This document shows, in pieces, positions 1 through 40,808 of a stretch of DNA of 40,808 nt. Where the stretch lies: positions 1 through 40,808 of the IMG/VR virus record IMGVR_UViG_3300032322_001668; one strand, given 5' to 3'. Position 1 is the first letter of the stretch. Each line of letters starts with the position of its first letter. This stretch comes from a virus (lineage: Duplodnaviria; Caudoviricetes). Both the position numbers and the translations under genes were made by a program. The notes under the pieces are model-generated. The model was not told where the DNA came from. It ran no database searches and worked only from the letters and a program-made list of their open reading frames with translations.

Positions 1-122
1 CCTTTGAGGGTCGAGACGCTGACCCCAAGCTGGCGAGACAGCGCCGCAGCGTTTCCGCCCATCTGATTGTATTGCTTGATCCGTTCACGGAGGATTTGGT
101 CAGACAGAGGAGGGATCGGCAT
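1..122 (-). CDS. N-terminal fragment of an HTH-metallophosphoesterase paralogue (runs off the window edge)
   Basis: Hand translation from ATG at 122 gives MPIPPLSDQILRERIKQYNQMGGNAAALSRQLGVSVSTLK. This is clearly similar to the N-terminus of 34153..35097 (MPLPPLSDELLRERIRQYNQVGSSAAALARSLGLSASTVK). Not in the ORF track because it is truncated. Confidence 0.85.
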   Translation of the reverse strand, partial: MPIPPLSDQILRERIKQYNQMGGNAAALSRQLGVSVSTLK

Positions 123-136
123 TTGTGTCGGCCCTT

Positions 137-544
137 TTACCTTCTGCGAGCTACGCCCTTGACTTTCTCAAAGGTCCTAAAGCCGGCGATGCCGAGCATG
201 CCGAAGGTCAATGACATTAGTGCGTCAGCGTCGAACATGGGCTGGGGAATAGCCACACCGAACATGCCGCCGAGCCACACGACGACCGGGCTGATGACAT
301 ACATGAAGGCGAATGCCAGAGCACAGGACCAGCCGATGGCAGGACGCCAGCCCGCCACGAAGACGGATGCATTGCCCGCCTCTACCTTGTTGATTTCAAC
401 CTGCCCGCGCATTTCCTCGATGGAAGCGGCAAGCAGAGTGGCCTCCGCTTCAAGCTTAGCTTTCTCACGCGCAGCCGGATCAGGAATGCGGTCAACCAGC
501 TTGTCGATGATCGGCCCGATGACGGGGAGAAGCGTTTGGATCAT
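137..544 (-). CDS. 3TM (GTA-type) holin
   Basis: INKVEA..S.FVAGWRPAIGW motif, hydrophobic segments, and C-terminal GMLGIAGFRTFEKVKG typical of this holin family. Confidence 0.85.
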   Translation of the reverse strand: MIQTLLPVIGPIIDKLVDRIPDPAAREKAKLEAEATLLAASIEEMRGQVEINKVEAGNASVFVAGWRPAIGWSCALAFAFMYVISPVVVWLGGMFGVAIPQPMFDADALMSLTFGMLGIAGFRTFEKVKGVARRR

Positions 545-732
545 CAGGGCTTGTCCTTGTTGATCCAGTTCTGAACCGTCTCGGTCTCCCAGATGCGGAT
601 GCCCGTCCAGATAATCGTGAAGATCGCCGCGATGTGGGGCAGCATCCCGGCAAGGCTACCGACGGCAGTCCCGACAGAGACAGCATCGAGGACGTTTTTG
701 GTCGATTCGGGGAGGTTGATGCTGTCCGACAT
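544..732 (-). CDS. small membrane protein, holin-like
   Basis: 62 aa with hydrophobic LPHIAAIFTIIWTGIRIWET; stop overlaps the holin start. Confidence 0.65.
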   Translation of the reverse strand: MSDSINLPESTKNVLDAVSVGTAVGSLAGMLPHIAAIFTIIWTGIRIWETETVQNWINKDKP

Positions 733-736
733 GGCT

Positions 737-895
737 TTACTCCGCAGAAGCGATGGTCAGTTCGCCCGCAGCGACCAGCGCCATGATGGCGGCGTAGTCG
801 CTGTTGGCAGGATCGAGGGGGACGAACGAGGTCACGCCGTTGATGTCAACGCGGATCGACTCAAAAACGTACTGAGCATTTGCGTACATTGTCAT
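737..895 (-). CDS. small tail-fibre-associated (chaperone-like) protein
   Basis: ATG at 895 overlaps the stop of the fibre gene (ATGA); the PLDPANSDY...GELTIA motif is typical of small genes downstream of fibres. Confidence 0.6.
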   Translation of the reverse strand: MTMYANAQYVFESIRVDINGVTSFVPLDPANSDYAAIMALVAAGELTIASAE

Positions 896-2064
896 AGCTC
901 CGATGTGGCAAGCCAGTGAACGCCAGAAGAGCAAGCACCAGAACCTGCATTCCCGGCACCACCCGCATCGTTAAACAGGAAGCCAGAGGTGCCAATGTCA
1001 GTAAGAGCGAACGACGCAGACGAAACGTTGTCCGTCCTTGTATTTCCGGTGTTCCAAGAACTTGCTCGGCTCGCATTTCCAACGTAATCCCAATAGGAAA
1101 GCGTTGGGGCAACCCTCATTTCAGCCGCAAACCGAATCGAAGAGCGACAGTTGAACGTGCCGTTTGCAAGCCCGCCATTCGCGGCATACCCGCCGATAGA
1201 CGTTGTCCCCGGCGCTGTGCCAGTGGGATAACTCTTCTGGCAATAACGCTGGCACATCACCAGTTCTCGCCCGTAATCCCGCCGCTCAAACGGCGTGGCG
1301 GCGGTGCCGACTTCAAGCTGGACGCCGGTGACGTACCAAGTGGCATTGAGAGTGCCGATGATCTGCGTTTGGCCAGTCACGCCCTGTTTGTTCGCGCCGA
1401 CCCATGCGCCAGCCGTTCCTAGAAGGTCCGATCCAGAACCCAAAGAGAAGATGACGATCAAGCCGCGACCGTTGGTGGTGAGCCAAGTGCCGGACGTGTC
1501 TCCGGTAATCGTAACCGTCTTGTATTCCCACGTATCGGCAACGGAAATCGTATACGAAAACGGATACGACCTATCAAACCCGTTGTTGACGATTGCGCCG
1601 CCAAACGTTCCTGTAAGCGAACTGCGAACCCAGAAGGACAGCGTGACGGTTCTTGCCGAAGCAGTGCCCCATGCAAAGTCCGAAACGTTGTACCCCTCGA
1701 TAGGTTGCCTGAAGACGGCATTCTGCGTTGCACTCAACGACGAGTCAGCCGTGGTGATCGTGACTTTCGCCGAGTTCGAAAAACCGGAAGGCGCAGAGGC
1801 ATCCTGTTGAACGGAGAAAACGCCATCTGAGGCGTCGCCGCCTTGCCACCTATCAAGCGTGTAAAGGAAGGCGTCGTTGACGCTGACCGCAGCCCCCGCA
1901 TTGCGCTGATCAATCCGCATGTCGCCATTAAAGATACGGTTCCTCCACGCATAGGAGGACGACGCGACCATCGAGCCCGCGACCGTAGCGTTGCCGCTCG
2001 TGTCCATCGTGATGCCCGTAGCAGCGGACGGGTGGGTGAGGTTGATGGCTTTGATCGTGCTCAC
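892..2064 (-). CDS. tail fibre / receptor-binding protein
   Basis: RNRIFNGDMRIDQRN, TLSFWVRSS and GVQLEVG.ATPFERR..EL..CQRY motifs of a common phage fibre domain; Ser/Thr/Gly-rich. Confidence 0.8.
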   Translation of the reverse strand: MSTIKAINLTHPSAATGITMDTSGNATVAGSMVASSSYAWRNRIFNGDMRIDQRNAGAAVSVNDAFLYTLDRWQGGDASDGVFSVQQDASAPSGFSNSAKVTITTADSSLSATQNAVFRQPIEGYNVSDFAWGTASARTVTLSFWVRSSLTGTFGGAIVNNGFDRSYPFSYTISVADTWEYKTVTITGDTSGTWLTTNGRGLIVIFSLGSGSDLLGTAGAWVGANKQGVTGQTQIIGTLNATWYVTGVQLEVGTAATPFERRDYGRELVMCQRYCQKSYPTGTAPGTTSIGGYAANGGLANGTFNCRSSIRFAAEMRVAPTLSYWDYVGNASRASSWNTGNTRTDNVSSASFALTDIGTSGFLFNDAGGAGNAGSGACSSGVHWLATSEL

Positions 2065-2288
2065 TGTCCGATCTCCTCGGGCGCAGGTTCAGGCTTCACA
2101 GGCACCGGGAGGATTTCGCCGCCCGTGTAGTAGAACTGATCCGCGATCACGTCGTCGGAGCAGTCGGCCCAGAACAGCGGAGGAGCGACCTCGAAGGGAG
2201 CGTCCGCGACTTCCGCGATACGCTCGCCAAGGACACTGCCATCGTAGCTGATGGTCGTTTCGTTGGGAGAAATGAGAGCGTGCTTCAT
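2061..2288 (-). CDS. small tail-fibre-associated protein
   Basis: 75 aa, MKHALISPNE...FEVAPPLFWADC; lies between two fibre genes and overlaps the next start. Confidence 0.65.
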   Translation of the reverse strand: MKHALISPNETTISYDGSVLGERIAEVADAPFEVAPPLFWADCSDDVIADQFYYTGGEILPVPVKPEPAPEEIGQ

Positions 2289-2289
2289 C

Positions 2290-3096
2290 TTACCACTCCA
2301 CGACTACGACGCCAGCAGAGCCAGAGGATCCAGTGGTTGCTGGCGAGGGGCCAGTTCCACCACCGCCACCGCCGCCATAACCACGGCCCGTTTGGGTGTT
2401 TCCGTAATTGGCGTTGACCACCCCATAACCAAACCCCGAAGACGTCCATCCAGCGACATTTAGATCGCCACCACTTCCAATACCACCAGTCGCTGCATTA
2501 CTGCCGAGACCAACAGTATTACCTTCGCCTGAAGAAAGAACGACGCCTCCAGTTCCCGCGGTGCCCCCGGTAGCAGAACAGAAGGCACCAAAAGAGGAGG
2601 TGTTTCCAGAGCTTCCGTTTCCTGCTGGAGTAAGGGTACTGGCACTCGTTGTACTACCCCCACCACCACCAGTACCAACCGTTACAGTGATTACTGAGCC
2701 GGGCGTAAGACCTGTCACAATTTCCTGTGCAGCACCGCCACACGCCCCCCATCCACCACGACCATCGCCGGGGTAACCACCACGGCCGCCGCCACCGCCA
2801 CCCCCTCCACCAACGACAGTGACCTTAGCCTTGGTGATGCCCGCAGGAACGGTCCACGAATCGGAGGACGTGAAGACCTGAATGTTGGAGAAGCCGCCCG
2901 CAATCCCGGTCAGCGCCGAGCCGTTGCCCGAGAAGGAGGTTGCTGTGACGGTGCCCGAGAAGCTCGCGTTGCCAGAGCCATCAGCCGTGACGACGGTGCC
3001 GCTTGCCGCAGGAAGGTTCAGCGTCAGCGCAGAGGCCGTCGCGGGTTCTTGGAGGGTGACGCTGCCGCCGCCGGAGGAGTTGAGGCGCAAACTCAT
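2290..3096 (-). CDS. glycine-rich tail fibre protein
   Basis: N-terminal SGGGSVTLQEPATAS.LTLNLPA anchor; FTSS.SWTVPAG.TKAKVTVVGGGGGG and terminal G..GVVVVEW of glycine-rich fibre domains. Confidence 0.8.
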   Translation of the reverse strand: MSLRLNSSGGGSVTLQEPATASALTLNLPAASGTVVTADGSGNASFSGTVTATSFSGNGSALTGIAGGFSNIQVFTSSDSWTVPAGITKAKVTVVGGGGGGGGGRGGYPGDGRGGWGACGGAAQEIVTGLTPGSVITVTVGTGGGGGSTTSASTLTPAGNGSSGNTSSFGAFCSATGGTAGTGGVVLSSGEGNTVGLGSNAATGGIGSGGDLNVAGWTSSGFGYGVVNANYGNTQTGRGYGGGGGGGTGPSPATTGSSGSAGVVVVEW

Positions 3097-3099
3097 GGA

Positions 3100-3678
3100 T
3101 CAGCCCTTCATGATAAGAATTGTGGCCTGAAGCTGGCCGTAAGCGGCTGTGGGATTGCCTGTATCGCCGCCGAACATGACGGTGTCGGTCGTGTTGCCCT
3201 GCACAAAGAAGTTGAATGTGCCAGTTGAATTAAACGGATTTGACCTGACCTGTTTCAGGTTGATGCCGGAAACAGTGTGAATAAACCAGACGCCAGCAGC
3301 ACTTGCCACGACATTGATGCCAAATCCCCAATCGCTCGCCCCAACCGTTCCTGTCGCTGAGCCTGTGTATCGCAAGCGCAATGAAGCGTGCTGCTGAGCC
3401 CCGCTAACCAGACGCCCCGTTACATGCGCGAAAAAGATCGGCGTCTCACCTGCATTGATGACAACGTTCGAAAAGTTGAGTCCCAAATCAACGAATGTGG
3501 ACCCAGCGACCTGAACGCCCGTCCCGCTCGACGCATAGTAAGCGCGGACGATCCCGCCAGACAGTTGCGTTTCTGTGACCGCATTATTGGCGATTTCAGA
3601 TGTCGTGATAATCCCATCGGGCAGACCGCCCGCCGAGAGTCCAGTGATCGTGCCGCTGCCGTTGATACCGATAGGCAT
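3100..3678 (-). CDS. tail fibre-like virion protein
   Basis: N-terminal INGSGTITGLSAGGLPDG.I anchor and beta-rich C-terminus; within the fibre cluster. Confidence 0.7.
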   Translation of the reverse strand: MPIGINGSGTITGLSAGGLPDGIITTSEIANNAVTETQLSGGIVRAYYASSGTGVQVAGSTFVDLGLNFSNVVINAGETPIFFAHVTGRLVSGAQQHASLRLRYTGSATGTVGASDWGFGINVVASAAGVWFIHTVSGINLKQVRSNPFNSTGTFNFFVQGNTTDTVMFGGDTGNPTAAYGQLQATILIMKG

Positions 3679-3686
3679 CTGTTACC

Positions 3687-4367
3687 TCACACGATGGTCC
3701 AGACCGCGCCGCTGGGCACAGTCACGGTGATACCGGAGTTGATCGAAATCGGACCCGCAGACATGGCGTTGGTGTTCGACGTGAGCGTGTAATCCGTCGT
3801 CACCGTCTGGCCGTTTTCGTAGAAGATCGCGTCGGTGCCACCGCCCTTCGCGCCACCACCGACCGCACCCCACGCCGTGCCGTTGTAACCCTCGAAGCCG
3901 CTCGTCGAGGTATTGAAGCGGAACATGCCCGTCGCCGGGGAACCGCTACGCTGGGCCGTCGTGCCTGTGGGTACCTTGATCTGTCCGGTGCCGGAGAAGG
4001 TACCGTCACCCGTGGCCGAAAGGGTCGTAAACGCACCCGCCGCCGGGGTCGTCCCACCGATGGCCGCGTTGTCGATGGTGCCGCCGCTGACGGTCGGAGA
4101 CGTCAGCGTTTTGTTCGTGAGCGTCTGGGTGGCGCTCAGGGTCACGACCACAGCCGTGTCGATCCCGAGCGTGAGCGACCCAAGGGTCAGACCGGAGCCG
4201 ACGGCGATCTCTTCCGCAACGCCGGTCGCAGCCGTCGTGCGACCCAAGATCCTCGCCGTCGCCATGGTGAGCGCGTGCTCGGCGTTCCAGTTCGACGGCT
4301 GGACGAGCGTCGGATCCGTACCGTCGGCTTTGGCCGATGTGAAGGCGTGTCTGAGAGAGATTGCCAT
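3687..4367 (-). CDS. tail fibre-like virion protein
   Basis: Likely start MAISLRHAF at 4367; TQTLTNKTLTSP, PTGTTAQR..GMFRFNT..FEGYNG and FYENGQTVT.DYT..NAMSAGPI motifs typical of fibre modules. Confidence 0.75.
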   Translation of the reverse strand: MAISLRHAFTSAKADGTDPTLVQPSNWNAEHALTMATARILGRTTAATGVAEEIAVGSGLTLGSLTLGIDTAVVVTLSATQTLTNKTLTSPTVSGGTIDNAAIGGTTPAAGAFTTLSATGDGTFSGTGQIKVPTGTTAQRSGSPATGMFRFNTSTSGFEGYNGTAWGAVGGGAKGGGTDAIFYENGQTVTTDYTLTSNTNAMSAGPISINSGITVTVPSGAVWTIV

Positions 4368-4369
4368 GG

Positions 4370-4786
4370 TCAGGCCACCGTGAAGATGCCGGTCGCGGCG
4401 TTGAAGTCGACCGTGAGGCTTTCGGTGTCCGCCAGCGTGATCGAGGAGCCGTAGTCCCACCACGAGATGAGCGGGTCGCTGGCTGCACTGTCGTTGTAGA
4501 GGACCGCGTAGCGCAGTGGCCCGATGGAGCCGCCCGACGCCGTAAACACGATGTCAGTCGCGGTCGCCTTCGCGGTGCCCGAGGACGTCGACGTAGTGAT
4601 CGTGGTCGTCGCGCCGCCGGCAGTGTAGCCGTTGCCAGCCGAGATTTCGGTCAGATCGGCCTTCACCGTGTTCGTCGCTACCGGGGCGACGTTGGTCAGC
4701 ATCACCTTGAAGACGTGCGCGTCGAAGTCATGGACCCCGTCGATCAGATCCTTGGTGAACTGATTGAATTTGTTGTACGCAGCCAT
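4370..4786 (-). CDS. virion structural protein (tail/baseplate-associated)
   Basis: HDFD..FKVML, EIS.GNGYTAGG and A.LYND...PLI..WDYG motifs seen in phage structural proteins; position in the late operon. Confidence 0.7.
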   Translation of the reverse strand: MAAYNKFNQFTKDLIDGVHDFDAHVFKVMLTNVAPVATNTVKADLTEISAGNGYTAGGATTTITTSTSSGTAKATATDIVFTASGGSIGPLRYAVLYNDSAASDPLISWWDYGSSITLADTESLTVDFNAATGIFTVA

Positions 4787-4789
4787 GAC

Positions 4790-5410
4790 TTACCTCCAGA
4801 TGCGCTGCCGCCCCGAGGCGAAACCCTGCGGGAAGTTCCACCGCTGGCCGCCATAGACGTTTTCGTGAAGAACCTCGGCGCGCGCCCGCTGCATCGCGCC
4901 GCCGAAACGTCGCGTGTGAAGCACGGCCATTCGCTCGGACGAGTAGGGCTTGGCGATCTGCCCCATCATGCGGCCGAGAACGCCGTCCATGATGTCGTCC
5001 ATGTACTTCGCCATGATCCAGTCAGGCACGACGGGGAAGCCATCACGGCGCACCGGATCGGAGATCGTCATCGTGACCCGCGCTTCCATCTCTTTGGCGG
5101 GCTCGGGGTCATGGCGCAGCACGAGCGTGCCGGGGATCGCCATGGACGCCTCGACGTAAAGCTCGCGGACCTCTTCGTCGGCGTAGCGCACCCACATCAA
5201 CCGGACGATCTGCGCAGGTCCGACCGGAGTGAGGTAGTACTCGCGCACGCCGTCGCGCGTCGTGAACTGGATCGTCTCCTGCCAAGCGCAAGAGGTCTTC
5301 AAGAACTCGTCGAGCGTGTTGAACAGTTCGAGCTGCAGCACGCCGTCGAGCGCGCCGGGCAGTTTGATTCGAAGGTTGTCCATCAGTCGGTTGAGATCGG
5401 CGCTCGCCAT
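4790..5410 (-). CDS. head-tail adaptor / tail tubular protein
   Basis: Position after the capsid genes; G.LGRMM..IAKPYS motif; GAGG SD before ATG at 5410. Confidence 0.65.
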   Translation of the reverse strand: MASADLNRLMDNLRIKLPGALDGVLQLELFNTLDEFLKTSCAWQETIQFTTRDGVREYYLTPVGPAQIVRLMWVRYADEEVRELYVEASMAIPGTLVLRHDPEPAKEMEARVTMTISDPVRRDGFPVVPDWIMAKYMDDIMDGVLGRMMGQIAKPYSSERMAVLHTRRFGGAMQRARAEVLHENVYGGQRWNFPQGFASGRQRIWR

Positions 5411-5417
5411 CAGACCC

Positions 5418-5771
5418 TCACGAGGCAATCGTCAGCATCTGGCCGACGAACTTCTGGAGGAACAGGGCGGAGCGGCTGTCAGTCGTGGCTTCATCGTCGC
5501 GAAGCTGCACAAGGCCGCAGACGTAGTAGAGCATCGCCATCCGATACTGAATGTCGATGGCGACGGTCGCGCCGAGCGCGGCGGCCGAGTAGCTCGGGAA
5601 CGTCGAGCGGAAGCTGGAAAGGAAGATGTCGGGGCGCAGGCGGCGGGCTTCCATGAGCCCGTTGTTGAGCGCGTCGACGATGCTGTCAGTCGAGTAGCGG
5701 TACGGCGCGACCTCATCCTGCAGGAGGATGCGGGCCTGTTCGACGTAGTCTTGGACAGTGTCGAGCGCCAT
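5418..5771 (-). CDS. head-tail connector protein
   Basis: ARILLQD...RYS....ALNNG..EARRLRPD motif; directly downstream of the capsid gene. Confidence 0.7.
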   Translation of the reverse strand: MALDTVQDYVEQARILLQDEVAPYRYSTDSIVDALNNGLMEARRLRPDIFLSSFRSTFPSYSAAALGATVAIDIQYRMAMLYYVCGLVQLRDDEATTDSRSALFLQKFVGQMLTIAS

Positions 5772-5794
5772 GCGAAGCCTCTACCTTGGAGGTA

Positions 5795-5820
5795 AGCCCC
5801 CCGGCCGAAACCGGGGGGCT
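5795..5820 (-). terminator. strong hairpin after the major capsid gene (terminator-like, weak U-tract)
   Basis: Perfect 10-bp stem AGCCCCCCGG/CCGGGGGGCT with UUCG-type loop on the minus strand; immediately followed by a TACC-N5-GGTA site. Confidence 0.6.
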
Positions 5821-5827
5821 CGTGGCA

Positions 5828-6817
5828 TCACGCCTTGGTGACGATGGCCTGAGAGATCGCGACGCCGTCGATCACCTTGTAGCCATAGATGTTCACGCCG
5901 CGGAAGATCGTGCCGAAGGTGCTCTCGGAGCGGATCGTCTCCACCTTCGAGAGCTGCGACGCGAAGGTCAGACCGTGGCTGTGGCCCGCGTAGATCACGT
6001 ACTCGCCGGCCGCCAGACCGGCGGGGGTGCCGGCCGGGAGGAGGTTGGAGACGTAGACCGTGAAGCGGTCGATCATGCCGATGCGGCCGTTGCGCAGCGG
6101 CGACACCGAGTCGCCGGTCAGGTAAGCCTGACGCAGCTCCGACTGCTTGAGCATCGTGGCAGCCCACGCGGGGAGCACGATCCAGCGGCCGGTCTCGGGG
6201 ATGTTCTGCTCGTCGAGCACCTGACCCATGCGGAGCAGAACGTCGAGGATCTCGACCTGACCGGCCGTCGGGCTACGCGCCACGGTGGCAAGCGGCGAGG
6301 TCGTCACACCGAGGTTGATCGCGCCGGTGATCGCACCGGCGGTCGCGCCGCGGTTGGCGGCAACACACTGACCAAGAATGCCACCGAGGACGTCGGTGTC
6401 GATCTTGATCTTCATCTGCTCGGAAGCGTCGTCCGCCCACATCGACAGGAGGTTCAGGTCGGCCTGAATCTCCATGACGTCGTCAAGGATCGTCGCGAAG
6501 TACTTACCCTTGTCGATGTTAAGTTCGACGAGGTTGGACGACGGGCGCTGGAACGACAGCGCGCCGTCGGCGCGGTAGTCGTTGATCGCAATCGTCGGCT
6601 TCGTGCGGATCTTGACGCGGTCGCCCTGATTACGGATCTCGCCTTCATAGTCAGTGTTGGCGATGCTCGCGAGGACGGTCGCGGCGTAGAACTTCTCGAT
6701 GAGCTTGCCGGACCAGATTTCGGGAATGAAGACGCCCGAATAGGCCGGGGACGGGGTCGAAGAACCCGTGGGGAAGATCGGCGGGGTAGTGCCTGCACCT
6801 GCTACAGGAAAGGGCAT
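5828..6817 (-). CDS. major capsid protein
   Basis: FIPEIWSGKL..KFY...ANTDYEGEI..QGD.V.I motif, strongly biased codon usage, position after the scaffold gene. Confidence 0.92.
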   Translation of the reverse strand: MPFPVAGAGTTPPIFPTGSSTPSPAYSGVFIPEIWSGKLIEKFYAATVLASIANTDYEGEIRNQGDRVKIRTKPTIAINDYRADGALSFQRPSSNLVELNIDKGKYFATILDDVMEIQADLNLLSMWADDASEQMKIKIDTDVLGGILGQCVAANRGATAGAITGAINLGVTTSPLATVARSPTAGQVEILDVLLRMGQVLDEQNIPETGRWIVLPAWAATMLKQSELRQAYLTGDSVSPLRNGRIGMIDRFTVYVSNLLPAGTPAGLAAGEYVIYAGHSHGLTFASQLSKVETIRSESTFGTIFRGVNIYGYKVIDGVAISQAIVTKA

Positions 6818-6842
6818 GGGAGGGTTTCCTCAAGAAGACTGA

Positions 6843-7898
6843 TTACCGAATGCGCCCATCCCGCGTGGCTTCGAAGATCACCTTCTCTTGCCTGTCCTTG
6901 TCCGCCTCGCGACCCCGGTACTTCCCGGCGTTCACGTCGGCGTAGAACTTCGCAATCTGGGCGCGGGTGATGAGGGGCTTCTCAGCGGGGGCAGTAGTCG
7001 CAGCCGCCGACTTAGCTCTGCCGGGTGCCGAGAACTTGTCCAACGAGACCTTGTTCGGGGCCGGTGCGCCGAGGTCTTGCTGGCTCGTCTCGGGAGCCAC
7101 GGCAGCCTCTTCAGCGAGGAAGCCGTCGAAGAAGGCCAGTACACGAGGGCCGTCGTTGCGCTCGTAAGCCGCCTTCAGCAGTTCATGACGAATAACACCA
7201 GAATACGCGTCTGGCAACTTCAACCAGTCGAGGAACCCTTTATCTCGGTTCAACTCGCGCCACTGAGGCATGCGCTCGTCGAGCTGCGAGAACATGCGCG
7301 ATTTCGCGTCCTGCTCCACATAGTTGCCAACGCCCGCCAAACGCTGCTCAAGCTCTCGAATTTTCTTCTCATACTGCCCGATGACGGGAGCCAGTTCCTC
7401 TTTCGCCTTTTTACCGACGACGGCGAGAAACTCGGAGCCGTAGTCCTGCTCTTCCTCGGGCGTAATGAGGCGCTCAGCGAGCGTCTCGGCCGGAGCTGCA
7501 CCTGCCGCCGGCGGCTGCTGCATCGTCGCGATGACGTTCTGAAGCCCGGCGATCTGGTCGGTAAGATAGCGAATCTGATCCTGAGAGCGGTCGAACCGAC
7601 CCTTCATCGACTTGTAGCGATGCTCCCAGCTCTCGTCGTCTTCGCTTACCTTGGAGGTAGACGCCGTCTTCTGCGTCGTCGAGGCGCTCTGCTCACGCTC
7701 GTCGAGCATGTCCTGCGCGGACGTCTCCGGCGAACCGGAGTTCTGCTGCTCAAACTCTTCGCTCTGCTGTTCAGGTTCTTCGGAAGGCTGCTCGGACTGC
7801 AGCTTGAACATTTCCTCCGACCGGGCGGCTGCGGCCAGTACGGCGGGCGGCAGCTTGAGGTTCGGATCGGGGATGGACGTGGGGGTCGGGTTGATCAC
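6843..7898 (-). CDS. capsid scaffolding protein
   Basis: Acidic, coiled-coil protein with WEHRYKSMKGRF and C-terminal EGRI-like end (DGRIR); GTG start at 7898 after AGGAG SD; directly upstream of the capsid gene. Confidence 0.8.
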   Translation of the reverse strand: MINPTPTSIPDPNLKLPPAVLAAAARSEEMFKLQSEQPSEEPEQQSEEFEQQNSGSPETSAQDMLDEREQSASTTQKTASTSKVSEDDESWEHRYKSMKGRFDRSQDQIRYLTDQIAGLQNVIATMQQPPAAGAAPAETLAERLITPEEEQDYGSEFLAVVGKKAKEELAPVIGQYEKKIRELEQRLAGVGNYVEQDAKSRMFSQLDERMPQWRELNRDKGFLDWLKLPDAYSGVIRHELLKAAYERNDGPRVLAFFDGFLAEEAAVAPETSQQDLGAPAPNKVSLDKFSAPGRAKSAAATTAPAEKPLITRAQIAKFYADVNAGKYRGREADKDRQEKVIFEATRDGRIR

Positions 7899-8134
7899 TT
7901 GCGGCGCTCCTTGATCTGGTCGGCGACTGTGAGACAGGTCTCCGCGAAGTTCAGGAGCGCGACGCAAGCTTGCGCGCGGCCTTGGCAGACGGGGAGCATG
8001 TTCAGCGGCGACGAGACGACATTGTCGCGTTGGGTATCGGTGTAAGCGCGCAGAGCGCCGAGAAACCGTTCCCAGTTCTCGGGGCTCGTGCGGGCCATTT
8101 CAGCAAAGGCTTTAATAAGTTCGCGGTCGGCCAC
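7895..8134 (-). CDS. hypothetical protein (head module)
   Basis: 79 aa, QGRAQA motif common in small genes between portal and scaffold; stop overlaps the scaffold start. Confidence 0.65.
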   Translation of the reverse strand: MADRELIKAFAEMARTSPENWERFLGALRAYTDTQRDNVVSSPLNMLPVCQGRAQACVALLNFAETCLTVADQIKERRK

Positions 8135-8138
8135 GAAC

Positions 8139-8324
8139 TCACCGCATCAGAATGGCGAAGAGGTCGAGCTGCTCGGGAGCCTTGGCTCCCTTCTTGTACT
8201 CGTTCCGACGACGGTTCATCGGATCGCCGGGAGTGATGTTCTCCATACGGTACATGACGCCGGTCTCGGACTTGGAGTCCTTGTCCTTCGTCTTGACCGT
8301 TTCGGTCTTGTAAGCGGGTTTCAT
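8139..8324 (-). CDS. small basic hypothetical protein
   Basis: ATG at 8324 overlaps the upstream stop; Lys-rich, 61 aa. Confidence 0.55.
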   Translation of the reverse strand: MKPAYKTETVKTKDKDSKSETGVMYRMENITPGDPMNRRRNEYKKGAKAPEQLDLFAILMR

Positions 8325-8581
8325 CGGCTGCCTCCAAAGTACTTGTACGCCCCAAGGGCCATGAACCCGAGTATCCCAAGCGTTATCCACTTAATGATGG
8401 TCTCGGTCGTAGCGCGCTTCACCGAGCGCCAATCGTCGATCAGCGCTCGGAGGTCTCGAATATCCTTGCCGGCATACTCGTCATGAAGTCCAACGCTTTC
8501 GAGGGCGCGACGAGCGCCGGCCTCGGCAGCTTGCTCAAGAAGTGCTCTGAACCGAGCTTCGTCCGCGTCCTCGATGACCAT
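8321..8581 (-). CDS. DUF6127-like membrane-anchored protein
   Basis: AAE.GARRAL..VGL.DE.A.KDIRDLR.L.D.WR motif followed by a C-terminal TM helix. Confidence 0.75.
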   Translation of the reverse strand: MVIEDADEARFRALLEQAAEAGARRALESVGLHDEYAGKDIRDLRALIDDWRSVKRATTETIIKWITLGILGFMALGAYKYFGGSR

Positions 8582-8589
8582 GCCAGACC

Positions 8590-8784
8590 TCAGTAACCCT
8601 TTTTGGCCTTCATGGCCTTCATCTTCGCCATCATCTCGGGCGGCATCATCTTGCCCCCCTTCTTGGCGGCGACGGCCTTGTTGGTCTTCATCGGCTCGAC
8701 ACTCTTGCCGGTCGACATGACCTTGGACTTACCCGTCATCATCTTGCCCTTCATGGCCTTGTTCCTTTCGCAGTTGCAGCCCAT
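8590..8784 (-). CDS. small Lys/Met-rich protein
   Basis: 64 aa, low complexity, highly basic; in operon order. Confidence 0.6.
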   Translation of the reverse strand: MGCNCERNKAMKGKMMTGKSKVMSTGKSVEPMKTNKAVAAKKGGKMMPPEMMAKMKAMKAKKGY

Positions 8785-8789
8785 TCGAA

Positions 8790-8993
8790 TTACGAGGTAC
8801 GGAGGAGACCCGCCGTGCGGAGCTTGGCGAGCAGCGCATTGAAGTCGGCGACGATGCCGGCGACATCCGTCGCAGTGCTGTTCGCCTGCGCAGCGGCCTG
8901 CCGGTTTTCAAGCGTGTTGATCGTCGTGCCGTACTCGGCCAGTTCCTTACCGACGTCGTTGGCGTCGATGTTCTTCACGATAGTCACAGGCAT
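8790..8993 (-). CDS. head fibre / decoration-like protein
   Basis: C-terminal ATDVAGIVADFNALLAKLRTAGLL motif typical of head-fibre proteins; GGAG SD. Confidence 0.7.
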   Translation of the reverse strand: MPVTIVKNIDANDVGKELAEYGTTINTLENRQAAAQANSTATDVAGIVADFNALLAKLRTAGLLRTS

Positions 8994-9017
8994 CAGTATT
9001 CTCCGTTCAGTAGGAAA

Positions 9018-11078
9018 TCATTGCGGACCGCCCGCAATGTTGGTGCGCGGCCCCATGTCGCCACCGACATTTCCGCCTTTCGGGGTCTGGTCGCCCTGCG
9101 CCTGCGCGCCGAGCTGAGCCATCTGCTGCGCCTGCATGGCCTGCGCCTGCATCGCTTGGTCGATCTCGTCGGACGTCGGCACGATGGCTTCGCCGTCGAG
9201 TCCGATGGTCTGGGCGATCTCGCGCAGGATCGCCGCGCGCCCCTTCGGGCCGACGATCTGGCTGTCGAGCGGATTGGCCGTGATCTGCAGGAACTCAAGC
9301 TGGCGGGCGCGCTGCGTTTCCTTCTGCACCGCGACGTTGACGCCGAGCACACGCACCGTCTCCTGACCCGTCAGGATGCCCGACGTGTCGGTCAGCATGA
9401 TCATGTCGTAGAGCTGTTCGAGCAGCGGCGCGAGGACGTCGCGGTCGATGTTCGCCGCCACCGTCTGCAGGATCTTCGACGCGTTACCCATGAGCATCGC
9501 GAGGCCCGAGGCGGTGCGTCCGGCTCCGGAGCCCGCGCCCTGACCCGACAGATATTTCGGAATCGCCGACAGCTCGTCGGCCATGTCCGTGAAGCGCTGG
9601 TAGACGCCGAGCAGCTCGGCGGCGTTCGACGTCGGCATGAAGAAGCTGATCGGCGGCTGGCCGTTGTTGCCGAGCGGATCGCTCTGCACATGCCACCGCT
9701 TCCACGGGTAAAGCTCTTCGCCGTTCTCGTCGGGAGCGAGGCGGTCGTCGTTGACGACGACCTGCGGGCCGGAGGCGATGGAGAGGTTGTTGACGAGGGA
9801 GCGGAGCGAGGCGTTCGCCACTTCCTGAATGTCGTTGAGAATGTCGGGCAGCCCGTTGCCGACGGGCGTGCCGGGCACCTTCTCGAAGCTCGTGACGAAG
9901 TAGGGATGGCGCTTGCGCGGGCTAGGCGCGATCTGCGCCTTGATCACGTAGCGCCCGATCAACCACGCCTGCACGGCGTAGTCGCGCATCGCGTCGGGAA
10001 CTTCTTCTTCCGACATGCCCCATTCGAGGAGCATGCGACCCTGCACGTTGCCATGGAACTCAAGGCAGTCGATGAGCCCCGACTGGTTGAAGTTCGGGTT
10101 CTCCCGGTTCTCCATCACCGCGCGTTCGCTGTCGGTGCTGTCCCAGTCGTCGGCCAAGCCGCCGCGTCCGTAGAGATCAAGCACTTCGCGGATGGCGGCG
10201 TGGTTGTAGCCGGGCAGGTCAAGAAGGTCGTTGAGGTCGGCGCGGGTGAGGCGGATGCGCTCGATGACCTGCGCGTCTTCGATGTCGGAGACGCCCGGCG
10301 TCCACCACACGTCGAACGGTGACACGCGCCTCCAGAACAAGCGCGGCTTCTGCTCGACGACGGCCTGTCCCTCGACCCATGTAACGACAGGGACAACACG
10401 CACCTCCGGCCCCTTGATGCAGGCGAAGGGGAACAGCGGCAGGTCGATGATGAACTCGGCGAGCGACTTGTAGAACCCGCCCTCGACGAGGATCTCCTCG
10501 ATCTTCTGCTCGGAGACTTCCGCCTGCTTCTGCGCCCGGCGCTTGGAGGCGTCGCGCGCCGCCTGCATGAGCTGGATCATCCGATCCTGCATCATCATGG
10601 GGTCGATGGGCAGCCCCTGCTGCATCAGGGTCATGGCCTCCGTCTGGACGAGTTGACGGATGGCGGAAGAAATTTCCTGCGGGACGTCGGGGTCTGCGGG
10701 AGGAGACAGACCCCACGGTTTCTGAGGGGAGAGATAGACGTCCCGCAGGAGGGATGATGCGCCGCGGCATTTCATCGCGACGACGCGCGCATATACCGTG
10801 GAGCCCCCGAAGCGCTGAATTTCTGCAAGCTTCTCAGGCGGGTACTCGCCGTTGAAGGCGCGCAACGCCGAAAGAAGTCGGTCGTTCCATCCGTTCGTCG
10901 ACGAGCGGTGGTTCCGCATCATCTCGAACTGCGTGCGAATGTAAGACGCAAGATTGTCGGTCGTATCGTCCGTAGCTTCCGCGGCGCGCGCAGTCGCTTC
11001 GTCCTTCGCCTTCATGGCGGCTTCGTATTGCGCCGGGGGTACGACACGCAGCAGCGGCGCAAAAGCAAGCTCGGCCAT
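9018..11078 (-). CDS. portal protein
   Basis: 686 aa from MAELAF (GGAG SD); RVSPFD.WW.P, ASGPQVVVN.DRL and AGRTASGLAMLM motifs of podoviral portals. Confidence 0.9.
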   Translation of the reverse strand: MAELAFAPLLRVVPPAQYEAAMKAKDEATARAAEATDDTTDNLASYIRTQFEMMRNHRSSTNGWNDRLLSALRAFNGEYPPEKLAEIQRFGGSTVYARVVAMKCRGASSLLRDVYLSPQKPWGLSPPADPDVPQEISSAIRQLVQTEAMTLMQQGLPIDPMMMQDRMIQLMQAARDASKRRAQKQAEVSEQKIEEILVEGGFYKSLAEFIIDLPLFPFACIKGPEVRVVPVVTWVEGQAVVEQKPRLFWRRVSPFDVWWTPGVSDIEDAQVIERIRLTRADLNDLLDLPGYNHAAIREVLDLYGRGGLADDWDSTDSERAVMENRENPNFNQSGLIDCLEFHGNVQGRMLLEWGMSEEEVPDAMRDYAVQAWLIGRYVIKAQIAPSPRKRHPYFVTSFEKVPGTPVGNGLPDILNDIQEVANASLRSLVNNLSIASGPQVVVNDDRLAPDENGEELYPWKRWHVQSDPLGNNGQPPISFFMPTSNAAELLGVYQRFTDMADELSAIPKYLSGQGAGSGAGRTASGLAMLMGNASKILQTVAANIDRDVLAPLLEQLYDMIMLTDTSGILTGQETVRVLGVNVAVQKETQRARQLEFLQITANPLDSQIVGPKGRAAILREIAQTIGLDGEAIVPTSDEIDQAMQAQAMQAQQMAQLGAQAQGDQTPKGGNVGGDMGPRTNIAGGPQ

Positions 11079-11167
11079 TCGTGTTCTCCGGCAGGCTCGA
11101 CCAACTGCCCAGTAATACAGTAGATTGCGACCATTATGCAATAACCGCACGGCCGAGGAAAGACCGC

Positions 11168-11644
11168 ATGGACGCCGTTTCAGTCCCCTCCCCCATCGGT
11201 GACGATCTTGTCCTTATCAAGGTCGCGCGCGAAATTGCGATGGATTTGCAACCTCTCGATTCTATACTTAAAACCCACTGTATTGACGCGGATGACTGGG
11301 AACGCATTTCAAACAGCGCGTATTTTAAGAGCGTGCTGGCCGAGCAGGCGATGGCTTGGAACTCGGCGGTGAACACGCACGAGCGCATTCGACTGAAGGC
11401 CGCTTCAATGGTGGAGGAGTGGCTTCCCGAACTTTTTCACCGCATGCACCAGCCCAACGAGAGCCTCGCGGCAAAGATCGAAGGCGGCAAACTCGCGGCG
11501 CGACTGGCCGGCGTAGGTCTCTCGGGAGCGGACGTCGCCGGCATCGGCGAGAAGTTTTCTGTGACGATCAACCTTGGCGCAGACAACTCCCTGAAGATCG
11601 AAAAGAACATCACGCCGAAGATGATCGATGCGGAGGACGCATGA
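11168..11644 (+). CDS. probable terminase small subunit
   Basis: 158 aa, helical, with C-terminal FSVTINLG strand; first gene of the cassette leading to TerL. Confidence 0.6.
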   Translation: MDAVSVPSPIGDDLVLIKVAREIAMDLQPLDSILKTHCIDADDWERISNSAYFKSVLAEQAMAWNSAVNTHERIRLKAASMVEEWLPELFHRMHQPNESLAAKIEGGKLAARLAGVGLSGADVAGIGEKFSVTINLGADNSLKIEKNITPKMIDAEDA

Positions 11645-11733
11645 TCGATGTCATCATCACGGTGTTTGTTGTAATCGGCTTCGCCGTGTTCATCGGAGGA
11701 GCTTTGGTCGCAAATATCGAGAGGTTCTGGTGA
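11641..11733 (+). CDS. 30-aa membrane peptide
   Basis: GGAGG SD, ATGA overlap, single TM helix MIDVIITVFVVIGFAVFIGGALVANIERFW. Confidence 0.55.
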   Translation: MIDVIITVFVVIGFAVFIGGALVANIERFW

Positions 11734-11954
11734 TGAACGACGTCCTGCCGATGCCCACGGGAGTGCTGCAGCTTTCGGACGACGAGTGGGTCGTCATTCT
11801 GGAAGACGACCGCCTTCTGCCGGTGACCGACTGGATCGATGAGGAAGGCGATTTCTGCGACCCCGACGACGCCATCGTCTGCGTGGCGGGCGACGAAGAG
11901 TTCGGCTGGATCACGCTGGAACTCGACAGAGACGCCGGCATCGTAGTGAACTGA
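11733..11954 (+). CDS. acidic hypothetical protein
   Basis: TGATG coupling; PVTDWIDEEG..CDPDDA..CVAG motif. Confidence 0.65.
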   Translation: MNDVLPMPTGVLQLSDDEWVVILEDDRLLPVTDWIDEEGDFCDPDDAIVCVAGDEEFGWITLELDRDAGIVVN

Positions 11955-11976
11955 AGAGCATCGTAGTAAACTGAAG
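11938..11976 (+). repeat. 19-bp tandem direct repeat
   Basis: GCATCGTAGTGAACTGAAG (11938-11956) and GCATCGTAGTAAACTGAAG (11958-11976), one mismatch. Confidence 0.85.
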
Positions 11977-11984
11977 GGCGATCA

Positions 11985-12530
11985 ATGACGTTGTTCACAG
12001 CTTCCGGCTCGCTGCCGCGCCACCAATACGTCCACGTCGAGGGCTCATTCCTCGGGCTCACGGGGCTGCACCGCGCCGTTTGGTTCGGGCTGCACGCAAC
12101 GCAAGGGCGGGCGTGGGGCTGCACAGTGATGCTGGAGGCTGGCGCGGTGTATCGGAACCTCCCGCCGCAGGCCATCGCGTTCACCACCACGCCGGGCAAC
12201 TGGACGATCAAGCAGGCGCAACTCTGGGACTGCTACGGGGCGCAATTCTCGCTGCACGTCTACGACTATCTCGACGGGCTCTCTGCGGTGGCGCGCGTGC
12301 AGGGCGAGGACGTGCGCTGCAGCTACCTGTTCACCGCCATCCCCGTGAACGACGGCTACACGGCCGAGCCGGAGCAGGACAAGGAGTTCATGTTCCTGCG
12401 GACCGAGCAGGGCCGCCTGACGATCCAACCCACCAACCGCGTCCGCTTCATCGACAAGAGTTTCACCGACCCGTTGCTCGGCTGGCCTCGTCTGTCGGTG
12501 AGCCGCACCATCTGGAGCTGCGAAGACTGA
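11985..12530 (+). CDS. conserved phage hypothetical protein
   Basis: 181 aa with good codon usage; GAVYRNLP..A, QLWDCY and QPTNRV motifs; coupled to TerL by TGATG. Confidence 0.75.
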   Translation: MTLFTASGSLPRHQYVHVEGSFLGLTGLHRAVWFGLHATQGRAWGCTVMLEAGAVYRNLPPQAIAFTTTPGNWTIKQAQLWDCYGAQFSLHVYDYLDGLSAVARVQGEDVRCSYLFTAIPVNDGYTAEPEQDKEFMFLRTEQGRLTIQPTNRVRFIDKSFTDPLLGWPRLSVSRTIWSCED

Positions 12531-13981
12531 TGCCCGCCATCGACTACACCGCCCCGCCGACCTGCGCCGCCTTCATGAAGAGCCAAGCGTTCGGCCGCTT
12601 GATCGGCGGCCCCGTCGGCTCGGGCAAGACCACCGCCTGCCTGTTCGAACTGTTCCGCCGGGCGTGCGAGCAGCAGCCCGCCCCTGACGGCGTGCGCTAC
12701 ACCCGCTTCGCCATCCTGCGGCAGACGCTGAGCCAGCTCAAGATGACGGTGCTCAAGGACATCACGCAGTGGCTGCAGGGCGTGGCTACCTTCAAGGTAT
12801 CCGAGAACACCGTGTACATTGAGATCGGCGACGTGCACTCGGAGTGGGTGCTCATCCCGCTCGAAGACGCCGAGGACCAGCGCAGGCTGCTCTCCTCGCA
12901 GCTCACGGGCGCGTGGATCTCGGAGTGCATCGAGATCGACGTCGGGCTCGTGGCCGCCATCTCCGGCCGCTGCGGCCGGTACCCGTCGGCAGCGCAGGGC
13001 GGCGCGACGTGGTTCGGCGTCATCGCCGACACCAACATGCCGTCCGAGGGCTCGCCGTGGCATAAGTTCATGGCGCTTGAGACCCCGCCGGACTGGCAAA
13101 TCTTCATTCAGCCCTCGGGCCTCTCGGACGAGGCGGAGAATCTTGAGTGGCTGACGCAGACGACCGAGACGCTCAAGCTGCCCGTCGATGACCCCGCGCG
13201 TCGCGCGCAGGGCCGCACGTACTATGAACGTCTGAGCCGCTCCAACGGCGAGGACTGGGTGCGCCGCTACGTGCACGCCGAGTACGGCAACGACCCGTCA
13301 GGCTCGGCGGTATTCCGCGAGACGTTCAAGATGAGCTTCCACGCCGTCGACGAGTTGGAGCCCGTGTACGGCCACCCCATCATCGTGGCGCAGGACTTCG
13401 GCCGCAACCCGTGCGCCATCATCGCGCAGATCGACCACAAGGGCCGTCTGCTGGTTCTGGAGGAACTGGCGACCGAGGACATGGGGCTCGAACTCCACAT
13501 CCAGCGCGCGCTCAAGCCGGCGCTCTCCAGCGAGCGCTATTTCGGCCGCCCGGTGTACATCGTGGGCGACCCGGCGGGCCGTCAGCGCTCGACGAGCTAT
13601 GAGGAGACCAGCTTCGACCTCCTCAAGCGCAACGGCCTGATGGCCTTCCCCGCCCCGACCAACGACATCGACAAGCGCATCCGCGCCGTCGAGGCGTTCC
13701 TACTGTCGCAGCGCGACGGCGGCCCCGCCATCATGTTCGACCGTCGCCGCTGCCCGAAGCTCGTGCAGGCGATGAACGGCCAGTACCGCTACGCAAAGAC
13801 GCGGGGCGGGCAACTGCGTGCCCTGCCCGACAAGAGCCACCCGTGGTCCGACCTTGCCGACGCGCTGCAATACGCCTGCCTCGCGGCGCACGGCGGCTTC
13901 GCCGACTACGTCGCCAACAAGCTCACGCGCCCTCGCGCAAACTCGGAGCGTCGTCGGGTCTCGGCTGCTGCGTGGACGTGA
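12530..13981 (+). CDS. terL: terminase large subunit
   Basis: Walker A GPVGSGKT, DTN coupling motif, RNase H-like QDFG, GDPAG and C-terminal SDLADALQY; start at ATG 12530. Confidence 0.93.
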   Translation: MPAIDYTAPPTCAAFMKSQAFGRLIGGPVGSGKTTACLFELFRRACEQQPAPDGVRYTRFAILRQTLSQLKMTVLKDITQWLQGVATFKVSENTVYIEIGDVHSEWVLIPLEDAEDQRRLLSSQLTGAWISECIEIDVGLVAAISGRCGRYPSAAQGGATWFGVIADTNMPSEGSPWHKFMALETPPDWQIFIQPSGLSDEAENLEWLTQTTETLKLPVDDPARRAQGRTYYERLSRSNGEDWVRRYVHAEYGNDPSGSAVFRETFKMSFHAVDELEPVYGHPIIVAQDFGRNPCAIIAQIDHKGRLLVLEELATEDMGLELHIQRALKPALSSERYFGRPVYIVGDPAGRQRSTSYEETSFDLLKRNGLMAFPAPTNDIDKRIRAVEAFLLSQRDGGPAIMFDRRRCPKLVQAMNGQYRYAKTRGGQLRALPDKSHPWSDLADALQYACLAAHGGFADYVANKLTRPRANSERRRVSAAAWT

Positions 13982-14035
13982 CCGCCCGCACGGCGAGCAC
14001 GGTGCAGCGCCTGCGGCGGGTCCGCCGGCCGGTGG

Positions 14036-14266
14036 TCAGACACTGCTGACCTCCAGTGGCGCAGGGTCCACAACGCGCTGATCCAACCACCGCTCGACGT
14101 CGGTAAGCCGGTAGAACACCGCTTTTTCCAGTTTGAGAAAAGCCGGCCCACGGCCGTTGCGTCGCCAGATCCGCAGCGTGCTCTTCGACACGCCGAGCAT
14201 TTCAGCCACATCTTCCTGCGACAGGAGCCCCACGCTCAGCCGCAAACTATTGTCGTTTTGTGCCAT
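14036..14266 (-). CDS. AlpA/excisionase-like HTH DNA-binding protein
   Basis: LLSQEDVAEMLGVSKSTLRIWRRNGRGPAFLKL...VFYRL.DV.RWL is a classic HTH_17/AlpA pattern; AAGGA SD before ATG at 14266. Confidence 0.88.
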   Translation of the reverse strand: MAQNDNSLRLSVGLLSQEDVAEMLGVSKSTLRIWRRNGRGPAFLKLEKAVFYRLTDVERWLDQRVVDPAPLEVSSV

Positions 14267-14300
14267 AACATCCTTCAACCGTTTTTTGCGGCTGAAGATG

Positions 14301-14328
14301 AAAATAAGTGCCAATTTGAAACAGTCAA
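14301..14328 (-). promoter_or_regulatory. putative sigma70 promoter for the HTH gene
   Basis: Minus strand TTGACT-16 bp-TATTTT, 35 nt upstream of the ATG. Confidence 0.5.
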
Positions 14329-14487
14329 CGACTCTATTGCTACATTCATGGGACCACTCAACGTGAAAAATCAAGGGTGTGCAAGCGGCGTGGGCACAAG
14401 CGTGTGCACGCGCGGATGATTACATAATGTAATAGTGAAGTAATAATGGTTTTTAGGTGCTGTATATTTTTAAGGTACCCAAACAAA

Positions 14488-14532
14488 GGGGGGCCGGGGG
14501 TGGGGTGGCCCGAGCCAATAGGGGGTGGGGGG
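14488..14532 (+). other. G-tract cluster (potential G-quadruplex or packaging/terminus signal)
   Basis: Five G-runs (G6, G5, G4, G5, G6) within 45 nt, next to an AT-rich segment. Confidence 0.5.
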
Positions 14533-14568
14533 TACCCCTACCTCGGAGGTATGCAGTCTTCCTAAGCC

Positions 14569-14899
14569 GAGAGGTTCGCCTCTCCCCCCTCATGGGGCGC
14601 GCTGTTTGACAATCGAATCCTTGGTCGGTGCGCGGGCTCGCGGTGCGAGCGGGCCCCAGTCGACTCCCCGCTAGGGCTCCGGCAGGGGGATATCTGCCGA
14701 TCCGAGTCTCCCAAGCCCCGACGTACGCACGTGGTCACTGCGTCGGGAAACGCCTCGCCGGCGGCTTCGCAGGAGAACGGTCCAACCCGGTAAAGGTCCG
14801 CGCGAGCGGTAAGTCCGGTCGGCACCCCCCGGTCTCACAGTGGCCGGATAGTCTAGGGCACCTTTCAACACGATTGCGTCGGACGGTTCCGTCCGGCGC
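14569..14899 (+). ncRNA. candidate structured leader or ncRNA
   Basis: About 330 nt with no credible ORF and at least 8 stem-loops, including UUCG and GNRA (GCGA) tetraloops. Confidence 0.4.
14601..14612 (+). promoter_or_regulatory. boxA-like antitermination element
   Basis: GCTGTTTGACAA resembles boxA (GCTCTTTAACA) and is preceded by hairpins GAGAGG-TTCG-CCTCTC and CCCC-TCAT-GGGG, as in rrn leaders. Confidence 0.55.
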
Positions 14900-14940
14900 G
14901 TTTGGCCCTTTTCCGCAACCCCTACCTCCAAGGTAACACC

Positions 14941-15210
14941 ATGCCGAACCGCAATCTCGCCGCCAAATTCGAACGCTCGCGCCGCCAAGCTCGCGAAGCC
15001 GCGCGCATGGAATATTCGAAGTCGGGCTATTCGACCGCCCGCCCGTTCATCGCCGACAATGCGACCGTCAAATGCTCGCTCGCGCCCAAGCTTGAGCGCG
15101 ACACGTATCGCCCGCGCGTCAAGTACAACGGCATCGCCCGTGAAGGTATCGTCGCCATGCTCGCGGCCGAACCGTTCAAGTCGGAACAACGCCTGATCCG
15201 GCGCGGCTGA
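14941..15210 (+). CDS. early hypothetical protein
   Basis: 89 aa basic ORF; TACC-N5-GGTA/SD 5 nt upstream of the ATG. Confidence 0.7.
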   Translation: MPNRNLAAKFERSRRQAREAARMEYSKSGYSTARPFIADNATVKCSLAPKLERDTYRPRVKYNGIAREGIVAMLAAEPFKSEQRLIRRG

Positions 15211-15221
15211 TAGGCCGCCAT

Positions 15222-15262
15222 GGGAGCGAGCCGCCACCGCTGCCCGCTCCCTCTCTTTTTTC
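15222..15262 (+). terminator. intrinsic terminator
   Basis: GGGAGCG...CGCTCCC stem followed by TCTCTTTTTTC. Confidence 0.6.
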
Positions 15263-15263
15263 T

Positions 15264-15470
15264 TATTCTATATTCTTTATTCTTTATTTTGATACTAGCA
15301 AGGTTGCCGCCCGCGCCTTACCGCCAAGGTAAAGCGGGCGCACATACCTACTACCTATAGTATCATTTCAGACATCACAGAATATAGAATTACAAAACAT
15401 TCCCGTGCGAAATCAAACACTTGCGCCCGTTTCTTCATATTCGGCAAAATACAGAATAACAGAATATTCG
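15264..15470. other. AT-rich origin-like region with short iterons and an IHF-like site
   Basis: TATTCT repeats with 7-bp period (15264-15290), inverted AGAATA repeats (15379, 15453, 15461) and AATCAAACACTTG (15411-15423) matching WATCAANNNNTTR. Confidence 0.5.
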
Positions 15471-15532
15471 TTTGGCACTTTGCCCGCGCCCACCACGCGC
15501 GCCTTCAAACCCCTACCTGAAAGGTAACTCTC

Positions 15533-16246
15533 ATGTCCCGCAAGAACGACACCCGCTTCGCCGACTTCCTCTCCGACACTGTCGATGCGCTCGGCCGCAC
15601 GCAGGGCGAAGGTGAGACGTCGCTGCCTAAGCTCGCCATCGCCGTCGCCCATGCCGCGCGTGACGGATACATCACGTCCGAAAAGCAGGGTGACGCGCCC
15701 GACGCAGCGCACCTGATCTATCAGCGCTATGTCGATGCACGCGCCGCCGCATCGACCGCCTACCGCACCCCGACCGCCGGCGGGTTTTCCGGCAACGTGT
15801 CGAAGCTTCGCGCCTTCGTGAAGCTCGGTGAGAAGGCGAAGATTGATGGCGCATCCGTTCTCGAACGCGCCCGCGAGATCCTCAATGACCTTGTCGATGC
15901 AACGCCGGACGCCAAGCTCAAGTCTCCTTACGCCTACCTTGTCGATGTCGCCCGCCGACAACTCGAAACCGAATACGAGTTGTCGGATGCCGACCTTGGC
16001 GAGATTGCGGCGAAACCCGTGCGTGGCGAGAAGTCCCGCGCTGACAAGCTGCGCGACGCCTTCGATGCGCTCTACGCCATCGCCGAGGATGGGGACGACG
16101 AAGACCGTCTGCAGGACGCCATGGAATTGGTGAAGGGCGAGCTTCACGCCATGGGCGAGCTGACGAGTGTCGAAATCGCCGCCGTCAAGGAACGCAATAA
16201 GACCATGGCGAAGATTGCCGCGCTGCAGGCGAAGCTCGCTGCATGA
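15533..16246 (+). CDS. early hypothetical protein (helical)
   Basis: 237 aa with strong codon bias; motif/SD 6 nt upstream. Confidence 0.8.
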   Translation: MSRKNDTRFADFLSDTVDALGRTQGEGETSLPKLAIAVAHAARDGYITSEKQGDAPDAAHLIYQRYVDARAAASTAYRTPTAGGFSGNVSKLRAFVKLGEKAKIDGASVLERAREILNDLVDATPDAKLKSPYAYLVDVARRQLETEYELSDADLGEIAAKPVRGEKSRADKLRDAFDALYAIAEDGDDEDRLQDAMELVKGELHAMGELTSVEIAAVKERNKTMAKIAALQAKLAA

Positions 16247-16335
16247 CGGCGAGCCTACCCCAAAGGTAACGCACTCATCCTAGTCGCGCGGCACCATCGC
16301 CGCGCGACCTATCCTCTTACCGCAAAGGTAAAACG

Positions 16336-16509
16336 ATGAACCCCTTCCTCTACGCATCCATGCAGCGCGCCTATCTCAGCGACCTCTGCGAGCCTGTCGG
16401 CGACGACCTGCACCGTGAGTGCTGCATCGTCTACTACGGTGTCTATGCGACCGACGACGAGCGCGAGCCTTGTCTGCCGCACAACTTCTCCGTGCGCCTG
16501 TTCTTCTGA
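16336..16509 (+). CDS. small early hypothetical protein
   Basis: 57 aa (MNPFLYASMQRAYL...VRLFF), hand-translated; motif/SD 5 nt upstream. Confidence 0.6.
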   Translation: MNPFLYASMQRAYLSDLCEPVGDDLHRECCIVYYGVYATDDEREPCLPHNFSVRLFF

Positions 16510-16556
16510 CGCGCGCGCCAATCATCACTCTCCCGGCTTACCTCGGAGGTATTCCC

Positions 16557-16718
16557 ATGAACTACGTCGTCTATCGCGACTCCATCCACCACCGCTGGTG
16601 GACTGTCTACGCCGTCACTGAGAAGTACGGTCGCTGTCTCGTGCCGCACCAGCGCGGGTTCAAACGCAAGCGCGATGCGATGGACTACGTGATTCGCGTA
16701 CTTACCTCGGAGGTATGA
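16557..16718 (+). CDS. small early hypothetical protein
   Basis: 53 aa (MNYVVYRD...); motif/SD 5 nt upstream. Confidence 0.65.
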   Translation: MNYVVYRDSIHHRWWTVYAVTEKYGRCLVPHQRGFKRKRDAMDYVIRVLTSEV

Positions 16719-16719
16719 C

Positions 16720-16818
16720 ATGCGCGCCCTCATCGAAGTCATCCGCGCGGCCGTCGAGACGGTCGTCATCCTCGCCTTCCTCGCCGTCGTCGTCCTCGTA
16801 TGGGTGGCGACGCCCTGA
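16720..16818 (+). CDS. 32-aa membrane peptide
   Basis: MRALIEVIRAAVETVVILAFLAVVVLVWVATP; flanked by motif copies at 16703 and 16821. Confidence 0.6.
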   Translation: MRALIEVIRAAVETVVILAFLAVVVLVWVATP

Positions 16819-16838
16819 TTTACCTCGGAGGTAAACCA

Positions 16839-17126
16839 ATGAACACCCGCACCAAGACCATCGACAACTCGGACTTGTCTTCGTCCGACCCCACCTACGT
16901 CCGCCACCTCGCCGAGACGCTGGTGACGCTCGACCTGTCGAGCCCCGACCACGATGTGCTCGACGACGTGGTGAAGATCATCGCCCACGTCTCCCGCGAG
17001 CTGGCGGTGCGTGAGGCGCAGCTCCGCGCTCGTGAGGCTGCGCTCGCCAAGCAGGAGGCGACGCGCTCGCTCGTGGACAAGTTGTCCGCCGCCGTCGGTG
17101 TCGAGAAGACCCGGCGCTGGTTCTGA
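16839..17126 (+). CDS. early hypothetical protein (coiled coil)
   Basis: 95 aa; motif/SD 5 nt upstream. Confidence 0.7.
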   Translation: MNTRTKTIDNSDLSSSDPTYVRHLAETLVTLDLSSPDHDVLDDVVKIIAHVSRELAVREAQLRAREAALAKQEATRSLVDKLSAAVGVEKTRRWF

Positions 17127-17142
17127 TACCTCGGAGGTAAAG

Positions 17143-17418
17143 ATGCACAGACTCAAAGAGAAACCCGAGAGACTTGCGGAGCTTGTGGCTGCGCACGATT
17201 ACGTGGCGAATTGGACGGACCATAAGACGGACGAAATCATGGCCGCAATGGCAAGGCACTTCTCCCCTGAAATGATCGCGGAGGCCGAGGCCGTGATCGC
17301 AGTGCGCGACGCCGAGTTCACACATGAGCAGCGGCAAGACCATTACGATGACGCCGGAGAGATCAGAGTGGCGGGGACGCTTCGCGGAACCATCAACGAG
17401 CTGCTGGATCGAGTTTAA
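17143..17418 (+). CDS. early hypothetical protein
   Basis: 91 aa; motif/SD 3 nt upstream. Confidence 0.7.
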   Translation: MHRLKEKPERLAELVAAHDYVANWTDHKTDEIMAAMARHFSPEMIAEAEAVIAVRDAEFTHEQRQDHYDDAGEIRVAGTLRGTINELLDRV

Positions 17419-17421
17419 CCC

Positions 17422-17628
17422 ATGAAAACCGAGTCCGCCGAACAATCCGTGGTCCGTCGTTCGCCGGACGGGATCACCACGCACGATATGCCGGGAGGGT
17501 GGCGAGTGATCGTCGCTCGTCTCGGAGAGGCGTACCAAGCTTGGTACTACCACGGTAACGACGACCCGAGGATCGCGGCCTCCTGCGAGGATGCCGCCAC
17601 CCGGTGGATGGAAGCGAAGAAGGACTAA
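17422..17628 (+). CDS. early hypothetical protein
   Basis: 68 aa ORF filling the gap in the operon. Confidence 0.6.
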   Translation: MKTESAEQSVVRRSPDGITTHDMPGGWRVIVARLGEAYQAWYYHGNDDPRIAASCEDAATRWMEAKKD

Positions 17629-17651
17629 ACCCCATACCACGGAGGTAAATC

Positions 17652-18038
17652 ATGGGACTGGATATGTTTCTGTGCGGCCGCAAGACGCCGCGCTCCGAGC
17701 CTAAACGCACCGAGGACGGGTTCGAGGTGACGGAAGTCACCATCGAGCTGGGTTACTGGCGCAAGCACCCCGACCTGCACGGATACATCGTGCAGACCTT
17801 CGCGGGCGGCGTTGACGAGTGCCAGAAGATCAACCTGTCGACGGACGATATGCGCGACATCATCCACGCCATCAACGCCGGAGAGCTGCCCCACACTCAA
17901 GGCTTCTTCTTCGGAGAATCCGAGAACACGCCGGATGAACGCGCCGCGGACGTCGCGACATTCGAGCGCGCCATCGCATGGCTGGACGCAGCGCCGCACG
18001 ACGAGTGGCGCGACGTCTACTATCAAGCGAGCTGGTGA
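17652..18038 (+). CDS. conserved phage hypothetical protein
   Basis: MGLDM, YWRKHPDLHG, GFFFGES and YYQASW motifs of a widespread phage family; motif/SD upstream. Confidence 0.8.
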   Translation: MGLDMFLCGRKTPRSEPKRTEDGFEVTEVTIELGYWRKHPDLHGYIVQTFAGGVDECQKINLSTDDMRDIIHAINAGELPHTQGFFFGESENTPDERAADVATFERAIAWLDAAPHDEWRDVYYQASW

Positions 18039-18043
18039 ACCCC

Positions 18044-18361
18044 ATGCGCCAAGAGAGCAAACTCATCGCTACGGCGTTCATCAAGCGCCGCTCCGCCCGC
18101 GCCGCCCGCACCAGCACCGACGGCCGGGTGGTCTACCTCCACGGTAACCCCATCGCATGGTGGGAGGGCGACGTCCTCTGCCTCACACTGGCGAACTGGC
18201 CGACGGTGACGACGCGCGAGCGCCTCAACGCCATCTGCGAGCTGGTGATGGGCAAGCGTCCGTTCCACCAGAGCAACTACGACCAATACTACGACGACGA
18301 ACCGATCTCCGAGCGCGGCATCATCCGCGTCGAGATCATCCCCGTGGCGCGAGCCGCGTAA
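18044..18361 (+). CDS. early hypothetical protein
   Basis: 105 aa; YLHGNPIA...WPTVTTRERLNA motif. Confidence 0.7.
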   Translation: MRQESKLIATAFIKRRSARAARTSTDGRVVYLHGNPIAWWEGDVLCLTLANWPTVTTRERLNAICELVMGKRPFHQSNYDQYYDDEPISERGIIRVEIIPVARAA

Positions 18362-18377
18362 TACCTCGGAGGTAACG

Positions 18378-18422
18378 ATGATCCCACGCACGGATATGCC
18401 GCGCCCCCACGACTTACCCTGA
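18378..18422 (+). CDS. possible 14-aa mini-ORF
   Basis: MIPRTDMPRPHDLP with GGAGG SD inside the motif at 18362; lies between two motif copies. Confidence 0.3.
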   Translation: MIPRTDMPRPHDLP

Positions 18423-18445
18423 CCCCCTACCACAGAGGTAACACC

Positions 18446-18907
18446 ATGAAACTCGACCCCTACATTCTGAGCATCAACGTCAACCGCTTGCGCGCCGAGC
18501 ACGGGTGGAGCATGCGCGAACTCGCCTCGATGGCGAGCGTCAATCGCAATACGCTCAGCATGATCAATCAAGCGAAGCTCGACAGTCCGCGCATCAGCAC
18601 GCTCAAGCGCATCGCCGCCGCGTTCAACGTGGATGTGAGCGATCTTCTCAAGAGGTATCGCGCACCGGTCATCACTCGCCCGGCACCCACGCCGCCGGCG
18701 TTCAGCACGCCCGAGGCCGAAGCGCCCCTCATCGACACGCCCGCCATGCTCGACGTCACGCCCGTCCGCGTGCCGCCCCGCGCCGGCCGGTCCTCCATCG
18801 AGGTGGCGTGCGACATCATCAAGGATCTGCTGCTGTTCGGATCGGACGACGTAGACGTCGCGCGGCGCGCACGGTCCTTCCTGCGCGCGCATCGTGGCGG
18901 CTCGTGA
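18446..18907 (+). CDS. XRE/Cro-C1-type HTH transcriptional regulator
   Basis: NVNRLRAEHGWSMRELASMASVNRNTLSMI....SPRISTLKRIAAAFNVDVSDLL; Pro-rich linker; no peptidase domain. Confidence 0.88.
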   Translation: MKLDPYILSINVNRLRAEHGWSMRELASMASVNRNTLSMINQAKLDSPRISTLKRIAAAFNVDVSDLLKRYRAPVITRPAPTPPAFSTPEAEAPLIDTPAMLDVTPVRVPPRAGRSSIEVACDIIKDLLLFGSDDVDVARRARSFLRAHRGGS

Positions 18908-18955
18908 GCCTACCACAAAAGTAAAATCGCAAGACAGCATAGGAATAAGTTCCTA

Positions 18956-18983
18956 TTGACAGGGGCTTATACTATGCTATACT
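18956..18983 (+). promoter_or_regulatory. putative sigma70 promoter
   Basis: TTGACA-16 bp-TATACT with extended TG; inverted repeat ATAGGAA-TAAG-TTCCTAT overlaps the -35 edge. Confidence 0.65.
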
Positions 18984-19015
18984 TGCACGTTACTTCCCCT
19001 ACCACCGAGGTAACC

Positions 19016-19366
19016 ATGCATACCGAAACCGAATACAAAGAAGATCACGCAGTCAGGGTACTGCGATCTTGTCTGTACGTCAACCTGCGCGTCGCGCTGC
19101 GCACGCTCGTGCTTCGCGTCCACGCCGAGGACATCACCGCCGACATGACGACCAATGTGCGCGCCACGATGGCGGATCTCTACGCGTTGTCGCCCATCGA
19201 TGACCTTACCTCGGAGGTGATGAACCGCCTCGCCTCGCTCGTGTCGATGGACCCCTTGATCCTCGTCGGGCGGCGCGATCTTCAGAACGCAGTCATCGGT
19301 CGCGCCGTCGGTGTGCAGCAGCTCATCGCCGACCGCGCGGCCCCAGCACCGGAGCCTGTCCATTGA
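19016..19366 (+). CDS. hypothetical protein
   Basis: 116 aa; motif/SD 3 nt upstream of ATG 19016. Confidence 0.7.
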   Translation: MHTETEYKEDHAVRVLRSCLYVNLRVALRTLVLRVHAEDITADMTTNVRATMADLYALSPIDDLTSEVMNRLASLVSMDPLILVGRRDLQNAVIGRAVGVQQLIADRAAPAPEPVH

Positions 19367-19578
19367 GTGCCGTGTTCCCCGACGACGCACCCCCGCGCCT
19401 ATGGCGCTTCGTCGAGTCCGCAGCCATGCCGCACCCCGACGTGGTCGCCATGCTCGACAAGAAAAACAACGTGCTGCGCGTCAACCGCGATCTGTTCGAC
19501 ACGCTCGACCGTGATCAGCAGAAGCGCGTGATGCGCACGCACTTCGCCATCATCGAACTCGACGCCATCCCCACCTGA
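19363..19578 (+). CDS. hypothetical protein
   Basis: 71 aa; TTG start overlaps the upstream stop; GGAG SD. Confidence 0.6.
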   Translation: MSAVFPDDAPPRLWRFVESAAMPHPDVVAMLDKKNNVLRVNRDLFDTLDRDQQKRVMRTHFAIIELDAIPT

Positions 19579-19617
19579 CGCCCCACCACGGCGTTCCCCT
19601 ACCACAGAGGTAAGACC

Positions 19618-20700
19618 ATGCACTTCACCGCCCTCGCCGCCGAGGCTCCTTCGCTTGTGCGCTCCGGCATCTCCATCGAACTCGTCTCCGCCCCCGGCCG
19701 AGGCAAGTCCCAGTTCGTCCGCCAACTCTACGAGCAGCTCGCTCGTGAGGAGCCGGGCGATTGGGGCTATGCCGAGCTGTTCCTCGCCACGCAGACACCG
19801 CCCGACCTCATCGGTTATCAGTTCAAGGGTGAGGTGGAGTACGACGGCAAGTCCTTCGCCGTCACCGACCCCACCATGCCGAGCTGGTTCATGTGCGAGG
19901 ACGGTCGCCCGGTCTTCGCTTACCCCAGAGGTATTCTGTTCCTCGACGAGTTCGGCCAAGGACAGACCGACGTCAAGGCCGCAGCCGCTGAGCTGATCCT
20001 CAACAAGCGGCTGGGCAAGTGGCGTCTCCCTGACGGGTGGATCGTCATCGCCGCGAGCAATCGCTCCTCCGACCGCTCCGGCGTCACCAAGTCGCTCGAC
20101 TTCGTGATCAACCGCCGCATGGAGATCCACGTCACCGACGATCTGGCGTCGTGGGAGGACTGGGCGAACAAGTACGGCGTGCATCCCGACATCGTCACCT
20201 TCGCCATGCAGAACCCCGAGATCGTGTTCTCGGACGGCGTGCCGGAGAAGCAAGGCCCGTGGTGCACGCCGCGCTCGCTCGTGCTCGCCGAGAAGATGCT
20301 GCGCGCGATCTCGCCCGGCATGGACCTGCGCACCGATCCGAGCGCGCTTGAGTTGACTGCGGGGCTCATCGGCGAGGCGGCAGCCGCGCAGCTCATGGCG
20401 AACCTCAAGCTCGCCGCAGACATGCCGTCCTACGACGAGATCGTGCGCGCCCCCGACGCTACGCCCGTGCCCGACAAGCCTGACGTGCAGATGCTCATCG
20501 CCTACCGCCTCGCCGCCATGGTGCAGGAGAAGGATCTGCAGCCCGTCATCACCTATGTCGGACGCATGGGCATGGAGATGGGGATGCTCTTCGCCAAGGC
20601 GACGACCAAGCGCAAGCCGCTGATGATCAACGCCAAGCCTTTCATGACGTGGTGCATGCAGAACAGCACCATCATGGCCGCCATCGGCAAGCTCAACTAA
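19618..20700 (+). CDS. MoxR-like AAA+ ATPase
   Basis: Walker A APGRGKS, Walker B ILFLDE, sensor AASNR, arginine-finger INRR and TPRS motif. Confidence 0.88.
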   Translation: MHFTALAAEAPSLVRSGISIELVSAPGRGKSQFVRQLYEQLAREEPGDWGYAELFLATQTPPDLIGYQFKGEVEYDGKSFAVTDPTMPSWFMCEDGRPVFAYPRGILFLDEFGQGQTDVKAAAAELILNKRLGKWRLPDGWIVIAASNRSSDRSGVTKSLDFVINRRMEIHVTDDLASWEDWANKYGVHPDIVTFAMQNPEIVFSDGVPEKQGPWCTPRSLVLAEKMLRAISPGMDLRTDPSALELTAGLIGEAAAAQLMANLKLAADMPSYDEIVRAPDATPVPDKPDVQMLIAYRLAAMVQEKDLQPVITYVGRMGMEMGMLFAKATTKRKPLMINAKPFMTWCMQNSTIMAAIGKLN

Positions 20701-20787
20701 GGCGGCCCCCACGCCGAGCTTGCCGAGGGGGAGGCGTAAACACCGACCGCCTCCCCCGCCCGCTTCCCCTACCGCAGAGGTAACCCC

Positions 20788-20994
20788 ATGGCGAAACGCC
20801 GCCGCACCATCACACTCGAACTGAAGGCTGAACTCGACGACGAGCAGTACGCCGCCATCAAGCTGGCGGCGCAGACCGTCGCCTCGATGTTCCTGACCCA
20901 AGCCACGCTGCTGGCCGACAAGCGCCCGCAGATCTTCCTGCACGGCGAGGACTTCGCCCACACCGAGACGATCCCCGTGATCATGGAGGACTGA
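20788..20994 (+). CDS. hypothetical protein between the AAA+ and vWA genes
   Basis: 68 aa; motif/SD 5 nt upstream. Confidence 0.7.
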   Translation: MAKRRRTITLELKAELDDEQYAAIKLAAQTVASMFLTQATLLADKRPQIFLHGEDFAHTETIPVIMED

Positions 20995-20996
20995 CC

Positions 20997-22304
20997 ATGA
21001 GCCTCGACTTCGACACGCTCAAGACCCTGCCGAAGGCGCTCGCCGGCGGCGACTACCCCCCGGTGGCGCTGACCTCCGAGCAGACGCGCATGTGGGCGGA
21101 GACGCGCGCCGCGCTCCTGTGGAACTGCCCTGCCTTCTCCCACATCCTCTACTCGATGATGAGCCACGGCGACGCGTCGGCTACGTTTACCTCTGCGGTA
21201 CCCATCGCAGCCACCGACGGCGAGCGGCTCATCCTCAACCCCGAGACGTTCTTCAAGTACAAGTTGCCCGAGCGCGTCTTCATCGTGGCGCACGAGATCA
21301 TGCACTGTATCCTCGACCATTGCGGTCAGATGCACCTGCACCAGACGCGCGGGCGCGTGCCGCTGCCGAGCGGCAAGTCCGTCGCCTACGACCACCAGAC
21401 CATGAACGTCGCGCAGGATCTGGTGATCAACGACATGCTCATCACGTCCAAGGTGGGGCAGTTCAACTCCGACTGGATGCACGACACGCAGACGGCGACA
21501 GCCAAGTCGAGCGTCATCGACGCCTACGCCAAGCTCTACCGCGAAGGTAACTCAGGCAAGGGCGGCGGTGACGGCCCCGCCCAGCACAAGGGCAAGAGCG
21601 GCTTCGACCAGCACCTCAAGCCCGGCTCAGGCTCCGGCAAAGACCCGACGCAGGCGCAGCAGCAGCGCAACGACATGGCGTGGCAGTCCGCCGTCGCCGC
21701 CGGCATGGCCGCCGCCAAGGCGCAGGGCAAGTTGCCCGCCGACATGGAGGCGTTCTTCCAAGACATCCTGCAGCCGAAGGTCGACTGGACCGACAAGATC
21801 AAGGGGTTGTTCGCCCGCAAGGTGGGGTCCGGCTCTTACGACTGGCGTCGCCCCGACCGCCGCCTCATCGTGCGCGACATCTATGCGCCCGGCCGCTCCG
21901 GCCACAATGCCGGGCTGGTGGTCATCGCCGTCGACACGTCGGGGTCCATCGGGCAGCAGGCGCTCGACACGTTCTTCGCCGAGATGCGCGGCATCTTGGA
22001 GGACGTTCGCCCCAAGCGCACGCTCGTCATGTGGTGCGACGCGCAGGTGCACGGCGTCGACGAGATCGAGGACTTCGCCGACATCGGCAAGCTCAAGCCC
22101 AAGGGCCGTGGCGGCACCGACTTCCGTCCCGTCTTCGAGCGCATCGCGCAGGAGGGCTGGGAGCCCGACGCTCTCGTCTATCTCACCGACCTCATGGGTC
22201 CGTTCCCTGAGCGCGAGCCTACCTACCCCGTCATCTGGGGCCGCACCGAGCCGCGCGTGGCGATCCCGTTCGGCGACGTCGTCGATGTCCCCATCAAGTA
22301 CTGA
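20997..22304 (+). CDS. metallopeptidase-like plus vWA domain protein (DUF2201-type)
   Basis: AATDG, HExxH (HEIMH), MIDAS DTSGS, GGTDFRPVF and YLTD motifs. Confidence 0.88.
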   Translation: MSLDFDTLKTLPKALAGGDYPPVALTSEQTRMWAETRAALLWNCPAFSHILYSMMSHGDASATFTSAVPIAATDGERLILNPETFFKYKLPERVFIVAHEIMHCILDHCGQMHLHQTRGRVPLPSGKSVAYDHQTMNVAQDLVINDMLITSKVGQFNSDWMHDTQTATAKSSVIDAYAKLYREGNSGKGGGDGPAQHKGKSGFDQHLKPGSGSGKDPTQAQQQRNDMAWQSAVAAGMAAAKAQGKLPADMEAFFQDILQPKVDWTDKIKGLFARKVGSGSYDWRRPDRRLIVRDIYAPGRSGHNAGLVVIAVDTSGSIGQQALDTFFAEMRGILEDVRPKRTLVMWCDAQVHGVDEIEDFADIGKLKPKGRGGTDFRPVFERIAQEGWEPDALVYLTDLMGPFPEREPTYPVIWGRTEPRVAIPFGDVVDVPIKY

Positions 22305-22321
22305 TACCTTGGAGGTAAACC

Positions 22322-23053
22322 ATGGCGAGTAAAGCCCCCCGAGCGCATCAATCCGCTGCGATCAGTTTGTTCTGTGATCGGATGCGCGACAATATGCTGT
22401 CGCATCTCAAGTTGCGCATCGATGAAGACGACATCTTCAATCTTCTGGTGAAGCCCGAGCATCGCGAGCTGATGCGCGCCGCATCGGAGGTCATGGAGGA
22501 GCGTTCATGGAACGTGGACGCGTCCGTCGGCTCGCTGATCGACTACAAGTTCGAGAACCCGCCGCTCATCTACTTCAAGCCCAACGGCTACTACTCCTTC
22601 AGGCGGCTCTACCCGAATTACACGTCCTCGACCGGACGACAATTCACGCTCGACGCCGTGACGGCTGAGATCTACAACGAGCTTCAAGCCGTCGTCTCGC
22701 AGGAGATCGAGATCCGAGCGGAGTTCCTACGCTTGCGTCACTTCTTGTTCGGACTGATGACGGCGTGCAAGGACGAGCCGAAATATGCACGCTATCATCT
22801 GCCGGGCTACGTGACGGTGCTTGGCGTTTACCCGCAGTCTGCGCCCATCGCCGAAGGTATTCGTGAGTTCGTCTATGAGCGCCACGCTCCCCCACTGCCG
22901 CCGCCTCTGCGTGATCTCTGCAGTTGGGCCGACGGCCTGATCGCCCGAGCGACGCTCATCGAGAAGGCGGCCGAGTCCCGGTTCACGGGCGGAGTCCGCT
23001 ACGAGCTGTCGGATTTGAGGATCACGTTTGATGAAGGAACGATCTCTGAATGA
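22322..23053 (+). CDS. hypothetical protein
   Basis: 243 aa; motif/SD 4 nt upstream; somewhat atypical codon usage. Confidence 0.75.
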   Translation: MASKAPRAHQSAAISLFCDRMRDNMLSHLKLRIDEDDIFNLLVKPEHRELMRAASEVMEERSWNVDASVGSLIDYKFENPPLIYFKPNGYYSFRRLYPNYTSSTGRQFTLDAVTAEIYNELQAVVSQEIEIRAEFLRLRHFLFGLMTACKDEPKYARYHLPGYVTVLGVYPQSAPIAEGIREFVYERHAPPLPPPLRDLCSWADGLIARATLIEKAAESRFTGGVRYELSDLRITFDEGTISE

Positions 23054-23183
23054 GTTGGGGCGGCCCCCCACCACGGGTGCCGCCCCCGATCTCCCCTACC
23101 AAGAGAGATAACCCCCGAAAGGGTCATGCCTAGAAATAAACCTAGTGCCCCCGCCGGTCAAGGATACAAGATATAGGGTCGCC

Positions 23184-25040
23184 ATGAAGATCATCGCCGT
23201 CGACGTCGAGACTTACTACGACAATGATTACAGTTTGCGTCGGATGACGGTGCCCGAGTATGTGCTTGACCCCCGATTCGAATGTATCGGCTGGGCGGTC
23301 TACGATCCGTCCACAGGGAAGAAGTGGTACGACCACGGCCAGTTCGAAGATTACCTCAGAAGTAATACTGGCCCCTGCGCCATGATTTCTCACAACGCTC
23401 TGTTCGACATGAGCGTGATGGCGTGGCGGTTCGGCTATGTCCCCACCATGATGATCGACACGCTGGGGATGGCGCGAGCCATGCTCGCAGCCGACCTCAA
23501 GTCGCTCTCGCTCGCCAACGTGGCGATGCACCTTGGTCTCGGAGCCAAGGGCGACACGGTGCACAAGGTCGTGGGCATGGGAGCCGCCGCCATCCGGCAA
23601 GCGGGGATTTACAACGAGTACGCCGCGTACTCCATGAACGACGCCGAGCTGGCCTATCGCATCTTCGAAAAGCTCATGGCGCAAGGTTTCCCGCAGCAGG
23701 AGCTTCTGGTGCTCGACACGGTGCTGCGCTGCGCGGTGAAGCCGAGGCTCATGCTGGATCAAGCCGTGCTGGCCGAGCATCTTCACATGGTGCGCGAGAG
23801 TAAGAAGGATCTTCTCGACCGCTGCGGGCTCGCCGACCGCGACGCGCTGATGTCGAACGACAAGTTCGCCGAGGCGCTGCGCCGGCTGGGCGTGGAGCCG
23901 CCCACCAAGACCTCACTGACGACGGGGCGCGAGACCTACGCCTTCGCCAAGACGGACCCCGCCTTCATCGAGCTGGAAGAACACGAGGACGCAGACGTGC
24001 AGGCGCTGGTCGCCGCGCGCATGGGTCTGAAGTCCACCATCGAGGAAACGCGCACCGAGCGCTTCATGTCGATCTCGCGCCTACAGTGGCGGGAGGGCGA
24101 GCGGTGGATGCCTATACCTCTGAGGTATTCCGGCGCGCACACGCACCGCCTGTCGGGCGACTGGAAGCTGAACCTGCAGAACCTTCCGCGCGGCGGCCGG
24201 CTGCGCAAGGCGCTGACCGCCCCTCCCGGTCACAAGGTGGTGGCGGCGGACGCCAGCCAGATCGAGGCGCGCATCGTGGCGTGGTTCTCCGGTCAGACGG
24301 ACCTCGTCGAGCAATTTGCGCGGGGCGAGGACGTCTACTCGTCGTTCGCCTCGAAGGTATTCGGCTACGCCGTCAACAAGAAGCAGCACCCCGCCGAGCG
24401 CTTCATCGGTAAGACCGCGATCCTCGGGCTGGGCTACGGCCTCGGATGGGTGAAGTTCCAGAAAACCGTCAAGCTGCAGTCCAAGGCGCAGACGGGCAAG
24501 CTCATCGACCTGTCGGACGCGGAGGCGCAGCGCATCGTCACGACCTATCGCACCGCCTACTTCAAGATCCCCGAAATGTGGCAGCGACTCAACGGGCTGA
24601 TTCCGGCTCTTGCGCGTGGCGATGAGGCGCATCTCATTGCACCGGTCATCACCGGGGCGCAGGAAATCACGCTGCCGTCGGGCCTCAAGCTGTTCTACCG
24701 GAACCTCCGGCATGAGAACAACGAGTGGACGTTCGACTACGGCGGCAAGCCGAAGAGGCTCTACGGCGGGAAGCTCCTCGAAAACATCGTGCAGGCGCTC
24801 GCCCGCATCTGCGTCATGGACGCGGCGGTGCGGACGCGCAAGGCGCTCGCCAAGGTGACGGATGACGTCGACCTCGCCATGCAAGTCCATGACGAGTTGG
24901 TCTACGTGGTGCCCGACGACCTCGCCGACTTCGTGCTCAAGCTGCTGCTCAAGGAGATGGCGGTCCGGCCGTCATGGGCGCATGACCTCCCTCTCGTGGC
25001 GGAAGGCGACGTTGGCGTGAATTACGGCGAAGTGAAATGA
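23184..25040 (+). CDS. polA: family A DNA polymerase with 3'-5' exonuclease
   Basis: Exo I DVET, Exo II HNALFD, NLQNLP, motif A DASQIEAR, motif B R..GKTAILGLGYG, motif C VHDE. Confidence 0.95.
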   Translation: MKIIAVDVETYYDNDYSLRRMTVPEYVLDPRFECIGWAVYDPSTGKKWYDHGQFEDYLRSNTGPCAMISHNALFDMSVMAWRFGYVPTMMIDTLGMARAMLAADLKSLSLANVAMHLGLGAKGDTVHKVVGMGAAAIRQAGIYNEYAAYSMNDAELAYRIFEKLMAQGFPQQELLVLDTVLRCAVKPRLMLDQAVLAEHLHMVRESKKDLLDRCGLADRDALMSNDKFAEALRRLGVEPPTKTSLTTGRETYAFAKTDPAFIELEEHEDADVQALVAARMGLKSTIEETRTERFMSISRLQWREGERWMPIPLRYSGAHTHRLSGDWKLNLQNLPRGGRLRKALTAPPGHKVVAADASQIEARIVAWFSGQTDLVEQFARGEDVYSSFASKVFGYAVNKKQHPAERFIGKTAILGLGYGLGWVKFQKTVKLQSKAQTGKLIDLSDAEAQRIVTTYRTAYFKIPEMWQRLNGLIPALARGDEAHLIAPVITGAQEITLPSGLKLFYRNLRHENNEWTFDYGGKPKRLYGGKLLENIVQALARICVMDAAVRTRKALAKVTDDVDLAMQVHDELVYVVPDDLADFVLKLLLKEMAVRPSWAHDLPLVAEGDVGVNYGEVK

Positions 25041-25125
25041 ACTGTCGCGAAACGTCCACGAATTGCTCTCATTTGCTGCGAAACTTGACCTCTGTGAATC
25101 ATGGGGTCAGGTAACACCAAAGCGA

Positions 25126-25153
25126 TTGACTACCTCTGCGGTAATCTTAAGAT
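25126..25153 (+). promoter_or_regulatory. putative sigma70 promoter with a TACC-N5-GGTA site in its spacer
   Basis: TTGACT-16 bp-TAAGAT; TACCTCTGCGGTA at 25131-25143 fills the spacer. Confidence 0.6.
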
Positions 25154-25223
25154 GGTCGGATCGTCGTCGTACGGCGGTCAGGCCCACCACGCCGGTTCTT
25201 CCCTACTAAAATCGAGAAACCCC

Positions 25224-25517
25224 ATGCGCCAGCATTATACGCTGCAGATTATATACCAACTGCCGACGGCGCTCGCCCGGCTGTTGCTGCTCCTCATCGA
25301 GAAGCCCATCGTCACAGCCGTCGAGATCGAGCACGAACACCAGATCGCCACTCAGGCGAGCGTGGCGATCCATCGGCTGCGCCGGCGCATCGCGCCCTAC
25401 AAGATCGAAGTGAAGAGTCAGAAGTCGCTCGGCTACTTCATCGATCACGAGACGAAGATCGCTGTCATCGACCAGATGAAGCGCATCGATGTCGTGATGC
25501 CGCCTCGCGCGGCCTGA
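25224..25517 (+). CDS. stand-alone OmpR/PhoB-type winged-HTH protein
   Basis: V.IHRLRRRI....IEV.S.KSLGY resembles the V.I.RLR.KL...I.TVRG.GY wing of OmpR-family effector domains; no receiver domain. Confidence 0.65.
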   Translation: MRQHYTLQIIYQLPTALARLLLLLIEKPIVTAVEIEHEHQIATQASVAIHRLRRRIAPYKIEVKSQKSLGYFIDHETKIAVIDQMKRIDVVMPPRAA

Positions 25518-25551
25518 TCAAACACTTACCCCACAGGTATTCAGGTCATCC

Positions 25552-25809
25552 ATGTCGTCCGGTAAAAGCGTTCCGTCGTCCCAGAAATCCATGAAGAAGT
25601 ACCTTGCCGAGCTGGAGGAACGAGCCACAAAGCTCTGCGCGCAAGGCGACATGAAAGCCTGCTGCCAATTGCATCTCCTCGACTTGAAGAGGGCGGGGCA
25701 CTCACCACTGAAGACGGAGTTGGTGATCCCGCCCTCTCTTGAGGTCAGCGCCATCAGCGCTCCGTCGAAGCATCACCAATCATACGCATCGTCCAGTCTG
25801 GCGTGGTGA
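25552..25809 (+). CDS. hypothetical protein
   Basis: 85 aa ORF in operon order. Confidence 0.5.
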   Translation: MSSGKSVPSSQKSMKKYLAELEERATKLCAQGDMKACCQLHLLDLKRAGHSPLKTELVIPPSLEVSAISAPSKHHQSYASSSLAW

Positions 25810-25837
25810 AGGTGCGGAGCGTACCTCAGAGGTAAAC

Positions 25838-26518
25838 ATGACGGTCACGACCTACAACAAACCCAAAGCCTTCGCGTGGAGTTACTCGAAGCTCAAGAAC
25901 TATGAGAGCTGCCCGAAGCGCCACTGGCACATCGACATCAAGAAAGACGTCAAGGAGGAAGAAAGTGAGCACCTCCGATACGGCAATCTTCTTCACGAAG
26001 CTCTGGCTAAGAGCATCGGCTCTGGCGAAGCGCTCCCTCCGGCGTTCAAGCATCTTGAACCGTGGGTGGAGAAACTCTCCGGCGGTGCGGGTGTCACTCT
26101 GGTCGAGCAGAAGTATGCCATTCGCAGTGACTTCTCGGCGACCGAGTTCTTCGCTCGTGATGCGTGGTTCCGCGGCATCGGCGATGTCGTCAAGATCGCC
26201 GGACCCGTCGGGCTCATCCTCGACTGGAAGACGGGTAAGATCGTAGAGGACTCCGTCCAGCTCGCCCTTATGGCGCAGTGCGTGTTCGCGCACTTCCCCG
26301 ACGTGCAGAAGGTCCGCACCGAGTTCGTTTGGCTGAAGGAGGACGCCACAACGCGCGCCGACTTCTCGCGTGACGATATGCGTTCGCTGTGGGCGTCTCT
26401 GCTGCCGCGCGTGCGGATGTTGGAGGACGCGCACAACGGGCAGAACTACCCGCCCAAGCCCGGCCCCCTGTGCCGCCGCTGGTGCCCGGTGACGGCGTGT
26501 CCCCATCATGGCTCTTGA
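25838..26518 (+). CDS. PD-(D/E)XK Cas4/RecB-like exonuclease
   Basis: SYSKL..YESCP, G...H, G.GD, DWKTGK and QL motifs, plus C-terminal CRRWC...C cysteines. Confidence 0.88.
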   Translation: MTVTTYNKPKAFAWSYSKLKNYESCPKRHWHIDIKKDVKEEESEHLRYGNLLHEALAKSIGSGEALPPAFKHLEPWVEKLSGGAGVTLVEQKYAIRSDFSATEFFARDAWFRGIGDVVKIAGPVGLILDWKTGKIVEDSVQLALMAQCVFAHFPDVQKVRTEFVWLKEDATTRADFSRDDMRSLWASLLPRVRMLEDAHNGQNYPPKPGPLCRRWCPVTACPHHGS

Positions 26519-26593
26519 GCGTTTACCTCAGAAGTAAACAAGTATTCGTCTTGTTCTCAGGAAGTATTCGCTGATATTTCAGCGACTTACCCC

Positions 26594-26621
26594 TTGACAA
26601 GACCTTAAGAAACCCTATATA
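26594..26621 (+). promoter_or_regulatory. putative sigma70 promoter
   Basis: CTTGACA-16 bp-TATATA; lies very close to ATG 26623, so its target is uncertain. Confidence 0.45.
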
Positions 26622-26622
26622 A

Positions 26623-26907
26623 ATGACACCAGAAGGACGTATCAAGCAGCGCGTCAGCGCGCTACTTAAAAGTTACAACGGTATGTATTATTACATGCCG
26701 GTGCCATCTGGTTATGGCGAGAGCACTCTCGACTATATCGGTTGCTTCAAAGGTAAGTTCTTCTCCGTGGAGACGAAAGCACCGGGGAAGAAACCTACCA
26801 GCCGTCAGATGCAGACCAAAGCCGCCATGGAGCGCGCGGGCGGTGTGGTCTTCATCATCGACAGTGAGGACGTCAGCGCGCTCAAGAACTGGCTGGACAG
26901 CATATGA
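26623..26907 (+). CDS. VRR-NUC domain nuclease (Holliday-junction resolvase-like)
   Basis: MTPEG.IK, G.STLD, VETKAPGKKPT.RQ and AGG.VF motifs. Confidence 0.88.
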   Translation: MTPEGRIKQRVSALLKSYNGMYYYMPVPSGYGESTLDYIGCFKGKFFSVETKAPGKKPTSRQMQTKAAMERAGGVVFIIDSEDVSALKNWLDSI

Positions 26908-28439
26908 TCCACGTCTCAGGAACCCACCGCGTCGTCGGCGTGCCGCTTCGCTCCGATCTCAGAAACCTCTTCCCCGACGCGCCCGTCGTGCCGCTGGCGG
27001 GAACACGCCTGCTGATCGTCAATCACGGTGCGGAAGAAACACGCCTGCTGCGAAATATGGGGATCGATGTCCCCGCTCCTATACTTTCGCAGTACGGCTG
27101 GCCGGGTGGCACGCCGTTCGAGATCCAGAAGAAGACGGCGGCTCTGCTCACCACCAACTCACGCGCCTTCGTCCTCAACGGCATGGGGACGGGCAAGACC
27201 AAAGCGGCGCTGTGGAGCTGGCATTACCTCTACGGTAGAGGCGACGCGCGCAAAGCGCTGGTCGTCGCCCCGCTGTCGACGCTGAACTTCACATGGGCGC
27301 GCGAAGCCTTCACCACGCTGCCCGACGTGAAGGTCGCCGTCCTGCACGGCACCAAGGCCAAGCGGCTCGAACGCCTACGTTCAGACGCGGATCTGTTCGT
27401 CATCAACCATGACGGGCTGTCGGTGATCGCCGACGAGCTGGTCAAGCTCGGCATCGTCGACACGCTGATCCTCGACGAGCTGGCGGCTTACCGCAATGGT
27501 ACGGCGCTGCGCACGAAGATCGCGCGCAAGGTCGCGAACTCGATGCGGTGGGTCTGGGGCATGACGGGCTCGCCGACGCCCAACGCTCCGACCGACGCAT
27601 GGGGCCAGTGCTCGGTCGTCAACCCCGGCCGCGTGCCGAAGTACTTCGCGCGCTTCCGCGATGAAGTGATGACCAAGGTCACGCAGTTCAAATACGTGCC
27701 CAAGCCCGACGCGCTCGACAAGGTCTACGAGGTCATGCAGCCCGCCGTGCGCTTCACCATCGACGATGTGGTGGAGCTGCCGGACGTGGTCGAGCGGGTC
27801 GTGGAAGTCGAACTCGGCGAGAAGCAGGGCAAGGTCTACAAACAGATGGAGACGCAAGCCTACGCCGCCATCGAGGCGCGCGAGATCACGGCGATGAACG
27901 CCGGGGTCGTGCTGTCCAAACTTCTCCAGATCTCTTGCGGCTACGTCTACACCCGCGACGGTGAGACCGTGCCGCTCGACAACGACACGCGCATCAGCGC
28001 CCTCCTCGACGTGGTGAACGCCACCGACAGGAAAGTGCTGGTGTTCGTGCCGTTCAAGCACGCGCTCGCCGGGATCTCGGCGGCGCTCACGGCCGACGGC
28101 ATCGAACATGCCGTCGTGTCCGGCGACGTCTCGTCCACGGAGCGCGGGGCCATCTTCTCCGCGTTTCAGCAGACGTCGAAGTACAAAGTGATCGCGGCTC
28201 ATCCCGCCACGATGAGCCACGGTCTCACGCTGACGGCGGCGGACACCATCGTGTGGTTCGCCCCCGTCACGAGCTTGGAAACTTTCGAGCAGGCCAACGC
28301 GCGTATTCGCCGCTATGGGCAGAAGCACAAGCAGCAGATCCTCATGCTGCAGGGCACTCCCGTAGAAAAGCGGATCTATGCGCGCCTTCGTGCCAAGCAG
28401 CGCGTGCAGGACAAGCTGCTCGAAATGTTCAAGGACTGA
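26904..28439 (+). CDS. SNF2-family helicase
   Basis: GMGTGKT, LVVAPLS, ILDE, MTGSP.PN, HGLTLTAA and QANARI.R.GQ motifs. Confidence 0.92.
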   Translation: MIHVSGTHRVVGVPLRSDLRNLFPDAPVVPLAGTRLLIVNHGAEETRLLRNMGIDVPAPILSQYGWPGGTPFEIQKKTAALLTTNSRAFVLNGMGTGKTKAALWSWHYLYGRGDARKALVVAPLSTLNFTWAREAFTTLPDVKVAVLHGTKAKRLERLRSDADLFVINHDGLSVIADELVKLGIVDTLILDELAAYRNGTALRTKIARKVANSMRWVWGMTGSPTPNAPTDAWGQCSVVNPGRVPKYFARFRDEVMTKVTQFKYVPKPDALDKVYEVMQPAVRFTIDDVVELPDVVERVVEVELGEKQGKVYKQMETQAYAAIEAREITAMNAGVVLSKLLQISCGYVYTRDGETVPLDNDTRISALLDVVNATDRKVLVFVPFKHALAGISAALTADGIEHAVVSGDVSSTERGAIFSAFQQTSKYKVIAAHPATMSHGLTLTAADTIVWFAPVTSLETFEQANARIRRYGQKHKQQILMLQGTPVEKRIYARLRAKQRVQDKLLEMFKD

Positions 28440-28466
28440 TCCTTCCCTACCACGGAGGTAACAATC

Positions 28467-28865
28467 ATGAAGGATACAATGCCGGAAGACTTCGATACCA
28501 TCGTCGCGCAGTTCATAAAGCTGCGTGACGCCATGAAGGCGAAGGAGGAGAAGTTCAAGGAGGAGATCGCTCCCGCCAAGGCTTACAAGGAAGCCTTGGA
28601 GAACAAGCTCCTCGAAAAACTCAACGAGATCGGTGGAGACAGCGTCAAGACCGGGCACGGCACGGTCTATCGCACCTCCCGCAAGTCGGCGTCCATCAGC
28701 GACGCCGGCGTGTTCCGCTCCTTCGTTATTGGAGAGGGGAACTACGATCTCGTCGATTGGCGGGCAAACGCAGCCGCTATTGCTGACTTCATCGCCAACA
28801 ACGACACGCCGCCGCCCGGCGTGAACTACTCCGTCAACTACACCGTCGGCGTTCGCCGCGCCTAA
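28467..28865 (+). CDS. hypothetical replication-module protein (coiled coil)
   Basis: IKLRD, SVKT..GTVYR and PPPGVN motifs; motif/SD upstream. Confidence 0.75.
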   Translation: MKDTMPEDFDTIVAQFIKLRDAMKAKEEKFKEEIAPAKAYKEALENKLLEKLNEIGGDSVKTGHGTVYRTSRKSASISDAGVFRSFVIGEGNYDLVDWRANAAAIADFIANNDTPPPGVNYSVNYTVGVRRA

Positions 28866-28882
28866 CCTTCGAGGTAATCCCC

Positions 28883-29902
28883 ATGAGCAATATCGTGATC
28901 CCGAAAAACTTCGGGCAACTCGCCACCGCCTTCTCCGGCGTGCGCGTCGAGGACGACCTGTCGTCCGGCGTCGGCCAGTCGTTCGGCGTCATCAGCTACC
29001 GCGGCAAGGTCTGGGCCGTGAAGTATCAGGGCCAAGAAAGCAAGCTGATGCGCCCCGACGGTGACGGTCCGCGCAACTCCATCGAGGTCGTCATCGTGCG
29101 CAGCGCGAACGTGATCTCGAAGATCTTCTACAACGACGGCTACGTCGAAGGCTCGTCGGCTCCGCCCGACTGCTGGTCCACCAACGGGCAGACGCCCGAC
29201 CCGGCCTCGCCCAAGAAGCAGTCGGCGACCTGCGCGGGGTGCCCGCAGAACGCGTGGGGGTCGAAGATCACCGACGCCGGCAAGCAGGGCAAGGCGTGCG
29301 CCGACAGCAAGCGGCTCGCCGTGGTCCCCGTGGAGGACATCGACAACGAAATGTTCGGCGGCCCCATGCTGCTTCGCGTCCCCGCCGCCTCTCTGAAGGA
29401 TCTGGCGTCGTTCGGTCAGAAGCTGAAGGCCATCGGCTACCCCTACTACGCCGTGGCGACGAGGATCAGCTTCGACCCCGATCAGGCGTACCCGCGCTTC
29501 CAGTTCGGCGCGATTCGCGCGCTCGACGAGGAAGAAGCCGCCAAGATCATGGAGCTGCGCGACGACGAGCGCGTGGCGCGCATCCTCAACGCGGCGGTCG
29601 AGAACGTCACCCACGAGCCGGAGGCGTCGCTGCCGAAGCCCGAGGACGTGTTCGAGCAGCCCCCGCGCAAGACCGCTCCCACCGCTCCCGCCGCTCCTAA
29701 GCCCGCTCCCAAGCCGGCTCCGAAAGCGGTTACCGCAGAGGTAGTGGATGAAGAGACCGGCGAGGTCATGCAGACCCCCATGCCGAAGCCGGCTCCCAAG
29801 AAGGCGGCTCCCCCGCCGCCCGTCGATGACGAGGATGAGGATCAGGCCGCTTCGACCTCCGCTCCGTCCTTCGACGCCATGCTCGATAACCTCCTGAAGT
29901 AA
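28883..29902 (+). CDS. probable ssDNA-binding/annealing protein
   Basis: PDCWS.NG, CAGCPQN.WGS, GKAC...RLAV and LRVPAASL motifs; Pro/Ala/Lys linker and acidic tail; sits between helicase and primase. Confidence 0.7.
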   Translation: MSNIVIPKNFGQLATAFSGVRVEDDLSSGVGQSFGVISYRGKVWAVKYQGQESKLMRPDGDGPRNSIEVVIVRSANVISKIFYNDGYVEGSSAPPDCWSTNGQTPDPASPKKQSATCAGCPQNAWGSKITDAGKQGKACADSKRLAVVPVEDIDNEMFGGPMLLRVPAASLKDLASFGQKLKAIGYPYYAVATRISFDPDQAYPRFQFGAIRALDEEEAAKIMELRDDERVARILNAAVENVTHEPEASLPKPEDVFEQPPRKTAPTAPAAPKPAPKPAPKAVTAEVVDEETGEVMQTPMPKPAPKKAAPPPPVDDEDEDQAASTSAPSFDAMLDNLLK

Positions 29903-29960
29903 AACGCTCGCGCGCCGGGGTTTTCTCCGGCGCGCTCAACCCCCTACCAGAGGTATTGAA

Positions 29961-32918
29961 ATGCGGCACACGCGGGAGTTTCTCGCTCGCGTTCTTCCTT
30001 GGCCCGGTGAGGACGACGGTTACGTCAACATCCACTGGCGCAGCTATGGTCAGAACGGAAAACAATACTGGGGCGGACGCGCAGCGAAGACGGTGGACGA
30101 GGCGGTCCGTCTGCTGAATTGGGCGCAGCGGCAGGAGGGCATCCTCGATCTCTACTGCTGCATGTCCATGCAGTCGAAGGCCGAGCCGAAAGTCTCAAAG
30201 CTCGGCAACAAGTATCTCAACGCCATCCGCTCGCAGCAGAACGCGGTGGCGCTGCGCTCGCTCTATCTCGACATCGACGTCAAGGAGGGTGCCTACACCA
30301 CAACGCAGGACGCCGTTGTCGCGCTCAAGGAGCTGATCGCCGCCCTGTCCCTGCCCATGCCGACCGCCGTGGTGTCCTCCGGCTCCGGCGGGGTGCATGT
30401 GCACTGGGCGCTGGCGGAGCCGATCTTACGCGCCGACTGGCAGCCGCTGGCCGACGCGCTGGCGCGCGCAGCGTCACAACATGGTCTGCACTTCGATCAA
30501 CAGTGCACCATCGACAGCGCGCGCATCCTGCGCATCCCCGGCACGCACAACTATAAGCTCGACCCGCCGGCGGACGTCGCTCTAATGGCGCTGGGCGAGT
30601 ACGTCGAGCTGGACGAGCTGCGGTCTTCTCTTGGTCCTTACATGGTCGCCAAGAGCGAGATCCTCCTGCCGGCGCGCGTCAGCTCCCCCGTTACGGTGAA
30701 CGACGACCTCGCCGCCGGGGTGACGGGCAGCGCTCCGGTGCCGTCCATCGACACGGTGGCGCTCACCTGCGGCTTCGTCCGCACGGCGCTCGACACGGGC
30801 GGCGCGAGCTACTCCAACCCGTTGTGGATGCTCACGACCTATCTCGCAGCCTTCACGGTGGAAGGGCGGGAGGCGGCGCACCGGATGGCGCAAGGACATC
30901 CTACCTACGAGGTAAGCGCCACCGACGCACTCTATGATCGGATGCTCTCCTACAAGGAGCAGTCCGACAGCGGCTGGCCGCGCTGCGAGAAGATCGAGTT
31001 GTCGGGCTGCAGGGACTGCGCGTCCTGCCCGCTGCGGAGCCAGAACAAGTCCCCTTTTCATTTCGCCCTGCCGAAGGCGGCCAATGACGCTCCGGTCGAC
31101 CTTATGCCTTCGGGGTATCACAGGGCGCAAGACGGGCGCGTCTTTCGGATGGTCCCCGACGAGACCGGCGGGGTGACGGCGCGGGAAGTTATGCCCTACC
31201 CCGTCATGGACGGGTGGCTGCAGGAAGACCCGTGGGTTCTTCACTTCACATCCGTCGTGGCGTCGGGGCGGCGCAAAAAGATCGAAGTCCCGCTTGAAGC
31301 CGTCGCCACCAAGGACTCCGTCCTTAAAGCACTCGCACGGCACGGCTTCACGCTTTCGGAAAACGCGGGCAAGGCCGTCAGGGAGTTCATCGTGGCTTGG
31401 GTTCAAAAACTGCAGTCCATCAAGGAAGCGGTCGTTTCCTCCACGCCGTTCGGTTGGACGAGCGCGGCCAACGGTAAGATCGAGGGGTTCACTTACGCCG
31501 GGAAAGTCTACGGCAATGGTTTCGAGCGCCCGGCGGCGCTGCCCGACCCATCACTGGCGATGCTCTACTCCCCCAAGGGCGAGCCGGGGCCGTGGATCGC
31601 GGCGAGCCGCATCATCACCGACCAGAGACGGCCGGGCCTCGACGCCATCCTCGCTGCCTCGTTCGGTGCGCCGCTGGTGCGCTTCACCGGCCAGACCGGC
31701 GTGATGATGAACACCTACAGCCCCGAGAGCGGCATCGGCAAGACGACCACGATGCGCGTCGCTCAGGCGGTGTGGGGCGACCCGGTGCGCTCGATGCAGA
31801 GCCTCAACGACACGCCCAACTCGGTGATCAACAAGATCGGCGAACTTAGGGCGCTGCCGCTGTTCTGGGACGAGCTGAAGACCGAGGCCGATACCAACCG
31901 CTTCGTCGTCATGGCGTTTCAGATCACGCAGGGCAAGGAGCGCTCCCGCCTCAAGCACGACATAACTCAGCGTATGCCGGGGACGTGGCAGACGATGCTG
32001 GTCAGCGCATCCAACGACAGCATCATCGACCCCATCGTGCGGGCGACGCGCTCGACCACGGCGGGCATGTATCGCTGCTTCGAGTACGCCGTCACCAAGG
32101 GCATCGACGGGCAGATCGAGACGGGCGTCGTCAGCCGCGCCGTGGGCTTGCTCAACGACAACTTCGGGCACGCCGGCGTCGAGTACTCGAAGTTTCTCGG
32201 CGAGCAGCACGAGCGCATCGCTCGCGAGGTGGCGCAGATCCAAGACGACATTACCCGCGAGGTAAATGCAGGCAACGACGAGCGCTTCTGGATCGCCGTG
32301 GTTGCGGTGGTCATGGCCGGAGCGCGATACGCCAACGAGCTGGGGCTCACCGAGATCGACGAGGCGGCGCTGCGTGTGCACATGCTCGAAGTCCTCACGA
32401 AGATGCGGGACGAGGTGCGCTCCACGCCGACCGATATGTCCAACACGATCAGCGTGTCGAACGTACTGGCTCAGTTTCTCAAGACGATGCGCGCCCGCCA
32501 CACGCTGGTGACGGACCGTGTCCATGTCGGTCGCGGTAAGCCGTCGACCAAGAACCCGATCAAGGTTCTTAACGACGTGTCGAAGCTCGACACGATCCAC
32601 GTCCATGTCGGCCGCGACAGCGGACTGATGCGAATCAGCTCCACGTATTTCTCCGACTGGATGGCGGAGCACGGCTATTCCCGCCACGCGTTTACGCGGG
32701 CGCTCAAGGAAGAGTTCGGGGTTCACGAGACCTACGGGCGCATCGGGTCGGGGACCGACTTCTCCTCGCCTACCGAATACATTCTCGAAATCAATCTGTT
32801 CGAGCCCAAACTCAAACAGCTTCTCGGAGACTTTGAAGATGAGCGCGACGCTCAGACCCTCGAAAGCGGTGAAGGAGTGCCTGTCGATGGCCCGGCTGGA
32901 GGGACTGACGTTTCTTAA
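29961..32918 (+). CDS. primase-helicase (AEP/RepB-like primase plus DUF927-type helicase)
   Basis: LYLDID, SGSGGVHVHW and RILRIPGT.N primase motifs; C..C..CP cluster; Walker A SGIGKTT and WDE. Confidence 0.88.
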   Translation: MRHTREFLARVLPWPGEDDGYVNIHWRSYGQNGKQYWGGRAAKTVDEAVRLLNWAQRQEGILDLYCCMSMQSKAEPKVSKLGNKYLNAIRSQQNAVALRSLYLDIDVKEGAYTTTQDAVVALKELIAALSLPMPTAVVSSGSGGVHVHWALAEPILRADWQPLADALARAASQHGLHFDQQCTIDSARILRIPGTHNYKLDPPADVALMALGEYVELDELRSSLGPYMVAKSEILLPARVSSPVTVNDDLAAGVTGSAPVPSIDTVALTCGFVRTALDTGGASYSNPLWMLTTYLAAFTVEGREAAHRMAQGHPTYEVSATDALYDRMLSYKEQSDSGWPRCEKIELSGCRDCASCPLRSQNKSPFHFALPKAANDAPVDLMPSGYHRAQDGRVFRMVPDETGGVTAREVMPYPVMDGWLQEDPWVLHFTSVVASGRRKKIEVPLEAVATKDSVLKALARHGFTLSENAGKAVREFIVAWVQKLQSIKEAVVSSTPFGWTSAANGKIEGFTYAGKVYGNGFERPAALPDPSLAMLYSPKGEPGPWIAASRIITDQRRPGLDAILAASFGAPLVRFTGQTGVMMNTYSPESGIGKTTTMRVAQAVWGDPVRSMQSLNDTPNSVINKIGELRALPLFWDELKTEADTNRFVVMAFQITQGKERSRLKHDITQRMPGTWQTMLVSASNDSIIDPIVRATRSTTAGMYRCFEYAVTKGIDGQIETGVVSRAVGLLNDNFGHAGVEYSKFLGEQHERIAREVAQIQDDITREVNAGNDERFWIAVVAVVMAGARYANELGLTEIDEAALRVHMLEVLTKMRDEVRSTPTDMSNTISVSNVLAQFLKTMRARHTLVTDRVHVGRGKPSTKNPIKVLNDVSKLDTIHVHVGRDSGLMRISSTYFSDWMAEHGYSRHAFTRALKEEFGVHETYGRIGSGTDFSSPTEYILEINLFEPKLKQLLGDFEDERDAQTLESGEGVPVDGPAGGTDVS

Positions 32919-33099
32919 TCTTCACGACGGGGGCAAGCACTTTCGACTGGAGTTCGCGGACGAGCGCGGACGTGTCCTCCAGATGATCGCCACCAAGTCG
33001 TCGGACATGAACCGGCGACACATGAATAACGCCCGAGCGCAGATCCGACGCTTCGCTCGTGGTTATGACCACGGACTTATCGTTACCAAGAAGGTATGA
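32839..33099 (+). CDS. hypothetical protein overlapping the primase C-terminus
   Basis: GGAG SD before ATG 32839; GGKHFRL...SSD....NNAR..IRR motif; 80-nt overlap with the primase gene. Confidence 0.55.
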   Translation: MSATLRPSKAVKECLSMARLEGLTFLNLHDGGKHFRLEFADERGRVLQMIATKSSDMNRRHMNNARAQIRRFARGYDHGLIVTKKV

Positions 33100-33103
33100 G
33101 GCC

Positions 33104-33475
33104 ATGCACCATCAAGACGTTCTGTCGACCGCCAAGTCGATCATCACCCAGCGCGGCAAGGAATACGGCGACGTCATGCCGAGCTTCGTTCGTGCCGCCA
33201 ACATCGCGGGCAATATCTTGGACCGCAAGGTCACGGCGTTCGACGTCGCCGTCATCATGATGGCGGTGAAGATGTCGCGGCTCGCCAACCAGCGCGAACA
33301 CGAAGATAGCTGGATCGACCTGTGCGCTTACGTCGCCTTCGCCGCTCAGTTCGCTTCGCCGCACACGTCCGATTTCCAAGAGGTCGCCAACGCCACCATC
33401 GAAGCCGACATCACCGAGATCGCCCGAAAGTTCAGCGCGCAGGCGCGCGAGCAGGCTGGAGAAGGAACGCGCTGA
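33104..33475 (+). CDS. DUF6378-like (nucleotide pyrophosphohydrolase-like) protein
   Basis: QRGKEYG...F, DVA..M..VK.SR and H.DSW.D...Y motifs. Confidence 0.75.
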   Translation: MHHQDVLSTAKSIITQRGKEYGDVMPSFVRAANIAGNILDRKVTAFDVAVIMMAVKMSRLANQREHEDSWIDLCAYVAFAAQFASPHTSDFQEVANATIEADITEIARKFSAQAREQAGEGTR

Positions 33476-33705
33476 TGCCCTACACGATGAACATCTGGCG
33501 TGAGTTGAAACGCCGTCGAGCCGCCAAGCGGGCTGAGCGCGAGCGCATCGCGCTCTTCACCGCAGGCGAGAACCTCTGGCGGTCTGAGATCGAGCGGCTG
33601 CGTGCTGCGCTGCTGGAGATCGCAAATTACGCGCCGCGCGTCAGTCAGCGAGAACTCGACCATGTGCGCGGCGTGGCGCGTGCTGCGATCAAGGAGGAGA
33701 AGTGA
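33475..33705 (+). CDS. hypothetical protein
   Basis: TGATG coupling; EIERLRAAL motif. Confidence 0.6.
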   Translation: MPYTMNIWRELKRRRAAKRAERERIALFTAGENLWRSEIERLRAALLEIANYAPRVSQRELDHVRGVARAAIKEEK

Positions 33706-33923
33706 TGAGCGGTCGCTGCGATGAGCAAGACGATCTGGCCCTCGTCTACATGTGGGCGCGGAAAGACCTGCTCGACGAAATCGAACGGCTGCGCGAGGCT
33801 CTGAAATACCTTTTGTCCGAGGTCGAGAGGTCGTCGGCCGATGTCGACCCGTGTGCAGTACGCGATTCGCGTACTGCCCTGCGTCAGGCGGTGGACTTCG
33901 AAGACAGGTGGGATAATGCGTGA
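33705..33923 (+). CDS. hypothetical protein
   Basis: GGAGG SD; EIERLREAL motif. Confidence 0.6.
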   Translation: MSGRCDEQDDLALVYMWARKDLLDEIERLREALKYLLSEVERSSADVDPCAVRDSRTALRQAVDFEDRWDNA

Positions 33924-34140
33924 TCTGGAGATCGTCATGGTGGAGGACGGTGGAACGGAGCGCGTACTGACGCGCACGGTTCCCAACAAATACAGTAAAC
34001 GCTGGAAGCACGTTCGCACTGTCGCTGCAGCGGCTATCGGAACTCCGCTGGAAGAGGCTATCGACAACCCCCACGGACTTACCTTCGCGGTACGTAGTCC
34101 ACGCAGCGGTGACGTAGTCGGCGTGCGGGAGAGAGCGTGA
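33916..34140 (+). CDS. hypothetical protein
   Basis: 74 aa from ATG 33916; last gene of the rightward arm. Confidence 0.55.
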   Translation: MRDLEIVMVEDGGTERVLTRTVPNKYSKRWKHVRTVAAAAIGTPLEEAIDNPHGLTFAVRSPRSGDVVGVRERA

Positions 34141-34152
34141 CGAGGCACGCTC

Positions 34153-35097
34153 TCAGTAAACGGGCTTGCCTCTGAATATCGGACGGCCTCTCACCATTTC
34201 GCAGAACTCGGGCGGAAGCATTTTGCCGTCCTCGTCGAAGGTCAGCACGACAAAACCTTCATGCGCGCGACTCGGAGCGCCTTCGTGGTACTCGAAGGCT
34301 TGAGAGCGGGGGTCGCCGAGCATCCCCGCCTCCACGCCCCAGTGCGTGCCGTTGCGATTGCGAACCGCCGTCATCTGGAGTTGGTGGGTGTGCCCCGTGA
34401 TGAGGGAGATGCCGGCGTGCAGAGCGTTGTTCCAGCCGGCGTGAATACCGCCCCTGAACCTATGACGCACTTCGACATCGCCGAACGTGGCGGCGTAGCA
34501 GTAGTCCCACTGCGGGAAACGTGCTTCGAGGCGTCCGGCGTATGTATCCATCTCCGGCGCGTTCGCGGAGAGATAGTTGTTGACCCGCATGTCGTGGTTG
34601 CCGACGGGCCATACCTGTTTTTTGGTGCGGGGCAACATCCGCAGCGCGTCATGTAAGGCGTCGATTTCTTCATCGATCTTGGGGGCCTTGGCCCCAAGCA
34701 GCGCACCGTGCCGGGATACGCGCGCTCCGTCGAGCATGTCGCCGTTCAGCACGATGGCGTAGGGGCGTATTTTGTGCGCCACCGCGCAGAACGCTTTCCA
34801 CATCAGCGGCACCTCGCCGGGCCAGATATGGAGATCGCCGCCCACCATCACGCAGGCGTCAGCGATGTCGTACCCTATCATCTGTGGCAGGGTCCAACCC
34901 GGCGTCACTTTCTGGGGGTGTTGCAAGTCGTTGTCGAACAGCTCAGGGAACTTCTTGCGAGCCGTTGCTATCTGGTCTTTGACGGTGGAAGCGCTTAACC
35001 CCAAGGACCGGGCCAACGCCGCGGCGCTGCTGCCTACCTGATTGTATTGGCGTATGCGCTCGCGAAGTAGTTCGTCAGACAGAGGGGGAAGTGGCAT
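34153..35097 (-). CDS. HTH-fused calcineurin-like metallophosphoesterase
   Basis: GDLH, LNGD, GNHD, RH and GHTH metal-binding motifs; N-terminal AALARSLGLSASTVK helix-turn-helix. Confidence 0.88.
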   Translation of the reverse strand: MPLPPLSDELLRERIRQYNQVGSSAAALARSLGLSASTVKDQIATARKKFPELFDNDLQHPQKVTPGWTLPQMIGYDIADACVMVGGDLHIWPGEVPLMWKAFCAVAHKIRPYAIVLNGDMLDGARVSRHGALLGAKAPKIDEEIDALHDALRMLPRTKKQVWPVGNHDMRVNNYLSANAPEMDTYAGRLEARFPQWDYCYAATFGDVEVRHRFRGGIHAGWNNALHAGISLITGHTHQLQMTAVRNRNGTHWGVEAGMLGDPRSQAFEYHEGAPSRAHEGFVVLTFDEDGKMLPPEFCEMVRGRPIFRGKPVY

Positions 35098-35143
35098 TGT
35101 ACACCTTGATACGCACCCATGCTTGATCTACCTCAGAAGTAAG

Positions 35144-35401
35144 TCAGTACCCTGACTTACCTTTACGCCAGCCCCTATTCGCCTCTGGACTGGCGGCTTT
35201 GATGTTGGATCGGGTCGTCGTGCCGCCATTGCGCAGCGGCTTCTTGTGGTCGACGTCCTTGCCCTTGAGCGCCATCTTGCCGACCTCACGCTCCATCATC
35301 CGCCGCGCCTTGTTGCGCTGCGCGCGGTCCTTCTTGCGCTCGTCGCTCTCCTGCGCGTATTCGCGCTTGTAGTCGCGCGGCTCGCCGGGACGGCCCATCA
35401 C
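35144..35401 (-). CDS. HNH endonuclease-like protein
   Basis: RDYKREY, RNKARR and DVDHKKPL.NGG...SN......NR motifs. Confidence 0.8.
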   Translation of the reverse strand: MMGRPGEPRDYKREYAQESDERKKDRAQRNKARRMMEREVGKMALKGKDVDHKKPLRNGGTTTRSNIKAASPEANRGWRKGKSGY

Positions 35402-35402
35402 A

Positions 35403-38400
35403 TCACCTCACGTTGTAGATCGACCCGGCCTCGCGGACACGGCGGGCCTCTTCCTCGTTGCCGAAGCGGAAGCCGCTGTCGGTCAGCCCCTTGGCGCGGT
35501 CGCGCTGGTAGCGCTTGGCGAACTCTTTGAGCTTGGCGGGCGTCAGGCGCTCGTCTTCCGGCAGGCGGAGGTTGAGCTGCTTCAGCTCGTTGAGGATCTT
35601 CACGCGCTCGCCTTCCGTCCGCGCCTCGGCGAAGCGGTTCTTGATCCGCGTGACCTCTCGCCCGCGCTGGATCTCGTCGCCGCGAGCGTTGTACATCGCC
35701 GACTGACGCTCCGTCTGCTCCGCCTGACGCGCCGTGCGCAAGCCCAAGACGTTGAGCGCCGCAGTGCCGACGCCGATGGGCTCCGCCGTCTGCTTTCCGG
35801 TCGCGCCCGACGTCTTGCCGAACGTCACCTCGCGACCAGCCTTGATGCTGTCGGAGATGAACTTGGGCAGCGGCAGACGTTCGAACGCCTTGAACACGTC
35901 CTCCGACGACGCCTTGCCCGTCGCCGCATCCGCGAAGCCGCGTGCCGACTGCACCGCATCGAACACGAGACCGGCGGGAGCGCCGGCGAGCGTGGTGAAC
36001 GTCCAAGCCAGAGCGCCATCCTTCTCGTACTTGCGCGGCTCGCCGAAGGTCAGGAGGTTGTCGGCCCCCAGTCGGCTCGACAAGTCGATGCCGAAGCTGC
36101 GCGGGATGACGCCACGCGTGAGCAACTCCGCTGCGTCGTTGCCGAAGGTCTCCGCCATGGTGCGGCGCACCAAGCGCTCCCAGTCGTCGTAGCCGCCACC
36201 GAAGCCGAGCGCAGCAGCCGCCATCGCACCGAGCTTGATGACCTCCATGCCGGGGATGCCGAGCATGCCCGCCATCATGACGTGCATACCCATGAGGTAA
36301 GCGAGCTGCTTCTGCGCGACGCGCCGCTCCGCAGGGTCCGCGTCCTTGAAGGAGCGGTAGAGCATGTCGCCGAGCAGGGCGTACATGAGCTGCGCGTACT
36401 TCTTGAACTGCAGCGCGAGTCGGCCGAGCGGGTGGTTGAAGATCTGCGGAGCGTTGACCGCCGAGTAGTCGCCCTGCGTGTTCATCACCACGTCGAAGGC
36501 GTAGGCGCTCGCGTCCGCGTCCGACATGCCGCCGGCCTTGGCGAGGCGGTAAGCGGCGACGGCCGACACCGAGCGGTTGACGGCTTCCACCGCGATGGGG
36601 AGCTGACGGGCGATGCGGTCGAAGCGCGCCAGCGTCCTGCCCGTCGGCCCCATGCCCTGCGAGACAGACTGCGCCAGCTCAAAGCCCGCGCCGGGGTCGA
36701 TAGCGCCGCGCGACTCCATCATATCGAGCAACTGCAGCAGCGCCCGGCCGTCGGGCTGGCCGGCGAGCTTCGCCTTCAGCGAGCCGAGCACGTCCTCGGA
36801 GTTGAGGATCGCGGCCTTGGAGAAGCTCTGCGCCGCCCGCACGGTGTTGAGGATGCCCGCCCCCAGCGTATCGGTGATCCCGATGTCGCGGTAGGCGCGC
36901 GTCAGGGCGGCCGATGCCGACGTGATACCGTACCGACCGGAGAGCACCGGCAGCGTGTTCATCGCCACCTGCATGGAGTTCACGAAGGAGTAGGCGGGCG
37001 AGAACAGCTTGTCGAGGAACGACAGCGCCAAGAGGTTGTGGACGATGGGAGACGGCTCCGTCGGCGACACGATGTTGCTTTCGAAGCGCGCTTCCAGTTC
37101 GTTGAGGATCTGGTTGCGGGTGCCCTCGTCGCCGTCGTAGTTGCCCTTCTGCAACGCCCGCATGCGGCCCATCGCGTCACGCAGTGTCGGGCCGTATTCG
37201 ATCTTGCCGAGATAGCGCGACGCGGCCTCGGCGTACTGCAGGGTGTTGCGCGCCATGTCGGTCGACGCGCCGCGCACGTTGCGCCGGGTGATCGAGCGCT
37301 GCTGGATGCGGTTGCCCGCCATCAGGCGCAGCGCCGCCTCGTTGATCACCGAGCGAAGCTGGGTGCGCTTGGCTTCGTTCTTCTCGCCGGGGAAGCGGGA
37401 GTCGATGGAACTCATGATCGACGCGAGCTGGCCCGACGTGAGGTCGCCCATCGACTGTGCGTCGGCGCGATCCATAACGCCCGACACCTCGGCATAACCC
37501 GACGCGCGGGCCTCCTTCACGAACTCTGCAGCTTCCGCATAGCTGTCGAAAAAGTGTACGCCCTTGGTCTGCACCGTGACGCGGGTGGCGTAGTCGGTCG
37601 CCGTCGCCTCGTCGATGCGCCGAAAATCGGTGACGATGGACGCATCGTCGCGAAGCTGCGAGGCGAACGCTTTCGCCATGCGGTCGGCTTCGGCCTTGGT
37701 GGCGGCGCGGAACTCGACGACGCCCGGCTCGACGAGCCTACCGCCCATCAGGTTCTTGATGGCGTCGGTGGTGCGCACCACGAACTGCCCCTGACGCATC
37801 AGCGGGAAGTAGACGCCCTCGATGGCGCGGACTTCGCGCGCCTTTTTCAGCGCGTTGAAGATCGTCGGACCGAGCGTCTCCCGGTCCTTTGTCTCGTCGA
37901 GCGTGCCCGTCATCACGCGGTTGACGAGTTCGTCACGCGCCGCGCCGGTGAGGTTTACCTCTGCGGTATCGAGGATGTTCTCGACGAGGCCGCGAGTGAT
38001 CTCGTTCTGCGTGTCGCGGTAGTACTTCGTCATGTCCTTCCAAAGCGCGAGCGCTTCGGGGTCCGACATGATCGAGGAGAACTCCGACTGCATCGACGGC
38101 AGAAACGCCTTCGCCTGCCAGCCGAACCAAGCGTTCTTGCCGAGATGCTTGTTGTCGGCGTTGGGGCCGAGATTGACGTTCAGCATGGTGGCGCGGATGG
38201 CAAGGCGCGAGAAGCGCTCCGCACGCGCCGGGTCGCGGTCGGCGAAGTTCATGAAGCGCTGCGCGAGCTTCTCACCCACCTCGCGCTTCTTGTTGGCGAA
38301 GGGCGTCACCTTCTGCAGCGCGGTGACGAAGTCCTGCAGCGCGTCACCCTCGGCGTCGACGAACAGCCCCTTGAACTGCTGGCGGAGCTGGTCCGTCGTC

Positions 38401-40808
38401 ATGAGCTTGATCATGTTGCGACGCAGATTGAAGAACGCGCTCTCGCCACGCCCCCGCACCCGGTCCACCGCCTGATCGACGGCAGCGCGCGAGATGAATT
38501 GCGGCATTGCGGTGGCGGTCTGGCGCTGACTCGCCGCCATGCGACGGTTCAGCTCGCTCAGCGCCATGGTCTCCTCGCCCACGCGCATGACGGCTTCGAG
38601 CGCGGAGAAGGAGTTCTTGGGCAGGTTCAAGAGCCTGCGCACGACATCGACGATGGCCTGCCACGCCGACACGCGCCCACGCTGGAGACCGAGATCGCTG
38701 GCGAGGTCTTCGCTGATCTCCACCGTCCCAAGGAAGTCTTGGAACTGAGCGTTGGAGAAGGCTTCGGCGATGAACTCGGCGACATCGTTGCCCTCGAAGG
38801 CGTATCCGCCGGCGTTCTTGTTGATCGCCTCACGGCCTACCGCATATTCGACCTCCTTCATGATCCGGTCGAGCTGGTAGGCGAAGCCCGTCTTGTACTT
38901 CAAGAGGTTGCCGCTGCTCCTGATTTCGCGCGACGTCGCCGCGTGCACGGCCTCGTGCATCACGATATGGGCGAGAGCGCGGGGGTTCTGCAGCGCAGCA
39001 TCCGAGATCGCGATGAAGTCGCGGCTGTCGGGGTAGTAGACGCCGAGCGCGCCACCCTTGGTGAGCAGGCGCATGTCGGCGTCGGGCACGATATGGATTT
39101 CGAGATCCGGCACGATCTCCCTGACGCGCTTGCGGATGAAGGTCATCAGCGCGCGCGGCATCGGGGGCATCGTGGAGAAGTCGAGCGTGTCGAGAACGTC
39201 CTTGAGCGCGCGGGTGCTTCGGGGCGTAGAGAAGAAGCTCTGGCCCGCGCCCGTCGTCAGGATGACGTCGTTGGCGATGCCGGCGGCCTCGGCCGTGGCC
39301 GTTACCTGCGCGGTAAGCTCTTCCTCAGACACGAGGTCGAACTGCGTCAGATCGAGATCCTCGTCCGGTGCGAAAGTCGGGTCGACCTGCTCGTAGCTCG
39401 CCGGGACGGCGGAGCGCGCCATGGGGAAGAGCTGTTCCTCCCCGCGCGCGGGGTTGAACATCGTGGAGATCTGCTCGGGCTCGAAGACGGCATAGATGAC
39501 GTCCTGCGGGCCACCATCGAAGGTGTTGAGGAAGATTACGCCGTCACGGCCTTCACGTTTCGCCTGCCGGATGGCGTCGTAATATTTGACCTCGCGATAG
39601 CTCTCGCCCTTCTGGTCGATGACCAGCGGGTTCTTCAGGAAGATGCGCCCGAGGAACAGGTTCGGCGTGGCCGGATCGTTGCGTTCGAGAACCTCGACGA
39701 TGGCGTCGAAAAAGTCGTCTATGCTGCCGTCAAGGACCGAATGACGGTCTTTGTAGCGGGCGACCAAGGCGTCGAAGAGGTTCTTTTCGGCGACCGAAAG
39801 CCCCTCCATGCGGTCGCGGACCCATTTTACGGCATCCGTCGCTCCGCCCAGATTACCGAAATCCGCAAAATTGCCGATAGTCTGTTTCAGATACCGTTCC
39901 TCCGGCCGTCCGCGACGTCCGCCACGGGCGTAGGTGTTCGAGGTAGCCGGATTGCGGGCGAAGAAGAACGCCTCCTTGGCGGATGGAGCCCCGGTGTAGG
40001 AACCGAGGAACGCCTTTGCGAAGGCTTTAATCTCGTCAACGGTGCCGTGGAACACGTCCGCTACGGTCGGCTTGCCGGTCTCGTAGCGCAGCGCCGCACG
40101 CTCGCCGACCATGCGGACATGATCCTCGACGACGTCGGACACCATCTTGGTCAGCGCGTCGCGCGCCTCCGGCCGCAGGTCGGAGCGCATCTCGGTATTG
40201 CTCGCGAAATGAGACCGCACTTGGAAAGCGGTCTTGATCGCGCCGTCGAGCGCCCTGATCTGATTCTTGATGTCGGCGCGTACCGACGCGAACTGCAGGC
40301 CGACAAGATCGTCGGCATAGTCGCGCAGGAAGTCGTCGAGGGCGTCGGCGAGCCGGGTGCGTCCAGTCTGCTCCAGCTCCGTTGACGGCTTGATGTCGTC
40401 GTACAAGCGGGAGAGCGCCTTGTCGACCTTCGGGTCGGGTGCTCCATAGCCGTCATTGATGCGGCTGAACGCGTCGAAAAATCGGATCGCGTTGCGACTC
40501 TCGGAGAAGCGATAGACCTGCATCAGCTTCCGAAGCTCGGTGCCGAGCGCGCCTTCGACATTGGCGAAGGTCTCTTGAAGCTCGACGAGAAGGTTCGGGT
40601 TGACGACCCCGGCCCTGAGATCGAGTTCGCGCCCCTGCCAGCCGTCGAAAATCACGTTTGGGTCGTTCGCCAACACAATGTCGAGTGACGGGTCGGCGAC
40701 GGACGCCTTAGTCAATTCCGCCATACGGGCGCGGAAGCCCTCGATGTCGAAGACGCCGTCGTCGTTCTGCGCCGCCGCCGTCATGAAGTTCGGCGCTTCC
40801 AGTCCTTC
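35403..40808 (-). CDS. giant polyvalent internal virion/ejection protein (5' truncated, more than 1800 aa)
   Basis: Frame is open to the window edge. Contains an ART-like domain (VFHGT...FFF...YA...KNPL...DG.I..N...VF.PEQI), an HExxH metallopeptidase (HEAVH...EFIAEAFSN..FQ), a PLxRFG-like YFPLMRQG motif and a hydrophobic C-terminal domain. Confidence 0.85.
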   Translation of the reverse strand, partial: EGLEAPNFMTAAAQNDDGVFDIEGFRARMAELTKASVADPSLDIVLANDPNVIFDGWQGRELDLRAGVVNPNLLVELQETFANVEGALGTELRKLMQVYRFSESRNAIRFFDAFSRINDGYGAPDPKVDKALSRLYDDIKPSTELEQTGRTRLADALDDFLRDYADDLVGLQFASVRADIKNQIRALDGAIKTAFQVRSHFASNTEMRSDLRPEARDALTKMVSDVVEDHVRMVGERAALRYETGKPTVADVFHGTVDEIKAFAKAFLGSYTGAPSAKEAFFFARNPATSNTYARGGRRGRPEERYLKQTIGNFADFGNLGGATDAVKWVRDRMEGLSVAEKNLFDALVARYKDRHSVLDGSIDDFFDAIVEVLERNDPATPNLFLGRIFLKNPLVIDQKGESYREVKYYDAIRQAKREGRDGVIFLNTFDGGPQDVIYAVFEPEQISTMFNPARGEEQLFPMARSAVPASYEQVDPTFAPDEDLDLTQFDLVSEEELTAQVTATAEAAGIANDVILTTGAGQSFFSTPRSTRALKDVLDTLDFSTMPPMPRALMTFIRKRVREIVPDLEIHIVPDADMRLLTKGGALGVYYPDSRDFIAISDAALQNPRALAHIVMHEAVHAATSREIRSSGNLLKYKTGFAYQLDRIMKEVEYAVGREAINKNAGGYAFEGNDVAEFIAEAFSNAQFQDFLGTVEISEDLASDLGLQRGRVSAWQAIVDVVRRLLNLPKNSFSALEAVMRVGEETMALSELNRRMAASQRQTATAMPQFISRAAVDQAVDRVRGRGESAFFNLRRNMIKLMTTDQLRQQFKGLFVDAEGDALQDFVTALQKVTPFANKKREVGEKLAQRFMNFADRDPARAERFSRLAIRATMLNVNLGPNADNKHLGKNAWFGWQAKAFLPSMQSEFSSIMSDPEALALWKDMTKYYRDTQNEITRGLVENILDTAEVNLTGAARDELVNRVMTGTLDETKDRETLGPTIFNALKKAREVRAIEGVYFPLMRQGQFVVRTTDAIKNLMGGRLVEPGVVEFRAATKAEADRMAKAFASQLRDDASIVTDFRRIDEATATDYATRVTVQTKGVHFFDSYAEAAEFVKEARASGYAEVSGVMDRADAQSMGDLTSGQLASIMSSIDSRFPGEKNEAKRTQLRSVINEAALRLMAGNRIQQRSITRRNVRGASTDMARNTLQYAEAASRYLGKIEYGPTLRDAMGRMRALQKGNYDGDEGTRNQILNELEARFESNIVSPTEPSPIVHNLLALSFLDKLFSPAYSFVNSMQVAMNTLPVLSGRYGITSASAALTRAYRDIGITDTLGAGILNTVRAAQSFSKAAILNSEDVLGSLKAKLAGQPDGRALLQLLDMMESRGAIDPGAGFELAQSVSQGMGPTGRTLARFDRIARQLPIAVEAVNRSVSAVAAYRLAKAGGMSDADASAYAFDVVMNTQGDYSAVNAPQIFNHPLGRLALQFKKYAQLMYALLGDMLYRSFKDADPAERRVAQKQLAYLMGMHVMMAGMLGIPGMEVIKLGAMAAAALGFGGGYDDWERLVRRTMAETFGNDAAELLTRGVIPRSFGIDLSSRLGADNLLTFGEPRKYEKDGALAWTFTTLAGAPAGLVFDAVQSARGFADAATGKASSEDVFKAFERLPLPKFISDSIKAGREVTFGKTSGATGKQTAEPIGVGTAALNVLGLRTARQAEQTERQSAMYNARGDEIQRGREVTRIKNRFAEARTEGERVKILNELKQLNLRLPEDERLTPAKLKEFAKRYQRDRAKGLTDSGFRFGNEEEARRVREAGSIYNVR

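Follow-up and report, generated by a model that had tools for sequence, protein, structure and literature searches.

The palindromic array in the window

The window, i.e., the whole stretch of 40.8 kb analyzed in this study, is a partial genome of a ~60-kb podovirus related to Rhizobium phage RHph_TM29. It contained 39 exact copies of TACC-N5-GGTA, a perfect dyad, versus 0.05 expected. TACC spacers of 0–15 bases other than 5 yielded at most one copy each, and a six-base spacer was rejected on its single copy. Generic palindrome formation was also rejected as the cause, because only TACC with the five-base spacer was extreme (138-fold). The half-sites were invariant, without co-variation between the arms. 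Ribosome-binding sites were overlapped or abutted by 18 of the 39 sites, and TCGGA was a frequent spacer at early sites. The gene of the candidate binder (referred to as E2), the sites at gene starts or between genes, and the one-mismatch copies were as follows.

5782–5794: site between the major capsid gene and the next structural gene
14539–20782: dense early cluster, 18 of the 39 sites in ~6.8 kb, most overlapping the Shine-Dalgarno sequences of small early genes
15514–15526: site over the ribosome-binding site of E2
15533–16246, plus strand: E2, candidate binder of an unnamed all-helical family, 237 aa, with an N-terminal domain (~1–160) and a C-terminal helical bundle (~165–237)
16256–16268: site 9 bases past the E2 stop codon
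22305, 25131, 25527, 25822, 28448, and 33084 (range 22305–33096): gene-start or intergenic sites, of which 25131 is positioned between the two hexamers of a weakly matching sigma70-like sequence
23352, 26524, and 35129 (range 23352–35141): three identical copies of a one-mismatch 13-mer

Global evenness of the window array by maximum gap was not significant (P = 0.92), because the site density was graded. Positions 14000–33900 recurred in contigs from run X1, which may be the source sample. The main contigs differed from the window at two positions, one being the free center base of the site at 14923.

Sites inside genes

The original prediction placed sixteen copies in essential coding sequences. 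At all 16 positions an exact TACC-N5-GGTA begins.

7647–7659: putative scaffold gene (6843–7898, minus strand), frame 2
12787–12799: terminase large subunit (12530–13981, plus strand), frame 2
18134–18146: small early gene (18035–18361, PF23790-like), frame 0
19921–19933: AAA ATPase (19618–20700), frame 0, codons TAC CCC AGA GGT ATT
21188–21200: DUF2201/vWA-like gene (20997–22304), frame 2
21537–21549: the same DUF2201/vWA-like gene, second site, frame 0
24115–24127: family A DNA polymerase, frame 1, conserved peptide with rare codons ATA and AGG
27225–27237: SNF2-like helicase, four relatives with a site at the same alignment column
27489–27501: the same SNF2-like helicase, second site, conserved DELAxYRNG stretch
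29731–29743: gene at the SSB position (28883–29902), variable C-terminal part
30902–30914: primase/helicase-like gene (29961–32918)
32252–32264: the same primase/helicase-like gene, second site
34080–34092: small unclassified 74-aa ORF (33916–34140, plus strand), at the point where two arms converge
36287–36299: giant polyvalent protein (35403–40784, minus strand), frame 0
37956–37968: giant polyvalent protein, frame 2
39303–39315: giant polyvalent protein, frame 2

Fifteen of these sites were deep in called genes, 11 in plus-strand and 4 in minus-strand genes, and frames 0, 1, and 2 were used 6, 1, and 8 times. The sixteenth, at 34080, is in an ORF without a credible family match; "essential" is an overstatement for this ORF as well as for the small early gene with the site at 18134. 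The labels "scaffold" and "SSB-like" were positional guesses, and PHROGs returned unknown function for both genes.

The rare codons that had been quoted were correct. The relative synonymous codon usage (RSCU) was 0.02 for AGA, 0.02 for ATA, 0.05 for AGG, and 0.05 for GTA, and 33 of 73 codons within sites were A/T-ending versus a background of 18%. Codon shuffling, a check proposed with the prediction, did not reproduce the 15 in-gene sites: within-gene synonymous shuffles gave a mean of 0.88 (maximum 4 in 1000 shuffles) and genome-wide codon resampling a mean of 0.77 (maximum 4 in 1000 runs). Chance or codon bias as the source of these sites is contradicted by the shuffles. By their spacers, 2 of the 15 sites were in sense and 5 in antisense orientation, with 8 ties, and a TCGGA-like spacer was on the sense strand in 2 of the 15.

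The array in related phages

Every clade relative scanned (24/24) had its own motif variant, and the motifs differed from phage to phage within the clade. Relatives had 24 to 64 sites per genome. Spacers of 5–7 bp varied within a single genome, and each of the 16 genomes tested had one or more spacer classes above the maximum of 100 shuffles. Across the clade, 495 of 1094 sites (45%) were inside genes, and the capsid gene was followed by a site in 16 of 24 genomes.

The test of synonymous conservation, also proposed with the prediction, rests on the close pair G002/G003, as none of the relatives found was close to the window. In this pair, 17 of 18 in-gene sites were kept. A/T third positions were kept at 24/24 in half-sites versus 30/69 in flanks and, in the reverse direction, at 25/31 versus 31/85, in agreement with the prediction. 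Between the window and three relatives, 0–1 of 9–12 sites were shared, and site positions turned over in distant relatives. In-gene sites filled gaps: their nearest neighbor was 1019 versus 630 bp away (z = 5.9, 213 sites), the gap ratio was 0.525 versus 0.386, and the gap-filling test in the window gave P = 0.0055. The in-gene density was 0.73/kb in replication genes versus 0.33/kb in late genes. Taken together, these results show a genuine array that occurs throughout the clade in a sequence particular to each phage, is synonymously conserved in the close pair, and is spaced more evenly than by chance.

In the bacterial genome G574, a clade prophage of 57 kb contained 45 of the 53 TTAC-N8-GTAA sites, and the 14 kb of host DNA past its end contained none. 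The array ends at this prophage border. L001, with the closest helicase (66%), had no TACC site in 14 kb and only 3 TAAC-N7-GTTA. The distant phages G018 and G020 had 8–10 palindromes, mostly intergenic and between early genes, without detectable E2; no E2 homology was detected in their first early genes. GTDB contigs scanned with TerL yielded either no match or distant ones only. A host regulon was rejected on the lack of site enrichment in 81 genomes from the order of a Bosea MAG, which may not be the order of the window's host; these genomes had 0–16 copies each, in most cases fewer than the reversed control. In the open-access main texts searched, neither RHph_TM29 nor the array was the subject of a paper, and the original RHph description may mention repeats.

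E2 as the candidate binder

E2 was encoded in 16 of 16 near-complete clade genomes (EVB31_028 in RHph_TM29), and its family comprised 912 clusters at 50% identity. Sites flanked the E2 gene on both sides in 17 of 22 genomes, which ranked it top among 23 families. A terminator followed E2 in 6 of 22 cases, similar to the capsid and scaffold genes (5/24), and was not diagnostic. The conserved helix K-x-[NQ]-x-S-K-L-R is basic and polar, and full-length E2 is usually acidic. No sequence match was found in Pfam, PHROGs, NCBIfam, or PDB. Fold searches against PDB matched no known DNA-binding fold, the best match being an unrelated protein (Z 6.5); the viral library returned only two uncharacterized homologs and the Atlas only unnamed viral clusters. 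An integrase core-binding fold, suggested by eye, found no support among the top 50 matches of the N-terminal domain model (pLDDT 96).

Co-variation of motif and protein was assessed for 20 families in 18 genomes, with G010 left out. The partial correlation of motif distance with E2 distance was weak (0.25, P = 0.07), and those of the capsid protein (0.40, P = 0.014), vWA (0.29), and portal (0.26) were all above it.

A lone bacterial homolog of the E2 N-terminal domain (hhalign 95.4%, E 1.8e-8) was flanked by the host genes aconitase/DUF559 and DsrE, and no clade phage genes were found within 36 kb. The TTAC-N8-GTAA at its start was the only one in the 3.8-Mb genome. In this single case the gene had a GC content of 51% versus ~65% for the host, so a recent transfer could have carried the site along passively. 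No further lone E2 domains were found in the metagenomes or plasmids searched, and a match in G420 was rejected as a broken remnant.

From these sequence comparisons, E2 is probably the binder of the palindromes, and the symmetry of the sites, by itself, suggests that it may be dimeric. As a binder candidate E2 is new.

Other regulators, promoters, and RNA

The only XRE/HTH_3-type regulator in the window (18446–18907) was found in 4 of 25 genomes and is not clade-wide, which makes E2, of an unnamed family, the more likely binder. HTH_17 (14036–14266) and g41 (22322–23053) were likewise rejected for patchy distribution: of 27 records, 13 had the HTH_17 family, 10 had the winged-helix family, and 16 had g41. 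Moreover, g41 had no PDB sequence match and was undetected in the complete, array-bearing genomes G005, G007, and G041. Among 96 proteins between terL and E2 in 8 temperate members, no CI-type repressor was found, only weak HTH_17-type matches. An HNH-like gene was present in 25 of 27 records, and HNH distance did not track motif distance.

An integrase was found in 10 of 25 clade genomes and ParA plus resolvase in one. No difference in array density was seen when 8 genomes that encode integrase or ParA were compared with 8 that encode neither (P = 0.23). Intergenic sigma70-like promoters carried a site in 2 of 23 cases versus 3.8 expected, a count to be read with the caveat that alphaproteobacterial promoters may not fit the consensus. 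Operator control of the lambda CI/XRE kind would go with a clade-wide HTH_3 repressor and promoter sites, and neither was found (4/25; 2/23). The promoter and lifestyle tests gave no support for a roadblock. G-U pairs were not preferred over A-C in genes (83 vs. 70), and at gene starts the trend was reversed (40 vs. 69). Since G-U pairs were not favored, the signal is in the DNA, and an RNA hairpin was rejected as its function.

Comparison with known site arrays

Dispersed site arrays are already known from Cluster A and O mycobacteriophages and epsilon15. In Cluster O phages (Corndog), ~34 palindromic copies of a 17-bp dyad repeat have been described. Their arms are invariant, roughly a third of them fall in genes, the density is higher in one arm, and orientation is unbiased; they were proposed as dimer-binding sites of unknown function and come from five close genomes only, with positions mostly shared (PMC4351075). 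Similar to these repeats, the window array consists of dozens of palindromes whose arms do not vary, with roughly a third of them in genes and without orientation bias. Its sequence, however, is unrelated and its phage lineage is a different one. It spans 25 divergent genomes, in which the motif drifts, positions turn over, gaps are filled, and synonymous sites are constrained; many of these phages are temperate, and there is a candidate for the binder.

Cluster A stoperators (L5, Bxb1, and TipsytheTRex) are 20–30 phage-specific sites of 13–14 bp spread genome-wide, most of them not at promoters, with sites near the repressor gene and a motif that diverges among relatives (PMC6550527, PMC9283540). 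Each stoperator lacks symmetry and points along the direction of transcription, most occupy short intergenic spaces, and the protein that binds them is an HTH monomer (PMC6550527, PMC9283540); orientation is needed, and reversal abolishes blocking (PMC9283540). Streptomyces R4 is described as having a repressor-stoperator system alongside Cluster A (PMC10276819). The window (39 sites in 40.8 kb) and its relatives (24–64) resemble these accounts in having at least 20–30 dispersed, phage-specific sites. The sites here, however, are symmetric, 45% are inside genes (495/1094), and an asymmetric, transcription-oriented site is absent (2 sense, 5 antisense, 8 ties). The Cluster A repressor has an HTH plus a Stoperator domain; E2 has no detectable HTH and no sequence match in the databases searched.

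The Salmonella phage epsilon15 (GenBank AY150271) has 13 dispersed TACC-N5-GGTA in 39.7 kb, 7 of them annotated as repressor sites. Its dyad is of the same TTACC-N5-GGTAA type (window consensus tTACCtCnGaGGTAa versus ATTACC-N5-GGTAAT), but the epsilon15 sites are ATTACC with an AT-rich spacer and nearly all intergenic, whereas 15 of 39 are deep in genes here. The 198-aa epsilon15 repressor and its halves had no match at E ≤ 1 (phmmer, six-frame ORFs of all fetched clade genomes), and an E2 profile had no match in epsilon15. SPC32H Rep is reportedly grouped with the epsilon15 repressor-operator system by name. No primary paper on epsilon15/SPC32H or phiC31 operators was found in the literature searched. 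MatP/matS, Noc, and SlmA are nucleoid-organizing site arrays, whose bound protein spreads, bridges, or occludes, and the spacing statistics of the clade are compatible with such systems. A precedent for a phage master repressor that is not CI-type is SroF of SPbeta-like phages, which lacks a CI-type HTH and is described as a monomer with an integrase-like fold and a 26-bp AT-rich box (bioRxiv 10.1101/2025.11.27.690993); E2, however, had no integrase-type match among the matches listed.

Function of the array

The best reading of these results is a palindromic, stoperator-like silencing array. The codon shuffles, synonymous conservation, lack of G-U bias, and gap-filling spacing uphold the prediction that selection acts on the DNA site rather than on protein, ribosome-binding site, or RNA, and the predicted "spaced loading sites" fit the data. 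That the palindromes under such selection are likely docking sites of E2 and likely silence the genome is proposed at slightly less than even confidence. A pair of E2 would bind each palindrome; at gene starts E2 would silence, and at gap-filling sites in long genes it would block read-through transcription, for which an elongation roadblock at in-gene sites is plausible. We infer from the sequence data that transcriptional silencing may be the effect of the array, either as immunity repression in lysogens or as early shut-off in lytic growth. A new in-gene site would arise where a synonymous route exists and the nearest site is far, so that density would be kept while positions turn over. The lack of site enrichment at sigma70-like promoters and the equally dense arrays of integrase-less phages count against silencing.

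These two points would suit an architectural array, in which E2 on even nucleation points coats, loops, or compacts the DNA, or shields it at entry, replication, or segregation, with repression as a side effect at gene starts. Gap-filling with position turnover, site symmetry, and the sites still carried by late genes are also in its favor, and the C-terminal helical bundle of E2 could oligomerize. Such a role is possible but unlikely, given the strongly graded density (in genes, and with 18 of 39 sites in 6.8 kb), the bracketing of E2 as in an autoregulated gene, the one site retained at the start of the lone bacterial domain, and the location of the G018/G020 sites mostly between early genes. 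It is improbable that the binder is a different phage protein, such as one that is part of the virion or is ejected, g41, the product of the winged-helix-like ORF near 25224, or that of an HTH gene: the HTH, winged-helix, and g41 families are patchy, g41 is undetected in three complete array-bearing genomes, and the site beside the lone E2 domain occurs without any of these genes. The capsid protein, however, had the highest partial correlation with motif distance, its gene is often followed by a site, and internal virion genes are missing from the window.

We consider it very improbable that the sites serve as self-marks, or as substrates on which a nuclease, a nickase, or a recombination function of the phage (HNH, VRR-NUC) acts. 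The nearly universal HNH-like gene and an even spacing suited to a protective mark agree with it, and Cluster O phages have been described as recombining between similar repeats (PMC4351075). The sites at ribosome-binding sites and around E2, the variable spacers within one genome, the independence of HNH and motif distances, and the lack of joints at sites in run X1 contigs, a weak test, do not. Least credible are RNA hairpins that hide the Shine-Dalgarno sequence or bind an RNA regulator, or host transcription factor sites. They would account for the 18 sites at ribosome-binding sites and the frequent TCGGA spacer of early sites, but hardly for the invariant, not co-varying half-sites, the G-U counts, the scarce sense-strand TCGGA-like spacers in genes, the low copy numbers in host-order genomes, or motifs that differ among phages.

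Implications

The phage and its relatives keep one palindromic word about once per kb, even in core genes via rare codons, and site spacing shapes codon choice in polymerase, helicase, and terminase genes. A broader proposal, which we regard as rather unlikely, is that a large unnamed family (912 clusters) with a new all-helical DNA-binding fold tiles the genome via palindromes selected for spacing, not position, rewriting synonymous codons of core genes; this would be a phage chromatin that silences or shields the genome, and in some bacteria the binding domain would have been acquired together with its operator, perhaps to serve as a repressor against phages. Dispersed arrays of the Cluster O type were left unexplained for want of a binder, and a candidate is available here. 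RHph_TM29, a phage in culture with Rhizobium as its host, has the array as well as the candidate protein, which makes roadblock versus genome coat directly testable. If true, the silencing array would bring to light a new family of DNA-binding proteins whose specificity varies naturally, and would account for the silence of temperate phages that lack a CI-type repressor.

Site Array of the Window and Constraint on the DNA

The palindrome TACC-N5-GGTA occurred 39 times in the window, compared with 0.05 times in dinucleotide shuffles, and TACC/GGTA pairs with any other spacer occurred at most once each. Fifteen copies were deep in genes, 18 preceded a called start by 3–12 bases, and the other 6, including the one at 34080, were elsewhere. 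The original prediction had placed 16 copies in coding sequences and proposed that rare codons were used there because selection acts on the DNA site. All 16 positions were indeed starts of exact sites and 15 of them were deep in genes, while the one at 34080 was found only in an ORF of 74 aa that matched no family. The in-gene copies were found in each of the three frames and in genes of either strand, and A/T-ending codons were frequent in the sites (33/73 vs. 18%), both in line with the prediction. In PolA, the site uses the rare codons ATA and AGG and lies within a peptide that relatives conserve. Three identical 13-mers (23352, 26524, and 35129) differ from the site by one mismatch and possibly represent a weaker site class. 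At 5782–5820, a site 3' of the major capsid gene adjoins a GC-rich hairpin; a site followed this gene in 16 of 24 genomes.

Within-gene synonymous shuffles gave 0.88 in-gene sites and genome-wide codon resampling gave 0.77 (maximum 4 and n = 1000 for both), vs. 15 observed. Fifteen of 41 protein positions able to encode the site did so, including 6 of 7 Y-x-x-G positions; in the tail-fibre region, 0 of 9 site-capable positions did. Between the close relatives G002 and G003, 24/24 A/T third positions were kept in the half-sites vs. 30/69 in the flanks (Fisher 1e-7, positions not being independent) and, in the reverse direction, 25/31 vs. 31/85. Sense-strand G-U pairs were not favoured in the sites (83 vs. 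70), so that the signal resides in double-stranded DNA. The synonymous constraint, the codon shuffles and the lack of G-U preference thus bear out the predicted selection on the DNA site.

G002 and G003 retained 17 of 18 in-gene sites, and more distant pairs had only 0–2 of 4–12 sites in common. In core alignments, 66 of 146 sites shared a column, many via G002/G003. Site density in the clade was 0.4–1.6 per kb. The few sites shared between distant genomes indicate that positions turn over while density persists. The in-gene sites fill gaps: with intergenic sites fixed, the nearest neighbour was at 1019 bp, compared with 630 bp under local random placement (z = 5.9, n = 213), and the adjacent-gap ratio was 0.525 vs. 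0.386. The spacing test gave P = 0.0055 for the window alone and P < 0.05 in 5 of 16 individual genomes (3-kb placement window).

Arrays in Related Genomes

The clade set consisted of 23 records and the Rhizobium phage RHph_TM29, all taken whole; other hits, such as G012, G013, G017, and G019, were outside this set. A strongly enriched palindrome was found in 24/24 clade genomes, and the prevalent motif was (G)TTACC-N5/N6-GGTAA(C).

Motif variants in clade genomes
TTACT: G007, G025, G032
TACG-N7: G016
ACTAT-N2: G005
TTGATCC-N2: G041

In 16/16 genomes tested, one or more spacer classes had more in-gene copies than any of 100 synonymous shuffles, while 3 of 23 pattern rows did not exceed the shuffled maximum. 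A weight-matrix scan of the clade (without G010) placed 495 of 1094 sites in genes. The array is real, under selection and clade-wide. In the bacterial genome G574, 45 of 53 copies of TTAC-N8-GTAA were inside a 57-kb clade prophage, and the sites ended where host genes start. This prophage (G574:C1:2324237-2381593) is apparently complete. In 81 genomes belonging to the same order as a Bosea MAG, counts of the motif ranged from 0 to 16 each and were mostly lower than those of the reversed control.

Two phages outside the clade, G018 and G020, had 8–10 palindromes, mostly intergenic. These long palindromes (L140:4532-10700 in G020, L134:13810-16520 in G018), mostly between early genes, surround the first early gene, an unnamed one encoding 183 or 213 aa, for which no homology to E2, the candidate binder described below, was detected. 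The TAC-type array was absent from G042, G044, and the examined 50 of 61 kb of phage Rollin. G042 and G044 (L181-L187), which share only terminase/capsid-type genes, had 36 and 24 copies of CCGG-N5-CCGG vs. 5–6 expected. No TACC site was found in L001, a 14-kb fragment carrying the closest helicase.

Identity of the Window Phage

The window represents roughly two thirds of a podovirus-type genome of ~60 kb (67% complete). Four near-identical Rhizobium phages, the RHph_TM29 group, were the only close relatives in culture.

Gene content of the window
Portal, capsid, terminase, AAA/vWA, PolA, SNF2-like helicase, primase-like, giant polyvalent protein

The giant 1793-aa protein (35403–40784) has ART-PolyVal and LPD39-like domains; its homologues are ~2200–2900 aa, so the contig probably truncates its start. 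Two AT-rich stretches ahead of the early region (14268–14530 and 15240–15480) are non-coding, contain runs of G and of C and are likely a control or origin region. EVB31_075 of RHph_TM29 (L081:31228-34311) is labelled a putative integrase, yet is homologous to the primase/helicase-like protein of the window; no PF00589 match was found in that genome.

E2 as the Candidate Binder

E2 (15533–16246, +) was found in 22 of 25 records, including 16/16 near-complete ones, and the three records without it all lacked the early region. HTH_3 proteins were in just 4 of 25 genomes, an integrase in 10 of 25, and ParA and resolvase in one. A site was found ≤150 bp upstream of E2 in 19/22, ≤130 bp downstream in 18/22 and on both sides in 17/22, above each of 22 other families (next AAA, 11/21). 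The E2 family comprised 912 clusters at 50% identity and had no match in Pfam, PHROGs, NCBIfam or PDB. Its N-domain was modelled with pLDDT 96 and pTM 0.90, and no structural match was convincing (best Z 6.5 over 84 residues, an unrelated protein). Among the conserved residues is a helix of the form K-x-[NQ]-x-S-K-L-R. In some phages, a second, N-domain-only paralogue with sites upstream is close to the full gene (G574, L235:1378-1914 and 2589-3386; G009, L108:4731-5144) and may be a partner of Cro-like or dominant-negative type. The E2 flanks of G002, G003, G008, and G009 share a recurrent polar GCGCACTCA-type word; the window has a single 8-base match, at 16270.

The bacterial genome G442 has a lone homologue of the E2 N-domain (hhalign 95.4%).

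L230:1483-1944, G442:C26, −: stand-alone E2 N-domain gene on the bacterial chromosome, flanked by aconitase/DUF559 and DsrE genes, 51% GC

Its surroundings are host genes, with no clade gene within 36 kb. The start of this gene bears the sole TTAC-N8-GTAA of the 3.8-Mb genome (reversed control 22). This single case is the strongest link of E2 to the palindromes; the low GC of the gene still allows recent hitch-hiking of the site. The gene is possibly a captured phage repressor. Two points count against E2 as the binder: motif distance was weakly correlated with E2 distance (partial correlation only 0.25, P = 0.07, under that of the capsid protein), and G018 and G020 carry arrays with E2 undetected.

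Silencing or Architecture

Our tentative preference is for a palindromic, stoperator-like silencing array, in which E2 would bind the palindromes as a dimer and, once bound, would block transcription. Neither of two tests supported silencing: sigma70-like promoters with sites were no more frequent than chance (2/23 vs. 3.8 expected), and arrays of integrase-less complete genomes were as dense as those of temperate genomes (P = 0.23). An architectural coat, although less probable, is thus a serious rival. In-gene sites were denser in replication genes (0.73/kb) than in late genes (0.33/kb). High early density may be partly due to the right half-site overlapping the Shine-Dalgarno sequence, hence being cheap to evolve. 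The motif of G005, however, is unlike Shine-Dalgarno, and its sites nevertheless cluster round E2 and early genes.

Among known systems, Cluster O mycobacteriophages carry 34 dyad repeats to which no function is assigned, 11 of them clearly intragenic (PMC4351075). Cluster A stoperators are described as asymmetric, oriented and monomer-bound (PMC6550527, PMC9283540), so that the clade array at most works like them and is not a member. The core geometry of epsilon15, with 7 annotated repressor sites, is identical to that of the clade sites, but no ORF of the clade matched its repressor at E ≤ 1. No paper on this array was found in the literature covered, which excluded supplements and subscription papers. 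Dispersed site arrays as such are a known kind, of which the clade array is a variant. The G574 prophage is a natural lysogen usable for tests, and what is new here is a candidate DNA-binding family, together with a cultured phage in which to test it.
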